Source: an uncultured Pseudomonadota bacterium (GTDB lineage: Bacteria; Vulcanimicrobiota; Vulcanimicrobiia; Eremiobacterales; Eremiobacteraceae). Taken from it: a stretch of 64,000 nucleotides of DNA. Each line of letters begins with the position of its first letter. Position 1 is the stretch's first letter. A model generated the notes under the pieces. That model did not search any database, was not told where the DNA came from, and saw only the letters and a program-made list of their open reading frames with translations. The position numbers and the translations under genes were made by a program. This document shows, piece by piece, positions 1-64,000 of the stretch. The stretch covers positions 896,001 to 960,000 of the forward strand of contig CAVTNB010000001.1 in the NCBI GenBank assembly GCA_963736005.1, given 5' to 3'.

Positions 1-1164
1 GACGCTTACACCGCGGTCGTTCATCTCAAAGAGCCATGGGCTCCGGCAGTCGCTCAGTTGTTTTGCAACGGAGAGCAAGGATCGATCATTCCCAAGCACT
101 TGTTGGAACACACGGCGGATTTCAATCGCGACGTATTCGGAGTGCATCCCATCGGCACTGGGCCGATGCGCCTCATCCGATGGGATCGTGGTTCGGAGAT
201 CATCCTCGTCCCAAACCTTCACTATTTCGTCGGCGCGCCGAAAATCCAAAAGCTCGATATCTCCATCATCCCCGACGCAAACACGAGACTGACGACGCTG
301 ACATCTCACGAGCTCGATTTTGCGACGTTGGGCAATCCAGCTCAAGTCGCAAACCTACGAATGGTTTCGGGGCTGAAGGTGTTGCTCGTCAAAAACTACG
401 CCCTTTGGTTCATCATCCTCAACGTTACCCGAGCGCCACTGGATGATGTGCGCGTTCGGCGCTCGCTCGTGCTGGCGCTCGACCGGCCGCATCTGACGGC
501 GACGACCTTCGTTGGCACGGCGATACCCGCTGATTCTGAGATTCCGCCTTTCAGTTGGGCATATGACCCCAACAACGACTCGCCGCCTTACGATTTGACG
601 CAAGCGAAACAGTTGCTCGAAACGACTGGCTGGCATCTTGGTACCGACGGCATCCGGCGCAAGGGTGATCAAAAGCTCTCCTTTAGCATTGTGAGCAGCA
701 CCGGATCCGCTATCGGCGCATCGTTGTCCGAGCAGCTTCAACAAGCATGGCGAGCGGTGGGCGCAGACGTCTCGATTCGATCGGAGCCTCTCAACGTGCT
801 GCGCAGCCCAACTGGCATGCTCGTGACGGGCAACTTCCAGGCCGCGATTGCATCGTTCATTTTCGATCCCGATCCCGATCGCTCCACAAATTTGGGCAGC
901 CAATATATCGGAGCACGCGGCTTTAACGAATCTCGATACGTGAGCGCGCGTTCCGATCAGCTGACCGTCGCGGCAGTTTCCGTCTACGAGAGAGAACAGC
1001 GCAAGCCGCTCTATGCGCAGTTGCAACGCTTGTGGAACACCGATCTTCCGGTCATTCCCATTGCATGGCAGGACAACATCGACGTCGTCAATACGGATCT
1101 GCGCGGCTTTCGGCCTGAGCCAGTCAATTCGGATTTTTGGAATATCGAGCAATGGCAGATCTAG
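1..1164 (+). CDS. ABC peptide/nickel transporter substrate-binding protein (family 5), 5' truncated by window edge
   Basis: Frame open from base 1; PIGTGP motif, RVRR(S)L..ALDR, typical C-terminus. Confidence 0.9.
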   Translation, partial: DAYTAVVHLKEPWAPAVAQLFCNGEQGSIIPKHLLEHTADFNRDVFGVHPIGTGPMRLIRWDRGSEIILVPNLHYFVGAPKIQKLDISIIPDANTRLTTLTSHELDFATLGNPAQVANLRMVSGLKVLLVKNYALWFIILNVTRAPLDDVRVRRSLVLALDRPHLTATTFVGTAIPADSEIPPFSWAYDPNNDSPPYDLTQAKQLLETTGWHLGTDGIRRKGDQKLSFSIVSSTGSAIGASLSEQLQQAWRAVGADVSIRSEPLNVLRSPTGMLVTGNFQAAIASFIFDPDPDRSTNLGSQYIGARGFNESRYVSARSDQLTVAAVSVYEREQRKPLYAQLQRLWNTDLPVIPIAWQDNIDVVNTDLRGFRPEPVNSDFWNIEQWQI

Positions 1165-3140
1165 CGAGAACGCGCGGAAGGCTCGGACCCCGCGATCTCT
1201 ATTCGTTGCCAATCGTCGGATGGTGTGCGCTGCACCCACAGCGCACTTCCCTAGCGTATGTGGTCACTCGGCTTGATGAAGAAGCAAATGCGTATCGGGG
1301 CAGCGTTCGTCTCCTCTTGATCGATCCAGGGCGACTTGACAGTCGCCCACTACAATTTCGTGAAGATGCGAAGGTCTTAACGCCAGGAAACGCGCGCGAT
1401 CAAGCCCCGCAGTGGTCCGCCGACGGCAAGAAAATATTCTTTCTCAGCGATCGTGCCGGCACCACCCAGCTGTGGGCGATCGACCCTGACGGCGGTGACG
1501 CCACGGCATTACCCATCCTCCCCGGCAACGTTTCCGAATTTGCCGTTGCTCCAAATGGCTCGTACATTGCGGCGATCGCAACCCCCACCCAAAACAAGGA
1601 TGAGATCGAGCGACGCGGTTGGCGGCGCATCACGCGCCTGCGCTATCGGGCCGATGGGCCGGGCTACCTCGATGACAAACCGCAGATTTGGCTTTTTGAC
1701 CTTGCGGCTGAGTCAGCCAAACAAATAACAGATGGCTCCGGCTTTGTTGCAGGCGTCGCGTGGAATCCAAAGGGAACGAGCCTGGCTTTTTGCGGCGATC
1801 ACGAGGCTAGCGCAGACTCCCTTTGGCGCCGCGAGTTGTGGACAGCATCGGCGACCGACGATTGGCAGCCGCACGCAATCACACGGTTCGCGACGGCGAT
1901 CGAAGCGCCATCGTGGTCGCCGGACGGCAGGCGGATCGCGTTCTGCGGGATCGAAGAAGCGCATGGCGCTGGAGGCCTGCGTAACCTGCGCGTGTTCGTA
2001 GTGGATGCGACGGGGCGAAACCAGGCCTGCTGGACTCCACACGAAGAGTGGACGTGCGGCAATTTCATCTTGACCGACGTTGGCGCAGCAGGTAGCTTGG
2101 TGGCACCCGTTTGGGTATCAGACGGAGACGTCGCCGTGTTAGGCTCCTGTCGCGGCGCGGCGCAAGTTTTTCGAGTAAGCACTGGCAAGAGCGCGGTCGC
2201 ACTCACCCCCGCCACCATGTCGGTGACACACTTTGCTGACCTCGGCTCAGACGCGATCGTGCATTGCTCGTCCAATCAAGCGACACCACCTGAATTGTAC
2301 GTATCACGGGAAGGTAACGATGCCACGCGCCTCACTCGCGAAACTGAGGAGTGGAGTTCGCGTAGCTCGGTGGCGCCCGCGACGCACCTTACAGTAGCGA
2401 GCGCTGGGCGAGAGATCGACGCGTGGCACCAGAGCGGCATCGGTCCCACACCCCGCCCGTGTATCCTATACATTCACGGTGGCCCGCACTTTGCGTATGG
2501 CCACGCGTATGTCTTCCACTTTATCGCGCTGGCGGCTGCGGGATACGACGTCGTGTATTGCAATCCGCGCGGCAGTCAAAGTTATGGCGAAGGGTTTGCG
2601 ATGGCGATCGCGGGTAATTGGGCGCAGCTTGCTTTTGACGATTGTATGGCCGCGCTCGATGTCGCGCTCGGGCGCTTTCCAATTGACCATTCGCGGCTTG
2701 GTGTCGCCGGAGGAAGCTATGGCGGCTACTTGACCGCGTGGACGGTGGCACATACGAACCGCTTTGCGGCGGCAGTCGCGTTACGGCCAGCGACGAATTT
2801 AGTGAGCCTCTGGGGGACGTCCGAAGTGGGGAGGATGCTGGCCGAAGACTTTGGCGGCAGCCCATTTGAGGTACCGCAGGTCTACGCGAACGACTCGCCT
2901 CTCACCCACGCTGGCACGATCGCGACGCCGCTCTTGATCATCTTTGGAGAGCGCGACTACCGGACACCGGCCGAGCAGGCGGAGCAATTGCTCACCGCTC
3001 TGCTTGAGCGCGGAGTCACAGTTGAGGGCCTGCTCTTCCTGAACGCAGACCACAACCTTTCGCGTGGGGGACCACCGCGGCAGCGCATCGCTCACGAAGA
3101 GGCGATTTTGGAGTGGTTCGATCGCTTTTTGAAAAGGTAG
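1152..3140 (+). CDS. S9 family peptidase (acylaminoacyl-peptidase-like) with N-terminal beta-propeller
   Basis: IHGGP, NPRGS, GGSYGG nucleophile elbow, catalytic D and H; PxWSPDG repeats; start chosen at ATG 1152 (ORF opens 1137). Confidence 0.92.
   Translation: MADLARTRGRLGPRDLYSLPIVGWCALHPQRTSLAYVVTRLDEEANAYRGSVRLLLIDPGRLDSRPLQFREDAKVLTPGNARDQAPQWSADGKKIFFLSDRAGTTQLWAIDPDGGDATALPILPGNVSEFAVAPNGSYIAAIATPTQNKDEIERRGWRRITRLRYRADGPGYLDDKPQIWLFDLAAESAKQITDGSGFVAGVAWNPKGTSLAFCGDHEASADSLWRRELWTASATDDWQPHAITRFATAIEAPSWSPDGRRIAFCGIEEAHGAGGLRNLRVFVVDATGRNQACWTPHEEWTCGNFILTDVGAAGSLVAPVWVSDGDVAVLGSCRGAAQVFRVSTGKSAVALTPATMSVTHFADLGSDAIVHCSSNQATPPELYVSREGNDATRLTRETEEWSSRSSVAPATHLTVASAGREIDAWHQSGIGPTPRPCILYIHGGPHFAYGHAYVFHFIALAAAGYDVVYCNPRGSQSYGEGFAMAIAGNWAQLAFDDCMAALDVALGRFPIDHSRLGVAGGSYGGYLTAWTVAHTNRFAAAVALRPATNLVSLWGTSEVGRMLAEDFGGSPFEVPQVYANDSPLTHAGTIATPLLIIFGERDYRTPAEQAEQLLTALLERGVTVEGLLFLNADHNLSRGGPPRQRIAHEEAILEWFDRFLKR
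1329..1353 (-). repeat. REP class B, in-frame inside S9 peptidase
   Basis: gggcgacttgacagtcgcccactac; perfect 8-bp stem; GTAG on minus strand; encodes GRLDSRPL. Confidence 0.9.
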
Positions 3141-3164
3141 GTCCGCCGCCAAGTCGCCCGCTAC
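3137..3164. repeat. Degenerate REP remnants (half D, half B) between convergent stops
   Basis: taggtccgcc and agtcgcccgctac half-sites; ctac overlaps ribF stop. Confidence 0.6.
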
Positions 3165-4072
3165 AGGTCCGCTGCCAACTGAACGTCGCGGTGCATTTGC
3201 GCGACGAGTTCGTTCGATCCGGCGAAGCGTTGCTGTTCGCGCAAGAAATGCCAGCGCGAGAGGGTTAGCTGATCGCCGTAGATACTGCCCGAAAAATCGA
3301 CGATGTAGGTTTCGACGGTGAGCTCGCTCCCGCCGAATGTGGGCTTGTCACCAATGCTCGTGACCGATGCGTGTTGTTTGCCGCTCAGTTCGGCGGCGGT
3401 TGCGTACACACCAGATGGCGGAATGAGCTTATCAGCCGCGTGGTGCAAGTTTGCCGTGGGAAATCCGAGCTCATGGCCGCGGCCGGCACCAGTTGTTACC
3501 AGACCACGGACGCGATATGGGGAGCCCAGCAGCTCGTCGGCTTGGTCGAAACGCCTCTCCGAGATGAGCGATCGAATTCGAGAACTTGAAACCTTTTCTC
3601 CATCGCGTTCGAGGAGCGGCGCTGCGTTGAAGGCACATCCCTTTTCCGTCAGCACGCGCTCGGCAAGCGCGACGCCTCCCTCCCTTCCCTTACCGAAGCG
3701 CCACTCGGGCCCGACAGTAAGGGCGCGAGTGCGCAGCCGGTCGTAGAGAGTGTCCGTCAAAAACGTTTCCGCCGGAATGCTTGCAATCCGCTCGTCGAAA
3801 GGTAAAAGAAAGAGGACGTCAAGATCGCAGCCCGCTAGAAGGTTGATCTTCTCATCGAGCGTCGTGAGGCATTTGGGCGCTTGACCAGGTTGCAAAAATT
3901 CCTGCGGATGATGTTCGAAGGTCAAGGCGCCGGCCCTTGTGTTCTCCCTGCGCAGCCCAACGAGCTGCGAGAGCACCGCACGGTGGCCGATATGCACGCC
4001 ATCGAAGACGCCGATCGTGAGTAAGAGGTCGGCGTCTGCTTCATAGTCGTCGATGGAGCGGACGATGCGCAT
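3161..4072 (-). CDS. ribF: Bifunctional riboflavin kinase/FAD synthetase
   Basis: GVFDGVHIGH, VSSSRIR, LGFPTAN, KPTF motifs; follows truB. Confidence 0.97.
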   Translation of the reverse strand: MRIVRSIDDYEADADLLLTIGVFDGVHIGHRAVLSQLVGLRRENTRAGALTFEHHPQEFLQPGQAPKCLTTLDEKINLLAGCDLDVLFLLPFDERIASIPAETFLTDTLYDRLRTRALTVGPEWRFGKGREGGVALAERVLTEKGCAFNAAPLLERDGEKVSSSRIRSLISERRFDQADELLGSPYRVRGLVTTGAGRGHELGFPTANLHHAADKLIPPSGVYATAAELSGKQHASVTSIGDKPTFGGSELTVETYIVDFSGSIYGDQLTLSRWHFLREQQRFAGSNELVAQMHRDVQLAADL

Positions 4073-4111
4073 GGCGGCACCACAATTCGCGATGAGCGCT
4101 CGAGAGCCTTG

Positions 4112-5026
4112 TCACTGCGCCGCAAAGACTCGCATTGGCGCGAGGATGGTGAGAGCGTCACGCGTGAACACCACGCCGATGCCAATCAGCGCGCCTTGAT
4201 GGGTGACGAGTGCATTTTCGTTTGAGTTTGGGGCGATTTTCCAATCGCCCCCTACAGAGTTCAAAGGGAGGCGAACTTCGTTGCCGGCATTGAAGCGACG
4301 AGCACCAGCTTCGTCAAGCTCGACGCGCGGGTTGTGGAGCACGCTTAACGGATCGATCAGGCAGGCGCGAAAATCTGCGGCTATGCGCGACGGAACAACA
4401 CTTTCCCGCAGCGTAAATGGCCCAGACGCAACACGCAGCAACGAGCCCATCCTCGCTGGCAAACCTATATGTCGCCCGAGATCTTCGCACAAGACGCGCA
4501 CGTATGTGCCTGCGTCGCATTCGACGTACAGCCGGGCGCTCCGCGTCCCCAATGCGTCCGGAAGCACTTGGAGCTTGTAGAGTGTGGTTGCGCGCGGCGC
4601 GCGGGGAACGGTCTTGCCAGCGCGTGCGCTCCGATACAATGGCTTGCCCTCAACTTTTATCGCGGAGTGCATTGGGGGCAGTTGTGTTCCCGGTCCAAGG
4701 AGTGCCGCCGCCGCGTCTGGCAAACGTCGCTTCCAATCATCTGGAACCTGGGCGCGTGCAATAACCTGGCCGGCGCCGTCGCCCGAATCAGTTTGCTCTC
4801 CAACGATGAGTTCGAACACATACTGCTTGCGCGAGTCTGCGATCAGCGGAAACAAGCGAGTCGCTTTTCCGACGCCGAGGACGAGGACGCCGCAGGCCCT
4901 CGGATCGAGCGTACCCCAATGGCCAACGGCTGCTCCCCCGCAGGCGTGTTTCACCCAATTCCCAAACGCCGCAGAGCTGGGCCCGGGCGGTTTGAATGCG
5001 TTGATGAACCCGAAAGGAGCGCTCAA
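4112..5026 (-). CDS. truB: tRNA pseudouridine(55) synthase
   Basis: KPPG, GHWGTLDP, PPMHSAIK, GTYVR motifs; operon context. Confidence 0.95.
   Translation of the reverse strand: MSAPFGFINAFKPPGPSSAAFGNWVKHACGGAAVGHWGTLDPRACGVLVLGVGKATRLFPLIADSRKQYVFELIVGEQTDSGDGAGQVIARAQVPDDWKRRLPDAAAALLGPGTQLPPMHSAIKVEGKPLYRSARAGKTVPRAPRATTLYKLQVLPDALGTRSARLYVECDAGTYVRVLCEDLGRHIGLPARMGSLLRVASGPFTLRESVVPSRIAADFRACLIDPLSVLHNPRVELDEAGARRFNAGNEVRLPLNSVGGDWKIAPNSNENALVTHQGALIGIGVVFTRDALTILAPMRVFAAQ
4230..4255 (-). repeat. REP class A, in-frame inside truB
   Basis: ggggcgattttccaatcgccccctac; encodes VGGDWKIAP. Confidence 0.92.
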
Positions 5027-6039
5027 ACGCTGGAGCGTTCTGCCGCCATTTCCGCCCGCACGGCTTCAAGCATGCGCGCGAGCGCAGTTGCCAGGGGTCC
5101 AGTCAGCGTGGCACCAGCGGCCCGAAAGTGACCACCACCGCCGAGCGCTTTGCACGCTTCCATGACGTTGACGCGGCCTCTCGATCGCAGGCTGAGCCGG
5201 TAGCTGCCATCGGGTGATTCTTTGAGCAGGGCAGCGACTTCACAATGGTCGACTGCGCGCAGCGCGCCGACAACATCTTCGAGATCTTCATGCGTCGCGC
5301 CAAACTCTTCGAGCAGCGCTTGGCTGACCGATGAGTAGCAAATGCCGTCATCAGTAAGGACGAAGTCGTCGAGGACTCGGCCGAGGATCTTCTGTCCGCT
5401 GAAGCTGCGGGTTTGATAAAGCTGTTCTGTGATGAGGTCCTTGTTTGCGCCGACATCCATAAGCGCGGCTGCCAGACGCAGCGTGTTGGGGCTAGCGTTG
5501 CTGTACATAAAACAACCGGTGTCGGAAATGATCGCGGTGAGAAGGCAGGTAGCGATGTCTTGCGTGATCGGCTGGCCCAGCCCCGTAATGAGATTGAGGA
5601 CGAGGATGCCAGTGGCGGCTTCAGCTTCCAAGACGTAGTTCCAACGTCCGAAGCGTTTGTTGCCCAAGTGATGATCCACATTGATGATCTGCGTCTGTGG
5701 AACCCAGGTGAGCGCTTCTCCGGCGCGGGCCTGATCGCTCATATCCATGAAGATGTAGAGCGCGCCCTTGTCAACGCCATCGAAAGTTCGCTGCGTGAGG
5801 CCCGAGTCCGGAAGGAAACGCAGGTTTTTTGGCATCTCATCGTCGAGAAAATAGTGAACCTTCTTGCCCATCGCCCGCAGAGCGAGGCCGAGCGCGAAGC
5901 CGCTGCCCAAGACGTCGCCGTCGGGCTTCTCGTGAGCGCACATGACGAAATATTTGTGTTCGCGCAGGGCGGCGATCACCGCCTCCGCGTCTGATGCGGG
6001 CGACGGACGCCCGTTAACGCTGCTGGCCTTTGCGCTCAT
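5023..6039 (-). CDS. nrnA: DHH/DHHA1 phosphoesterase (NrnA-like)
   Basis: HEKPDGD, DHH, SDTG, SLRS, GGGH motifs; between rbfA and truB; start uncertain (ORF extends to 6060). Confidence 0.9.
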   Translation of the reverse strand: MSAKASSVNGRPSPASDAEAVIAALREHKYFVMCAHEKPDGDVLGSGFALGLALRAMGKKVHYFLDDEMPKNLRFLPDSGLTQRTFDGVDKGALYIFMDMSDQARAGEALTWVPQTQIINVDHHLGNKRFGRWNYVLEAEAATGILVLNLITGLGQPITQDIATCLLTAIISDTGCFMYSNASPNTLRLAAALMDVGANKDLITEQLYQTRSFSGQKILGRVLDDFVLTDDGICYSSVSQALLEEFGATHEDLEDVVGALRAVDHCEVAALLKESPDGSYRLSLRSRGRVNVMEACKALGGGGHFRAAGATLTGPLATALARMLEAVRAEMAAERSSV

Positions 6040-6412
6040 CCTGTTGTCGTACCTCATCAATCATGGTCGTCACTCGCACGCCGTGTTCGATGGATTTGTC
6101 GCGAACAAACGTCAGCGTCGGGGTGCGTCGCGTCTGCAGGCGCTTGCCCAGTTCGGTGCTCAAGAACCCGGCGGCGGACTGTAGCCCTTTCATGGTCTGG
6201 CGGGAGGCGCGCTCATCTCCCATGGGACTGGCGAACACGCGCGCGCTTCTCAAGTCTGGACTTACGTGCGCCCCGAGAAAGGTCACGAAACCGACCCGCG
6301 GATCTTTGAGCTGTTCGTGCACGATCTCGCTCAGCTCGCGCACGATTTCGTGCTCGATGCGCTGGAGCCGCTGACTCCTTCCTTCAGGCTGATGCTCTGA
6401 CACTGCCTTCAT
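6014..6412 (-). CDS. rbfA: Ribosome-binding factor A
   Basis: KDPR, VSPDLRSARVF, TPTLTF motifs. Confidence 0.95.
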   Translation of the reverse strand: MKAVSEHQPEGRSQRLQRIEHEIVRELSEIVHEQLKDPRVGFVTFLGAHVSPDLRSARVFASPMGDERASRQTMKGLQSAAGFLSTELGKRLQTRRTPTLTFVRDKSIEHGVRVTTMIDEVRQQDERKGQQR

Positions 6413-6939
6413 GAGGACGATTCATCGGAGTCGTCATCTTCCTCGAGCCACTGTCGCGCCGCTTCGTCCTTGACGTGGGAAAGAGCCCACTCGCGAACGG
6501 CATTGGCACGCTCTTCCTCCCCACACTCCACGAGCGCGTCAACCAGTTGCGAGGCAGTCATGGCCCAGCGTTCATCGGGGTCGTCCGCGCCTAAGAGGAC
6601 CGCGGCGCACAAATGCGAGACCGCTGCAGCCCACTGACTTAAATTTGCATAGGCTGCGCCGAGATCGGCGTGCAGTCCGGCCGAGGCTGGGTATGCTTCA
6701 ACGCCGGTGCGCAGCAAGTGCTCTTCTCGCTCGTCATTGCCGAGTTCCAAGCAAAGCGACGCCATGAGCTGGATGCCTTCGGGTCCAAGGTCGCCCGCCG
6801 ACTCCACCGGCTCGAGCAATTGGAGCGCGCGGCGCAACTCGGAACGCTGTTCAGGCGTCCAGGGCTCATCGCCATCGCCATGTGCAACGATGACGTTGAA
6901 ATAGATTTCGTGGGCTTGATCGACGACGTCGCGGTCCAT
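6409..6939 (-). CDS. TPR-like helical hypothetical protein
   Basis: YPASAGLHADLGAAYANL TPR-like segment; stop overlaps rbfA start. Confidence 0.7.
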   Translation of the reverse strand: MDRDVVDQAHEIYFNVIVAHGDGDEPWTPEQRSELRRALQLLEPVESAGDLGPEGIQLMASLCLELGNDEREEHLLRTGVEAYPASAGLHADLGAAYANLSQWAAAVSHLCAAVLLGADDPDERWAMTASQLVDALVECGEEERANAVREWALSHVKDEAARQWLEEDDDSDESSS

Positions 6940-6944
6940 AAAAA

Positions 6945-9527
6945 TTACGGGGTGACTTGTTCCATCGCGTAGGCTTCGATGACGTCGCCCTGTTTGATGT
7001 CGTTAAAGTTTTCGATCGCCATGCCGCACTCATACCCTTCCGTCACTTCGCGTACGTCGTCTTTGAAGCGTTTCAGAGAAGCTAGTTTTCCTTCGTAGAC
7101 GATGGCGCTGTCGCGCAGCACTCGAACGCCGGCATCTCGGGTGATCTTGCCGCTCTTGACGTAGCAGCCGGCGATGGTGCCGATCTTGCTGACTTTGAAG
7201 ATCTGACGCACTTCGGCTTGACCCAGCACGACCTCGCGCTCTTGCGGCTTGAGCATGCCGGTCATGGCTGCTTTGACCTCATCGATGGCATTGTAGATGA
7301 CGTCGTAGAGGCGAATGTCCACACCTTCCGCTTCTGCCTTCCGAGCGATCGTTGCGTCGGGTCGGATATTGAAGCCTATGATGATGGCGTTGGACGCGCT
7401 CGCGAGCATGACGTCGGACTCGTTAATGCCGCCCACGCCCGTATGGATGACGCGCGTGCGCACTTCGTCGTTGACCAGACCGTCGAGCTGCGAGCGCAGA
7501 GCTTCGGCTGAGCCTTGCGCATCGGCTTTGATGATCAAGTTGAGCTCTTTGAGTCCGCCCTCTTTGGCTTGCGCCAAGAAGCCATCGAGCGTCACCGTGC
7601 GACGCGTTGTGGCCATGCGCTGTTCGCGCTTGCGCTGGCTGCGCTTAGCAGCAAGCTCGCGCGCGTCGCGTTCATCGGAGACCACTTCGAGGATGTCGCC
7701 CGCTGATGGCACGTCGGACAAGCCCATGATTTCTGCTGGAATCGACGGCCCCGCGCGTTTGATTGGCTCGAGTTTGTCATCGAACATGGCGCGCACGCGA
7801 CCCCAGGCCGAACCCACGACCACGACATCGCCGTTGCGCAGCGTGCCGTTCTTGACGAGGACGGTGGCAACCGGACCACGCGACCGGTCCAGAAGTGCTT
7901 CAATGATCACGGCTTGCGCGCGGCGGTTCTTATTCGCCCGCAGCTCCAGCAAATCGGCATTGAGCAACACCATCTCGAGCAGTTCGTCAAGGCCGGTCTT
8001 CTGTTTGGCGGAGACCGGGATAAACTGCGTCTGACCGCCCCAATCTTCTGGCGTCAGTCCTAGGTCGGAGAGCTGTTGCTTCACGCGGTCGACATTGGCG
8101 TTTGGTTTGTCGACCTTGTTCACGGCCACGACGATGGGCACGCCAGCTGCACGCGCGTGATTCATGGCTTCAATGGTTTGCGGCATGACGCCGTCGTCTG
8201 CAGCAACCACCAAGATGGCGACGTCGGTGACTTTGGCACCACGCGCGCGCATTTCGGTAAACGCTTCGTGACCAGGCGTATCGATGAAAGTGATCTTGCG
8301 ATCGCCGTACTCGACCGTGTACGCACCGATGCGCTGTGTGATACCCCCAGCTTCGCCGGCAGCAACCTTCGTTGAGCGAATGGCGTCGAGGAGCGAGGTC
8401 TTCCCATGGTCGACGTGGCCAAGCACGGTGACAACCGGCGGCCGTGGCGTGAGCGAGCCGGCCGGGTCTGTATCGGCGACGATCTCAGGTGGCTCTTCGC
8501 CCGCTTCCTTAATAATGATGTTGAAACCAAAGCGGCGCGCGACTTGCGACGCAACATCGGAGGAGATGTGCTGGTTGATTGTGGCCATCGTCCCCATCTT
8601 GATGAGTTGGGCGATGACTGCGCCAGCCTGTGTCTCCATTGCGGCCGCAAGCTGCTGAACCGTGACGAGATCTGGGATCTCAAGGTCTTTGAGAACAGCC
8701 GGCTCGGCAACTGGAGCTGCCGTTGATGCTTTGTGGCGACGTTCTGTCTTCTTAAGAAGCTCCTCGCGCTCGCGTTCCTTGCGATCGCGCTCTTGATCTT
8801 CGCGGCGCTTGCGGCTAGAAGCCGGCGTGCTGGGCGGAAGCGACGGAGCCAGTGGACCTCCGCCGAGTGGACGTCCGGGCATGGGGCGTCCTGGCATCGG
8901 TCTTCCAGGCATGGGTCTGCCGGGAAGCGGTCGACCTGGCAGCGGTCGCCCAGGCAGGCCTTCGCGGCGGATGGCCGGACGAAGCGGGCCGCCAACCGGC
9001 GGTCGCGGCGCGCTGCCGAGTGGGCGCTGCATTGGGTGTTCGGCCGGCGTGGGCCCAACGGCTTGCGGCCTTGCGGCTACCGGTGCAGGCGTCGATGGTG
9101 ATGCGGAAGCAGCCGGCACAACTCTATGAGGAGCGGCCGGGCGACTGGGGCGCATGGTGGCTGGAACGGGTTTGAGTTGCGGTTCGGCGGGTGCTTGCGA
9201 TGGAACAACTGCGCTAGGCGCCGTCGCAGTGGCAACTGGAGGAAGCGCGGCGGCCTCAGCCTTAGCGGAAGCCTTAGGCTTTTCGATAGGCTTCTCCGCC
9301 GCGACCGGCGCCCCATTGCCTGCGGTTTGCTTCGCGGTTGGCTTGTGGGTCTTCGCGGCCTTGGCGAGATTGCCGAGCAACACGCCCTTGACGATTTGCG
9401 CTCGATGTTCGTCGATGATGGACATGTGCGTCGTCGCACGTATGCCGACTTTGCTCAGCAGCGCGATCGTCTCTTTGCTCGATAGCTTGAGCTCTTTCGC
9501 GAGCTCATGGACTCGTACGGTTGACAT
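6945..9527 (-). CDS. infB: Translation initiation factor IF-2
   Basis: [35 protein letters not shown]. Confidence 0.99.
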
Positions 9528-9538
9528 TTTCTCCTATT

Positions 9539-9614
9539 GGGCGACTTGAAGGTCGCTCGTAGTTGGGGCGATTTTCCAATCGCCCCCCAACATTTTTGGC
9601 GATTTCCAATCGCC
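9539..9614 (-). repeat. REP cluster (B-like + A + shortened A)
   Basis: gggcgacttgaaggtcgctc 9539-9558; ggggcgattttccaatcgcccc 9565-9586; ggcgatttccaatcgcc 9598-9614. Confidence 0.85.
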
Positions 9615-9616
9615 GG

Positions 9617-9859
9617 TTATAGTTTTCGGGCCTCCCAGGGAGCTTCGCTTGCAACGCCGCTCAGTGCCCTGTATCGCTTGTTCTTCGACACGCGTGTTCC
9701 ACACTCCGGTGAACACAGGTATGCCCCCCGGCCGCTTTTGCGCCCGCTCGCGTCCACGCTCCACCCGGTGCTGTCGTGGACGAAGCGCATGAGCCGAAAC
9801 TTTTCGGCTCGAGTCTTGCACGCCACGCATTGCCGGGTGGGCACATGACCTTTGTTCAC
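9617..9859 (-). CDS. ylxR: YlxR/DUF448 RNA-binding protein
   Basis: PTRQCVAC, GRGAYLC; between nusA and infB. Confidence 0.9.
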   Translation of the reverse strand: MNKGHVPTRQCVACKTRAEKFRLMRFVHDSTGWSVDASGRKSGRGAYLCSPECGTRVSKNKRYRALSGVASEAPWEARKL

Positions 9860-9864
9860 CTTGC

Positions 9865-11208
9865 CTAGTTCCCCGCACCAGTCCTGTCGCTGTCCTCCTC
9901 GGCTACGGGTTCGTCCTCGCCGTCATCTGTTACGCGCTGCAACTCTTGCAACTTGCGGATGAGATCTTCGTCCTGCGCGAGCATTTCTGGGGTGAGCTCG
10001 ACGCCAGTCTGCTCGGCGGCAATTTCCGCCATGGCCGCAACTTGCTCGTCATCTTTTTCCTCTTCGACGCGCTGCTCGACGACCTGCGTCCATTGCTCTT
10101 CGCTATGGATGTCGATGCGCCAGCCGGTCAGCTTCGCGGCAAGTCGCACGTTTTGCCCTTCCTTGCCAATGGCCAGCGATAATTGGTGCTCGGGCACGAC
10201 GGCTTCTGCGAGGTGCTCGCGCTCGTTGAGATGGACCGAGACAACTTTTGCGGGCTGCAAGGCATTGGCGACGTAGGTTGCAGTATCTGCCGACCATTGG
10301 ATGACGTCTATTTTTTCGCCGTGGAGTTCCTCGCTGATGTTGTTCACGCGAGAACTACGCGGACCGAGGCACGCGCCCACGGCGTCAATATCCTCTTCAT
10401 TCGTCCAGACCGAAACTTTGGAGCGAGATCCGGCCTCGCGCGCGACATCTTTGATTTCGACCAGACCTTGATCGACTTCCGGAATTTCCTGCTCGAAGAG
10501 ACGACGCACGAGATTTGCGTGGCTGCGAGAGAGAATGACTTGCGGGCCCTTGTTTGTCTTGCGAACCTCCATGACGTAGACGCGAATGCGCGAGCCGATG
10601 CGAAATGATTCGCGCGGGACTTGCTCCGAGAGCGGCAAGATGGCTTCCGCCTTGTCGAGATCGATGAACATGTTTCGCTGCTCGTAGCGCTGCACCGTTC
10701 CGGTGATGAGGCGATCCAACTTCTCGTTGAATTCGTCGAACACCACGTCGCGCTCGGCCTCGCGGATGCGCTGCACGATGACTTGCTTGGCCGTCTGTGC
10801 AGCAATGCGCCCGAATTCTTTGGGCGTGACTTCGATGTCGTAGTTATCCCCGATCTTGTATTTGCCGCCTGCGTCGGCGACGCTAAGCTCGAGAACCGGA
10901 TCGGTCACTCCTTCGACGACTGCGCGCCGGGCAAAAACGCGATAGGATCCGTCGTTGCGATCGACGATGACAACTGGATTGCCGACGGCCTCGGCTTCGC
11001 GCACGAAGTTTCGCTTGTAGGCAGAAACGAGCGCAGCTTCGAGGGCCTCGAGCAATGTGTCGGCGGGCAAATTCCGGTCGCGCTCCAGTTCTTTGAGCGC
11101 TTCGATCAGTTCCGGATTGGGCTTTGCAGGTGCGACTGCAGAGGACCCATTGCCGCCAGCGGCTGATTTCTTCAATGTTTTTCGGGGCGCCATTATCGCT
11201 TCTTCCAT
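9865..11208 (-). CDS. nusA: Transcription termination/antitermination factor NusA
   Basis: [34 protein letters not shown]. Confidence 0.98.
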
Positions 11209-11221
11209 CCATTAAGACTGC

Positions 11222-11248
11222 AAAAGGAGTGGGCGACCCACTCCTTTT
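11222..11248 (-). terminator. Leader hairpin/attenuator upstream of nusA
   Basis: Perfect inverted repeat aaaaggagtggg-cga-cccactcctttt, ending in U4 on the minus strand. Confidence 0.75.
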
Positions 11249-11263
11249 CAGGATATCAGTGAC

Positions 11264-11292
11264 ATTTTACCAGATGGAGTTCCAACGTGCAA
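11264..11292 (-). promoter_or_regulatory. Sigma70-type promoter for nusA
   Basis: TTGCAC - 17 bp - TAAAAT with extended -10 TG on minus strand. Confidence 0.7.
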
Positions 11293-11383
11293 GGGGTTCG
11301 AGAAGCTTATTTGAGCTGGAATGTGAGCCCTAGAACAAGTGCTAGGGTACAGGCTCGGATTATGGTCATGTGCGGTATCTCCC

Positions 11384-11408
11384 CGCGCGAGTAAACTCGC
11401 GCGACTAC
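11384..11408 (-). repeat. REP class C after rimP stop
   Basis: cgcgcgagtaaactcgcgcgactac, compensatory G-C pair relative to other C copies. Confidence 0.88.
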
Positions 11409-11422
11409 ATGAGCATCCTTTG

Positions 11423-11923
11423 TCATGACGTTTTGCGTCTGAGGTCGTCGCGTGGGTCATACACGAGGTTGGCGCGCTTAATCGCCGCGTACGGAATGAG
11501 GGTTACTCCCGCATATTTGTCATTGATCGTGACCATGTCGTCGTCAGCTTGCTCGATCTCGCCTGTGAACTCCGTTCGATTCTTAATGCGTAGCGTCGTA
11601 ATCACATTGATCAGTCTACCTCGAAATCGGCGGTAGTGCTCCGGTCGGAGCAGTGGTCGGGCGAGCCCGGCGGAAGCGACTTCGAGCGAAAAAAGAGGAA
11701 CGGGCGGCGGAAGCTCTTCGATGCGACGTTCAATGTAGCGCGACACAGCTTCGCAGAGGTTCGAATCTACCCCGCTTTCGCGATCGATCATGATGCTCAC
11801 GTGGAAAGTGCGATGCTCTTTGTGGACGACGCATTTGAGGACCTCGACATCGTAGAATTGGGGCACGCTCGTTAAACGCCCACAAAGCTCCTCGATCCTT
11901 TGTTGCATGGATACATTGATCAT
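11423..11923 (-). CDS. rimP: Ribosome maturation factor RimP
   Basis: IDRESGV..NLCEAVSR, LEVASAGLARPL. Confidence 0.9.
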   Translation of the reverse strand: MINVSMQQRIEELCGRLTSVPQFYDVEVLKCVVHKEHRTFHVSIMIDRESGVDSNLCEAVSRYIERRIEELPPPVPLFSLEVASAGLARPLLRPEHYRRFRGRLINVITTLRIKNRTEFTGEIEQADDDMVTINDKYAGVTLIPYAAIKRANLVYDPRDDLRRKTS

Positions 11924-12699
11924 ACGAGTTGGTTAAGCGGTACGATCTGCACGCCCGCTCTCGTGAGTGCGGATCGAACTGCCGATGCCGTTTCGGTTGC
12001 GTTGGGACTATCGCCGTGAATGCACAGCGTTTGGGCGTCGATACGTACGGCTCGACCATTAACCGCCGTGACTTGCTTCTTCACGACGATCTCGACCGCT
12101 TGGGCAGCCGTCTGAGTTGGATCGTCGAGCACAGCTCCCGGGTGGGTTCGGCTCCGTAACGAGCCATCGGCTTCGTAGGCACGATCGCAAAAAGCCTCGG
12201 CAGCGGTTCGCAACCCCGCAGCCTTTGCGGCCGCAATGGAGTGCGAGCCTGCAAGTCCCACCAGAATGAGGTCGCGATCGTAGGCTGCTACCGAGCGCGC
12301 CACGGCCGCTGCGAGTGCTGGGTTCTTGGCGGCATCGTTGTAGAGCGCGCCGTGGGGCTTGACGTGCGCGATCTTGACACCGAGGGATCGCCCTATCGCC
12401 GACACTGCGCCGATTTGATAGGCAATCGCGCTTTCGAGCTCGTCAGGCGATATCTCCATCGAGCGCCGGCCAAATCCGGTCGTGTCTGGATACGAAGGGT
12501 GCGCTCCAACGGAAACGCTGTGTGCAGCGGCGGCTTTAATAGTGGCGGCAATGATGTTCGGATCGCCCGCGTGAAAACCACAGGCGACGTTTCCCGAGGT
12601 AACGTAACGGAAGATCGGTTCGTCGTCGCCGACGCGTCGGGCGCCAAACGCTTCGCCGACATCGGCGTTGAGGTCAACCCGCAGGGTTTGGTTCATCAA
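11920..12699 (-). CDS. pxpA: 5-oxoprolinase subunit A (LamB/YcsF)
   Basis: DLNADVGE, NVACGFHAGDP, HVKPHGALYN, CIHGD. Confidence 0.95.
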   Translation of the reverse strand: MMNQTLRVDLNADVGEAFGARRVGDDEPIFRYVTSGNVACGFHAGDPNIIAATIKAAAAHSVSVGAHPSYPDTTGFGRRSMEISPDELESAIAYQIGAVSAIGRSLGVKIAHVKPHGALYNDAAKNPALAAAVARSVAAYDRDLILVGLAGSHSIAAAKAAGLRTAAEAFCDRAYEADGSLRSRTHPGAVLDDPTQTAAQAVEIVVKKQVTAVNGRAVRIDAQTLCIHGDSPNATETASAVRSALTRAGVQIVPLNQLV

Positions 12700-13639
12700 G
12701 GCTTTCGGTAAGAGCTTGCATCTTTTCGGCGAGTGCGACAGCAGCCTCTGGTTGGGTGACCATTCGAAACCGGAGCTGATCTCCAGGGCGAAGTTGTGCC
12801 GCGTCAGGGATGTCCGCCGAAATTACGGTGAGCGGCACCGCATAGCCTCCGGTCGTTTGGTGCTCCGCAAGCAAGACAATCGGCTGACCGTCGCTCGAGA
12901 GCTGGACGCAGCCCGAGCAAACCCCAACAGAGATTGCGTCGTAGCCCGCTACGCTGGCGAGCGCTTGGCCTTCAAGACGAACGCCTTGGCGGCTGCTGCG
13001 CGGCGATACGCGATAGGTTTGTTTTTGGAGAAAGGCGAGATCCTCAGACGTAAATCGCTTCGCGTGAAGACCAGGCAGAACGCGTAGGGTTGCCGGCTGC
13101 GCCCAGAATGGACGAGCCGACGGCGCGATCGCAAAGTCTTGTTCTGGTAATTCGCCCTCGGCTGCGATGGAGAGAAGGTCACCGCGCGCAAGCGAACGAC
13201 CGGAGAGACCGCCGAAGGCTGCCGTGATATCGGTGCTCCTACTTCCCAACACCAGTGGCACGTCAATGCCGCCAAAGAAAGCAATGTACGCTCGTAGGCC
13301 GCGCTCGGCTGCACCGAGCCGTACCTCGGCTCCTTCGCGGACGCGAAATGATTGCCACTGCGGCCGCGGACCGCCGCTGGCGACGAGCAGCGCCCGCGCT
13401 CCAGTCACCGCGATGCGCATGGGACGCAGCGCCTTAAAGGCGAATCCGGTCATGGTTGTCTCGATGAGCGCCGCCGTATATGGATTGCCGACGACACGAT
13501 TAGCCGCTCGTGCGCTCAGCCAGTCCGCAGCCCCTGATGGTGAGACGCCCATCTGCGCAACATGACGGCGACCAGCATCTTGGATGGTCGTTTGCAAACC
13601 GGGTTCGAGCACTTCAAGCATGGGTGCTTTGTCGCTCAC
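12674..13639 (-). CDS. pxpC: 5-oxoprolinase subunit C (KipA-like)
   Basis: PGLQTTIQDAGR, LGSRST, QTTGGY. Confidence 0.92.
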   Translation of the reverse strand: MSDKAPMLEVLEPGLQTTIQDAGRRHVAQMGVSPSGAADWLSARAANRVVGNPYTAALIETTMTGFAFKALRPMRIAVTGARALLVASGGPRPQWQSFRVREGAEVRLGAAERGLRAYIAFFGGIDVPLVLGSRSTDITAAFGGLSGRSLARGDLLSIAAEGELPEQDFAIAPSARPFWAQPATLRVLPGLHAKRFTSEDLAFLQKQTYRVSPRSSRQGVRLEGQALASVAGYDAISVGVCSGCVQLSSDGQPIVLLAEHQTTGGYAVPLTVISADIPDAAQLRPGDQLRFRMVTQPEAAVALAEKMQALTESLDEPNPAG

Positions 13640-14325
13640 GATGCGATGGTCGCAATCGTCGCGTCAAGGGAGTCGACGGCATGAAAACGCACGCAATCGC
13701 CCGGGGCAAAGAGAGCAGCGGGCTCGCGCGTAGGATCGAAGATGTTCGCTTGCGTCTTCCCCATGATGCGCCAGCCGCCGGGCGAGGAGCGGGGATAAAT
13801 CCCGCACTGCCCGGCCGCGATTGCCACGCTTCCCGCGGGAACCCGTACGCGCGGTGTTGGCAGGCGCGGAAGATCGAGTAGTTTGGGTAGGCCAAGCAAA
13901 TACGGAAAGCCGGCAGTAAAACCTAAGAAAGCGACGCGATAGGTTGGGCGGCAGAATTCGCTCACGACTTCGTCTGGACTCAGACCGACGTGTCGGGCGA
14001 TGTCACTGAGGTCCAAGGCATGCTCGGCGCCGAAACAAACGCTCACGTCAATGCTCCTCGATTCGCTTACCGTCAGGTTCTGCGGTTGCTCCATGGCGCC
14101 GCGCACGCAGGCCATGATCGTGGCGAGCCGCGCGACGCTTGGGTCGAAACGAACGAGTACTGACGCGAAGGCAGGAACGATATCGAGGACGCTTGCGCCC
14201 AGCTGATTTCGCAACGTAGCGCACAGTGACCAGACGTAGCTGATGGTCGCTTCGTCAATCGAATCGCCCAGGACAGCGAGAACGGCGGCGTCCCCAACCG
14301 GCAATACGTCGCCCGCGAGCTTCAT
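13636..14325 (-). CDS. pxpB: 5-oxoprolinase subunit B (KipI-like)
   Basis: GFTAGFPYL, PRVRVPAGSVAIA, SPGGWRIMG; start chosen at MKLAG. Confidence 0.92.
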   Translation of the reverse strand: MKLAGDVLPVGDAAVLAVLGDSIDEATISYVWSLCATLRNQLGASVLDIVPAFASVLVRFDPSVARLATIMACVRGAMEQPQNLTVSESRSIDVSVCFGAEHALDLSDIARHVGLSPDEVVSEFCRPTYRVAFLGFTAGFPYLLGLPKLLDLPRLPTPRVRVPAGSVAIAAGQCGIYPRSSPGGWRIMGKTQANIFDPTREPAALFAPGDCVRFHAVDSLDATIATIAS

Positions 14326-14384
14326 AACCGCTGTCGTCCGAGCCTGGGTGGGTATGTTCCTCTCGGCAATTGAACTCGAAGAAG

Positions 14385-16178
14385 ATGAGCGATTTACATT
14401 TCTCACCACGGCCCAACCGCGCGGCCGAAATCAACTGGCAGCCATGGGGCGAGACCGCGTTCGAGAGCGCGAAGGCGCAGGGCAAGCCCGTCTTGCTGGC
14501 CATTTCTGCCGTGTGGTGCCATTGGTGCCACGTCATGGATGAGACGAGCTACTCGGATGGAGCGGTCATCCAGACGATCAACGAGCGATTCATCCCGGTG
14601 CGCGTCGACAACGACCAGCGTCCCGACGTGAATGCTCGGTACAACATGGGTGGCTGGCCAACCACTGCGCTCCTCACGCCGGACGGCGAAGTGCTGTATG
14701 GCGGCACGTATATTCCCCCCGATGCAATGCGCCAAGTGCTCGCGCACGTGGACCGCTTTTATACGGATCCCAGCAATCGTTTGACCGTTGCCCAAAAGGT
14801 GAGCGAGATGAAGGCTGCTCGAGCGGGCCGTGCGCGCGCGCCTGAGGGCGGAGAGCTCGATCCGCAAACGGCGGCGAAGGTTCTGGCGCTGCTCTCCTCA
14901 GCCTTCGATGAGGAATACGGCGGATTCGGCACCGATCAGAAATTTCCGCACGTCCCGGCACTGCAGTTCCTTCTCGATTTTTACGCGCGAGAGCACAACG
15001 AGCGCGCCAAGACGATCGTCGAGCGAACTCTTCACGCGATGGCCGGCGGCGGCATGTACGATCATGTCGAGGGCGGCTTCTTCCGGTACTCAACCACGCC
15101 CGACTTTTCCGTGCCGCACTTCGAAAAAATGCTCGAAGACCTTGGGGGCTTGCTGCTCGTGTGCGCGCGGGCGAGCACGCTCTTCGAAGATGCCTCGCTT
15201 GGAGCAGTCGCTATAGACGTCAAACGTTACATGGATGCGCGTCTTTGGAACGATGAGGCCGGGGGTTATGGCGGTTCGCAGGACGCCGATGAAAAGTACT
15301 TCGAGTTAGATGCGCAGGGCCGCGCAGCGCTTCCCGCGCCATATGTGGACAAGACGTTGTATGCATCTTGGAATGCGCAGGCTGCGCGATCGCTGATCTT
15401 GGGTGCGCCGCTGGCGCAGTTCGCAGGAGCGGACGTCAATGAGTGGACGCAGCGGGGCCTTGCGATCCTCGAGACGCTGTGGAATCGCCTGCTCGATCGC
15501 GGCTTGATGTGCCGTTATTTTGACGGCAGCGGCGCTCACATTCGGGGGCTGCTCGTCGACCAAGTTTGGTGCGCTTGGGCGGCGCTCGCGGCATTTTCCG
15601 CAACCGGTGAGGTGCGCTGGCTGGATCGCGCCGGCGATTTGATCGGGCACTCCGATGCTCTCTACGACGCAGATGCGCACGTCTATCTCGATCGCTTGAA
15701 GGGCCCCGATGACGCCGGGCGACTGGCCGAGCAAACAGTATCCGTCGAAGAAAACGCACTGATGGCCCGCGCACTACTCGATTTTGCATCCTTGAGCGGC
15801 AAGTCTGTCTATGCAGAACGAGGCCAGGCAATATTGCGCCATTACGCCAGAGACTATCAGGCGCAGAATATTTTTGCGGCCGGATATGCGAGCGCGGTGC
15901 TCGACGCCCTCGAGCCTCCGATTGATGTAAACATCGTTGGCTCAGTGCGGGATCCCGTGGCCGTTGCGTTGCGTGACGCGGCGTTGAGAATTGCGTCACC
16001 CCCATTGCGCCCAAATCCCATCGACCCGGGTGCGGAACCGCAGCGCGCATCTTCTCTCGGTTACGACGCCGCAGGCATCACTGGCTACTTGTGCCGGGGA
16101 AAGATGTGCTTCGCGCGCGTTACTTCACCAGACGAATTAAAAGCCGCCCTGACATCAAATCCGGTCTCGTCCACCTAG
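14385..16178 (+). CDS. DUF255 thioredoxin-domain protein (YyaL/SSP411 family)
   Basis: WCHWCHVM, GGWPT, GGFFRYS, PHFEKML. Confidence 0.93.
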   Translation: MSDLHFSPRPNRAAEINWQPWGETAFESAKAQGKPVLLAISAVWCHWCHVMDETSYSDGAVIQTINERFIPVRVDNDQRPDVNARYNMGGWPTTALLTPDGEVLYGGTYIPPDAMRQVLAHVDRFYTDPSNRLTVAQKVSEMKAARAGRARAPEGGELDPQTAAKVLALLSSAFDEEYGGFGTDQKFPHVPALQFLLDFYAREHNERAKTIVERTLHAMAGGGMYDHVEGGFFRYSTTPDFSVPHFEKMLEDLGGLLLVCARASTLFEDASLGAVAIDVKRYMDARLWNDEAGGYGGSQDADEKYFELDAQGRAALPAPYVDKTLYASWNAQAARSLILGAPLAQFAGADVNEWTQRGLAILETLWNRLLDRGLMCRYFDGSGAHIRGLLVDQVWCAWAALAAFSATGEVRWLDRAGDLIGHSDALYDADAHVYLDRLKGPDDAGRLAEQTVSVEENALMARALLDFASLSGKSVYAERGQAILRHYARDYQAQNIFAAGYASAVLDALEPPIDVNIVGSVRDPVAVALRDAALRIASPPLRPNPIDPGAEPQRASSLGYDAAGITGYLCRGKMCFARVTSPDELKAALTSNPVSST

Positions 16179-16233
16179 GGGCGACTATCAAATCGCCCCA
16201 AGGTTCGGTAGGGGGCGATTGGAAAATCTCCCC
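16178..16233 (+). repeat. Two REPs at the 3' flank of RAYT (A/B hybrid and A)
   Basis: gggcgactatcaaatcgccc 16179-16198; gtagggggcgattggaaaatctcccc 16208-16233. Confidence 0.88.
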
Positions 16234-16694
16234 TAAAACCACCGATCGAGAACGCCGCTATACGGATATGCGGTGATACCATCCGAGATGTTGGCGCGTA
16301 CCGGATTCGCTAGAATGTATCTCACAAAGTCTTCTACCTTTTCATATTCGCGAACAATGTGGTCGTGAAATCCGGGCTGCCAGTGCCATCGAATTTGTGA
16401 AATTTTCCAGGCTTGCTCCCGGATTCGCCGTTTTAGCTTTGCGACGATCGCTGACAGGCTGTGCTTCGCTCCGCGTAGTCTGATGAGCAGGTGCAAATGA
16501 TCCGGCATCAAGCAATAGCAATTGAGCCAGTACCAGCCCTGCTCCCGATAGGAAAAAATGACATGTCTTACAGACTCACATACCGCCGCATCAGTGAATG
16601 CTTTCCTGCGCTCGGCTACGCAGAGCGTAACGAAGTACGTGCGTTCAGCAGAATAATCAAAATCTTTCAAGCGCCGGATGACGCCGCCAGTCAT
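16233..16694 (-). mobile_element. REP-associated tyrosine transposase (RAYT/TnpA-REP, Y1 HUH family)
   Basis: RRL.DFDYS, YFVTLC, MPDHLH (HUH), WQPGFHDHIVR, YILANP (catalytic Tyr); GTAG hairpins on both sides. Confidence 0.93.
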
Positions 16695-16737
16695 GTTGGT
16701 TAAATCACTTGGGATACCGCCACCGACAAGGTATGAA

Positions 16738-16800
16738 GGGGCGATTTGCCAATCGCCCCCTACATAGATCTAGGGGCGATTTGCCAATCGCCCCCTACAT
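16738..16800 (-). repeat. Tandem pair of class A REPs at the 5' flank of RAYT
   Basis: ggggcgatttgccaatcgccccctacat identical at 16738-16765 and 16773-16800. Confidence 0.93.
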
Positions 16801-16817
16801 GATGCCATGGGGGGTTT

Positions 16818-18395
16818 GTGGCCAAGTACGACGCGATCGTTATCGGCGGCGGACATAACGGATTAGTCACCGCGTGCTATCTAGCACGCGCCAATTGGAA
16901 GGTGCTGGTATTAGAGCGGCGCTACATCGTGGGCGGAGCGTGCGTGAGCGAGGAAACCTTCCCAGGTTTCAAAGTCTCTACCGCTGCCTACGTCAATAGC
17001 CTTTTCCGTCCGGAAATCATCCGCGACCTTCGCCTCAAAGATTACGGTTTTGAGCTCTTAGAACGCAGCCCCTCATCATTCTCCCCATTCCCCGACGGCC
17101 GGTATTTGTTGCTGGGGCCGGACCACGACCTCACGCTCCGCGAGATTGCAAAGTTTAGCACCAAAGACGCGGAGAACTATCCAAAATACGAGGCGATGCT
17201 CGAGCGAGTCGCGTCCGTCATCGAGCCGACGCTCGTGCAAACTCCCCCGAATATCGCCAAACCGGGAGTTGGCGATCTGCTCAAGATGGCGCCGCTCGGT
17301 CGCGCGATGCAGAAACTCGGACCGCAAATGAGCGAAGCCATCGAAGTGCTCACCGGACCTGCGCGGCCAATCCTCGACCGCTGGTTCGAATCCGAGGAGC
17401 TCAAAGGGACGCTTGCCACCGACGCGATCATCGGCGCATTTGCTTCCCCCTCAATGCCCGGGACCGCGTACGTCTTGTTCCATCATGTTATGGGGGAAAC
17501 AAATGGCAAGCGGGGGGTGTGGGCTTACGTGAAGGGTGGCATGGGCGGGCTGACTCAGGCTCTCGCCAAAGCGGCTCAAGATCTCGGCGTCGAGATACAG
17601 ACGAATGCAGACGTGCGCAAAATCAACGTGCGTAATGGCCGGGTGACCGGAGTAACGCTTGCAAGCGGAGATGAGTTTGCCGCGGCGCGCGTCGCGAGCG
17701 GCGTCGATTGCAACGTGACGTTCAACCACCTGCTCGACGAGCAGGCGGTTCCACCGGGGTTCCTCGCAGCGATTCGGCGCATCGACTACAGCAGCGCTTC
17801 GATGAAGATCAACGTGGCGCTCTCCGCGCTCCCGAATTTCACGGCGTGCCCGGGCAGCGAACCGGGGCCGCAGCACCATGGTACCGTTCATCTGGTTCCT
17901 GACCAGGACTTCATCGAGCGTGGCTACGATGATGCAAAATATGGCCGCCCATCGCGAGACCCGATTGTGGAAATGTGCCTTCCGTCCGCCGTCGATCCAA
18001 GCGTCGCGCCACCTGGCAAACACCTGGCCTCGATGTTCGTGCAGTACGCACCCTACAAACTCGCGGACGGGACTTGGGAACAGCACAAGGACGCCTTCGC
18101 AGATCGATGCTTTGAGATCGTCGAGCAGTACGCGCCTGGTTTTCGTGCCTCAGTCATCGATCGGCAGGTACTGAGTCCGGTTGATCTGGAGCGCACCTTC
18201 AATCTAACTGGCGGCAATATTTTTCAGGGCTCGATGGCGTTGCACCAATTGTTCATGTTTCGTCCCGTGCCAGGTTATGCGGGGTACCGCACGCCGCTTC
18301 GAGGGTTGTACCTGTGCGGTGCCGCCGCGCACCCGGGCGGTGGCGTGATGGGCGCTTCGGGTTGGAACGCTGCGCGAGAGATGCTGAAGCGCTAA
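16818..18395 (+). CDS. Phytoene desaturase-like FAD oxidoreductase (PYROXD2-like)
   Basis: IGGGHNGL Rossmann motif, GGMGGL, YLCGAAAHPGGGV. Confidence 0.88.
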   Translation: MAKYDAIVIGGGHNGLVTACYLARANWKVLVLERRYIVGGACVSEETFPGFKVSTAAYVNSLFRPEIIRDLRLKDYGFELLERSPSSFSPFPDGRYLLLGPDHDLTLREIAKFSTKDAENYPKYEAMLERVASVIEPTLVQTPPNIAKPGVGDLLKMAPLGRAMQKLGPQMSEAIEVLTGPARPILDRWFESEELKGTLATDAIIGAFASPSMPGTAYVLFHHVMGETNGKRGVWAYVKGGMGGLTQALAKAAQDLGVEIQTNADVRKINVRNGRVTGVTLASGDEFAAARVASGVDCNVTFNHLLDEQAVPPGFLAAIRRIDYSSASMKINVALSALPNFTACPGSEPGPQHHGTVHLVPDQDFIERGYDDAKYGRPSRDPIVEMCLPSAVDPSVAPPGKHLASMFVQYAPYKLADGTWEQHKDAFADRCFEIVEQYAPGFRASVIDRQVLSPVDLERTFNLTGGNIFQGSMALHQLFMFRPVPGYAGYRTPLRGLYLCGAAAHPGGGVMGASGWNAAREMLKR

Positions 18396-18404
18396 AGTCG
18401 TGCG

Positions 18405-19256
18405 TTGAAAAAGCTGATCGTCACGGGAGACGACTTCGGCGCCGCCACCTCAGTGAATGAGGCAATAGAGCTTGCCCACCGCTCCGGCATCCTGACTACG
18501 ACCTGCCTCATGATGGGCGGAGCGGTCGTCGACGATGCGGTGTTTCGAGCCAAGCGTATGCCGGCGCTGAAAGTGGGCTTGCATGTCGCGGTGGTCGATG
18601 CACGACCCGTGCTCGATCCACGCTCGATTCCACTCTTGGTCAACGAACGTGGAGAGTTTTCAAGAAGGCTCGTCCGAAGCGGCTTATCCTTCTTCTTCAA
18701 CCCAGAAGTACGGCGCCAACTCGCGGCGGAGATTCGCGCGCAGTTCGAGGCATTTCGCGCAACCGGCCTCACCCTGGATCACGTCAATGGCCATAACCAC
18801 ATGCACATCCATCCGACCGTGCTCGATCTCATCATTGACATTGGGCGCGATTTTGGCGTTAGGGCTGTACGGCTTCCGTACGAACCATTTCTGCCCACCT
18901 GGCAAGCAACGCACACAGATCTCGTCGGGAGATTTGGAACTGGTGTCTTGCTCTTGCCGATGCTCGGCTTGATGCGACATCGACTGCGGCGCGCGAAGCT
19001 CGCTTTCAATGACTATCTCTTTGGGATCAGCGACACCGGCGGCATGACGAGCGAGCGAGTGTTGCAGCTGATTTCACATCTGCCTGACGGCGTGAGCGAG
19101 ATGCATTTTCATCCCGCCACAGGACACTGGCCCGGTATGCAGGCGCAGGCGCGCTGCCAAGAGGAGCTTGCCGCTCTCACAAATGTTGACGTCGCTTTGG
19201 CCATCAAGCATCGAGGTATTAAGATGACGACCTTCGGAGAGCTTGGGGCGGCGTGA
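18405..19256 (+). CDS. hpnK: Hopanoid biosynthesis-associated YdjC-like deacetylase
   Basis: TGDDFG, VGLH, DHVNGHNHMHIHP, HP; adjacent to hpnI. Confidence 0.88.
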   Translation: MKKLIVTGDDFGAATSVNEAIELAHRSGILTTTCLMMGGAVVDDAVFRAKRMPALKVGLHVAVVDARPVLDPRSIPLLVNERGEFSRRLVRSGLSFFFNPEVRRQLAAEIRAQFEAFRATGLTLDHVNGHNHMHIHPTVLDLIIDIGRDFGVRAVRLPYEPFLPTWQATHTDLVGRFGTGVLLLPMLGLMRHRLRRAKLAFNDYLFGISDTGGMTSERVLQLISHLPDGVSEMHFHPATGHWPGMQAQARCQEELAALTNVDVALAIKHRGIKMTTFGELGAA

Positions 19257-20413
19257 TGGCCGCCCTCGACGCGCCATTGCTGCCCATTCTGAGAAGTCTC
19301 TGTCTGGCAGCGAGCCTCGCCGGCATTGCATACCTGGGCTTTGCAACGCTGCGTCTTTTGGCTTTTGCTCGCAAAGAAAAGCAGCCGAAGGGCGCTTTTT
19401 CGCCGGGCGTTACGGTTCTCAAACCGTTGTACGGTGCTGAACCGCAGCTGTTTGAGAATCTCAGCTCGTTTTGCGATCAAGACTACGAGCGATTTCAGGT
19501 GATTTTCGGGGTTCGCGACGCGGACGACCCCGCGGTTGCCACCGTCAAAGAGGTCATCGAGCGATTCCCTAACCGAGATCTCTTCCTGTGCGTCGACCCG
19601 CGCGCTCGAGGCGTCAATCTGAAGATTGCCAACGTCATCAACATGATGGAGCATACCAAACATGATGTTGTTTTCGTCGCCGACAGCGACACTCGCGTCG
19701 ATCGGGAATATCTTCGTTCGATGGTTGCTCCCTTTGCGAACCCGGCCGTTGGGGCGGTCACCTGCCTTTATCGCGGGGTGCCGGTTGCGGGCTCCGTGGC
19801 GGCATTGGGTGCACTCTTCATCAACGATCAATTCGTTCCAGCCGTGCTCGTTGCCATCGCCCTTTCGCCCATGGACTTCTGTTTGGGCGCTACCATGGCA
19901 GTGGCGCGCAGCGCGCTTGATAAGATCGGCGGCTTCGAATCGCTTGCATCGTTTCTTGCGGACGATCGCATGCTCGGCCGGAAAGTACGGGAGCATGGAT
20001 TCGATGTCGTCTTGAACTCTTACGTCGTGGAACACGACGTCGTCGAGCGCAACCTCGCGAGCCTGTGGGCTCACGAGCTGCGCTGGGCCCGCACGATGTT
20101 CTCCGCTCGCCCGGCCGGTTACGCATTTTCTTTCATTATGTACGCTGTGCCGATGTCGCTTCTCTATTGGGCCGTCTCCCGTGACCTTATTGGCGGCGCC
20201 CTGCTAACGGGCGTGGCCCTCGGACTTCGCTTTGGGCTTCATTACGCCGCGCGGCGAGCATTGCGGATTAGGTCAGCGGATAGCCCATGGTTGATTCCGT
20301 TGCGCGACCTGCTTGGACTCTGCGTCTGGGTGGCAACATTTTTCGGACGAGGTGTGCGCTGGAGAGACCAGGATTTTATGATCGATTCGGCCGGCCGAAT
20401 GGAGAGGCGTTGA
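19253..20413 (+). CDS. hpnI: Hopanoid glycosyltransferase (GT2/GT21-like)
   Basis: VLKPLYG, NLKIAN, ADSD, LADD, HELRWAR. Confidence 0.9.
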   Translation: MMAALDAPLLPILRSLCLAASLAGIAYLGFATLRLLAFARKEKQPKGAFSPGVTVLKPLYGAEPQLFENLSSFCDQDYERFQVIFGVRDADDPAVATVKEVIERFPNRDLFLCVDPRARGVNLKIANVINMMEHTKHDVVFVADSDTRVDREYLRSMVAPFANPAVGAVTCLYRGVPVAGSVAALGALFINDQFVPAVLVAIALSPMDFCLGATMAVARSALDKIGGFESLASFLADDRMLGRKVREHGFDVVLNSYVVEHDVVERNLASLWAHELRWARTMFSARPAGYAFSFIMYAVPMSLLYWAVSRDLIGGALLTGVALGLRFGLHYAARRALRIRSADSPWLIPLRDLLGLCVWVATFFGRGVRWRDQDFMIDSAGRMERR

Positions 20414-23400
20414 TGAGGATGCAAGAAATGCGCGCGAATAAATTCGCGCCACTACATTGCCTGATTCTCGTGTTACTCGTGTGCGCTGCGCCGGCCTTGG
20501 CGTACGATCCGGTCAGCCTTGTCGATCCTCTCATTGGTACGTCCGGCAATTTCACCGACGGCCCCAGCGATACGTTTCCAGGCGCCGACGCACCCTTTGG
20601 CTTGGTACAGTGGAGCCCGGATACCACATCGCAACCGCCGGGCGGCGGTTACCTTTATGGTGATAGTCAAATCACCGGCTTCACTCTTACGCACCTGAGC
20701 GGAGCCGGCTGTCCGGTCTTCGGCGACATCGGCATCTTGCCCACGATCGGCCCCATTGCCGACCCTGCCGATGCCAAGCAGCCCTTCACGCACGTGACCG
20801 AAAATGCGGCGCCGGGCTATTACGCCATCATGCTTGGCCAACCTGGAATCATGAGTCGGCTCACAGTAACCACACGCTCGGGTTTAGGCAGCTTTACTTT
20901 TCCCGCAACACCACAAGCCAACATCTTGATCAATGCGGGGTCGAACCAAGCCGGTGTTGCGGGCGCGTCAGTCAGGTTTGTCAGCGATCAAGAGATCGTC
21001 GGCTCTGCGACGGCGGGATGGTTCTGCGGCATGCCCGGAAGCTATACAGTTTATTTTGCGCTGCGCTTCAATCGCCCGTTCTTGACATACGGTACCTGGC
21101 TCGGCAATCAAGTGACCGCACAAAGCGGACAATCGAGCGGCACCCGGGCCGGTTCTTGGGTCACCTTCGATACGACCCAGCAGCAAACGGTCAAGGTCCA
21201 GGCCGCCATTTCGTTTGTGAGCATCGATGGCGCGCTTGGGAATTTGCGCAGCGAAGCGAGGACATGGGATGTCGACGCGGTTGCCGCCGCGACTGGGCGT
21301 GCGTGGCGCGACGAACTGAATCGCATTACGGTCGAGGGTGGTACGCCCGTACAACGACGGGTCTTCTACTCGGCGCTCTATCACGCGATGCTTCATCCGA
21401 ATATCTTCAGCGACAGCGATGGCCAATATCGCGGATTCGACGGTCGCGTGCACCGAGTAGACGGCGGTCACGTTGAGTACGCCACATTTTCGGGCTGGGA
21501 TGTCTATCGCACGCAGATTCCTCTTGTTGCCATGCTCGATCCGCAACGGGCCAGCGATATGATGCGCTCACTCGTGCATGCGGCACAGCAGAGCGGATGG
21601 CTGCCCAAGTGGTCCCTCGTCAACGTGGAGAGCGCAGTGATGGGTGGCGACCCTTCAGATCCCATCATTGCCGGCGCGTACGCGTTTGGCGCGCGAGATT
21701 TTGACGCACGCAGCGCGCTCGCGGCGATGGTCAAAGGCGCAACGCAACCGAGTGGCGTGCCGGGCCAGGGCTGGTACATCCAACGGCCGGGGCTGGCCGA
21801 GTACCAGGACCGAGGTTATGTGGTGAACGATCACACGACAAATGTCGCCCCCGTTGCCAATGGAGCGTCGCTCACGTTGGAGTACGCCCTTGACGATTTT
21901 TCCATCGCAGAGCTGGCGAAAGCGCTCGGCAACGGCCAAACCTTTCGCGAGATGATGGTGCGCGCACAGAATTGGTCGAACATCTTCGATGGATCTACCG
22001 GGCTCATTGCGCCACGCGACCGTGACGGAGCTTTCATGCAGACACCGCTAACCTTAAATGGTCAAAGCGGTTTCCAGGAAGGTAATGCTGCGCAGTACAC
22101 GTGGATGGTACCGCAAAACATGGCTGCACTGGTGAGCGCCATGGGCGGACCCGCCGTGGCGAACACTCGATTAGACGATTTCTTTACGCAACTCGATGCT
22201 GGGCAAGACAAACCCTATGCCTGGTTGGGGAACGAACCGACCATCGGAAGTCCTTGGGCCTACCTCAGCGCAGGCACACCATGGAAAGCCCAGCGCGTGA
22301 TTCGTGACGCAATGACACAACTGTGGGGCGATACGCCGGACGGCATCCCTGGCAACGATGACCTTGGAACCATGAGCGCTTGGTACGTCTGGTGCGCCCT
22401 CGGCCTGTATCCGCAGAATCCGGCCGCCGCGGTGCTCGACATCGGCGCACCGATTTTTAGTCACATCGTTATCTCAGGACCAAGAGCGACACGAATCACG
22501 ATCGACGCTCCGCAGGCTTCTACCGACGATGCCTACGTGGAGTCCTTGCGAGTGAATGGCAAATCTTGGCCGCGCAGTTGGATTGCTTTTGCCCCTCACA
22601 ATCCTTTGCGCCTGGACTTTACGCTTGGCAACACGCCGAATACCCGGTGGGCGGTATCTTCCAAGGACGCACCACCATCTTATGCTCTGGGGCCCGTGCG
22701 CATCCCCGCCTCTACGCTTGCGAACTTTTCTCTGGACACCCAACAGCTGGAAATTCAACCGGGGGAATCGAGCGCGTTGAGTTTTTCCGTGAACAACCCA
22801 GTTGGTGCGTCAAGCACCACTCTTGAGTGGCGCGCGATTGTGCCAGCGGGTTTGAGTCTTGTCGCGTCGAGTGGAAGCACAACTCTAGGACCCGGTCAAA
22901 CAAGCAGAGCAGCAGAGCACCTGAGCGTCGACGCGGCGACATCACCTGGGCTTTACGACGTTTCGATCGTGGGAAACGGCAATGGTGGCGCGCTCGTGCA
23001 TCGCGCGACCACAGTCGTGCGGGTAGCACGTCCTGGGCAGAGACTTGCGCTTACATACGTTACGAATTTTTTTGACGACTCAATCGTTGCCGTCGATTGG
23101 CAGACGCTCGCGTTCGGTGTGCCGATACCAGTGGCGCAGTATCCACGCGATGTGGCGCTGAGCCCTGATGGCATGCGCGCATATGTCGCCGACGAAGGAG
23201 CTAACGAAGTGAGTGTCGTCGATCTTGCGACGAGCTCGGTTATATCTACAATCCACGTTGGCGGCGGTCCGTGGGGGATCCGGGTCGCGCCGGACGGCCG
23301 CACGGCGTGGGTTGCGAACAACGCGGACAACAGCGTGCAGCCAATCGACACCGCAACCCTCGCCGCTGGAGCACCGATTCACGTCGGTTTGGCTCCAGGC

Positions 23401-23919
23401 GATCTTGCGATCACGCCAGACGGGACCACACTCTTTGTTGCCGATCAAAACTCAAGCGATGTGACGCCCGTCGACCTTCGCACGCGAACGGCTATGGCGC
23501 CGATTCCTGTTGGCGCACGCCCACGTGGACTCGCCGTGACTCCTGACGGCAAAACCTTATTCGTGAGCAACATGGGATCGAATTCGGTAACCCCAATCGA
23601 TGTCACGACGCAACGGGCCGGCACACCAATCGCGGTCGGCGTCGCACCGCGTGGTCTGGCAGTCTCTCCCGATGGCCGCTGGCTGTATGTTAGCAACTTT
23701 GGGACGAATGATGTCACGCCCATCAATGTCGCGACTCGTGTCGCGGGCAAGCCCATTTCGGTTGGTCTTAATCCAACGGCCGTAACCTTCGATCCGACCG
23801 GCAGCGTCGCCATCGTTGCGCAATCTGGTGACAATGACTGCGTCGTCATCAACGTGCAGACTCAAACGGTGAGCGCGCCCATTGCCGTGGGCACGCGGCC
23901 GACGGCGATCGCACGTTAG
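20413..23919 (+). CDS. Secreted GH92 alpha-mannosidase-like protein fused to an Ig-like domain and YVTN-type beta-propeller
   Basis: TFPGA..PFG.VQWSPDT, SGWDVYR, EGN, GNEP, PGNDDLGTMSAW; C-terminal VG..P.G.A.TPDG repeats; start overlaps hpnI stop (TGATG). Confidence 0.9.
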   Translation: MRMQEMRANKFAPLHCLILVLLVCAAPALAYDPVSLVDPLIGTSGNFTDGPSDTFPGADAPFGLVQWSPDTTSQPPGGGYLYGDSQITGFTLTHLSGAGCPVFGDIGILPTIGPIADPADAKQPFTHVTENAAPGYYAIMLGQPGIMSRLTVTTRSGLGSFTFPATPQANILINAGSNQAGVAGASVRFVSDQEIVGSATAGWFCGMPGSYTVYFALRFNRPFLTYGTWLGNQVTAQSGQSSGTRAGSWVTFDTTQQQTVKVQAAISFVSIDGALGNLRSEARTWDVDAVAAATGRAWRDELNRITVEGGTPVQRRVFYSALYHAMLHPNIFSDSDGQYRGFDGRVHRVDGGHVEYATFSGWDVYRTQIPLVAMLDPQRASDMMRSLVHAAQQSGWLPKWSLVNVESAVMGGDPSDPIIAGAYAFGARDFDARSALAAMVKGATQPSGVPGQGWYIQRPGLAEYQDRGYVVNDHTTNVAPVANGASLTLEYALDDFSIAELAKALGNGQTFREMMVRAQNWSNIFDGSTGLIAPRDRDGAFMQTPLTLNGQSGFQEGNAAQYTWMVPQNMAALVSAMGGPAVANTRLDDFFTQLDAGQDKPYAWLGNEPTIGSPWAYLSAGTPWKAQRVIRDAMTQLWGDTPDGIPGNDDLGTMSAWYVWCALGLYPQNPAAAVLDIGAPIFSHIVISGPRATRITIDAPQASTDDAYVESLRVNGKSWPRSWIAFAPHNPLRLDFTLGNTPNTRWAVSSKDAPPSYALGPVRIPASTLANFSLDTQQLEIQPGESSALSFSVNNPVGASSTTLEWRAIVPAGLSLVASSGSTTLGPGQTSRAAEHLSVDAATSPGLYDVSIVGNGNGGALVHRATTVVRVARPGQRLALTYVTNFFDDSIVAVDWQTLAFGVPIPVAQYPRDVALSPDGMRAYVADEGANEVSVVDLATSSVISTIHVGGGPWGIRVAPDGRTAWVANNADNSVQPIDTATLAAGAPIHVGLAPGDLAITPDGTTLFVADQNSSDVTPVDLRTRTAMAPIPVGARPRGLAVTPDGKTLFVSNMGSNSVTPIDVTTQRAGTPIAVGVAPRGLAVSPDGRWLYVSNFGTNDVTPINVATRVAGKPISVGLNPTAVTFDPTGSVAIVAQSGDNDCVVINVQTQTVSAPIAVGTRPTAIAR
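20431..20455 (-). repeat. REP class C in-frame in GH92 signal peptide n-region
   Basis: cgcgcgaataaattcgcgccactac; encodes RANKFAPL. Confidence 0.85.
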
Positions 23920-23925
23920 ACGTTT

Positions 23926-23979
23926 GGGCGACTTGACAGTCGCCGCTATCGGCACGCGCGAAGAAATTCGCGCGACTAC
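23926..23979 (-). repeat. REP doublet B + C
   Basis: gggcgacttgacagtcgccgctat 23926-23949; cgcgcgaagaaattcgcgcgactac 23955-23979. Confidence 0.9.
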
Positions 23980-26579
23980 ATTTTCGCCGCGGGGACCATT
24001 TGGCGAGCATCCAGTGCGCGCGACACTACGTCCTGCAGGCTCGCGAGGTGCGCACTCGTCATCTCGTCAAGGTTCGATCGCCCCATCGCCGTCTTGAGGT
24101 TTGCACGGAGATCGACGAGCTCGGCTCGGGCCATCGACTGCGCATCAAAGGGCGTTCCCGCTTCCGGTGCGAGCCAAATTTGCACGAGTTTTCGCGCGTA
24201 CCACTGCTGGGTGGCACGATGAACCTGGCCGATGCTGCGCAACCTGGGATCGTGCAAATCTCCAAACAGCGAGGTTTGCGTCCAGTCGAAGAGATCGGTC
24301 AAACTCATCGTTGCGCCAGGCTTCGCCTTCAACGACAAGTCATTGAGCCGTTCTAGCATGAGCGGTTGGAACATCGTTGTGAGTTCTTGCTGCGCGATCC
24401 CCGCTGCGATTTCGGCGATGGGGATATCATGGCGCGGCAGAGGGTTGTATGCCCAGGCTGCACCCGGGGATGTTTCCCATTCGGAATAGACCATACGGTT
24501 CAGCGTCGCCGGTGAAAAGCTCCAAGCGCCATCGGAGAAAATATAGTTGTCGAGCAAGTGAAACGCTCGAAGCTCGTCGGTGCGCGGCACCTGGACAAGC
24601 GGTGGGCTTGCACCAGGATCGCCTGGATACGAGCGAGACAAGTATTCCCCACCAATATAGTGTTCAGGCCACGTTGCGGCGATCGTATAGACCTGCGCAA
24701 AGATGGCGCCAAAGGCTGCACGCTCCTGGTCGTAAGAGTTGCCCGGCTGAGGCCAGTGCTGGTCCAAACTCGAGAAGAGATCGTGCGAGAGCTTGAGCTG
24801 AGTTTCGCCCCAGCTCAGCGGATCGTTCGTCAAATCCCACTGGGCAACGCGCGGATCGATCGCGTGGCCGCTGCCGTAGTCGACGTCTTCATCGCTCGCG
24901 AAGCGAAACAGCGGGTTCGTCCATTCGCTTGCCCAGCGGTTCAGAGTTGGAACCTCGTCTTGCGGCGAGCGCGCTCCCGGAACGCGAGCGTAGCCCCAAT
25001 GAATCGCATGATAGTCATACGGCCCAAGGGCGGTTTGCCAATAGGTTCCTTGCGGGTAGCCTTTCGGCCACAGATTCAGAGGCGCGTATTCCATCACGGA
25101 CGTCGCGACACCGTATTTCTCAGTGAACGACTTGCTCTGCAGCTCTTTCGCGCTGTAGGCCATCGAGCCGATAAAATTGTGCTGCAATCCAAAGCCGTGC
25201 CCCGACTCATGCACGACGAATGACTGCATCAATTGATCGTTGTACTGCGCGAGCGCCGAACCGGTCAACGGATGACCCATGGCGGCGAGCGCGATTCTGC
25301 CGAATGTGGCTTGCTGCCTTTTGCCCTGGGCGTATTCCTCATCGCGCCCTGCAAGGGCGATGCCCGCGCCACCTGCGGTTGGCTGCGTGAGGAACTGCCA
25401 CGAGGCATTCGAGAAGGACATGACGTCGGCGTCAATCACGATGTTCGTGCGAATTTCTTGACCGGTGCGCGGATCCCAGATTTGACTTTCGGCTGCGTAG
25501 CCACCCGAATTTGACTGTGTAAGCCAGATGATCGTGTTGTAGCGGACGTCATCAGGATCCCAGTTGGGATCGTTCGGTTGGTCCTTCACTTGCACGGCAT
25601 CGCTAATGCCAATCCTCTCGAAAGCAGCATTCCACCTGAGGATGCCTTTGCGGATCGAATCCCGGTACTGCGTCGGAACGTTGTCTGACATGTAGTAGAT
25701 CATAGGATGTTTTGCGGGTGACATCGGCTTGCTTGGATCCGACGGCTGCATGTTCCAACGCACGACATACCGGTTAAGACGCGTGTATTTTGCATCCGTG
25801 GCGAAGTTGAGAAACGCAGAATCGAAAAACCCTACGCGAGAGTCGGCGAGCCGCGGTGTGTAGTCGCCGTCATTCGGGGGCTGCACGATGTTGTAGGCAA
25901 TACGAATTCCAAGCGAGCGCGGGTCTGGCACGTTGTCAATGGTTTGGGGATCATCGCAGGCCCAGGTTTGATCGGCCGTGATGATGACGTTGTCTGGAAA
26001 TGCCTTGGTTGGGCCGAACAGGGTGCGATCTGAATCGAGCCGATACATTTGTTCTGGATCTGGGCCGGTAACCGTTTTGAGGACCGCCGCGAGATCGTAG
26101 ACGTCTCCGAGGAAGAACGAGGCATCGAACACGAGGTGGCCGCTCACCGCATCGGTCGCAACGATCGGGGCAACGCCAACGACTGAATTTGCGAAAGTAC
26201 GCTTAATGGCGCGTTGTGCTGGATCGTTGCCGGGAGCGATAAAGTAGGTATTTGGCAATGTCACGACGATCTTGTTGTCGCTCTTGCTGAAACGGATGAT
26301 CCGAGCAAAGGATGTGATGCCGCCGGGAATGACGTTCCAACCGCCGATGCCATTCACTTGTTCGGCGCTGGCGATAAAATCTTGGTCAAGCTGCGACGGC
26401 GCGATTTCTATGTAAACCTTGCCGTCCTTACGGATAATATTGAAGAGACCGTTTTGGACTTGCGCGCCGGCAACGAATGTCGCGTACGCGGCGGGAGCGG
26501 AACTATCGTCGGCGCGGGCGATGGACGGCAGCACGATAAGCAATGCAACGAGCGTTCCAAACCAGCGGGTCGACTTCAC
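23976..26579 (-). CDS. Secreted zinc-dependent metalloprotease (DUF5117/DUF4953 EcxA-like), paralog 1
   Basis: Signal peptide; PRLADSRVGFF; HESGHGFGLQHNF; SVMEY Met-turn. Confidence 0.9.
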   Translation of the reverse strand: MKSTRWFGTLVALLIVLPSIARADDSSAPAAYATFVAGAQVQNGLFNIIRKDGKVYIEIAPSQLDQDFIASAEQVNGIGGWNVIPGGITSFARIIRFSKSDNKIVVTLPNTYFIAPGNDPAQRAIKRTFANSVVGVAPIVATDAVSGHLVFDASFFLGDVYDLAAVLKTVTGPDPEQMYRLDSDRTLFGPTKAFPDNVIITADQTWACDDPQTIDNVPDPRSLGIRIAYNIVQPPNDGDYTPRLADSRVGFFDSAFLNFATDAKYTRLNRYVVRWNMQPSDPSKPMSPAKHPMIYYMSDNVPTQYRDSIRKGILRWNAAFERIGISDAVQVKDQPNDPNWDPDDVRYNTIIWLTQSNSGGYAAESQIWDPRTGQEIRTNIVIDADVMSFSNASWQFLTQPTAGGAGIALAGRDEEYAQGKRQQATFGRIALAAMGHPLTGSALAQYNDQLMQSFVVHESGHGFGLQHNFIGSMAYSAKELQSKSFTEKYGVATSVMEYAPLNLWPKGYPQGTYWQTALGPYDYHAIHWGYARVPGARSPQDEVPTLNRWASEWTNPLFRFASDEDVDYGSGHAIDPRVAQWDLTNDPLSWGETQLKLSHDLFSSLDQHWPQPGNSYDQERAAFGAIFAQVYTIAATWPEHYIGGEYLSRSYPGDPGASPPLVQVPRTDELRAFHLLDNYIFSDGAWSFSPATLNRMVYSEWETSPGAAWAYNPLPRHDIPIAEIAAGIAQQELTTMFQPLMLERLNDLSLKAKPGATMSLTDLFDWTQTSLFGDLHDPRLRSIGQVHRATQQWYARKLVQIWLAPEAGTPFDAQSMARAELVDLRANLKTAMGRSNLDEMTSAHLASLQDVVSRALDARQMVPAAKM

Positions 26580-26594
26580 GAAGGCCTCCTTAAT

Positions 26595-26643
26595 GGGCGA
26601 CTTGACGGTCGCTCGCCACGCGCGAATAAATTCGCGCGACTAC
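26595..26643 (-). repeat. REP doublet B + C
   Basis: gggcgacttgacggtcgctc 26595-26614; cgcgcgaataaattcgcgcgactac 26619-26643. Confidence 0.9.
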
Positions 26644-29261
26644 ATTTTTGGCGCGGGGACAACTTCACGAGCGTCTAAGGCGCGCGAGACCACGTCTTGC
26701 AAGCTCCCCAAATGAGCGCGCGTGAGTTCGTCAAGACCCGAGCGCCCGAGCGCGCCGCCTACGTTCGAACGCAAGTCAACGAGCTTCGCGCGAGCTAGCG
26801 ACTGCGCATCATACGGGGTCCCCGGGCTTGGCGCCAGCCACATCTGAGCCAACTTTCGCGCATACCACTGCTGCACGGCGCGGTGCACTTGGTCGATGGT
26901 ACGCAACCGCGAATTGCGCAAGTCCCCGTACACCGATGCCTGCGTCCAATCAAACAAGTCGGTGAGCGACATCGTTGTCCCCGGCTTGGCTTTGAGCGGC
27001 AGATCGTTGAGACGCTCGAGCATCAGCGGATCGTACAGCATGGTCAGTACTTGACTTGCGAAGCCTTGGGCCAGTTCTGCTACCGGAATATCATGCCGAG
27101 GCTGCGGCGCGTACGCCCACAAGCCGGGTGACGTCGTTTCCCACTCGCTGTACACAAGGCGATTCAGCGTGCCCGATGAGAAGCTCCATGCTCCGTCGCC
27201 GAGCACGTACTTATCCAGCAGACCGAAGGCGCGCTGTTCTTGCGCCCGTGGTACTTGCACGAGCGGCGCGGTGGCGCCGGGGTCGCCCGCGTGGGAGCGC
27301 GAGAGATATTCTCCAGCGATGAAGTGCACCGGTTGAATTGCCGCGTTGAGTTTTTCGAAAAAGACGTAGCCAAAGGCATACCGCTCTTGGTCGTAGGTGT
27401 TGCCCGGCTGCGGCCAGTGCGAGTCGAGTTTGTTCATGAGGTCGTTGCTAAATTTCATTCGGCCCTCAGCCCAAGCCAAAGAATCGCTCGTGAGATCCCA
27501 GCGAGCCACACGAGGATCGATCGCGTGGGCACCTTCATACGTGGCGTCTTCATCGCTGGCGAAATGGTAGAGTGGGTTCGTCCACTGCGACGCCCAGTAA
27601 TTGAGGGTTGACAGCTCGTCCTGCGGAGTCCGCGCGCCGGGAATGCGCGCATACCCGTACTTAATGGCATGGTAGTCGTACGGTCCAAGCATGGTCATCC
27701 AGTAATCACCCGTGGATTGTCCCTTTGGCCACACGTTGATCCCTACGTACTCCATCACCGATGACGAAAGACCGTACCTGGAAGTGAATTGTTTGCTCTG
27801 CACCTGCTTACTTGAATAGGCTTCGCTACCCATGAAATTGTGCATGAGCCCAAGCGAATGACCTGACTCGTGCATGATTGTCCAAAGAAGCCCGTTATTG
27901 AGATATTTTTCGAGCGCAGCGCCCGTCAGCGGCTGGCCTTGCACCGCGAGCGCCACTCTCCCAAAGCCGGCCTCTTGGCGGGCACCGAGCATGAGCTCCC
28001 GCTCGTCTGCCACGAATGGCGATGTGGCGCTGTTGGCTGGGTTCGCGAAATATTGTCCGCTCGAGCCCAAGAAGTTGGGCCAATCGGCGTCGATCACGAT
28101 GTTCCCGCGGAACGCCATGCCATTGCGTGGATCGTAGGTTGGCCCTGCGGCGGCGAATTGTCCACTGTTGGACTCGGTCAGCCACAGCACCGTGTTGTAG
28201 CGAATGTCGTCTGGGTCCCATGTCGCATCCGCCGGCTGATCTTTGACTTCGATGGCGTCGCTGATGCCAATCCGCGCGAATGCATCGTTCCAACGCAAAA
28301 TTGCGGTCCTGAGCGTCGCGCGATATTGCGTTGGAATTTCGTTTGAGAGGTAATAGACGATCGGTTGCTTTGCAGGCGACAGCGCCTTCATGGGATCCGA
28401 CGGCTGGAGGTTCCAACGGATAACATAGTGGACGACTCGTGTATAATTCGAGTCCTTGGCAAAGTTGAGATACGCAGAATCGAAGTAGCCGATGCGGTCG
28501 TCCGCAAGACGCGGCATGTAGCCAGTGCTGTCGGGCGGCTGCATGATATTGTAAGCGATCCGAAGCTGGAATGAGCGTGGGTCGGGTACGTTGTCGATCA
28601 CCTGCGGATTATCGCTCTTCCAGGTTTGATCCGCATCGATAACGATGTTGAGCGGGAACGCCTTGGTTGGGCCAAAGAGCGTTTCGTCGGGGTTGAGACT
28701 GTAGGCCTGGTCTGGATGATCGGGCCCCGTGATCTGGCGCAGCTGCGCCGTCATGTTGATGAGGTCGCCTAAGAAGAACGAGGCATCGAAAACGACGTGG
28801 CCTGTGACCGCGTCAGTCGCCACGATGGGTGCCACGGCCACAACAGAGTTGGCAAAGGTGCGTTTGATGGCGCGCTGGGCCGCATCGTTGCCCGGAGCTA
28901 TGAAGTACGTGTTTGGGTAGGTGACGACAATTTTATTTTCGTTCTTCGAAAAGTGGATAATGCGAGCGCCGAATGCCGTGTTAAGACCGCCAGGCCAAAT
29001 CCCATAGCCGCCCAGGCCATTGACCTGTTCGGCCGTTTGAATGAAGTCTTGGTCGAGTTGGGAAGGCGCGATCTCTAAAAAAACCTTGCCATCTTTACGG
29101 ATTATGTTGAAGAGGCCGTTTTGAACCTGAGCCCCATCGACAAATTTCGCATAAGGTGCGGGCCCTGTGCCGCTATCCGGGCCACCTGCGTCATCTGCCT
29201 TCACCACCGCGGGCACGAGTGCAATCAATGCGATAAATGCAAATAAGCGAAGAGTCTTCAA
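26640..29261 (-). CDS. Secreted zinc-dependent metalloprotease (DUF5117/DUF4953 EcxA-like), paralog 2
   Basis: Signal peptide; HESGHSLGLMHNF; SVMEY; colinear with paralog 1. Confidence 0.9.
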   Translation of the reverse strand: MKTLRLFAFIALIALVPAVVKADDAGGPDSGTGPAPYAKFVDGAQVQNGLFNIIRKDGKVFLEIAPSQLDQDFIQTAEQVNGLGGYGIWPGGLNTAFGARIIHFSKNENKIVVTYPNTYFIAPGNDAAQRAIKRTFANSVVAVAPIVATDAVTGHVVFDASFFLGDLINMTAQLRQITGPDHPDQAYSLNPDETLFGPTKAFPLNIVIDADQTWKSDNPQVIDNVPDPRSFQLRIAYNIMQPPDSTGYMPRLADDRIGYFDSAYLNFAKDSNYTRVVHYVIRWNLQPSDPMKALSPAKQPIVYYLSNEIPTQYRATLRTAILRWNDAFARIGISDAIEVKDQPADATWDPDDIRYNTVLWLTESNSGQFAAAGPTYDPRNGMAFRGNIVIDADWPNFLGSSGQYFANPANSATSPFVADERELMLGARQEAGFGRVALAVQGQPLTGAALEKYLNNGLLWTIMHESGHSLGLMHNFMGSEAYSSKQVQSKQFTSRYGLSSSVMEYVGINVWPKGQSTGDYWMTMLGPYDYHAIKYGYARIPGARTPQDELSTLNYWASQWTNPLYHFASDEDATYEGAHAIDPRVARWDLTSDSLAWAEGRMKFSNDLMNKLDSHWPQPGNTYDQERYAFGYVFFEKLNAAIQPVHFIAGEYLSRSHAGDPGATAPLVQVPRAQEQRAFGLLDKYVLGDGAWSFSSGTLNRLVYSEWETTSPGLWAYAPQPRHDIPVAELAQGFASQVLTMLYDPLMLERLNDLPLKAKPGTTMSLTDLFDWTQASVYGDLRNSRLRTIDQVHRAVQQWYARKLAQMWLAPSPGTPYDAQSLARAKLVDLRSNVGGALGRSGLDELTRAHLGSLQDVVSRALDAREVVPAPKM

Positions 29262-29329
29262 TCGTGCCTCCCTTGGAACGTCGGGCGTTTACCACAACAG
29301 AGCGGCCGACTCATCGGTTGCCCGCTAAG

Positions 29330-29491
29330 TTGGAGTTGATTTTGAGCCGACGTACACAAATACAACCGCCCAGCGGTTTTGTTTCAGCGCCCGCGGGGGT
29401 GGATTGACCGCCGAGACTTTCAGGGCCTTTCTTACGTTGTGGAATTGGGCGGCTTTCCGGTGCCTGTTTAACGAGGGTTCGGGTGTTCTGA
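29330..29491 (+). ncRNA. Candidate 6S RNA-like rod-shaped ncRNA (ends uncertain)
   Basis: Stems tttgagcc/ggttcggg and ccgcccag/ttgggcgg flank a central bubble; G-U pairs favour + strand; motifs resemble 6S RNA as recalled. Confidence 0.45.
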
Positions 29492-29508
29492 AGTCGCCCA
29501 TCTTCTCT

Positions 29509-29856
29509 TTAGGTCCCGCGAGCGACCTCCGAGATTCCGATGACTGCCGCAAGCATGGCGACGCTACTGAGCACGAGCCACCAATCCCCTGTTCCAAGGA
29601 TGCCCACCACCCGGTCCGCAGCCACCGCGACTGTGCTCACAATCATCGCGCTGCGCCAGAACCGCAGCCGAGCAAAGGCCGAGAAGCCCGAGAGAATCAG
29701 CGCAGCGTTGACAACGACGGCCGCGACGACTGCACCGTCGACACCTCGTCCCATCCCAGCGGCAAGCGCGTCGCCAAGCCCCAGGAGCGCCCAGACGATC
29801 GCCACTATCCCAACGGAAAAGCGCGCTACGTTCGCGATGGAAACCCTGGTCGCCAT
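29509..29856 (-). CDS. Small integral membrane protein
   Basis: About four hydrophobic segments. Confidence 0.7.
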   Translation of the reverse strand: MATRVSIANVARFSVGIVAIVWALLGLGDALAAGMGRGVDGAVVAAVVVNAALILSGFSAFARLRFWRSAMIVSTVAVAADRVVGILGTGDWWLVLSSVAMLAAVIGISEVARGT

Positions 29857-29984
29857 TAGGCGTCTGTTTGCCTGTTGTCATCGGTCGACCCTTTGACAGG
29901 AAATTTTTCATCGCACGTCAGAATCTGAGGTCTTCCCTTTTTATCGCTGATAAGAGTTTTTGTTCTGTCGGAAAGGCGTCGTTC

Positions 29985-30605
29985 GTGCTCAAAGAGTTGC
30001 AAGGCGATCTCGATGTGGTCGAGACGCGAAATGAAGTTCGTGCACGCATGCGAGAGTATGCTGATGGCGGAGTTGAAGGGCGCTCGCGAGCCGAGCGCGC
30101 CGACGATGCGTGGCGTCTTGTGCAAAACGTTCTTGCGGAGGAGATCATCGAGCTCAATCGCGGTCTCGATACCTCTGCGCAAATCTTGGAGCACGATCGA
30201 TTAGCGCAGCCTGATGGCAGTCAGACAATTGAAATCGTGTATCGCGATCAAAAGTTTTCGTTCCAGCGCTCGAAGGACCGGCTTTCGATCGTGCTCATCG
30301 ATCAATCCGCCGGACGGCTCCCGGTTGAGACCGTCGGCACCAAATTGTTTATTGCAGGCGAACCGATTGGGTCTGCTATTGTGGCGGCAATCGGTCGTCT
30401 CGTGCACCGAGCCACGGCGGGCATCAAAGCGTCGCGGGTGAACCGCTACATGGCCCTCGAGCTCTCGACGCTATGGGCGAGCAAGGTCGAGGCGGCGCTC
30501 AATTTGGCGGACGAGAACGGTTTTCGCTTCGTGGAGTCCTACCGGACTCGAAAACCCGACCGCCGGGTCTTCCTTTTCAAGCGCAAAGGCCCGAAACAAG
30601 CGTAA
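29985..30605 (+). CDS. Hypothetical protein
   Basis: GTG start after GAAAGG RBS within ORF 29868-30605; globular composition. Confidence 0.6.
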   Translation: MLKELQGDLDVVETRNEVRARMREYADGGVEGRSRAERADDAWRLVQNVLAEEIIELNRGLDTSAQILEHDRLAQPDGSQTIEIVYRDQKFSFQRSKDRLSIVLIDQSAGRLPVETVGTKLFIAGEPIGSAIVAAIGRLVHRATAGIKASRVNRYMALELSTLWASKVEAALNLADENGFRFVESYRTRKPDRRVFLFKRKGPKQA

Positions 30606-30736
30606 TCGCGCGAACTAGCGTAGTCGCTCGAACTGGTGTAGGCGCGCGTGTAGTCGCACGAACTGGTAAGCGCGCGTGTAGTCGCGCGAATTTATTCGCG
30701 CGGAAAGAGAGAGCGGACCTAAAGGTCCGCTGCTAC
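30602..30736. repeat. Degenerate class C tandem array (+) and class D REP (-) between convergent genes
   Basis: gtag/gtaa-led units at 30602, 30620, 30638, 30650, 30666; intact C at 30678-30702; D agcggacctaaaggtccgctgctac 30712-30736. Confidence 0.88.
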
Positions 30737-31062
30737 ATAGCCTGCGGGGTGACGTTCTTCAGTTTCGGACTAGCGGCGGGGTCGAAATACTCCGCCACAA
30801 CCTCTCGTGGGCAAAAGCGAACGAAGAGCATCGCGAGCAGAGCGAGGAGCGCAACGTCATCGAAGGCTCCGAGGATTGGAATGTCGCTCAGCACGTCAAC
30901 TGGCGAGATGACCAACAAGGCTCCAAGACCTGTCAACATCTTGAGACTCGACGGGACCCGGCGATCGAGGAAGAGACGTCCAAGTTTTGCGGCGTGCTTG
31001 CGGATGCCCCAGAAGAATTTCATTCGAAGAAAAAGGGATATCATACCGCGTTCATTCGGCAT
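30733..31062 (-). CDS. DUF1232/YkvA family membrane protein
   Basis: DRRVP, SPVDVLSDIPILGAFDD. Confidence 0.85.
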   Translation of the reverse strand: MPNERGMISLFLRMKFFWGIRKHAAKLGRLFLDRRVPSSLKMLTGLGALLVISPVDVLSDIPILGAFDDVALLALLAMLFVRFCPREVVAEYFDPAASPKLKNVTPQAM

Positions 31063-31068
31063 GACAAT

Positions 31069-32589
31069 TTACGCATCCCGTGCGAGCGTGAGATCTTTGA
31101 GCAGCGCTCGCGCGCCGCGCACGCCAGGAGCACCGGACACACAGCCGCCCGGGTGCGTCCCAGAGCCGCACAGGTACAGTCGAGCGAGCGGCGTTTTGAC
31201 CGAGAAACGATCTTCGAAGATTTGTCCAGGCAAGAGCTCGCCATGAAAAATGTGGCCTTTTGGCAAGCCGAAGCGTTTTTCAAGATCTGCCGGGGTGAAA
31301 AGCTGCATGCCTTCCACGGCCTTTGGAACATTCGGTGCGTACAGACCGATTATCCTAATGATGTTCTCCGCCGCCATCTGTCGACGCTCATCTGACCAAG
31401 CCCCATCTGTGCGAGCATACGGGTAGTATTGCGCAAAGATTGACAAGAGATGCTTACCTGGCGGAGCCAACGTTGGGTCGCTCGGCGTCTGAAGGAAGAT
31501 TTCCAACATTGGCTCGGATGATGGTAAACCGCCTGCGGCTTCTTCGTACGCCCGCTGCAAGTAATCGATGTCCGGCGCGATGTGTATCGTTGCGTTGAGA
31601 TGACCATCGGCGGCAAGCCCCGGCCGGCACGTGAAATTCGGCAGCTCTCCGAGGGCGAGGTTCAGTTTGAGCGAGGGGCCATCGCAACGCCACTGCTCGA
31701 CCCGGTTGATGAAGTCAGCGTCGAGCGCGCTTCGTGGGACCAGGCGCAAAAAGGTGGTGAGTGGATCCGCGTTTGAGAGCACCGCTTCGGCTTCAATCTC
31801 CGTGCCGTCAGCGAGAACCACTCCTGCTGCCCGGCGGTTGCGCACGAGCAGCGAGGCTACCGCGGCACTCGTTCGGATCTGTGCGCCGCTCTGCCGGGCC
31901 GAGCTTGCTATGGCTGCAGAAATCGATCCCATACCGCCGCGGACGTAGCCCCAGGCTCCCTGAATTCCCATGGCCCGTCCGGCGTAGTGGTGGGCGAGGA
32001 CGTACCCGGTGCCAGGGTTGCGCGGTCCTTCGAACGTACCGACGATGCCGTCGTTAGCAATGGCAGCGGCCAGCATCGGCGTTTCGATGTAGTGCTCGGT
32101 GAACTCCGCTGCGGAACCGCGAAACATTGCTTGGGCCTGCGGCGAGAGCCGATCGAAGCGCGGATCCGCGTCAAAAAACGAATCGTAAATTTCGCGTGCA
32201 TACCGACACAGAAGCTCGTCGAGCGAGGCGAGACCGCTCACATCGGATCGTGAGAATGCGCCGACCTCACGCGCCGTTTGTTCGCGGTCGCGTGAGAGCA
32301 GGAGCGATCGGCCATCAAGCGTGGCGGTGAACGAACTTGGATTCTTCAAGTAGGCGTGGTACCCGTGAGACTCAAGCTCCAAGTCGTGCACGATGTCTGG
32401 ATGCAAGAGGCTCACGACGTATGAGGCGGCAGACACCGTCCAGCCGGGCCAAGGATGCTCGCTCACCGCAGCACCTCCGATAACTTCGCTGCGCTCGAGC
32501 ACGAGCGTCGCGAGCCCTGCCTTGGCGAGGTAGGCAGCAGCGACCAGCCCGTTATGGCCGGCACCGACTACGATCGCATCGTATTTCAT
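31069..32589 (-). CDS. Second phytoene desaturase-like FAD oxidoreductase
   Basis: VGAGHNGL, GGMG, YLCGSGTHPGG; start MKYD after GAGGAG. Confidence 0.88.
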   Translation of the reverse strand: MKYDAIVVGAGHNGLVAAAYLAKAGLATLVLERSEVIGGAAVSEHPWPGWTVSAASYVVSLLHPDIVHDLELESHGYHAYLKNPSSFTATLDGRSLLLSRDREQTAREVGAFSRSDVSGLASLDELLCRYAREIYDSFFDADPRFDRLSPQAQAMFRGSAAEFTEHYIETPMLAAAIANDGIVGTFEGPRNPGTGYVLAHHYAGRAMGIQGAWGYVRGGMGSISAAIASSARQSGAQIRTSAAVASLLVRNRRAAGVVLADGTEIEAEAVLSNADPLTTFLRLVPRSALDADFINRVEQWRCDGPSLKLNLALGELPNFTCRPGLAADGHLNATIHIAPDIDYLQRAYEEAAGGLPSSEPMLEIFLQTPSDPTLAPPGKHLLSIFAQYYPYARTDGAWSDERRQMAAENIIRIIGLYAPNVPKAVEGMQLFTPADLEKRFGLPKGHIFHGELLPGQIFEDRFSVKTPLARLYLCGSGTHPGGCVSGAPGVRGARALLKDLTLARDA

Positions 32590-32630
32590 GCTCCTCGGTT
32601 GGGCGAGACAAGCTAGGAGACCTCGACGAC

Positions 32631-32686
32631 GGGCGACTTTACAGTCGCCCACTACAGACGAGGGGCGACTTTAGAGCCGCCATTAC
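32631..32686 (-). repeat. Tandem class B REP pair
   Basis: gggcgactttacagtcgcccactac 32631-32655; degenerate copy 32662-32686. Confidence 0.85.
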
Positions 32687-32788
32687 AAGGGGAGGGTCGG
32701 CGTCACACTGTTTCTCATGGAAGTCTCACTCGGGTCTCAAACGAATCTCACGCCGATAACGTTACAATGGGAATCAGGAGCGGAACTC

Positions 32789-34306
32789 ATGAGCGCTGAC
32801 GTCCAAGTGCCCGCCGAGTATCGTCCAGCGGGTACCGTTGACCTATCGAGTGCCCTCGACGAATATCGCGGGCCATGGAATTCTCGTCTCGCTGCTCACC
32901 TGTTGCGGCGCGCGGGCTTTGGCGGTTCTCCCCAAGATATCGCAAACGCGACCGGCGCTGGAATGGATGCTACCGTCAGCCAGCTCGTTCATTTTGGACC
33001 CGATCAGCTGCCTGCGGCACCGTCGGGTGATATCACGTATCCGATGGGGCCGACGGCGGACAAAATGCAACGTCGTAACGCCTACATCCTTACGGAGATG
33101 TGGTGGCTCGATCGTTGCCTGCGTACGCAAGATCCGCTGCGCGAGCGCATGACCTATTTTTGGAGCAATCACTTTACCAGTGCCATTGGCGAAAAGGGCA
33201 TCACATCACAGATGATGGTCGATCAATTTGCGTTGTTCCGACGCTTTGCGCTCGGCAACTACGCCGATCTGACGCACGCTGTGACGACCGACCCGGCGAT
33301 GCTCCATTACCTCGACGGCATTGTCAATCGCGCGCAACATCCCAACGAAAATTACGCTCGCGAGCTTATGGAACTCTTCACCCTGGGCATAGGCAACTAC
33401 ACCGAGGAAGACGTTCGGCAAGGCTCCAGAGCATTCACGGGCTTCACCGTCTACCGCTTTGGCGGGCAAGCGGTGTTCAATCCCCAGCTCCACGACGATG
33501 GGGAAAAGACATTTCTTGGCCACACCGGCAACTTCGACGGCGACGACATTGTCAACATCATTATGGGGCAGCCGACAACAGCTCGCTTCATGGCGCGAAA
33601 GTTCTTACGCGCCTTCGTGTACGATGACCCCGAGCCCGAACTCATCGACGCGGTGGCGGCCAAGTTCCGGGAGAGCAATTACGACGTTGCGCGGCTCATG
33701 GGTCTCCTCTTGCGATCGAACGTTTTCTACTCGCCGCGCGCGTATCGCGCATTGGTGAAGAGTCCGCTCGAGTTAACGATCGGTGCATTGAAGACCCTCG
33801 GCGCTACAGAGGTCGGCGCTCGAACGCTCCAGGCGATGGCGCAAATGGGCCAAGTCCCCATGCAACCGCCAAACGTCGCCGGCTGGCCCGGTGGCAGTCT
33901 CTGGCTCAACACAGGTACGTACCTGGCGCGCCTCAACTACCTGAATCAACTCGTGTCGTTCAAGCCTGCGGCCGCCGATCAAGCGATGACCGCGATGATG
34001 TCGCAACCGCAGAGCCTTCCTCAAGGCATGGACCCAGAGATTTTCTTTGCCCCTGCCGGCCATATCGCGCCGCCTGCCGCTTGGGTTGCCGGCGCAAACA
34101 CAAGCGATCCGATGTCCGTGACGGATAGCGTCTTGAATATGGTGGTGCAAGACGACGCGACGGTAGCACAACAAGGCGACATCCTCAGCTATATCGTTCA
34201 CGACGGCGTAGGCAACCGCGTGGTGCTCAACGGCGAAAACTTCGAAGAGAAAGTACGCGGGGCGGTGAGCCTGGCAATGGCCTTGCCGCCGTACCAGCTC
34301 GCGTAA
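32789..34306 (+). CDS. DUF1800 family protein
   Basis: HLLRRAGFG, LRERMT.FW.NHF, PNENYARELMELFTLG, PPNVAGW. Confidence 0.92.
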   Translation: MSADVQVPAEYRPAGTVDLSSALDEYRGPWNSRLAAHLLRRAGFGGSPQDIANATGAGMDATVSQLVHFGPDQLPAAPSGDITYPMGPTADKMQRRNAYILTEMWWLDRCLRTQDPLRERMTYFWSNHFTSAIGEKGITSQMMVDQFALFRRFALGNYADLTHAVTTDPAMLHYLDGIVNRAQHPNENYARELMELFTLGIGNYTEEDVRQGSRAFTGFTVYRFGGQAVFNPQLHDDGEKTFLGHTGNFDGDDIVNIIMGQPTTARFMARKFLRAFVYDDPEPELIDAVAAKFRESNYDVARLMGLLLRSNVFYSPRAYRALVKSPLELTIGALKTLGATEVGARTLQAMAQMGQVPMQPPNVAGWPGGSLWLNTGTYLARLNYLNQLVSFKPAAADQAMTAMMSQPQSLPQGMDPEIFFAPAGHIAPPAAWVAGANTSDPMSVTDSVLNMVVQDDATVAQQGDILSYIVHDGVGNRVVLNGENFEEKVRGAVSLAMALPPYQLA

Positions 34307-34322
34307 TGGTGGAGAAAAACCA

Positions 34323-35546
34323 ATGACCTCTCGACGCCAATTTATCCAACAAAGCGTCGGCGCATTCACCGGCTTCCTGGCCATCGATTCCATTTTCGCG
34401 CGGGCTGCGCGAGCCGCCGGCGCGGTCACCCCGCCCGGATCGGCAGCTGGTCGCACGCTCGTGGTGGTCAATCTTCAGGGCGGCAACGATGGACTCAACA
34501 CCGTGGTGCCCTTCGGAGACCCCGAATACTATCGCCTCAGGCCGAGCATCAACGTTGCGCAAGGCGACGTCCTGCGCTTCGATAGCGGCTTGGGCCTGAA
34601 TCCAAAACTCGCGGGCATCAAAGCACTCTACGACCAGCAGCGCGTAGCGGTTCTCCAAGGCGTCCATTACCCAAATCCAAATCTCTCGCATTTTCGCTCG
34701 ACCGAGATTTGGCAAACCGCTGCACCGGACACCATCATTGACACAGGCTGGGCGGGTCGCTATCTCGACGATTCTGGTTTGCCCAAGAGCAATCTCTTCA
34801 AGGGTCTGGCCATCGGACCGATCCTGCCGAAAATGATGGTCTCGAACAAGACCGACGTGCCAACCATTGAGAACTTGCGGACGAGCGGCTTTCGAGGCGC
34901 GCGCGACGAGCAGTCATCAGCGGATCAAATCCTCAATGGCAATTCAAACGCGTATTCGTTCCAAAGTCCATACTTGCATCTCGTTCAAGAAGTAGAGCAC
35001 GACGCGAATGCGAGCTCTGCCGAGCTTCCACATCTCGTGGCAGGCTACAAGCCTGCAATCGAATACCCGGCGACGCCGTTTGCGGCGGGTCTCAATCTCG
35101 CCGCCGCGGTGATCAACTCTGGCGTTGGCACGAAGGTAATCTATGTGAGCCTCGGTTCGTTCGACACGCACGCAGCGCAGCGGGGCACCCAGGATCGCTT
35201 GCTCGATCAGTTTGCCACTGGTATGAAGGCATTTTACGACGATCTTGCCGCCCACAACTTGGATGGTCAAGTGCTCACGATGACCTTCTCCGAGTTTGGC
35301 CGGCGTGTTCAGGAAAATGCCAACCGCGGAACCGACCATGGCACAGCGGCGCCGATGTTCCTCATCGGCGGCGGGGTCAAAGGCGGCATCTACGGCGATC
35401 ATCCCAGCTTGAGCGATCTCGACTTCGGCAATCTCAAGTGGCATACGGACTTTCGATCGGTCTATGCGACGGTGCTCGAGCACTGGCTCGGGGTCTCGTC
35501 TGCACCCGTGCTTGGAGGAGCCTTCGACACGCTGACGTTCGTTTAA
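34323..35546 (+). CDS. DUF1501 family protein with Tat signal
   Basis: SRRQFI, GGNDGLNT, SHFRS, FDTH, SEFGRR, GTDHG. Confidence 0.92.
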   Translation: MTSRRQFIQQSVGAFTGFLAIDSIFARAARAAGAVTPPGSAAGRTLVVVNLQGGNDGLNTVVPFGDPEYYRLRPSINVAQGDVLRFDSGLGLNPKLAGIKALYDQQRVAVLQGVHYPNPNLSHFRSTEIWQTAAPDTIIDTGWAGRYLDDSGLPKSNLFKGLAIGPILPKMMVSNKTDVPTIENLRTSGFRGARDEQSSADQILNGNSNAYSFQSPYLHLVQEVEHDANASSAELPHLVAGYKPAIEYPATPFAAGLNLAAAVINSGVGTKVIYVSLGSFDTHAAQRGTQDRLLDQFATGMKAFYDDLAAHNLDGQVLTMTFSEFGRRVQENANRGTDHGTAAPMFLIGGGVKGGIYGDHPSLSDLDFGNLKWHTDFRSVYATVLEHWLGVSSAPVLGGAFDTLTFV

Positions 35547-35574
35547 CGATTGAGGACAGGAGCAGACTATAAAC

Positions 35575-35949
35575 ATGGAACGAAAGAAATTCATCACGAC
35601 CGCAATCGGAGCGAGCGCCATCATCGCCGCGGCAGGCGCGACGTTGGCGGCAACGCCCGCCCCCAATGCCACAGGGAATCCAGGAACCCTAAGCAATCCG
35701 TGCCTCCCCTCGCACGCTGGATTTGGGGGAGGACCGCGACCGGGCGAGAGCCCGAACCCAACCGCTGTGCTCGAGCATGCCGATCGAAACCTTGGGCGGA
35801 TCATTGAAATGCTCCAGCGCGATCCCAATGAGTACGCCGGTCACAAAACGCAGGCCATCGGGTACCTGCAGCAAGCTCTCACGCAGGTGCAAGCCGCTCT
35901 CCAATCGGCCAGCGGCGGCGCGCAAAGCCCGATCCAGTCCTCACCCTAA
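35575..35949 (+). CDS. Small secreted protein with Tat-like signal
   Basis: MERKKFI + hydrophobic stretch; GGAG RBS; helical hairpin with YAGH. Confidence 0.75.
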   Translation: MERKKFITTAIGASAIIAAAGATLAATPAPNATGNPGTLSNPCLPSHAGFGGGPRPGESPNPTAVLEHADRNLGRIIEMLQRDPNEYAGHKTQAIGYLQQALTQVQAALQSASGGAQSPIQSSP

Positions 35950-35955
35950 GGCAGC

Positions 35956-35981
35956 GTAGGGGGCGATTGGAAAATCGCCCC
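35956..35981 (+). repeat. REP class A
   Basis: gtagggggcgattggaaaatcgcccc, 6 nt after upstream stop. Confidence 0.92.
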
Positions 35982-36001
35982 TCTTTCATGAATACCCCTC
36001 C

Positions 36002-36469
36002 ATGATCAAGGCCTCGATCCGCACTTTGCGGCTGACAGATCTGCCCGTTTGGGCCGAACTGCGGCGCTCGTTGTGGCCGGATTACCTAACCGACGACGAA
36101 GTCCGAGACCACGCATCAACAGTTGCGGACCCCCAGCGGCTCGCCGCTTTTGTCAGCGAGGTTGAAGGCGATGTTGTGGGATTCATCGATGCAAGCCTAC
36201 GACAAGTTGCCGATGGGTGCGAGACAAGCCCAGTGGGATACATCGAAGGCTGGTACGTCAAGCCTGAGTTTCGAGGCAAGGGAATCGGCAGACAACTCGT
36301 TCACGCAGCTGAAGAATGGGCCCGCTCGAGGGGCTGCATGGAAATGGCTTCGGATTCTCTTCTTACCAATGTCGACGGCCAGCGTGCGCACGAACAGCTG
36401 GGCTACCGCGAAGTCGATCGCGTCGTAACGTTTCGCAAGCCGCTGCGGGAAACGCGACGGGCGACTTGA
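36002..36469 (+). CDS. Aminoglycoside 6'-N-acetyltransferase-like GNAT (AAC(6')-I type)
   Basis: LRRSLWP, DGCETSPVGYIEGWYV, EMASD motifs. Confidence 0.85.
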   Translation: MIKASIRTLRLTDLPVWAELRRSLWPDYLTDDEVRDHASTVADPQRLAAFVSEVEGDVVGFIDASLRQVADGCETSPVGYIEGWYVKPEFRGKGIGRQLVHAAEEWARSRGCMEMASDSLLTNVDGQRAHEQLGYREVDRVVTFRKPLRETRRAT

Positions 36470-36483
36470 CAGTCGCCCGCTAC
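36459..36483 (-). repeat. REP class B overlapping the GNAT stop
   Basis: gggcgacttgacagtcgcccgctac; TGA at 36467-36469 lies in the loop. Confidence 0.92.
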
Positions 36484-36504
36484 GGTTCGTTCGGGGATGT
36501 GCGG

Positions 36505-36873
36505 TTAATCTTTGTCTGCGTCGCCCTCGTTTGCGGGGACTTGGCTCAAGGGGTTGTTGGGGCAGCGTCGGCATGCATACGATGCGAGATGGCGAAAGAC
36601 CGGCCGGCTTACTTCGCGCCGCGCCGTCAGACGAAATCGCGTGTATGCGTCGTCGAATGCAGACTCAATCCGTGCGCCGTCGAAAAGGTCTCGGGTGAAA
36701 TGTTCGCAGCATGCTGAACACATTTTGTCGGTCTTAAAGAGTGGGCAACGAATGCCGTTCTCTGCATGTTCGCCGAAACGGTTCCACGCATCGGCGTTGG
36801 GCTCAACTGGGCCGTTGAGCAGATTTTCCAGTAGGTTTTCGACTGAGTCTTGCATGCTCATACGACTGGACAA
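36505..36873 (-). CDS. Cys-rich hypothetical protein
   Basis: CP..CSACC and CRRC motifs; fills the gap; start uncertain. Confidence 0.55.
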   Translation of the reverse strand: MSSRMSMQDSVENLLENLLNGPVEPNADAWNRFGEHAENGIRCPLFKTDKMCSACCEHFTRDLFDGARIESAFDDAYTRFRLTARREVSRPVFRHLASYACRRCPNNPLSQVPANEGDADKD

Positions 36874-36909
36874 GGAGTGAATTTGTGTCTCGATCGGAAA
36901 GTGGACCGA

Positions 36910-37059
36910 ATGGATGAGCAGCAGTTCACAGTCGGACAGCTCGCCGGTCCTGGTACCTATCGATGCGAAGCGTGCGGAAAAGAGACGACAGAGTTCGCTT
37001 TGTCCTTCGAAATTGAGACATGTGCATGCGGCAGTGTAACATTTCGCCGGGTCGACTAA
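36910..37059 (+). CDS. Small zinc-ribbon protein
   Basis: GPGTYRCEACG...CACGSVTF. Confidence 0.7.
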   Translation: MDEQQFTVGQLAGPGTYRCEACGKETTEFALSFEIETCACGSVTFRRVD

Positions 37060-37104
37060 TCCAAGGGCTTTTGCGCTGATTCACACCGTCTGGACCGCCT
37101 GGGT

Positions 37105-37908
37105 ATGACGCAGATCAAACTTCACACCTGGGGTGCGGGACCGCCCATCCTCTTGCTCCACGCCTTTCCTTTAAACGCCGGCATGTGGGAGCCGCAAGTC
37201 CAGGCGCTGTCGGCGGCGGCAACGCTCGTGGCGCCCGACCTTCCCGGGTTTGGAGATTCCGCGCAGGCGCCCAGCTTTGACAGCCTCGATTCATTGGCGG
37301 GTACCTTATATGACATGCTGCGCGCGCTCGGGATCGAGCGAACGGTGGTCGCAGGCTGCTCGATGGGCGGGTACTTGGCATTCGCGCTCTTACGCGCCGC
37401 CCCGAATTTCGTGACGAGGCTGGCCCTTCTCAACACAAAGCCCACTCGGGACTCCGAGCAGGCCCGCGCGAATCGCCTGGTCTTGGCGGAGCGGGTCGAG
37501 CGCGAAGGCTGCGCTTTTCTAGTCGAGGAGTGGGATCGAGGTGCACTGTCCCCGGTAACCCTTGCGAGCAAACCGGCCGTGGTCGACAGCGTTCGGGCGC
37601 TCATTCGAGAAGCGACCCCTCGCGGGGTGGCGGCTGCCCAACGCGCGATGGCCAACCGGCCCGATTCCTCGGCGCTGCTTCCACAGATTGGCATCCCCAC
37701 GTTGGTCATCCATGGGCTCGATGACCGCATCATTAGCGAGCAGGAAGCTCGCGCGATGGCGGACGGAATCAAGGGCGCACAGTTCGTTGGAATTCCCGAC
37801 GCGGCCCACCTGCCCAATCTGGAGCGACCCGAGATCGTCTCTGAAACGCTTGCACGGTTTTTCCCCTCGCAAGGGAGAAGCCTCGGCCATCGACCGTCCC
37901 CGCAATAA
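37105..37908 (+). CDS. Alpha/beta hydrolase
   Basis: LLHAFP, PDLPGFG, GCSMGG, D, HL. Confidence 0.92.
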   Translation: MTQIKLHTWGAGPPILLLHAFPLNAGMWEPQVQALSAAATLVAPDLPGFGDSAQAPSFDSLDSLAGTLYDMLRALGIERTVVAGCSMGGYLAFALLRAAPNFVTRLALLNTKPTRDSEQARANRLVLAERVEREGCAFLVEEWDRGALSPVTLASKPAVVDSVRALIREATPRGVAAAQRAMANRPDSSALLPQIGIPTLVIHGLDDRIISEQEARAMADGIKGAQFVGIPDAAHLPNLERPEIVSETLARFFPSQGRSLGHRPSPQ

Positions 37909-37917
37909 GAGAATGCG

Positions 37918-39840
37918 ATGTGCACTTTCTGCAGAGTAGTCAGGTGCTGTGTGGTCGCCGCACTGTTTGCGTTGTTGTGCCTGCGATCAGTTGAGCGCGC
38001 TTGCGCGGATGAACCAAACGCAAATGCCACGTCATTGGCCACCGCCGCGAATCCGATGACGCTTGTGCTCGACGCCCACGACGCGTCGCGCGGGATCATG
38101 CTCGCGCACCTCACGATCCCGGTCGCTCCAGGACCATTCACCTTGGTTTATCCGAAGTGGATCCCGGGGGAACACAGCCCCACCGGACCCATCTATGACT
38201 TGGCGACTCTGCGCGTGAGCGCTAACGGCGCCGGCATTCCGTGGTCTCGCGACCCGGTGGACCTCTACGCATTCCACGTGCTGGTGCCGGCAGCGACGCA
38301 GACGATCGACGTCGATTTCGAGGTGCTCCTCAATGCGCCCAACGATGAGATGTCGACAAGCCACCTTGCGATCGTGAACTGGAACCGCGATCTCGTCTAC
38401 CAAAACGACACCGATACGGGCGACGTCTACGTGAAGGCGAGCATCCTCTTGCCGGAGGGCTGGGATTTCGCCACCGCGCTCCCCATCGCACAGCACAGCG
38501 GAAACCGCCTTGACTTCGCGCAGACGACCTTGCGCACACTCGTGGACTCGCCGCTCGATTGCGGCGCTTACGCGAAGCACTACGTCATCTGGTCGAACGG
38601 CCCGGCGGTCGCCAAGCTCGACCTGTTCGCAGATGCGCCAGAGAATCTAACCATTCCGCCAGATCTGCTGACCGCGTATCGGCGGATGGTCCCAGAGGGT
38701 CTCGCGATGTACGGATCGCGCCATTGGAACGTCCATCACTCGCTCGTCGCCTTGACCGATGCGTTTCCCGAGGATGGCATCGAACATCACGAATCGAGCG
38801 ACAACCGAGCTCCGTCCGATTATTTTTCAAATCCACAGCGGGCCGTTTTCGACGGTGATTTGATCGCTCACGAATTTTCGCATTCATGGAACGGCAAGCA
38901 CCGCCGGCCGGCCGACTTGACGACGGCGAACTTCCAGATCCCGATGCAAACCGATCTGCTGTGGGTCTACGAGGGCATGAACCAATACCTCGGAGACCTG
39001 CTCACCTTCCGCACCGGCATCCGCGATCGCAAACTCTTCCCAGAACTGATCGCAGCGGTGTACGCGCAGGAGGACGCGGAACCGGGGAGGTCGGCCGATC
39101 CCCTGATCGACACAACGGTCGCAGCGCCGTACCTCTACCTCGTCCAGGGTGCCTATCCGTCGCTACGCCGCACCACGGACGATTTCTATTCCGAGGGAGA
39201 GCTCGTCTGGCTCGACGCCGACACGATCATCCGCGAGCAGACTAAGGACGCGAAGTCATTAGACGACTTCCTTAGAGCTTTCGCGGGGCCGCCAGACGCG
39301 GGGCCTGAGGTCGTCACCTACAGTCGCGACGACGTCGAGCGGCTTCTCGGCAGTGTCGCCCCGTATGATTGGCATGGTTTCTTCCAGCGCACCGTCTACG
39401 AGGTCGCGGTGCATCCGCCAGCCGACTGGTTAGAGCGCTCGGGTTACCGGCTCGTGTACACTTCCACTCCTAATATCGTTGATGCGGCAAGCGACGAGAG
39501 CGACCAGAAGATCGATGCCTGGTTCTCGCTTGGCGTCAGGCTCGACAACGATGGCACGGTCAGCAGCGTGCGCAAGCCATCGCCCGCCTGGCAATCCGGT
39601 CTTGCGCCTGGCGTCAAGATCGTCGCCGTGAATAACAGGGAGTTCCAGCCTTCCCTCCTTCTCTCGGCGATCAGCGCCGCACAGCACTCAAACGCTTCGA
39701 TCGTGCTTCTCGGAGATGATGACACATGGTACCGGAGCTATGTGCTCTCGTATCACGGCGGGTTGCGCTACCCGCACCTCGTGCGCGCTGGAAACGCGCC
39801 GGACATGCTCGCAAAGATCACCGCGCCGCTCGGGCGTTAG
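37918..39840 (+). CDS. M61 glycyl aminopeptidase family with PDZ domain
   Basis: PKWIPGEH, LVDSP, GIEH, HEFSHSWN, LWVYEG. Confidence 0.92.
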   Translation: MCTFCRVVRCCVVAALFALLCLRSVERACADEPNANATSLATAANPMTLVLDAHDASRGIMLAHLTIPVAPGPFTLVYPKWIPGEHSPTGPIYDLATLRVSANGAGIPWSRDPVDLYAFHVLVPAATQTIDVDFEVLLNAPNDEMSTSHLAIVNWNRDLVYQNDTDTGDVYVKASILLPEGWDFATALPIAQHSGNRLDFAQTTLRTLVDSPLDCGAYAKHYVIWSNGPAVAKLDLFADAPENLTIPPDLLTAYRRMVPEGLAMYGSRHWNVHHSLVALTDAFPEDGIEHHESSDNRAPSDYFSNPQRAVFDGDLIAHEFSHSWNGKHRRPADLTTANFQIPMQTDLLWVYEGMNQYLGDLLTFRTGIRDRKLFPELIAAVYAQEDAEPGRSADPLIDTTVAAPYLYLVQGAYPSLRRTTDDFYSEGELVWLDADTIIREQTKDAKSLDDFLRAFAGPPDAGPEVVTYSRDDVERLLGSVAPYDWHGFFQRTVYEVAVHPPADWLERSGYRLVYTSTPNIVDAASDESDQKIDAWFSLGVRLDNDGTVSSVRKPSPAWQSGLAPGVKIVAVNNREFQPSLLLSAISAAQHSNASIVLLGDDDTWYRSYVLSYHGGLRYPHLVRAGNAPDMLAKITAPLGR

Positions 39841-40343
39841 ACGACCTTCTTCCGGGATTTGAATTCCCACGGCGAGTTTTCTTCGCTTGCATGTCGCTGC
39901 CAACCGGGGAGCTTCTTCTTCCCAAACTTCGCGAGAATGTACACCCCGGACGCAGCCTTCCCCGCGCCGAAACCGGGCAGAGCTTTGAACCTCTCGATCA
40001 ACTCTTTGGGATTTGTCACGTCAGCCCACACGCGCGAACCATCGTTCCGGTAGTCGCGGGCGATGACTGCGCAAAGTGCACGCACCCGCGTGGCCATCAT
40101 GCCCGGGTAGCGGTGCAATGCCGGGGGTCTACGGAACACGGCCTTGAGTTTGGCAGGCGACAGAGCCGCAATTTTCTTGGCGTCGAGATGGCCGATGCGC
40201 TGGCGTAAGTCGTAGGGGCCAACAAACGCCTTCTCCGTGCGAACTTGCTGGTCGAGGCACAAACCGATGAGCAGCGCCGTGCCGCTTTTGGCAAGGAGCT
40301 CGTTCGCCTCTGAATTTGGCGTGAAAGGATAGTATGATTGCAT
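39837..40343 (-). CDS. HhH-GPD-type base-excision-repair-like protein
   Basis: LLIGLCLDQQV, PALHRYPG, LPGFG..KA. Confidence 0.85.
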   Translation of the reverse strand: MQSYYPFTPNSEANELLAKSGTALLIGLCLDQQVRTEKAFVGPYDLRQRIGHLDAKKIAALSPAKLKAVFRRPPALHRYPGMMATRVRALCAVIARDYRNDGSRVWADVTNPKELIERFKALPGFGAGKAASGVYILAKFGKKKLPGWQRHASEENSPWEFKSRKKVV

Positions 40344-40414
40344 ACCTGCGCGCCAGACGCTTTGGGGCTGAGCCTTTCATTTGCCTTTCAGCGCGGCCAT
40401 CTACAGTTTTACGC

Positions 40415-40882
40415 ATGGGTCGCTTGCACTATTGGGTCACGTGCGCCGCGGCAGCGAGCTTGGTTTTCGGGTGCACCCCGAGCGCGCCAAGTGCGCCGAA
40501 TGGCAATTCCATTGGAAACGGCGTCGTCGTTGGGGAAAGCCTTCTCAAGTACGGCCAGACCTCAAGCCAGTTTGGCATGGTCGGTGGCTTCAACCCGGCG
40601 ATCGTCGTGGTCGCGCATGGGACTACCGTCCAATTCCACAACGAAGATTCGTTCAGTCATACGGCAAGCATGGTGAATGGGCCACCCTTTCCCCCTGGCA
40701 ACCCGATACCGAACAGCGCTCTCACCCAGAGCGGCGCAGACGTTTCTCAACCAAGCTGGTCATCGGGCGCTCTCGTCGCAAATGCTTATTCGCAGCAGCT
40801 GCAAACGTCGACCATAGGCAGTTACTTCTTCGGCTGCTTCTATCATTATCCGATCATGAGGGGCGTCATCATTGTTCAGTAG
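40415..40882 (+). CDS. Cupredoxin (blue copper) lipoprotein
   Basis: Lipobox VFGC; FNP; type-1 Cu ligands H...C-x2-H-x3-M (CFYHYPIM). Confidence 0.82.
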   Translation: MGRLHYWVTCAAAASLVFGCTPSAPSAPNGNSIGNGVVVGESLLKYGQTSSQFGMVGGFNPAIVVVAHGTTVQFHNEDSFSHTASMVNGPPFPPGNPIPNSALTQSGADVSQPSWSSGALVANAYSQQLQTSTIGSYFFGCFYHYPIMRGVIIVQ

Positions 40883-42026
40883 GTCTCGCGCCGTTGCGCT
40901 CTTCGGCGGCGTTCTCATCCTGATTGCCGCAAAGCCCGCTCTTGCAGTTCCGATCTTTGCGGAACGCTACGGCCTCTCGTGCAGTGCTTGCCATACCGCG
41001 GTCCCGGATCTCAACGCCTTCGGTAACGCGTTTCGTCGTCATGGCTTTGTCTTACCAAATGTTCCCATGCACAAGTCGTTTCCGCTGGCGCTGCGTTTTC
41101 AAGAAACCTATATGAAGGATCTTCCGCAGTCGGCCACGCGACGTTTCAACGCGCTTGCCATCCTCATCTCGAGCTTCAATTTCGGATCGCATCAGTCGTT
41201 TTCGTATTTTGGTCGTTATTTTTTCGGAAGTCAGGGCGCACCAGGCAGCCTCTACTACTCGTGGGTGCAGCACGTGGATCCCGCTACCGGGCTGTACGAG
41301 CGGATTGGCTTGTTCAGTCTGCCGCTTATCGCCAATCCGACACAGCGTCTCGACACTATTACTCCACAACCAGCATACACGTACGAGGTTGGCCACAGTA
41401 GCGCGAACCTGGCCGATCCGCGTTGGGGGCTGATGGTTGGGCAACGGACGAGCCGCCTCGATCTTGACCTTGCATTTTCCACCGATGAGTATCACGGTGC
41501 AGCGTACGGAGCTCCCACCCCGCCCGGCGACCTCGCCCAGCGCTATGCATATCCGGAGCTCTTTGCCACCGCGACGACGGCGCTCGGTAGTGAATTCCGC
41601 GTTGGCATGCTCTCTCTCGAAGGCACGCGCAGCTTCACCTCCCGATCCAGCGGCGCCAAGTTCTCCGACTCTTACTATCGCAACGGCTTGCAAGCGGGAT
41701 GGAGTTCCGGGCCTTTCGATTTGGCCGCCCAGCAGATTTGGGGCCACGACAGCAACACAGATGGCTTTGGAACGCAGCAGGCCTCCAGCGCTGGCTTCGC
41801 AACGTTTAAGTATCGGCCAACGTCGCATTCCTATATTGGCGTACGCTATGACGCCGCGGCTAATCCGTTTGCGACTCGCGATTGGGCTTTTTATGGCGCC
41901 GTGGCCGTTACGCATCAATCTCGCTTGGTCTTGGAACACATCATGCCCATTAACGCCGTGGGTGCACAACAGCAAACAAACGCACAGCTCTTGTTTGCCC
42001 TGCCGGATCCCAATTGGGTTAAATAA
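40872..42026 (+). CDS. Cyc2-like monoheme cytochrome c fused to an outer-membrane beta-barrel
   Basis: Signal peptide, then PIFAERYGLSCSACHTAVPDLNAFGNAFRRHGF; amphipathic beta-strand pattern downstream. Confidence 0.78.
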   Translation: MFSRSRAVALFGGVLILIAAKPALAVPIFAERYGLSCSACHTAVPDLNAFGNAFRRHGFVLPNVPMHKSFPLALRFQETYMKDLPQSATRRFNALAILISSFNFGSHQSFSYFGRYFFGSQGAPGSLYYSWVQHVDPATGLYERIGLFSLPLIANPTQRLDTITPQPAYTYEVGHSSANLADPRWGLMVGQRTSRLDLDLAFSTDEYHGAAYGAPTPPGDLAQRYAYPELFATATTALGSEFRVGMLSLEGTRSFTSRSSGAKFSDSYYRNGLQAGWSSGPFDLAAQQIWGHDSNTDGFGTQQASSAGFATFKYRPTSHSYIGVRYDAAANPFATRDWAFYGAVAVTHQSRLVLEHIMPINAVGAQQQTNAQLLFALPDPNWVK

Positions 42027-42030
42027 GAAA

Positions 42031-42050
42031 GGGCGGCTTTACAGTCGCCC
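42031..42050. repeat. Degenerate REP class B
   Basis: gggcggctttacagtcgccc. Confidence 0.7.
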
Positions 42051-42117
42051 AGCATCGCTTGCGCCAGATGTTCTAGACATATTCCCACGCTGAGGGACGG
42101 CAATAGCTGAATTTAGT

Positions 42118-42167
42118 TTGACAAATGCTCTATTCCGTACTATTGTACTAGTGTACTAGTTCAATAG
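42118..42167 (+). promoter_or_regulatory. Sigma70 promoter with overlapping palindromic operator (likely for the GntR/YtrA regulator)
   Basis: TTGACA (42118) - 17 bp - TATTGT (42141); near-perfect 28-bp palindrome ctattgtactagtgtactagttcaatag 42140-42167. Confidence 0.8.
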
Positions 42168-42197
42168 CGAATTAGTCAACCGCAGAGGAGCACCATC

Positions 42198-42314
42198 ATG
42201 AACACCACAGTGCGCGTCCTTCCGAACACCGAGCACAAAGCCGAAGACCACTCTTTCGTAGGCATTCCCACCAGCACGTCGACGGTCTTCGCAGGCTGGG
42301 GCCCGAGGCTCTAA
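42198..42314 (+). CDS. 38-aa micro-ORF, first in the ytr-like operon
   Basis: GAGGAG RBS; ATG; stop 5 nt before GntR start; too short for the ORF track. Confidence 0.6.
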   Translation: MNTTVRVLPNTEHKAEDHSFVGIPTSTSTVFAGWGPRL

Positions 42315-42319
42315 CCAAC

Positions 42320-42742
42320 ATGCCAGCCATCTTCACGGTCGACCCGCACACCGGGGTCCCGATCTACCTCCAGCTCATCGAGCAAGTGAAGCGATCGGTA
42401 GCCCTGGGTGTGCTTTCGGCCGGCGAGCGGCTTCCAACGGTAAAGCAGCTAGCGTTCGATCTCACCATTAATCCTAACACCGTTGCCCGCGCTTACCGCG
42501 AGCTCGAGCGCGACGGCATCATCGAAACAAATGTTGGACGCGGCTCGTTTGTCCGCTCGCAGGGCGCCAGCGCTCGCGCTGCAACAGCGCTCGCCGACGT
42601 TTCGGCCTCCGCTATCGATACAGCTGTCCGCGAGGCGAAGTCGCTCGGTTTGAAGCGAAATCAGCTACACGATTTATTCAAAGAAGCTCTCGACCGCTGG
42701 TATTCGCCAAACGGCGAAGCCGAGGAGCGAAACAACTCATGA
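42320..42742 (+). CDS. GntR family regulator, YtrA subfamily
   Basis: PIYLQL, GERLPTVKQLA, INPNTVARAYRELE; short C-terminus; precedes ABC ATPase. Confidence 0.92.
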   Translation: MPAIFTVDPHTGVPIYLQLIEQVKRSVALGVLSAGERLPTVKQLAFDLTINPNTVARAYRELERDGIIETNVGRGSFVRSQGASARAATALADVSASAIDTAVREAKSLGLKRNQLHDLFKEALDRWYSPNGEAEERNNS

Positions 42743-43662
42743 CCGCAGATTCACCGAACCCCGTGATCAGTGTGCGGGGACTCAGCAAGCGATACGGCAC
42801 CACGCGTGCCGTCAACGATCTGAGCTTTGAGGTTTCCAAAGGCTCGATTTTTGGTTTGCTCGGCACGAACGGTGCCGGTAAGACGAGTACCTTCAAGTGT
42901 CTCTTGGGACTAGCACGGCCAAACGTTGGCGAAGTATTTTTCAATGGCCGGCCCCTCGCGCCAGAAATGTTCGAATCCATCTCATACGTTCCCGAGCAAC
43001 CCGCGTTGTACGAGGGGATGACTGGCCAGGAGCATCTTGACTGCGCGCGCCACGCCTTTCGCAACTACGATGTTGCCACCGCGAAGCACCTGGTTGACTT
43101 GTTTGGATTCGACGTCCGCAAGAAAGCCAAACAGCTTTCGAAGGGTCAAAAGAGCGCTTTGGCTATTACGCTTGCGTTTGCGATTAGGCCTGAAATTCTC
43201 GTGCTCGACGAGCCCTCGGCCGGTCTGGACCCAGTCCATCAACGCCATGTGCTTGATTTGATGATCGATGCCGCTGCTGGCGGCGGCACGGTTCTCTTCT
43301 CTTCTCACCAGATCGGCCAAGTCGAGCGCGCCGCCGATCATGTCGCCATCATGCATCGTGGCCAAGCCGTGCTTCAGGGTGACGTCGAACAGCTTCGGGC
43401 CGATGAGAAAGTCATCGAAGCCACCTTCGACGGCTCGGCGCCACTCATTGGAGGTTTGGAATCTGACCCTCATGTCCGGCGAGTAACGCGACAAGGTCGG
43501 TTGTTGCGGGTCTACGTTACTGCCGGTGAAAATGGCGTCGCCAGCATGGTGAATAGGGCGAGCCCGACCAGCTTGCGCGTTATGAATCAAAATTTGGAAG
43601 ATATCTTTTTAGCGGCGGTTGGCGACGAGGCGCCGGCCACACAAAGTATGGAGAGGGGCTAA
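42739..43662 (+). CDS. ABC transporter ATP-binding protein
   Basis: GTNGAGKT, LSKGQ, LDEP, SSH. Confidence 0.95.
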   Translation: MTADSPNPVISVRGLSKRYGTTRAVNDLSFEVSKGSIFGLLGTNGAGKTSTFKCLLGLARPNVGEVFFNGRPLAPEMFESISYVPEQPALYEGMTGQEHLDCARHAFRNYDVATAKHLVDLFGFDVRKKAKQLSKGQKSALAITLAFAIRPEILVLDEPSAGLDPVHQRHVLDLMIDAAAGGGTVLFSSHQIGQVERAADHVAIMHRGQAVLQGDVEQLRADEKVIEATFDGSAPLIGGLESDPHVRRVTRQGRLLRVYVTAGENGVASMVNRASPTSLRVMNQNLEDIFLAAVGDEAPATQSMERG

Positions 43663-43664
43663 CC

Positions 43665-44495
43665 GTGTATTACAAAGAGTTCCTGCGCGTGCGCCGGCTG
43701 TTTGTCGGCTTTGCGATAACGATCGTGGCGATCATGCTTTTCATCCTGTTGTTGAGCGGTCACAGCCACGTTAATGTCAGCTCGATGGCTCCCTCGCACC
43801 ACGCGGGGATGGTTGCGGAAGCAGGGGCCAACGACAGAACAAACATCCGCGGACCGGGCATCGAGGTGTCGGACGCGGGCCACGGATTCCCATTTGCCGT
43901 CTTGTTTGCAATTGCGGCCGTTGCCGCGGCGATCTTCGCGACGATTTTGGGCTGCTTTTTGGCTACCGAAAATAACGGTCACCTCGAGATCGCTTGGACC
44001 CGACCCGCCTCTCGAACCCAATATGCGCTTGCGGCCGTCGTCGCCGACGTTATTGGCATCCTTGCCGCATTCGCGTTTGTCGTGCTGGTTGAGGCCGTGC
44101 TGTTTTCCTTGAAGGGTTGGTGGCACTTCGCCTACATGGATCCATCGTTTTACCCGACGCTTGGTCGCTTTCTACTGTATCCGCTGGCGTGGTACGGTTT
44201 GGTGGCCGGCATTACTGCCTCGATGCGGGGCGGCGGTCTCGCGGCTGGGTTGGCTTGGCCGGCGGCTTCGATTCTCATCGTGCTCTCAAGCTTGAATCTC
44301 CCGCCGGCCATCCATACTATCCTCGGGCTGCTCGACTATCTCAATCCCATGATGTATGGCACCTATGCAGCCGGCAATGAGGCGGCGCGACACGTCATGA
44401 TGATGTCGCCTGCCGACGCGACGCTTGGGTTAGTGGGCATTACCGTTCTTGGTCTTTGTGCGGCACTCGTCCAGTGGCGCAGATTGGAGGCATAA
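43665..44495 (+). CDS. ABC transporter permease
   Basis: About six TM segments; WTRPASR motif; operon context. Confidence 0.8.
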   Translation: MYYKEFLRVRRLFVGFAITIVAIMLFILLLSGHSHVNVSSMAPSHHAGMVAEAGANDRTNIRGPGIEVSDAGHGFPFAVLFAIAAVAAAIFATILGCFLATENNGHLEIAWTRPASRTQYALAAVVADVIGILAAFAFVVLVEAVLFSLKGWWHFAYMDPSFYPTLGRFLLYPLAWYGLVAGITASMRGGGLAAGLAWPAASILIVLSSLNLPPAIHTILGLLDYLNPMMYGTYAAGNEAARHVMMMSPADATLGLVGITVLGLCAALVQWRRLEA

Positions 44496-44498
44496 CTC

Positions 44499-44636
44499 AT
44501 GCAGCTCTTTGGAACAACCTTCAACATGGATCTTGGTAGCTTTCGACTGCGCATCGCATTTGGGCTTGACGACCGCAGCGCCGATGTTGGTCCGACCCGC
44601 GTCGAGGACTTGCCCCGGTTGGAGCTTACGACGTAG
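44499..44636 (+). CDS. 45-aa micro-ORF, last in the ytr-like operon
   Basis: GGAGG RBS inside permease end; ATG 3 nt after permease stop. Confidence 0.5.
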   Translation: MQLFGTTFNMDLGSFRLRIAFGLDDRSADVGPTRVEDLPRLELTT

Positions 44637-44642
44637 GTTTTT

Positions 44643-44689
44643 GTCGCGATAAATTCGAGACACTACACGACGATGAATTTATTCGCGCG
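44643..44689 (-). repeat. Degenerate class C REP pair, one overlapping the AKR stop
   Basis: gtcgcgataaattcgagacactac 44643-44666; gaatttattcgcgcg 44675-44689. Confidence 0.7.
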
Positions 44690-45623
44690 CCGTGATCGAA
44701 TCGATGGCTGCCAACACCTCGGGAGCAAGGTGCGCCTCGCCGGCGCGAACGTTGGTCTCCACTTGGCTCGCATTCATCGCTCCGGCGATAACGCTGCCGA
44801 TATACGGGCGGCTTGCCAGCCAGCCGATCGAAAGCTCCGTCATACCGTGGCCGTGAGATTGGGCTAGCGCCGCAAGCTTCTCGACGATGGTCCAGTTGCG
44901 TTCGTTGAGATTCGTTGTTTGCGCTTGCGGATTGTTTGTAATTCGCGCACCCTCGGGTAGCGGCTGACCCTTTCGATACTTTCCCGTGAGCAAGCCACTC
45001 GCCAGCGGAAAATATGGCAGGATGCTCAGGCCAAATGCTTGGCACGCTGGCACCAGCTCGGCCTCAATAGAGCGATCGACGAGATTGTACTGGTTTTGAG
45101 CGCTGACAAAATGGGTGAGGTTGCGAAGCTCTGCGACGTAGTGAGCCTGCGCGGTTTGCCAGCCCGAAAAATTCGAGTGGCCCACGTAACGCACCTTACC
45201 ATGATGCACGAGGTCGTTTAAAGCGTCCATCGTCTCTTCGATGGGCGTTCTTGGGTCGGGAAGGTGGATCTGATAGAGATCGATGTAATCGGTCCCGAGT
45301 CGTTTGAGGCTGGCGTCGATGGCCTTCATGATGTAGCCGCGCGAAGCGCCGCTGCGCATTGGGCCCTCACCCATTTTCCCCGCAAACTTCGTCGCGATAA
45401 GCACCTGATCTCGCTTGCCCGCCAGTGCTTTGCCGAGATACTCCTCAGAAACTCCACGCGGTCCATAGGTGTCTGCCGTGTCAAAGAGGTTGATGCCGAG
45501 CTCGATCGCTTTCTGCACGACCGCGGTTGCGGCTTCTTGATTGGCGCGCGGCCCAAAGTTGTTGCATCCTACGCCCACAATGGAAACCAACAGGCCCGAT
45601 CTTCCCAGATTGCGATACTCCAT
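44679..45623 (-). CDS. Aldo/keto reductase
   Basis: FDTADTYG, IATK, SLKRLGTDYIDLYQIH, PLASGLLTGKY. Confidence 0.95.
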   Translation of the reverse strand: MEYRNLGRSGLLVSIVGVGCNNFGPRANQEAATAVVQKAIELGINLFDTADTYGPRGVSEEYLGKALAGKRDQVLIATKFAGKMGEGPMRSGASRGYIMKAIDASLKRLGTDYIDLYQIHLPDPRTPIEETMDALNDLVHHGKVRYVGHSNFSGWQTAQAHYVAELRNLTHFVSAQNQYNLVDRSIEAELVPACQAFGLSILPYFPLASGLLTGKYRKGQPLPEGARITNNPQAQTTNLNERNWTIVEKLAALAQSHGHGMTELSIGWLASRPYIGSVIAGAMNASQVETNVRAGEAHLAPEVLAAIDSITARE

Positions 45624-45664
45624 GGCAGCGCTTTAGCCACACGACGGCGGGATTCCGGCGCGGA

Positions 45665-46213
45665 CTAGCGGTCCACGCAACTGCGTTTGACATGCAGGGC
45701 GGCGAGGGGCGCGGTGAGATTGAGTTGGTCATCGCACAGGGCGCAAAACTCGTTCCCGGGGCCAAGAACCATTCGTCGCTGCCACAAAGATGCGCCGCCG
45801 GGGAGCGCTTGTTCTAAGATTTGGTACAGTTGCCCGTAACTGAGACCATCCGGCTTGTCGAACCAAAACGCATGCTGCGCCGAGAAGTTGACCAACCCAG
45901 AGCGGTGCCCATACACTCCGCCAGCTCCCCAGCTGGCGAAGACGGCAAGACGGTCGTGCGGCGTCTGCGCTGCGGCATGAACGGCAGCGTCATTGAGCCG
46001 ATCGAGCGCCGCCGAATTTTCCAGGACATACCAGTCCTCGTAGGCATGGGGTCGCGGAATCCAAGGCAGGTCACGAACGCGAAAGCTCTGCGACCTTACG
46101 AAACCTTCGATGTCTGCTCGCTGCAGAGCGCGATGAAATTCCGCGAGTTGACTTTCGTATTCGGCGCTGTCCGTCGCCGGAGCTTTGGTGTGCCAGAACA
46201 AATAGGCGAGCAT
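45665..46213 (-). CDS. Hypothetical protein
   Basis: MLAYLFWH, YEDWY, LWQRRMVLGP; fills the gap. Confidence 0.7.
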   Translation of the reverse strand: MLAYLFWHTKAPATDSAEYESQLAEFHRALQRADIEGFVRSQSFRVRDLPWIPRPHAYEDWYVLENSAALDRLNDAAVHAAAQTPHDRLAVFASWGAGGVYGHRSGLVNFSAQHAFWFDKPDGLSYGQLYQILEQALPGGASLWQRRMVLGPGNEFCALCDDQLNLTAPLAALHVKRSCVDR

Positions 46214-46255
46214 TTCGCGGGGCGTTGCAGGGCGGGGAGCGCGGGACCTCCATAA

Positions 46256-46314
46256 GGGCGACTTAACAGTCGCCCACTACGGTGGAAGAGGACGACTTGA
46301 CAGTTGCCCACTAT
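46256..46314 (-). repeat. Tandem class B REP pair
   Basis: gggcgacttaacagtcgcccactac 46256-46280; ggacgacttgacagttgcccactat 46290-46314. Confidence 0.88.
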
Positions 46315-46319
46315 GGTAG

Positions 46320-46352
46320 AAAAAAATGAGGGCCGTGGCGGGAACGGCCCTC
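46320..46352 (-). terminator. Rho-independent terminator
   Basis: gagggccgt/acggccctc 9-bp stem followed by a U-tract on minus strand, downstream of the lipoprotein gene. Confidence 0.75.
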
Positions 46353-46370
46353 GGGGGACGGGCCCGTGGC

Positions 46371-46399
46371 AGGCGGGCGATTTTGCAATCGCCGCCTAC
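46371..46399 (-). repeat. REP class A variant
   Basis: aggcgggcgattttgcaatcgccgcctac. Confidence 0.78.
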
Positions 46400-46414
46400 G
46401 GGGCTTTGGGGGAA

Positions 46415-47485
46415 TTAGCGAACCACGTGCCAGTCGACGATGAGACCTTGCGAACCGTTGGCGTATGTGATGACGCCATTGCCGTACTGGTCCACCGTGA
46501 ACGTCGCGACGGGGTTGTTCGAGGGATCGGTGATCTGACCGTTGATGGCGACGGTCGGGGGCGTGCCGCTCGAGGTCACGACGATCGAGTCGCCGTTCCA
46601 GAGCGTCCCTGTAATGTTGACGGATACGATGTCGCAGTTCGAGTCGAATTCAACCGATCCTGAGACGTTGGTCGTGCCGAGCGTTGTGCCGCCCGAGACG
46701 GTGAAGGGCGGAGCAGACGACAGCGTCAGCGAGCCCATCGGTCCACGGATGAACGTGCCAGCGTGCGAGCCAGCGAACGTCACATCCCCAGAGCCATCCA
46801 GGGTTATCGTGCCATTGGACAGCACGCCCATGTGGCCGTACGAGTGAGAGAGGTTGGCATTGTTCACCACTCGGCCGGAATTCGCGGAGAGTGTGTAGAC
46901 GTTCGAGCTCTGCGGAGCAACGGTGAACTGCCGGCCAAACTCGATCGTGGCACTGGTCGAGGTACCGATGTACACATCGCTTGTCACGACGGCTGAGAAG
47001 TTGCCCGGTGCGCCGGTGATTGCATAGTTCGTTGCGCGCGTGCTGAGCAGCGTGCCGGAGAGATTGTAATTCTTCGCGGTGCGCACGATCGACTCGCTCG
47101 ATGAGCTATTCATGGTTACAAGAGAAACCACGTCGCGGGCGAGCTCCGTGCATCCATTGTCATAGAAGTATTTGGTTTCGTACTGGGTTTGGGTCGGGCT
47201 GATGATGGTCACCGTGTGCTCGATACCGTTTCTGCACGAGCCCGCGGATTGGGCTGTGGAGGCGGCGGTGAGCGCAACACCCATGTTGCCGTTGAACAAT
47301 CCGGCATCAAGTGTTCCGGCCTCGATTGGATCGAAAGCGGCTTCCGTGCCGCCCTGGGCGACGTCTTGCTTGGACACGCTTTGGTCAGTCGAGCCAGAAT
47401 TCGAAGCTCCACCGAGTCCACCAGCGCCGCTGCAACCGGCGATGGCGACCGATGCGAGAATCGCGAGAAGAATGCGCGTTCGCAT
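46415..47485 (-). CDS. Ser/Thr/Gly-rich beta-structured lipoprotein
   Basis: Lipobox IAGC; beta-strand-rich composition. Confidence 0.8.
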   Translation of the reverse strand: MRTRILLAILASVAIAGCSGAGGLGGASNSGSTDQSVSKQDVAQGGTEAAFDPIEAGTLDAGLFNGNMGVALTAASTAQSAGSCRNGIEHTVTIISPTQTQYETKYFYDNGCTELARDVVSLVTMNSSSSESIVRTAKNYNLSGTLLSTRATNYAITGAPGNFSAVVTSDVYIGTSTSATIEFGRQFTVAPQSSNVYTLSANSGRVVNNANLSHSYGHMGVLSNGTITLDGSGDVTFAGSHAGTFIRGPMGSLTLSSAPPFTVSGGTTLGTTNVSGSVEFDSNCDIVSVNITGTLWNGDSIVVTSSGTPPTVAINGQITDPSNNPVATFTVDQYGNGVITYANGSQGLIVDWHVVR

Positions 47486-47667
47486 AGTTTTACTAACCCT
47501 TTCTCATGGACTTTTCATTCGCCGATTGTGTCAGCGGCATGCCGTCTTGGCATGCAGGTCCTTAAGGGTTAGGATACGATTCCGCCGGGTGGCGTGCATG
47601 AGGTGAAACTGAGGACACTATGAGATTTTGCCCAGATTTTGTCTGGGGCGCGAATTGATTCGAGACC

Positions 47668-48168
47668 TTACCGTAGCAGTTTCTCCATGGCCATTACGTC
47701 GATGAAGCGACCATCGAGCGTGCCTTGGTCCTCGAACGTGCCGACCTCTCGAAAGCCGCGCTTCCGATAGAGCGCTTGCCCGGCCTCATTAAAAGGAAAC
47801 GTGAAGAGGACGATTTTGTGAAAGTTGTGGCGACGGGCACGCCCCTCGATATCGTCGAGCAGGAGTTCGCCGATGCCACTGCCCCGCGCGGAGCGCTCCA
47901 CATAGACCGAAAGGTCCGCAACGCCGTCATACGCGCACCGATGCGAGTACGGGTTGAGCGCCGCCCAACCGACCACCTCACTCCCTCGCTGTGCGACGAT
48001 GACATCGTAGCGCTCCGACTGGCGCCCCAACAATTCGCGGACCTGTGATTCGGTCTTGCGATCGGCCTCGAGGGTTGCGATCCGATCCTCAATCCCCTGG
48101 TTGTATATCCGCGTGATGGCTCCCATGTCGGCATCGTTCGCCTTGCGGATAACCAGGGTCTCACTCAT
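47668..48168 (-). CDS. ArsN1/phosphinothricin-type N-acetyltransferase (GNAT)
   Basis: IYNQGIEDRIATLE, YSHRCAY.GVADLSVYV, FTFPFN..GQALY. Confidence 0.85.
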   Translation of the reverse strand: MSETLVIRKANDADMGAITRIYNQGIEDRIATLEADRKTESQVRELLGRQSERYDVIVAQRGSEVVGWAALNPYSHRCAYDGVADLSVYVERSARGSGIGELLLDDIEGRARRHNFHKIVLFTFPFNEAGQALYRKRGFREVGTFEDQGTLDGRFIDVMAMEKLLR

Positions 48169-48778
48169 GCGCGCACGCCTTTCCCTGGACGGCCTCGAGC
48201 CCTTCGCGGATGATTATAGGAACCATGATCGCAGCGGCGATCGGATCTGCCCACCACAGACCGAAGGCAGCATTGAGGATAAGGCCGACGAGCGCGATGG
48301 CGGACAGATACGCGCAGAATTCGGTCTGCTTTGAGTCCGCGACAAGCGCATGGCTACCGAGTCCATCAGCCACGCGGCGCTTGGCCTGCCGCAGCCACAC
48401 CATTGCTCCAAACGATCCCAGCAAAATGACAATGCCGAAGACAGAGCGATGCGGCCGATCGTGCCAAACGAGGCTTGCGATCGAATCGTATGCGATGTAC
48501 GCGGCTAATGCGAGCAAGAGAGCGCCTACGATCTGCAGACTGAGTCGTTCTCGCCGCTGTTGTCGCTCATCCGCAACGCCGGAGATGCCCCACAGGACAG
48601 CACCGGCCGAGCCGGCTTCGATGAGGCTGTCAAGCCCAAAGCCAAGGAGCGCGATGCTACCGGCGGCGACACCCGCTGGAATGGCCAGGATCGCTTCGAG
48701 CAGTGCCAGGATGATGGAAAGGACGCTGAGCCGCCTGCCAACCCGAAGGACAGCGTTGCGCTCTGAGGCTGACAGCAT
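48161..48778 (-). CDS. Cation efflux-type membrane protein
   Basis: SIALLGFGLDSLIE, WWADP; start MLSASE overlapping esterase stop. Confidence 0.85.
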   Translation of the reverse strand: MLSASERNAVLRVGRRLSVLSIILALLEAILAIPAGVAAGSIALLGFGLDSLIEAGSAGAVLWGISGVADERQQRRERLSLQIVGALLLALAAYIAYDSIASLVWHDRPHRSVFGIVILLGSFGAMVWLRQAKRRVADGLGSHALVADSKQTEFCAYLSAIALVGLILNAAFGLWWADPIAAAIMVPIIIREGLEAVQGKACAHE

Positions 48779-49782
48779 CAGACAAGCGCTTTGGCAAGTT
48801 CCGTGAACGAGCGGTCGTACCGATAGACGATGCCAAGATGCGAGTCGTCGAACTCTTCGTAGATATATTTGATGCCGAGTTCGTCGAGGCGCGAGCAGAA
48901 AATCCGCGCGCCAATATGCAAGTTCCACTCGTCTCGCAGCCCCGCATCGAGGTAGATCTTCTTCATCGAGCGCAAGGCGTCGGCGTGTTCGCGAGCCATA
49001 TGGACGGGATCGTTGGCTTCCCAGCGAGGCCACACGTCACCCCGAATCTCGCCGCTGGGGATCTGCACCGGCACGTCAATGCCCAGAGGCGCGTTTGGAT
49101 TCGGAGAGTAACATGCGGCCATGGCCAGGATGTTGAGCACGTCCATTGCTTCCTTGGTTTTTTTCGGAAGCGCTTCAAAGGATTGGAGGAAAGCTTCAAC
49201 GCCGCCGGCTTTTTGAATGCCTTGCGTAAATTTTGGGAAATCGGGCAGATAACAGTAGGCAAAATATGCGTCGCCCGCGTGCGAGCCAAGCGCCCCGAAG
49301 ATCTCCGGGTGTCGCATCGCAAGTCGCAGGGCGCCATAGCCCCCGCTTGATTTTCCGGTGACGCCGCGGTGGTCGCGCCCCGGCTTGGTGCGCAGCTGTT
49401 CGTCCACAAACGGCACGAGTTCTTCGGTGATGTAGGTTTCGTACTGGCCCGTTGCACTCGAATCGGCATACTGGCTGCCGCCAAGGCGCGTGAAGCAGTC
49501 TGGCAGCACGCAGATGCAGGGAGGCATAGCACCCTTATTGATGAGTCGATCCAGACGCCGGTCGATGCTTTCCGCCCAGGGGTCGTAGTTGAACATCATC
49601 CTCCCACTGCCCGTGAATCCCGACAGCCAATAGATGACCGGATAGCGATCCTTCGATCGGCTATAGGCTGGGGGCACGTAGCAGTAGAGGTCGCGATCGG
49701 CCGGATCGCCGAGCGCATTGCCCCTGAGCACGTTGGATTTGTGGGGCAGGACGAGAACTTCGCCGCGTTCTTGTACATTCAT
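48778..49782 (-). CDS. Putative esterase (enterochelin esterase-like)
   Basis: LRGNALGDP, GGSQY, GKSSGGYG, EEFDDSH. Confidence 0.88.
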   Translation of the reverse strand: MNVQERGEVLVLPHKSNVLRGNALGDPADRDLYCYVPPAYSRSKDRYPVIYWLSGFTGSGRMMFNYDPWAESIDRRLDRLINKGAMPPCICVLPDCFTRLGGSQYADSSATGQYETYITEELVPFVDEQLRTKPGRDHRGVTGKSSGGYGALRLAMRHPEIFGALGSHAGDAYFAYCYLPDFPKFTQGIQKAGGVEAFLQSFEALPKKTKEAMDVLNILAMAACYSPNPNAPLGIDVPVQIPSGEIRGDVWPRWEANDPVHMAREHADALRSMKKIYLDAGLRDEWNLHIGARIFCSRLDELGIKYIYEEFDDSHLGIVYRYDRSFTELAKALV

Positions 49783-49798
49783 GATGACGATTTATACG

Positions 49799-49823
49799 AG
49801 CGAACCTGAAGGTCCGCTGCTTC
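49799..49823 (-). repeat. Degenerate REP class D
   Basis: agcgaacctgaaggtccgctgcttc. Confidence 0.7.
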
Positions 49824-49857
49824 GCTTCTCATTCAGGCAAGGTTATGAAGCGCGAGC

Positions 49858-51003
49858 CTACGGGTGATACGAAACGCGATAGATATAGCCTAGCTGGTCG
49901 TCGCTGATGTACAGCGAGCCGTCAGGAGCCACGGCAATGCCAACTGGCCGTCCGATATACTGCCCGTTTTGTAGCCAACCCGTCACGAAGTCCGAGTAGC
50001 CGGTTGGCCGTCCGCCCGAAAATTTGACCAGCACAACCTCGGCGCCGGTTGGAACGCTGCGATTCCACGACCCGTGGAACGCGACAAAAGCATCGCCTTT
50101 GTACGTAGGTGGAAATTGAGTACCGGAGTAAAACGCGATACCCAATGGGGCAGAGTGCGCCCGGAAATTTAATGCGGTTGGAGTATCGCCAACGCAGCTG
50201 GCATTGCCGTATTCCGGGTTGGGTAGCCTGTTCGCCGCAGCTGGATTCGGATAGCACTGCGGCCATCCAAAATGATCCCCCGAGTTGACAAGGTCGAATT
50301 CATCCGGGGGGAGGTTGTCCGTGACGGCTTGCGTTGGACCGATGTTGTCGCGCTGGTTGACGACCGCCCACAGTCGGCCACTCGAGTCAAGGGCCAGGCC
50401 GGACGCATTGCGCAGACCGCTGGCGTAGACCGTGCCAGTCGAGTCCTCGGGAGCGTAACGAAGAACTGTGGCATATCGCGCATCGCTCTCGTCGCAAATA
50501 TTGCAATCCGATCCCGACGAGACATAGATCGCGCCATCCTGTGCAATGGCGAGCGCCCGCCGGTTATGGTCACCACCTTGCGGCATGTTGGAGAACAGCG
50601 TTGTGGGCGTGTTGGAAGGATATGCATACTCGACGACGCCGGACCAGGTCGCTACATACAACTTGCCATGATAAAACGCAAGACCGTGCGGAAGGGAAAG
50701 GCCGCTTGCAAAAACTTGCGGTGTCGCGTCGAGCGCCGCGCCGTGCGGAATGACGACGACGGTTCCACGGTAGGTTTCTGAGACGAGGAGATCACCGTTT
50801 GGTGCAAACGCCATAAAGCGAGCGCCGGGCACGCGCTTGGAAACATAGGTAACGGTAAAGCCAGGAGGTGCGCTCAAGAAGTTGGGGCTTACGCCTGCCG
50901 TCATTGCAACCACATTTGGGCTGCTTGCACAGCTCATTGCAGCGAGAGCAATCAACAGGCACGCAACCAGTCCGTCGGGTGTCACCTGTTGCGCTGCGTT
51001 CAC
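49858..51003 (-). CDS. PQQ-dependent sugar/sorbosone dehydrogenase family protein
   Basis: GSDCNIC, GLRN, HSAPLG, HGSWNR, GRPVG, DGSLYISDD. Confidence 0.9.
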   Translation of the reverse strand: MNAAQQVTPDGLVACLLIALAAMSCASSPNVVAMTAGVSPNFLSAPPGFTVTYVSKRVPGARFMAFAPNGDLLVSETYRGTVVVIPHGAALDATPQVFASGLSLPHGLAFYHGKLYVATWSGVVEYAYPSNTPTTLFSNMPQGGDHNRRALAIAQDGAIYVSSGSDCNICDESDARYATVLRYAPEDSTGTVYASGLRNASGLALDSSGRLWAVVNQRDNIGPTQAVTDNLPPDEFDLVNSGDHFGWPQCYPNPAAANRLPNPEYGNASCVGDTPTALNFRAHSAPLGIAFYSGTQFPPTYKGDAFVAFHGSWNRSVPTGAEVVLVKFSGGRPTGYSDFVTGWLQNGQYIGRPVGIAVAPDGSLYISDDQLGYIYRVSYHP

Positions 51004-51041
51004 ACGCTGATTCTTATGCGAGGCGAAGTTGGCAGCCTTTA

Positions 51042-51068
51042 GGGGCGATTTGCGAATCGCCCCCCTAC
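51042..51068 (-). repeat. REP class A
   Basis: ggggcgatttgcgaatcgcccccctac, 5 nt after upstream stop. Confidence 0.88.
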
Positions 51069-51073
51069 AAAAA

Positions 51074-51496
51074 CTATTTTGGGGTGAGGAGCGTTTTTAA
51101 GAATTCTTCGCCCGCGGTGTTCGCACCGATCGTGCGTTGACCGACATTGCTGTTGCCGGCCGTTCCCGGTTTTGGTTTGTACCGGCGCAGCAGCGACGAG
51201 CCTGCCTTATAGGAGGCGTCGATGAGGTCTTCTTGTGCCTGCGAGTTTCGAGCCGCAAGGTATCCCATGGCCACGCCCAAGATGATGCCCAGAGTCTGGA
51301 TCACAACGTACACGCCGTCGTGCACGTTTGGAGTGCGCGAGTTTGCGTACACAAACAGACCACAGACTCCGCCCAAAACTGTGCCCACGAAAAGTCCGAA
51401 CGCGATCGTTACGCCGGTCCGAAAAAGCCTCAGACGCGCGTCAAAATCGCTTTCCTGATTTTCGCCTAGTTGCCCGTGCACCCGGCTGGTAAGCAT
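51074..51496 (-). CDS. Two-TM membrane protein
   Basis: Two hydrophobic helices; GGGGAG RBS. Confidence 0.7.
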   Translation of the reverse strand: MLTSRVHGQLGENQESDFDARLRLFRTGVTIAFGLFVGTVLGGVCGLFVYANSRTPNVHDGVYVVIQTLGIILGVAMGYLAARNSQAQEDLIDASYKAGSSLLRRYKPKPGTAGNSNVGQRTIGANTAGEEFLKTLLTPK

Positions 51497-51658
51497 GAGA
51501 ACTCCCCCACGTCAAGAGTAGGAAATCTACTAAAGTAATCGGCGTCGGGCGCTGTGGCACCCCTGCCAGCCTTGCGATGTGACAATCCTCACCTCAATTC
51601 GTCTCGGTCTGGGCCGGAGGGCAAGGACGAGCAGTGCGGGCGCGATAAGCATCGGCAT

Positions 51659-52804
51659 ATGATACATTCCGAACGCATGACCGACACGGTCTTAGATTTG
51701 TTGCGGCTGGACAGTCATTCAAGAGAGGAAAAATCTGTCGCCGAATACCTCGTCCGCTGCCTCCAAGAGCTGGGCTGTGAGGTCCGGGTGGACGAAGCCG
51801 GGACGCCGGTGCGGGCAAACACCGGCAATGTCGTCGCGTATCTCGCTCCAAGCTCATCAACTGCTCCGCCCTTACTTCTCTCGGCTCACATGGACGTGGT
51901 GCCTCCCGGCACGGGGGTGAAGCCCGTCCGCGAAACCGATCGGATTCGCTCTGACGGAACCACGATTCTAGGCGGCGACGACAAAAGCGGCCTCGCGATC
52001 ATCCTGGAAGTGTTGCGCTCGTTGCGCGACCGAAACGTCGCGCACGGATCCATTGAGATCGCCTTTACGATCTGTGAAGAGATTGGTCTACTTGGGGCAA
52101 AGAATCTGGACTACTCGCGGCTGCGTTCCAAGGAAGCGATCGTCCTCGATTCGTCCTATGCAACGCAGCTCGTCACCCAGGCGCCCTCAGCCGACCGATA
52201 TGTGTTCAGCGTGCATGGGCTCGAAGCACATGCCGGCGTGTGTCCGGAAAACGGCATCTCGGCAGTGCGCGTCGCCGCCGAAGCGATAGCCGCCATGCCC
52301 CTCGGTCGAATCGATGCAAGGACGACCTCAAATGTCGTTATCGCCGGCGGACCGACTGCGACGAATGTTGTGCCGAATCTGTGCATTGTGCGCGGCGAAG
52401 CTCGGGCGTTGGACGATGCGCGGCTTGACGAGGTCATGCGGCAAATCCGTGGCGCCTTTGACGACGCAGCGCAGCGCGCCAAGATAACGCTCAATGGGGA
52501 TGTGCACCGCGCTTGGATCGAAGAACAATGCTCGCGCGAATATCACAGCTTCGAAATCCGAAATGACGCGTCGATCGTGAAACTTGTCCAACATGCGGCT
52601 CGGACGCATGGGACCTCCGTCGAAACGGTGACCATCGGCGGTGGATCCGACGCAAATGTCTTCAACCGCCACGGCATTGTCAGCGTGAATCTTGGTACGG
52701 GGATGCGTGACATTCACACAGTGAAGGAGTGGATCGACCTGGAAGACTTCTATCGCTCCGCCGAAATCGTTCTCGAGTGCATCAAGGTGCGCGCCGCAGC
52801 GTAG
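51659..52804 (+). CDS. M20 family metallopeptidase (peptidase T-like)
   Basis: AHMD, LGGDDKSG, CEEIG, GGGSDAN, IHT; start uncertain. Confidence 0.92.
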   Translation: MIHSERMTDTVLDLLRLDSHSREEKSVAEYLVRCLQELGCEVRVDEAGTPVRANTGNVVAYLAPSSSTAPPLLLSAHMDVVPPGTGVKPVRETDRIRSDGTTILGGDDKSGLAIILEVLRSLRDRNVAHGSIEIAFTICEEIGLLGAKNLDYSRLRSKEAIVLDSSYATQLVTQAPSADRYVFSVHGLEAHAGVCPENGISAVRVAAEAIAAMPLGRIDARTTSNVVIAGGPTATNVVPNLCIVRGEARALDDARLDEVMRQIRGAFDDAAQRAKITLNGDVHRAWIEEQCSREYHSFEIRNDASIVKLVQHAARTHGTSVETVTIGGGSDANVFNRHGIVSVNLGTGMRDIHTVKEWIDLEDFYRSAEIVLECIKVRAAA

Positions 52805-52819
52805 GCCAAGGCTAGATCC

Positions 52820-53557
52820 ATGCGGCCTACTTGGAGTCATCCTTCGGCTCGCGGCGCGGACACACCGGCCGTTTACGCGCTGTTGGCGGCCATGGGTATT
52901 GTCTTCATCATCGATTGGATCGCGCGCGGCGCGATTAGCCAATGGTTGCTGTGGCCGATTTCCAGCCTTTGGCTCAAATCGCTCGAGTTGTGGCGCCCAT
53001 TCACATTCCCATTCGCTCACATGTCGAACTTTTTGTATATTCTCACCGATGCGCTCGTGCTGTATTTCTTTGGAGGATCGCTGGAACGCGCCTGGGGGAG
53101 CGGTAGGTTCTTGTTCTTCTTCTTTGCCGTTGGCATCGTCGCCGGCCTCGTCGAGCTCGCCATCTCCCCCTGGACGGGCGGCACGATGTTTTTCGGCATG
53201 ATCGGTGGCTTCGTGGGGATGGTAGTGGCGTTTGCGGCGCTGAATCCCTATCAAACGGTCTTGCTTTTTATCTTCCCATTGCAAGCTCGATGGCTCGCCG
53301 TGCTCTCTATTGCGTACGAGCTGTTCGCCCGCACCCCCATCTATGGTGGTCCTTTTGAAGCGATTCTTGCCGTTGGCGCAACGGTTAGCTTTGCGTATCT
53401 TTTTGCGGTGACGAGGATCTCTCTGCGCCTACCATCCGGAGGTCCGACGTTGCGCGAGCGTCTCGAACGTTGGCAGCAACGCCGGCGCATGCGGCAGTGG
53501 CAGCGCCGTGTGTCACGCGCCGAGCGACCAGAGGATTTGTTTAAGGATAAGAAATGA
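52820..53557 (+). CDS. Rhomboid-like membrane protein, probably catalytically inactive
   Basis: WRPFT, FFGGSLERAWG; GMIG in place of GxSG. Confidence 0.75.
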   Translation: MRPTWSHPSARGADTPAVYALLAAMGIVFIIDWIARGAISQWLLWPISSLWLKSLELWRPFTFPFAHMSNFLYILTDALVLYFFGGSLERAWGSGRFLFFFFAVGIVAGLVELAISPWTGGTMFFGMIGGFVGMVVAFAALNPYQTVLLFIFPLQARWLAVLSIAYELFARTPIYGGPFEAILAVGATVSFAYLFAVTRISLRLPSGGPTLRERLERWQQRRRMRQWQRRVSRAERPEDLFKDKK

Positions 53558-53561
53558 TGGC

Positions 53562-54515
53562 CTAGCGGCCGGTGCGGACGATTTCTTCTAGCTTGGCTCT
53601 ATCCAATTTTACCACGCGGCCCCGCCGCAGCTCGAGCGCGCCCATGTCTTCCAAATGCGAAAGCGCGCGACTGCCCATATCGCGGACTGTGCCGACGCGC
53701 GCGGCGAGATCCGATTGTGTGATGCGCTCCACGCCGCTTTCACCACCCGCCATACCTTCCTTGGAGGAGGCATAGTCCAGCAGCACGCGGGCGATCCGAG
53801 TAAGCACTCGTCCGAAGGCGAGATTGCCGGCTGCCCCGCTCAGACGGCGCTGTCGTTGCGCGAAAAATCGCGCCGCGCCCAAAGCTATCTCAGGGCTACG
53901 CTGCACCAAGCCACGCACGAATTGAGCAGGCAACTCAACAATCTCCACTTCACCGCGCGCTATCACCGTTGCTTCGGCGGTGCCTTCATCGAACACCGAC
54001 GATTCGTTGAACATGCTGTAGGGCGAAACGTCATAGAGAACGATCTCCCGGCCTTCGTCGGCGGCCCGGGTCACTTCAACAACGCCGCGCCGAACGATGG
54101 CAAGCGTCGGCCAGTTTGTGCCTTCTGCAACGATCACCATACGATCGTGATAGTTGCGTTCTTTCGCAGAGCGGTCGACTTCGCGCAAGAGGTCGACTGG
54201 CGCGTGGCGGAACATGCGGACTTGGCGTAGGAACGCGATGCGAGGCGTGTCGCCCTGCATGGCCGGATCTGGGAGTCTCGTGACGCGAATGATCCAGCGA
54301 CTATCACCCGCGTTGCGAATATCCCATAGGACAAGCCCTTCGCGTTCTGCCTCTAGATGCGTGCGGAGCGCTTTCGGTTCAAAGTCGTTGGTGAATTCAG
54401 CAGCTTGACCCGGACCGAGGCGGTCAAAGGAGGCCAGCACGCGATCGTGTCGCTGCCAAGAGGGAAGTTCGCGCAGGTCGACGCGCTCGACTGGCTGAGT
54501 AGAGGCTTCGGACAT
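53562..54515 (-). CDS. Crp/Fnr regulator with N-terminal DUF2249-like domain
   Basis: VDLRELP...RH...NDFEP; cNMP-fold region; ITQSDLAARVGTVR HTH. Confidence 0.85.
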   Translation of the reverse strand: MSEASTQPVERVDLRELPSWQRHDRVLASFDRLGPGQAAEFTNDFEPKALRTHLEAEREGLVLWDIRNAGDSRWIIRVTRLPDPAMQGDTPRIAFLRQVRMFRHAPVDLLREVDRSAKERNYHDRMVIVAEGTNWPTLAIVRRGVVEVTRAADEGREIVLYDVSPYSMFNESSVFDEGTAEATVIARGEVEIVELPAQFVRGLVQRSPEIALGAARFFAQRQRRLSGAAGNLAFGRVLTRIARVLLDYASSKEGMAGGESGVERITQSDLAARVGTVRDMGSRALSHLEDMGALELRRGRVVKLDRAKLEEIVRTGR

Positions 54516-54535
54516 CGCGGGGTTTGGTTCGAGGC

Positions 54536-56626
54536 TTACCAGTCAAACGCCTGGATTGCGGCCCAAGCATCGGGCCGAGTGCCGGCCCAGTCGAAGAAAG
54601 TTTCACCGATCGCACCGACAGACTTTGCACCGCCCAGCGACCATAGGATTTCTCGTCCGGATGGCGCTCCCGTGCCTTCCAGATCGACGCTTTGGCCCGC
54701 GACATCAACAGGGATGTCTCGTCCAGCTAGTTCGCGCGTGCGCGCTACGGCGCCGACGGCAGCTCCCGCCACTTCGCTGCGCGCGTACTCGTGGTGAACC
54801 GCCTCATCGAAATAATGCCAGTACTCCATGGGTTGCAGCACGTCGGCATATCTGGCGATGCGTGCGTAGGGGTAATCATCGTTCGTAAAGCCCATTCGCG
54901 GAGAAGCGACGGTGGCCACGATGAGGTAGTGCGGGCCGGCAGCCAAGCGGACGTCGCGAATATATTCGACCATGCTTTCGCGAGCGCTTGATCCGTCGCC
55001 CATATAATTGTCGCCGGTTTCGAGATCGAGCGCCAAGCCTTCGAAGCCGTTGCCACTTGGGGTCGTATAGGCCGCCGCGGCAATCGTCTCCGCGAGGTCC
55101 TGCGTGGAGGCCCGGCGCGGTACGGTCCATGCAAGGAGCTTGATATTCGCAGCCGTTGCCGAGTCAATCAGCCGATCGAGCCACGCGTGTGCTTCTTCGG
55201 TCTGAGCCATCGTGCACGCTCCGCGAGCCATGCGCAGTTCGATCACGTGAATGCCTGCGCGTTGTGCCTCAGCAACGACATCAGCGGGATCGTAGTGGTG
55301 AAAGTTTCGTGGATCGCCTACTAAAGAGGAGAAATAAAGAAACATCCCTTTGCCGCCAACATCGCTCGCGGCTGCTCCAGACAGCGCCGCAGGGGTGTTG
55401 ATAGCGGGCGTACTCGCCTGAATGGATTCGTTCGTCGTCTCCGCCACAACGGTATATCGGTAGTGCGAATCTGGAGCAACGTCTGTGTCGTGGAGCGTGT
55501 GCTCCGAGGCAGGCAGAGTCGCGATGAGAGCGGGTCGTTCGCCCTCATCGGTCGAGCGGAAAACTTCGTAACCGCTGACGTCCGCTGCTGCAGCCAATGG
55601 GGTCCAACCCACGTTGACGAGGTGTGGCCCGACCGGAGCTGCCGTGGCGTCGAACGCCTCGGCGCTCGCGTCAGGCGCCTCCAAGGTCTTCGTGAGCGTT
55701 TGATCTGGTGAAGAGATCGTAACGATCACGGGGCGCGCCCAGCCGATGGTCACCGTCGCCGCATCGCTCGCAACCGATGAGTGCTCGAGTTCGATCAATT
55801 GTCCGGTCGAGGTTGAAAAGGTCACATCACTCATCGATGCCGGGGCGTGCACGACGGCGACCCACGTGCCATCCGGGCTGATGGTCCACGGAGAGGAGGG
55901 CTGCTTCGCGACCACTGCTGGCATCGTGGATTGCGGCGGCGCAGCGTGCTTCGCTGACAGCGGTTTTTGTGGCGGCGAGCTGACGCCGAACACGGCTTCC
56001 AAAACGGAGGCGACGAAACGGCTGGTCACGATTGGTTTCGTCGAACGTGGTCGCGAATAAATTCGCGACACTACATTTGGGGTTAGGGGTCGCGAATAAA
56101 TTCGCGACACTACATTTGGCGGTCGCGAAGAAATTCGCGACACTACATGTGGTGGTCGCGAATATATTTGCAATGCGACGGTTGGTTTTGGTAGTCGCGA
56201 ATAAATTCGCGACACTACATTTGGGGTCAGCGGTCGCGAATAAATTCGCGACACTACATGTGGGTGGGCGTGATTGGCAATCGCGAATGTCTTGGCGGTC
56301 CGTTGCTCCAAAAAGTTCGAGCTCATCGCCACAAACAAGGGTAGGAGGAAGGCGATCGCGATCGTCCCCAAGATCGCTCGCGATAATGGCGCAGACGGCT
56401 CCGGCTTAGGAATCTCGACATATTCTTGTCGACGGCGCTGGAGCGTCGATGATGAGAGACCGTTCGATCGAAGCCTGCCTCGAGCGGCAGCCAGTCGCGA
56501 ATTTTCAAGCCGCCGGCGGCGGTCGACGGCTTCAAAAAGTTGGGCGTATTTCTGCTGGCGCTTCTTGAGCGCGTTCAACCGAAGCGTCTTCTTGCGCTGG
56601 CTACCGGATTGCGCTCGCTTGGTCAT
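54536..56626 (-). CDS. Membrane-anchored protein: TM + REP-derived repeat linker + FN3 + glycoside-hydrolase-like barrel
   Basis: TM AILGTIAIAFLLPLFVAM; GYEVFRS..DTDV..YRYTV FN3; LALDLE, QPMEYW; start uncertain (ORF extends to 56674). Confidence 0.75.
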   Translation of the reverse strand: MTKRAQSGSQRKKTLRLNALKKRQQKYAQLFEAVDRRRRLENSRLAAARGRLRSNGLSSSTLQRRRQEYVEIPKPEPSAPLSRAILGTIAIAFLLPLFVAMSSNFLEQRTAKTFAIANHAHPHVVSRIYSRPLTPNVVSRIYSRLPKPTVALQIYSRPPHVVSRISSRPPNVVSRIYSRPLTPNVVSRIYSRPRSTKPIVTSRFVASVLEAVFGVSSPPQKPLSAKHAAPPQSTMPAVVAKQPSSPWTISPDGTWVAVVHAPASMSDVTFSTSTGQLIELEHSSVASDAATVTIGWARPVIVTISSPDQTLTKTLEAPDASAEAFDATAAPVGPHLVNVGWTPLAAAADVSGYEVFRSTDEGERPALIATLPASEHTLHDTDVAPDSHYRYTVVAETTNESIQASTPAINTPAALSGAAASDVGGKGMFLYFSSLVGDPRNFHHYDPADVVAEAQRAGIHVIELRMARGACTMAQTEEAHAWLDRLIDSATAANIKLLAWTVPRRASTQDLAETIAAAAYTTPSGNGFEGLALDLETGDNYMGDGSSARESMVEYIRDVRLAAGPHYLIVATVASPRMGFTNDDYPYARIARYADVLQPMEYWHYFDEAVHHEYARSEVAGAAVGAVARTRELAGRDIPVDVAGQSVDLEGTGAPSGREILWSLGGAKSVGAIGETFFDWAGTRPDAWAAIQAFDW
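56050..56259 (-). repeat. Six-unit class C REP array inside a CDS
   Basis: gtcgcgaataaattcgcgacactacat-type units at 56050, 56089, 56122, 56155 (degenerate), 56194, 56233. Confidence 0.93.
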
Positions 56627-56942
56627 ATGTGCAACGGCCGCTTTAGAAACGAGAGAAAAAACTCGGCCGCACACGAGGCGCTGCCGGTTACTCTCTTTTC
56701 ATCGGCGGTAGCGCGGGGCGGGTGCAGTCGAACCGGAGGGCTTTATGTTAGAGGGCCACAGTTAAAGGTAGCGTGGGTGTTTCCTATTGACGACGCCCCG
56801 TAAGTGAGCACGCTCATAACGCGCAGGTCCACCAGGGTAAGGATTGGGCAAAGCGACGAGGGAGATTAACGGTCGATAAAAGCCGCACGCCTGGGACTTC
56901 TCTGGGAATGAATCGAGCGCAGGGCGCGTATACTATAGTGAT

Positions 56943-57665
56943 ATGCCCCCACTGCTCAAACCTTTCGCCGTAGCCTCCGTCGCCTGTTTGGTGCTCGTTG
57001 CCGTTGGGCTTGGTAGCTTTGCCGTGCCGTCCACGGCATCGAACGCCCGGACGAAGTCGACAGCGTCCGTTACCCAAACGAGCAATGTCGACAGCATCAT
57101 CGATCTCGTGCTGCATCGCAATCCAGATATCCGCTCGTACGAAGCACACACAGTTTTGGACATCCGACAGGTCAACTTCCCATACTTGCATCCGGTGCTC
57201 GACGGGCACGTCTATTACACGTGGCCCGGATATACCGTGTACGATTTCCCCCACACACCCGGATACTTAAAAGGAATAACCCGGCTCGAGGGCGCGATGG
57301 GCATGGCAAGCCGCTGGCGCCAATGCTACGACATCACGATCGAGCGCCAGCCTGAGGCATACGTGTTGCACATGGTGCCGAAGATTCTCGGCGAAGTTTC
57401 CGAAATGGACGTGACGGTCAACAAGAAAAGCGGCGACCTCGAACATTTCAACTGGTCGTATCGTGATTCCACAGACAGCATTTCGTTGACCCAGTATTAC
57501 AGCATGGTGAATGGCTACGACGTTGTCACGCTCCAAGAATCCGATATCACACGTCATCATATTCGCGCGAAAGCGCGGGGGACGTTCGACTCATTTCAAT
57601 ATAACGTTCCGGTACCGATGCCCACTGCGACGCCTTCCGATCCGCTCCATCAATGCGACAATTAG
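56943..57665 (+). CDS. Secreted hypothetical protein (possible LolA-like fold)
   Basis: Signal peptide; beta-rich mature region. Confidence 0.7.
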
Positions 57666-57711
57666 CGATCGCCTAAAGGTTGGCGCCGCGCGGGTCGATA
57701 AGCCGCCTTCT

Positions 57712-58272
57712 ATGATGGACATCCGCGAAGGCTTTGTTATTTGGTTCACCGGCCTCTCTGGGGCTGGCAAGACGACGCTCGCTCGACTCCTCGATCCGCA
57801 GTTGCGAGCCGCTGGGTTAAAGGTCGAAATGCTCGACGGCGACGTCGTTCGCACGAATCTTTCCAAGGGTCTGGGCTTCTCCCGTGAAGACCGTGACACA
57901 AACATTCGGCGCATCGGTTTTGTGGCGAACTTACTCGCCCGCAACGGCGTTGCGGTGATCTGTTCGGCGATCTCTCCCTATCGCAGCGCACGCGACGAGG
58001 TTCGCCAGCTGGTCGGCGCCGGGCGGTTCATTGAAGTGTTTGCCGATTGCCCGCTCGACGTGTGCGCGACCCGCGACGGCAAAGTAGAAATGTACGCCAA
58101 GGCACGAGCGGGCGAACTGAAAGAGTTCACAGGCGTTTCGGATCCCTACGAACCCCCGCTCCATCCCGAGATTCACTTGCGCACCGAAGACGAAACACCA
58201 CACGAGAGCGCGCAAAGGATCCTCGCCTATCTGGCTTCGGAGGCCCTGCTTCCATCTAATGTCGCCCGCTAG
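57712..58272 (+). CDS. cysC: Adenylyl-sulfate kinase
   Basis: [32 protein letters not shown]. Confidence 0.96.
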
Positions 58273-59419
58273 GCTGAATCCACCCTATGGTGGTCGGCTG
58301 TCGGATCGCGAGTTGCGGGGCGTCGCACTCGAGCGCGCGCGAGAAGAAGCAACTGGCCTGCCGCGCATCCGCTTAAGCGACCGGTCAATCTGCGATGTCG
58401 TGTGCTTGGGCACGGGCGTGTACTCGCCACTCGATGGCTTCATGGGTAAGGACGACTATCGCGCCATTTTAGAGTCCATGCACTTGGCAAGTGGTCTTAT
58501 ATGGCCTATTCCTATTACGCTCCCAGTGGGCGATGAGGAACTCTCCGCTCTGCGCGGTACGTCGAAAGCCGCACTCATGGCCGGCGATACAATACTTGCG
58601 ACGATCGAGATTGGCGAAACGTTTCCTGCCCAGATCGAGCGCGAAGCGATGGCAGTCTATCGAACCTCCGATGTCGCGCATCCCGGCGTTGCTCTCATCG
58701 CGAACGCTCCCAAGACCTTGCTCTCAGGCGCGGTCAATCTACTCAGCGCGCCGGATTTTGGATTTCCGGCGGAGTATCGCACGCCTTCGGCGACGCGCGT
58801 CCTTTTCGAATCGCTCGGCTGGAAGACCGTCGTTGGTTTTCAGACCCGCAATCCGGTGCACCGCGCCCACGAATATCTGCAAAAGGTGGCGATGGAAATC
58901 GTCGATGGGTTGATGCTGCACCCGCTCGTGGGTCTCACCAAAGACGACGATATCCCGGCGGTGGTTCGCATGGCGTGTTATCGCACCTTGCTCGAGAAAT
59001 ACTATCCGCCCAAGCGCGCGATGCTGTCAATTTTTCCTGCTGCCATGCGTTATGCTGGACCCCGCGAGGCAGTGCTGCATGCAATCGCGCGTAAGAATTA
59101 CGGTTGCAGCCATTTTATCGTGGGCCGTGACCATGCGGGCGTCGGATCCTACTATGGTTCGTTCGACGCTCAACAAATCTTCGACGACATCGAGGGAGAG
59201 CTCGGCATCGTTATTTTGCGGTTCGACAACGCGTCGTGGTGCAATGCGTGCGAATCGATGGTGACGGACAAGACCTGCCCGCACGGGGCAAAAGATCGCG
59301 TCAGCTTGTCAGGCACCAAAGTTCGCGAAATGCTGCGAGCGGGAGAGCGGCCCCCGCAAGAGTTCTCGCGACCCGAGGTCGCTGATATTCTCATCGAGGC
59401 TATGGCGCAGGCGAAGTGA
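58259..59419 (+). CDS. sat: Sulfate adenylyltransferase
   Basis: [33 protein letters not shown]. Confidence 0.96.
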
Positions 59420-60357
59420 CCGCCAAGGTTCAGTTTCCTGACGAGCACGCAGACGGCGAGTTCGTCCGCCAAGAGGATGCCTTTCGCGGCTGGGTCTTGG
59501 CAAAGCCCGGCGCCCAATATCCAGTTGAAGCCGGGCGCTATCATCTGTATGTCTCCTATGCCTGTCCCTGGGCTCACCGCACGATCATCGTTCGGATGCT
59601 GCGCGGCCTTGAAGCTGCCGTTGGCATGACCGTGGTCGACCCGATCCGTGACGATCGAGGCTGGGCGTTCACTGGGGGACCCGGCCACACCAAGGACCCA
59701 ATCAATGGTTTCGCTTTCTTGAGCGAGGCGTATTTTGCAACCGATCCCGGGTATCGCGGTCGCGTGACCGTGCCCGTGCTCTGGGACAAGAAAACAAAGC
59801 GCATTGTGAGCAATTCCGACGACGACATCATGCGCATGTTCGAAACCGAGTTTGACGGCCTCGCAACAAACCAGCTCGACCTTTATCCCGGAGAGCACCG
59901 GGGCGAAATCGACGACCTCAACGAGCTCATATATCAGACGGTAAACAACGGCGTGTACCGGGCCGGGTTTGCAAGCACCCAGAAGGCGTATGAGAGAGCA
60001 GCTTACCGGGTGTTTGAAACGCTCGATATGCTGGAGGCACGCTTGGCCAAGCGTCGCTACCTCATTGGCAAGATTCCTTTGGAAACTGATTGGCGGCTGT
60101 TTGTGACGCTCGTGCGCTTCGATCCCGTGTACTTCGGGCATTTCAAATGCAACCTACGGGAGATCGCGCAGTATCCGAATCTGTTTGGCTATCTCAGGGA
60201 TCTGTATCAAATTCCCGGCATCGCCGAAACCGTGAACTTCGACCACATCAAGCGACACTACTACGTGACGCACACAGACATCAATCCGAGTGGGATCGTG
60301 CCCATCGGTCCGACGCAAGACCTTCGTGCTCCGCACGGCAGGGAAAGATTGACGTAG
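59416..60357 (+). CDS. Glutathionyl-hydroquinone reductase (YqjG-like GST)
   Basis: ACPWAHR, TVPVLWDKK, NNGVYRAGFA, HIKRHYY. Confidence 0.93.
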   Translation: MTAKVQFPDEHADGEFVRQEDAFRGWVLAKPGAQYPVEAGRYHLYVSYACPWAHRTIIVRMLRGLEAAVGMTVVDPIRDDRGWAFTGGPGHTKDPINGFAFLSEAYFATDPGYRGRVTVPVLWDKKTKRIVSNSDDDIMRMFETEFDGLATNQLDLYPGEHRGEIDDLNELIYQTVNNGVYRAGFASTQKAYERAAYRVFETLDMLEARLAKRRYLIGKIPLETDWRLFVTLVRFDPVYFGHFKCNLREIAQYPNLFGYLRDLYQIPGIAETVNFDHIKRHYYVTHTDINPSGIVPIGPTQDLRAPHGRERLT

Positions 60358-60362
60358 GAATC

Positions 60363-60387
60363 GGGCGACGTTGCCGTCGCCCGCTAC
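60363..60387 (-). repeat. REP class B variant
   Basis: gggcgacgttgccgtcgcccgctac with compensatory G-C pair. Confidence 0.85.
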
Positions 60388-60406
60388 CTTTGTTATCGCG
60401 TGTGGG

Positions 60407-61405
60407 TTATGGCGTGCTGGTCTGCTGTGTGAAGCCAGCGGGAGGCCCGAACAACGAACTGTCGCCCGAACTGAGATCCTTGACGTCTCCCCGCTCGATC
60501 AGTGTTGAAAAGCCACCCGACATTGCTCCTTGTTGCGCCTGAGCGCTCCCATTGATGGTCAGGAGCTCCCACATCACAAGGCGGCCGGAGGGAGCCGTCG
60601 GACCGATGTGCACTCGCGTCGTGGCCTTCGGTACGCAGCCCGGCTTGAACGATGCAGTTTCGGGATTTGTATTCCTTGGCATCGCCATGTGAGGCAGTTT
60701 GGTAACGGAAACCGGCCAGTGTATGCTCGGCTCCGCATACCTTGACACGAACTCAGTCATGGTCGTTTGAAACGTTCCGTTGGTGCACGAGCCGGTGGCC
60801 TGTGACGAAACGATCTTGAAGGTCAATTGATAGCCGTCTGTATCGACACCCCCTAGATTCTTGGAACCGAGTGAGGTCGTGCTGACGGTAATCGTCACCT
60901 TTGACGTGCCTGGTTGGGATGGCGGCATCGTTCCTTGCGGTCCGGGTTGCTGCTGAACTGGCGGTACGTAGGTCTGCGCCGTATTCGGAGACGTGATCCA
61001 GTACGTCTTATTGGCGAAATTTAAGTGAATGTACTGAGCTTTGTCAGGCAGCGTGATCGTTCCGGTTTGACCGGTGATGTCGTCTTCGCGCTCCATGTTG
61101 GCGAGATAATAATACGTACTTGGCGTGCCGTTACTCAAGGAGCTCAGCGCGCTCTTCATCTGGTTAAAGGCGGCAAACAAGCCATGACTGCTGCTCGCCT
61201 TCGCAGGCTGTGCCGATTGCCAGTCGGCATCGAACGAGCCATTCTTGTAGCTGCCTGGTGCGGGCGCACTTTGGCCCATGACGATCTTAACTATTTCGTT
61301 GTAGCTGATGTCGCTTGACGCAGCCTGGACGGGGGTGAGCCCAGCACCAGCGACGAGGACGACTACAAAAAGAAGCGCAGCGCTGATGCAAACGCGAAAA
61401 ACCAT
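60407..61405 (-). CDS. Secreted hypothetical protein
   Basis: Signal peptide; GGAGG RBS; ends LFGPPAGF. Confidence 0.75.
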   Translation of the reverse strand: MVFRVCISAALLFVVVLVAGAGLTPVQAASSDISYNEIVKIVMGQSAPAPGSYKNGSFDADWQSAQPAKASSSHGLFAAFNQMKSALSSLSNGTPSTYYYLANMEREDDITGQTGTITLPDKAQYIHLNFANKTYWITSPNTAQTYVPPVQQQPGPQGTMPPSQPGTSKVTITVSTTSLGSKNLGGVDTDGYQLTFKIVSSQATGSCTNGTFQTTMTEFVSRYAEPSIHWPVSVTKLPHMAMPRNTNPETASFKPGCVPKATTRVHIGPTAPSGRLVMWELLTINGSAQAQQGAMSGGFSTLIERGDVKDLSSGDSSLFGPPAGFTQQTSTP

Positions 61406-61482
61406 GTTGCCTCCAAATCAAGCAAACAAGTTGAGGTGTGGTTTTGGCGGATTGTCTTGCGCACCCTGCGTGCGCTACGCTA

Positions 61483-61614
61483 CTAGAACGCTGCGGTTTC
61501 GTGGATGCGGTCGAGGCGACCGTCCGAGCGAGCGGACTCGCTTGCGCGAAGCAAGGCTGGCACGAGGAGCGAGACGGATGCGGCAACGAGAGTAAATGCG
61601 ACGAGCCACTTCAT
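61483..61614 (-). CDS. 43-aa single-TM micro-protein
   Basis: MKWLVAFTLVAASVSLLVPALL...; too short for the ORF track. Confidence 0.4.
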   Translation of the reverse strand: MKWLVAFTLVAASVSLLVPALLRASESARSDGRLDRIHETAAF

Positions 61615-61716
61615 GGGTACAATGATACCTCTACACACAAGACTTAGGCTTGAGGCGTTTGTGACAGATTCAGGGCACGAAAGTGCCCTCGCGCTAGTGA
61701 GGCGGACCCTACAACG

Positions 61717-61740
61717 GCGGACCTAAAGGGTCGCTGCTAC
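61717..61740 (-). repeat. REP class D (slightly degenerate)
   Basis: gcggacctaaagggtcgctgctac. Confidence 0.75.
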
Positions 61741-61790
61741 GCGGGGCGAGTACCCAATCGTCCCCGGCAAAGCGGAGGTAGCCAAATCGG

Positions 61791-61982
61791 ATGCAGGTTG
61801 GGAAACGAGTGCGGGCGCTGCGCTCCATCGACCTCGGAGATGCAGGGAAGGTCGACAAAGGGGCCGTCGGCGTTCTCGAAAGCATGAACAACGGGCCTTA
61901 TATGCCATACCTGGTGCGGTTTCCCAGCGGAACCTTCGCCTTCGAGGAGGGTGAGATCGAAGAGGCGGAACCCGATTCCTGA
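61791..61982 (+). CDS. Small SH3-like beta-barrel protein
   Basis: GGAGG RBS; VGKRVRA...G.VG...YLVRF...EEGEI pattern. Confidence 0.6.
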   Translation: MQVGKRVRALRSIDLGDAGKVDKGAVGVLESMNNGPYMPYLVRFPSGTFAFEEGEIEEAEPDS

Positions 61983-62048
61983 AAAGGCCCTGAAAGGCAA
62001 AACGCTGCGCCGCAGGCTGCGTTCTCAAAGGGTGCCGAACTAGTAAGC

Positions 62049-62723
62049 ATGAGAGTTTTGCTCGTTGAAGACGATCCCAGTTTAGCGGCATCGCTGCGCC
62101 GCGCGCTCGAAGCGCAAAAGTTCTCCGTGACGTCCGTCGGCGATGGCGACAACGGGCTTCACGAACTCTGCGGCAATGATTATCAAATCGCGATCCTCGA
62201 CGTGCTACTCCCCAAGCGCGATGGCATCTCCGTGTGCGCAGAGGCACGCCGGCAGGGGATTTCGACCCCCATTCTCATGCTGACAGCGCGCAATGCCGTG
62301 ACGGATCGCGTCACCGGACTCAACAGCGGTGCGGATGATTACCTGCCAAAGCCATTTGCCTTTCCCGAACTGTTGGCTCGCGTTCATGCACTGCTGCGTC
62401 GCCCAAAAAACGAAGTCAAGCCGCGCGCGGTCAGCGTGGGAAAACTTTCCATCGACGTGCTGCGACACCAGACCACGTGCGATGGCCGAGTGCTCCATCT
62501 GACCCGGACTGAGTACCGGCTCTTACTCTACCTGATGGAAAACGCCGGCATCGTCCTTACGAAAGACGCAATTTTGGACCGGCTCTGGGGCGGCGAACAC
62601 GGAGGAAACTCCAACATCCTCGAAGTCTACGTTAAGATGCTGCGACGCAAGTTGACCGCTGCCTGTGGCGATCAGTTTATTCGCACGGTGCGGGGCGTGG
62701 GCTATACCATCGACAAAGCATGA
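62049..62723 (+). CDS. OmpR-family response regulator
   Basis: VEDD, LDVLLP, LTA, GADDYLPKPF, TVRGVGY. Confidence 0.96.
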   Translation: MRVLLVEDDPSLAASLRRALEAQKFSVTSVGDGDNGLHELCGNDYQIAILDVLLPKRDGISVCAEARRQGISTPILMLTARNAVTDRVTGLNSGADDYLPKPFAFPELLARVHALLRRPKNEVKPRAVSVGKLSIDVLRHQTTCDGRVLHLTRTEYRLLLYLMENAGIVLTKDAILDRLWGGEHGGNSNILEVYVKMLRRKLTAACGDQFIRTVRGVGYTIDKA

Positions 62724-63709
62724 TCGATAGACGGGGTGTGATGACCAATATCGGAGCACCCAGAGTGCGCCTCACCCTCGCGTATGCTGGACTCCTCGTT
62801 CTGCTGCTCGCCACGTTCTCGATCATCGTGTACGTGCTGTTGTCCATTGTCGTCCTCCAAGACATCGAGCCATTCCGAGACGATGCGGGGATCGTGGCGG
62901 CGGCGCATCGCATGCTGGAAGTGTACGTGGTGCGCTTGCTTATCGCGAATGCAGTCGGTCTCGTGCTTGTCGTGGCGATCGCCGCCTTTCTCGCGAAGAT
63001 CACGCTGCGGCCACTCGAACGCGCGATCGCGCTCCAACGCCAATTTACAAACGACGCCTCCCACGACCTACGTACTCCCCTCGCTGTCATCCGTACCGAA
63101 GCATCTGTCGGGCTCACCGATACGGCGCTCGGAACGGACTATGTGGAGCGGCTCCGCATCATTGACGAGCAGGCGCAGCGCATGCAGCGTTTGATCGACC
63201 AACTTATCACCCTATCGCATCTTGATGCAGATAGCGCGCTCGATCGCGAACCGACCGACCTTCGAGTCGTGGTGAACGGTGTCGTGCGAGATCTTGGCCC
63301 GCTCGCGGAGGCGCGCTCCGTCGATTTAAAGGTCTGCCGCAGCGAAAGTGCCGTCGTGATGGGCGACGAACTCAAGCTTTCGCAGCTGGTCGGCAATCTT
63401 ATCGATAACGCCATCAAACATGGTCGCGAACAATCGACCGTCGACATCTCCGTCTGGCAGAACCGCGACACCGCATACGTCGCGATCAGCGACGAAGGCC
63501 ACGGCATTGCCCCAACGGACCTCGAGCGGATTTTCGAGCGCTATCAGCGGGTCAATGGATCGGCGAGCAACGGCGTCAACGAAGTTCACGGTCTTGGTCT
63601 GCCCCTGTGCCGCTGGATCGCGCGCGCGCACGGCGGTGAGGTCTCAGTACAGAGCGCACTTGGACAGGGCAGCACATTTACGGTCCGCCTTCCGGCGATG
63701 ACCGCCTAA
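62720..63709 (+). CDS. Sensor histidine kinase
   Basis: Two TMs; SHDLRTPL, NLIDNA, DEGHG, GLGL. Confidence 0.95.
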   Translation: MIDRRGVMTNIGAPRVRLTLAYAGLLVLLLATFSIIVYVLLSIVVLQDIEPFRDDAGIVAAAHRMLEVYVVRLLIANAVGLVLVVAIAAFLAKITLRPLERAIALQRQFTNDASHDLRTPLAVIRTEASVGLTDTALGTDYVERLRIIDEQAQRMQRLIDQLITLSHLDADSALDREPTDLRVVVNGVVRDLGPLAEARSVDLKVCRSESAVVMGDELKLSQLVGNLIDNAIKHGREQSTVDISVWQNRDTAYVAISDEGHGIAPTDLERIFERYQRVNGSASNGVNEVHGLGLPLCRWIARAHGGEVSVQSALGQGSTFTVRLPAMTA

Positions 63710-63711
63710 AT

Positions 63712-63803
63712 GTAGCGGCGGACCTTTAGGTCCGCCTGTAGCAGGCGATGTGAGCGTGGCGACGTCAGTCGCCCATGTAGGGGGGCGATTGGAAAATCGC
63801 CCC
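63712..63803 (+). repeat. Mixed REP cluster D + B-like + A
   Basis: gtagcggcggacctttaggtccgcc 63712-63736; ggcgacgtcagtcgcc 63758-63773; gtaggggggcgattggaaaatcgcccc 63777-63803. Confidence 0.9.
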
Positions 63804-63817
63804 AAAGGAGAACAAGC

Positions 63818-64000
63818 ATGACAGATACCGCTCAGGGCGCTTTTACTCGAAGGTTAACCGTCGTCGCGGCGCTCGCACTTGCCATGGGCGGCGTGTTGCT
63901 CCTCCCCGCAAGTCAGCCGGCTCGCGCGACCGTACCCATGGCGATCGAGCTCGCGGACAAAGTGCTCTCAACCCCGGGCGCGCTCGAGGACGAGAGTCCG
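63818..64000 (+). CDS. Secreted protein, truncated by window end
   Basis: AAGGAG RBS; ATG; signal peptide ending PARA; frame open to the edge. Confidence 0.65.
   Translation, partial: MTDTAQGAFTRRLTVVAALALAMGGVLLLPASQPARATVPMAIELADKVLSTPGALEDESP

Follow-up and report, generated by a model that had tools for sequence, protein, structure and literature searches.

The window, a stretch of 64,000 nucleotides, carries one RAYT gene, R1 (16233..16694, minus strand), which encodes 153 aa with the HuH motif H66-L-H68 and the catalytic Y126 in YILANP and matches Pfam PF01797 and NCBIfam NF047646, the latter with 104.6 bits at a cut-off of 80. Two class A REPs on the minus strand form a 35-nt tandem upstream of R1 (16739-16763 and 16774-16798), and an inverted class A REP lies downstream (16208-16232, plus strand), together with a degenerate A/B hybrid (16175-16199, plus strand; outside the 33 copies counted below) that combines a B-like left arm and loop with an A-like right arm. 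The single RAYT of the initial annotation holds for the window alone, whereas the assembly has three paralogs, R1, R2 and R3, which are 44-46% identical to one another; no fourth was found in the assembly, which is 84% complete, by Pfam, tblastn or six-frame HMM search. All three score above the NF047646 cut-off and below that of the IS200 model, a profile of the three matches PDB 4ER8 (E 2.4e-13), and both motifs of Y1 HUH enzymes, HuH and Y---NP, are present, with H66, H68, Y126, N130 and P131 invariant. The identification of a REP/RAYT system was right.

Within four mismatches of a class consensus, 33 REPs were detected in the window, 20 of them being perfect GTAG-N-8/4/8 structures. This agrees with the more than 30 hairpins in four classes (A to D) plus a C variant (C') that had been annotated, and all stems and loops were found as spelled there. 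Most copies lie on the minus strand, to which the following coordinates refer unless marked as plus. Besides those beside R1, class A includes a perfect copy at 35956..35980 (plus), one that lies between infB and the genes on the nusA side and has a damaged foot (9566..9590) and a copy with an extra G (51042..51068). Class B is found decayed at 42031..42055, in a direct cluster of B, B and A (46256-46280, 46290-46314, 46375-46399) and as a B-type stem with a GCAA loop and a compensatory T-A to G-C pair (60363..60387). A class C copy at 11384..11408 shows a compensatory A-T to G-C pair, a decayed C' copy occupies 47647..47671, and five C' copies, 33-72 nt apart, form a head-to-tail array at 56050..56257. 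Class D copies with a damaged foot and with two mismatches are located at 49799..49823 and 61716..61740, while another at 63712-63736 (plus), just past a stop codon, has a G-C outer pair and is followed by a class A copy with an extra G (63777-63803, plus). The compensatory pairs at 11384, at 60363 and between 63712 and 30712, as well as the extra G in two class A copies, are as previously described.

A genome-wide descriptor search against random sequence, proposed as a check of the 1/8/4 geometry, revealed a strong enrichment: the genome has 431 perfect GTAG-N-8bp-4nt-8bp matches, whereas three order-4 Markov simulations of equal size gave 0, 1 and 0. After GTAG, spacers of 0 and 2 nt gave 7 and 8 matches and loops of 3 and 5 nt gave 3 and 6, and among 1262 strand-hits of perfect 8/4 hairpins GTAG stands at spacer 1 in 431, the runner-up tetramer in 16. 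Allowing four mismatches, the genome holds 776 copies (A 159, B 114, C 182, C' 113, D 208) against a chance expectation of 0-1. They show the 5' GT(A/G)G followed by a palindrome that characterizes GTAG-type REPs and are mostly extragenic, 58 of 703 falling inside genes as assigned by a simple purpose-built gene finder. Two-sided stem changes restore Watson-Crick pairing in 96 of 106 cells, which are not independent events (about 5 expected), and within each class the loop varies freely at position 3 but is fixed at positions 1, 2 and 4. The claimed constancy of foot, spacer, stem and loop stood for the 9 nt from GTAG to the 4-nt loop but not for the spacer: since the class A "spacer" G pairs with the following C in 107 of 143 copies, yielding a 9-bp stem, the invariant is the distance from GTAG to the loop and not an unpaired spacer. 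Folding energy showed no strand asymmetry (at most 0.7 kcal/mol), and Rfam gave no match in the window at the gathering score.

Listing the RAYT genes with their flanking REPs, another check suggested beforehand, paired R1 with class A, R2 with C and R3 with D, each gene having direct copies of one class upstream and inverted copies downstream. As expected of REPtrons, cognate REPs are in inverted arrangement and each gene is single copy and, for all three, syntenic in the congener G003, where the orthologs of R1, R2 and R3 (60, 71 and 62% identical) occupy the same loci and are accompanied by A/B-, C- and D-type REPs, respectively; support for the orthogroups in a 32-row tree is 100/100, 98/97 and 100/98. 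An IS200/IS605 insertion sequence was rejected, as three copies only 44-46% identical at fixed loci differ from a near-identical multi-copy unit. In the sister species G002, another gene stands at the R2 locus beside a remaining RAYT 3' remnant, the R3 site is empty and R1 is the sole RAYT found. Perfect A/B/C/D patterns number 89/59/163/105 in the host genome and 193/44/60/17 in G002, and sites with a perfect copy in one genome only amount to 15:29 (A+B:C+D) in the host and 31:6 in G002 (Fisher p 6e-6), a comparison of one genome pair with presence and absence unpolarised as insertion or deletion. Class D in G002 is down about six-fold, with 5/25 perfect copies versus 26/64. Because both assemblies are about 83-84% complete, a fourth RAYT, or a relocated R2 or R3 in G002, is possible.

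On this sequence evidence, three related enzymes rather than one would each maintain their own hairpin type, R1 with A, R2 with C and C', and R3 with D. Of the two alternatives in the initial annotation, paralogs sharing a scaffold is the one favored by the three RAYTs and by the class kept by each orthogroup in G003, while one structure-reading RAYT for all classes largely fails, because C and D each flank a RAYT of their own, and both classes are much less numerous in G002. That R1 alone mobilises all four classes, with the geometry as recognition signal, is accordingly highly improbable, even though the GTAG-to-loop distance and the loop length are identical in every class, E. coli TnpA-REP cuts another species' REPs sharing few features (PMC8266576), and class B persists with R1 as the sole close candidate; in G002, where R1 was the only RAYT found, class D is not just reduced but more decayed, and class A has doubled.

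What survives of the single-enzyme idea is that R1 may serve both A and B. Class B belongs to the A lineage, and no B-flanked RAYT occurs among the 23 family loci examined or in L111; without one in either sister species, B nevertheless keeps turning over. Genome-specific perfect sites in the host and G002 number 4 and 23 for A and 11 and 8 for B (p 0.004), so that B fails to track the expansion of A in G002, which argues against simple equal use of both classes by R1. That B has, or recently had, a fourth RAYT of its own, now lost or in the unassembled part, is a serious possibility, though we lean somewhat against it. Turnover independent of A would fit, as would the incomplete assembly (84%), a homogeneity equal to that of A (62/114 versus 88/159 perfect) and the difference from A at loop position 2, the one most strictly read in REP-Mb. 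Apart from the missing B-flanked RAYT, it is opposed by the G003 ortholog of R1, flanked by A copies and by copies with a B stem and an A loop, by the B-like degenerate copy adjoining R1 itself, and by the fit of the R1 flanks to the published "orthoswitch" (PMC3686654).

Regarding arrangement, the 776 copies comprise 320 singlets, 344 in direct and 112 in inverted context. The inverted doublet is thus neither dominant nor best conserved, as it would be for REPINs: 148 of 320 singlets (46%) are perfect versus 40 of 112 inverted copies (36%; p 0.06, not significant), and no excess of hidden inverted partners was seen around 210 near-perfect singlets. The hairpins seem to spread singly. In class A singlets, C and then A or T follows in 39/52, with C-T ahead of GTAG in only 18/52; C and D display no such pattern, and flanking dinucleotide profiles are no more than suggestive, and that for class A. 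When 63 indels were each fitted with a single gap, their ends varied and many fell within tandem arrays, and no cut dinucleotide shared by the two ends of single-REP indels emerged; further contigs compared, which mostly break at REPs, provided no clean empty allele.

All classes share a preference for one narrow zone at the stop codon. The orientation of REPs goes with that of the genes (280 sense versus 100 antisense between tandem genes), GC skew being too flat for a comparison with replication strand. The triplet xTG precedes TAG in 125 of 782 genes versus 69 of 1657 for TAA and TGA; by these counts, mere capture of native TG-TAG gene ends was rejected as the sole route, and the copies mostly supply their own foot. 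Positions at gene ends, mainly in sense and enriched between convergent genes, would also be expected if the common geometry were kept by a host function, such as 3'-end RNA hairpins or a host DNA-binding protein, and not by the enzymes. We regard this as very unlikely: the geometry tracks the RAYT tree across hosts (9/4, 8/5, 9/3, 8/6 and others among the rows listed), it varies inside the host family, and an RNA hairpin role needs no fixed distance from GTAG to the loop. Even so, selection by the host may determine the places in which copies persist.

A further feature is the mingling of classes at these gene ends. Mixed-class neighbours make up 91 of 186 direct pairs, A-B counted, and several window sites differ in class from their G002 orthologs. 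The perfect class B copy at 1329..1353 and the class C copy at 20431..20455 (both minus, as are those that follow unless marked) each have class A as their counterpart, a perfect class A copy (4231..4255) and a perfect class B copy (32631..32655) are missing, and next to the perfect class B at 36459..36483 G002 carries an additional class A just 5'. Two Met-zincin genes, 23976-26579 and 26640-29261, take their TAG stop from class C copies, at 23955-23979, with a decayed class B following head-to-tail (23926-23950), and at 26619-26643, abutted by class B (26595-26619). In G002, class A stands behind the same stop at the former site and, in register, behind the same GTAG at the latter. The mixed inverted pair of class C (30678-30702, plus) and class D (30712-30736), the TAG of the latter ending an ORF at 30733, corresponds in G002 to class A that is aligned in register with the foot of D, and G002 carries class C' at the site of the D and A copies at 63712..63803.

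Across the genome pair, 59 of 117 orthologous sites filled in both differ in class content, in 19 of 25 complete swaps it is the R1-only genome that gains A, and a strict in-register test at GTAG gave 9 class changes versus 16 same-class sites. Cross-family direct pairs start within 28 nt in 37/69 cases versus 8/85 same-class pairs, their downstream GTAG is damaged in 34/69 versus 93/354 isolated copies, and pairs in which just the 5' foot is intact outnumber those in which just the 3' foot is by 28 to 7 (p 5e-4). Together with several indels in which a newcomer takes over the resident foot, and with insertion into REP-bearing targets as proposed for E. coli (PMC3333891), these figures raise the idea of class-specific donors but class-blind targets, any GTAG-9-4 hairpin being a landing pad. 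It is possible, although the chances are against it, and would supplement rather than replace the model of three paired enzymes. Gap co-occupancy (77 versus a length-weighted null mean of 61, maximum 78 in 1000 draws) is only slightly above the null and was discarded as proof of targeting; every class favors the same zone at stop codons anyway, deletion from GTAG to GTAG within an old tandem produces in-register swaps with no need for cross-recognition, damage to the downstream foot may reflect an older copy (hairpin mismatches 0.57 versus 0.32), and some empty alleles have neither GTAG nor REP. Rather doubtful is the wider version, in which the single 25-nt hairpin replicates, RAYTs copy only their own class but land on any GTAG-9-4, the shared geometry thereby has a function, and classes compete for gene-end slots; equally tentative is its corollary that the newcomer often takes over the resident GTAG and slots are refilled by whichever RAYT is active.

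Our preferred reading, which we consider quite probable, is a multi-REPtron REP/RAYT system of three paralogs, each with its own hairpin class, with single-hairpin spread and with stacking and replacement at gene ends. One ancestral RAYT, from a clade seen in this analysis in the host's family alone, would have given rise to three paralogs staying at fixed loci, each a putative HUH tyrosine nuclease binding its own single-stranded hairpin class: R1 would serve A and probably B, R2 C and C', and R3 D. All classes would have inherited the scaffold of GTAG, 9 nt, a [G/T][G/T]N-A loop and a perfect 8-9 bp stem, with specificity probably residing in what differs by class, the sequence of the stem and loop bases 1 and 2. 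Binding of single-stranded DNA, reading of the loop and GTAG-guided cleavage are predicted by analogy with published group 3 TnpA-REP biochemistry. The spreading unit would be a single hairpin with few flanking bases instead of an inverted pair; copies would gather at gene 3' ends, GTAG often providing the stop codon, duplicate locally head-to-tail and, as newcomers, often land beside resident REPs of another class, while a subsequent deletion between a pair of GTAG repeats, or outright overwriting, could leave a different class at that site in the sister species.

The system is a variant of known REP/RAYT systems. Group 3 RAYTs, or TnpA-REP subclass 2.5, of Pseudomonas fluorescens and Stenotrophomonas likewise include 2-3 monophyletic RAYTs with their own REP classes (PMC3686654, PMC2817692, PMC3116915), short perfect stems, a genus-wide geometry, REP numbers dependent on the cognate RAYT, orphan classes through orthoswitch or RAYT loss, and some hybrid clusters; a geometry common to a RAYT clade is a known property (PMC3686654, PMC6006769). 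Measured against DH[LF]H, WQ and YI[VI]ANP motifs and 10-13 nt of foot plus stem, the length of ~150 aa, the missing C-terminal extension and the short perfect REPs fit (foot, spacer and stem total 13), and the motifs are closest in R1 (DHLH, WQ, YILANP) and poorest in R3 (WM, E for D). However, the host, a soil bacterium, belongs to a different phylum, probably Eremiobacterota, and identity is 31-33% to one Pseudomonas RAYT and 22-24% to E. coli RayT; a tree with Pseudomonas and E. coli references has long branches and leaves the clade unplaced. E. coli TnpA-REP (RayT, PDB 4ER8) shares the HUH Y1 family and the GTAG foot, and its one enzyme for REP variants y, z1 and z2 is a possible parallel to A and B (PMC3333891), but here the C-terminal extension is missing, stems are short and perfect instead of long and bulged, and the alternating REP/iREP arrays of BIMEs are absent. 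The REPtrons Mb of Marinomonas and Sm of Stenotrophomonas (PMC8266576) also combine a short perfect stem and a GTAG foot with a TT-N-A tetraloop whose positions 1, 2 and 4 do not vary, like that of C and D; selection in vitro returned this pattern for the TTTA loop of REP-Mb (PMC8266576). Unlike our classes, known from their sequences alone, Mb and Sm were assayed; the stem of Mb is 5 bp long and lies two bases from GTAG, and loops of the types GG-N-A (class A) and GT-N-A (class B) are absent among the natural substrates in the accessible part of that work.

One enzyme for four classes is an unsupported headline, and the common geometry by itself is not new. Less usual are single and head-to-tail copies instead of REPIN pairs, cross-class abutting and class change at orthologous sites; a literature search, with most subscription papers outside its reach, found no description of class replacement and no publication on REPs in Eremiobacterota or Vulcanimicrobi-. 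Published work leaves open how RAYTs spread REPs, and three paralogs with substrates of the same shape but different sequence provide a ready-made matrix for the specificity code, while a sister species minus two enzymes offers many filled, empty and swapped sites for comparison. A testable lead is that REPs of any class may be landing sites; should singlets be the mobile unit and resident REPs act as targets across classes, the REPIN-centred model would lose its generality, and the choice of target could be tested directly. Pseudomonas and Stenotrophomonas REPs are mostly inverted doublets, with singlets as decayed remnants (PMC3116915), whereas singlets here dominate along with head-to-tail copies and are no more decayed. 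The GTAG families of Di Nocera et al. (PMC3733652), as far as that account was available, likewise number several per genome, with repeat-specific REPtrons and TAG as stop; in S. maltophilia they include head-tail dimers, singlet-rich families and about 10% hybrid dimers. Its accessible part reports no class replacement at orthologous sites, and mixed-class neighbours are much commoner among our direct pairs than in the families described there.

Scanning the window, which spans C1:896001-960000 of the host assembly, directly for a GTAG with a perfect hairpin behind it recovered all four REP classes, and a consensus search allowing up to four mismatches revealed 33 copies there, 20 of them perfect. 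The compensatory stem pairs listed in the initial annotation, together with the two copies carrying an extra G, are as described. Across the host assembly (2.84 Mb, 84% complete), a descriptor search displayed 431 perfect matches, while three order-4 Markov simulations gave 0, 1 and 0. At up to four mismatches there are 776 copies (A 159, B 114, C 182, its variant C' 113, D 208), where chance would give 0-1. The hairpin feature itself is real; where both members of a stem pair had changed, pairing was restored in 96 of 106 cells. Regarding the proposed common geometry, the 4-nt loop at a fixed distance holds, but the unpaired spacer does not, the invariant being a distance of 9 nt from GTAG to loop. 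This combination comprises 485 GTAG-hairpins genome-wide, while every other distance/loop cell of the 66-cell grid contains at most 17, and 107 of 143 class A copies have a 9-bp stem with no unpaired spacer. The loop follows the consensus [G/T][G/T]N-A, namely GG-N-A in A, GT-N-A in B and TT-N-A in C and D, and its fourth position is A in 619 of 634 copies.

The idea that a single RAYT serves all four classes is not supported by a listing of the Y1_Tnp genes: the genome encodes three RAYTs with their own flanking classes, and the impression of a lone enzyme is therefore an effect of the window. The PF01797 search located R1, which class A copies flank, at 16233-16694 on the minus strand of the window; R2, with C and C' on its flanks, at C1:1990580-1991029; and R3, flanked by D, at C3:137816-138274. 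A fourth RAYT was found neither by tblastn nor by a six-frame HMM search of the 84%-complete assembly. The three proteins share 44-46% identity, exceed the NCBIfam cut-off for REP-associated tyrosine transposases and keep the HuH and Y---NP motifs, and their profile matches E. coli TnpA-REP 4ER8. Each gene has direct REP copies of its own class upstream and inverted ones downstream. Downstream of R3 (C3:137400-137816), about eight class D copies form a head-to-tail array with a period of 41 nt.

The closest NusA homologs that carry a name are mostly assigned to Eremiobacteraeota or Eremiobacteraceae, with one assigned to Acidoferrales and one to Binatus, and we accordingly take the host to be an Eremiobacterota, probably of the Eremiobacteraceae. 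Of 31 other genomes in the host family, 16 carry members of this RAYT clade, a count that takes in the unpublished genome G013, used for no other claim here; a class-wide sample contained them in 13 of 21 genomes of the family and in none of 129 from the two other families. The family RAYTs form one clade (support 99/98), and in the tree each of the three orthogroups retained its REP type. The congener G003 carries orthologs of R1, R2 and R3 at the same loci. Around its R1 ortholog lie A copies as well as copies that combine a B stem with an A loop, and because both stem types flank this gene, classes A and B can be linked. Beyond the genus the geometry varies: of 180 homologous loci, a set that includes duplicates, at least two similar flanking hairpins were present at 73, of which 24 were 9/4 and 23 were 8/5, the remainder being 9/3, 8/6, 7/6, 8/4, 10/4 or 10/3. 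A related RAYT clade, whose named records are Acidobacteriota (L030, L040, L041, L044, L049, L054, L144, L161, L165, L166), displays one nearly invariant REP with an 8-bp stem and a 5-nt loop across many genomes, in contrast to the fast class turnover in our host. In G018, the RAYT at L011 has one internal TAG stop and intact flanking REPs, and is possibly a recent pseudogene.

The sister species G002 (83% complete, 89% identical to the host over the aligned part) keeps R1. Its R3 site is empty, and its R2 locus contains another gene between two C-type REPs together with a 3' remnant of the RAYT. The replacement region of about 2 kb lies on G002 C5, with lon on one side and a 6-phosphogluconolactonase-like gene on the other (L127:2782-4281 and L130:1-1520); its long ORF, which we take from its motifs to be FAD-dependent monooxygenase-like, and the RAYT remnant are bounded by inverted C REPs. 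Perfect-pattern counts for A/B/C/D were 89/59/163/105 in the host and 193/44/60/17 in G002. Perfect-copy sites present in one genome only, compared over 800 kb of G002 (~28% of that genome), numbered A 4, B 11, C 16 and D 13 in the host and A 23, B 8, C 5 and D 1 in G002 (A+B versus C+D between genomes, p = 6e-6). Such a shift is what class-specific enzymes would predict, although it comes from one pair of incomplete genomes in which gains and losses are indistinguishable. Class B turned over in both genomes without an enzyme flanked by it and without following A; therefore, R1 may serve B less well, or a fourth gene may be missing from both assemblies.

Among the 776 host copies, 320 are singlets, 344 stand in direct and 112 in inverted context, the perfect fraction being 46% for singlets and 36% for inverted copies (p = 0.06). 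No excess of hidden decayed partners was seen near 210 near-perfect singlets. This is the opposite of P. fluorescens, for which PMC3116915 reports 61% of REPs in doublets and decayed singlets. The 186 direct neighbour pairs include 62 cross-family and 29 A-B pairs; a spacing of at most 28 nt was found in 37 of 69 cross-family versus 8 of 85 same-class pairs, and the downstream copy had a damaged GTAG foot in 34 of the 69. Co-occupancy of gaps by REPs barely exceeds a length-weighted null.

Comparison with G002 revealed 174 colinear REP sites, 117 filled in both genomes and 57 in only one, and class content differs at 59 of the 117. Complete swaps (n = 25) gained A in G002 in 19 cases and went the opposite way in one. 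In a strict flank-anchored test (70 rows, 28 unclassified), nine class changes were in register at GTAG versus 16 same-class cases, and five of the nine crossed families, all to A. Examples in the window are 26619-26643, where the host has C and G002 has A, and 30712-30736, where the host has D and G002 has A. In-register swaps could also come from deletion between two GTAG repeats. At L240 (host C1 ~1294825), B precedes A in the host and A precedes B in G002, as though A had been inserted next to one and the same B copy in two independent events, once on each side.

By sequence comparison, then, we have documented three REPtrons, a linkage of class to enzyme, enzyme-dependent copy number, site swaps, and an arrangement of the REPs as singlets and head to tail. 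For the mechanism we rely on analogy: according to PMC8266576, enzymes of group 3 recognise positions in the loop, depend on a perfect stem and cleave at CT or CA under the guidance of GTAG, and positions 1, 2 and 4 of the TTTA loop of REP-Mb are selected while position 3 is free, a pattern matching that of the host REPs. The host RAYTs may act likewise. The scaffold common to all classes was probably inherited from a common ancestral enzyme, and specificity would lie in loop positions 1-2 and the stem; as C and D have the same loop, the stem would have to tell them apart. Integration into REP-carrying targets has been proposed (PMC3333891), which would explain the stacking if other classes also serve as targets.

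The host system is a variant of the known REP/RAYT system, with three enzymes rather than one, and the main point of the initial annotation is already known. Earlier work describes strains with two to three RAYTs, every one paired with a REP class of its own, as well as one geometry across the genus and orphan classes arising via orthoswitch or loss (PMC3686654); foot-plus-stem lengths confined to a narrow 10-13 nt in subclass 2.5, with TTTA and TTCA loops listed (PMC6006769); repeat-specific REPtrons, head-tail dimers, singlet-rich families and hybrid dimers (PMC3733652); and hybrid BIMEs (PMC2817692). The available portion of bioRxiv 10.1101/2021.07.10.451892 contains nothing on site swaps. 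In the literature searched, we found no description of REPs in the host's phylum or of class replacement at orthologous sites. The significance of the system rests on its singlet unit, the cross-class stacking and a ready-made test of specificity.

Gene-relative positions were obtained for 703 copies with a simple purpose-made gene finder: 85 supply a TAG stop codon, another 50 begin 1-2 nt past a stop, and 58 lie inside called genes. Use of the TAG of GTAG repeats as a stop codon has been described (PMC3733652). Two tandem paralogous Met-zincin genes (23976-29261, minus strand; DUF5118/DUF5117/DUF4953) both have an ATG-TAG end within a class C REP, and behind each of them comes a decayed class B copy. 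In an ordinary rimP-nusA-infB-rbfA-DHH-truB-ribF operon (3161-11866, minus strand), several of the gene junctions have a REP on or close to them. A 712-aa open frame (54536-56674, minus strand) contains a five-copy C' array (56050-56257); the gene finder placed its start at 56029, past the array, and the shorter product showed no Pfam match. At 30602-30677 (plus strand), class C half-hairpins with foot and left arm and no right arm, spaced 18-30 nt, run into an intact C copy at 30678; the array looks like repeated truncated duplications, and G002 has one truncated copy only. Class D-like REPs at host C1 ~1021584 and ~1024511 (L226, L227) apparently lie within a single long coding region that has a Walker A motif and is presumably helicase-like, where G002 has an extra 33-nt insertion that keeps the frame.
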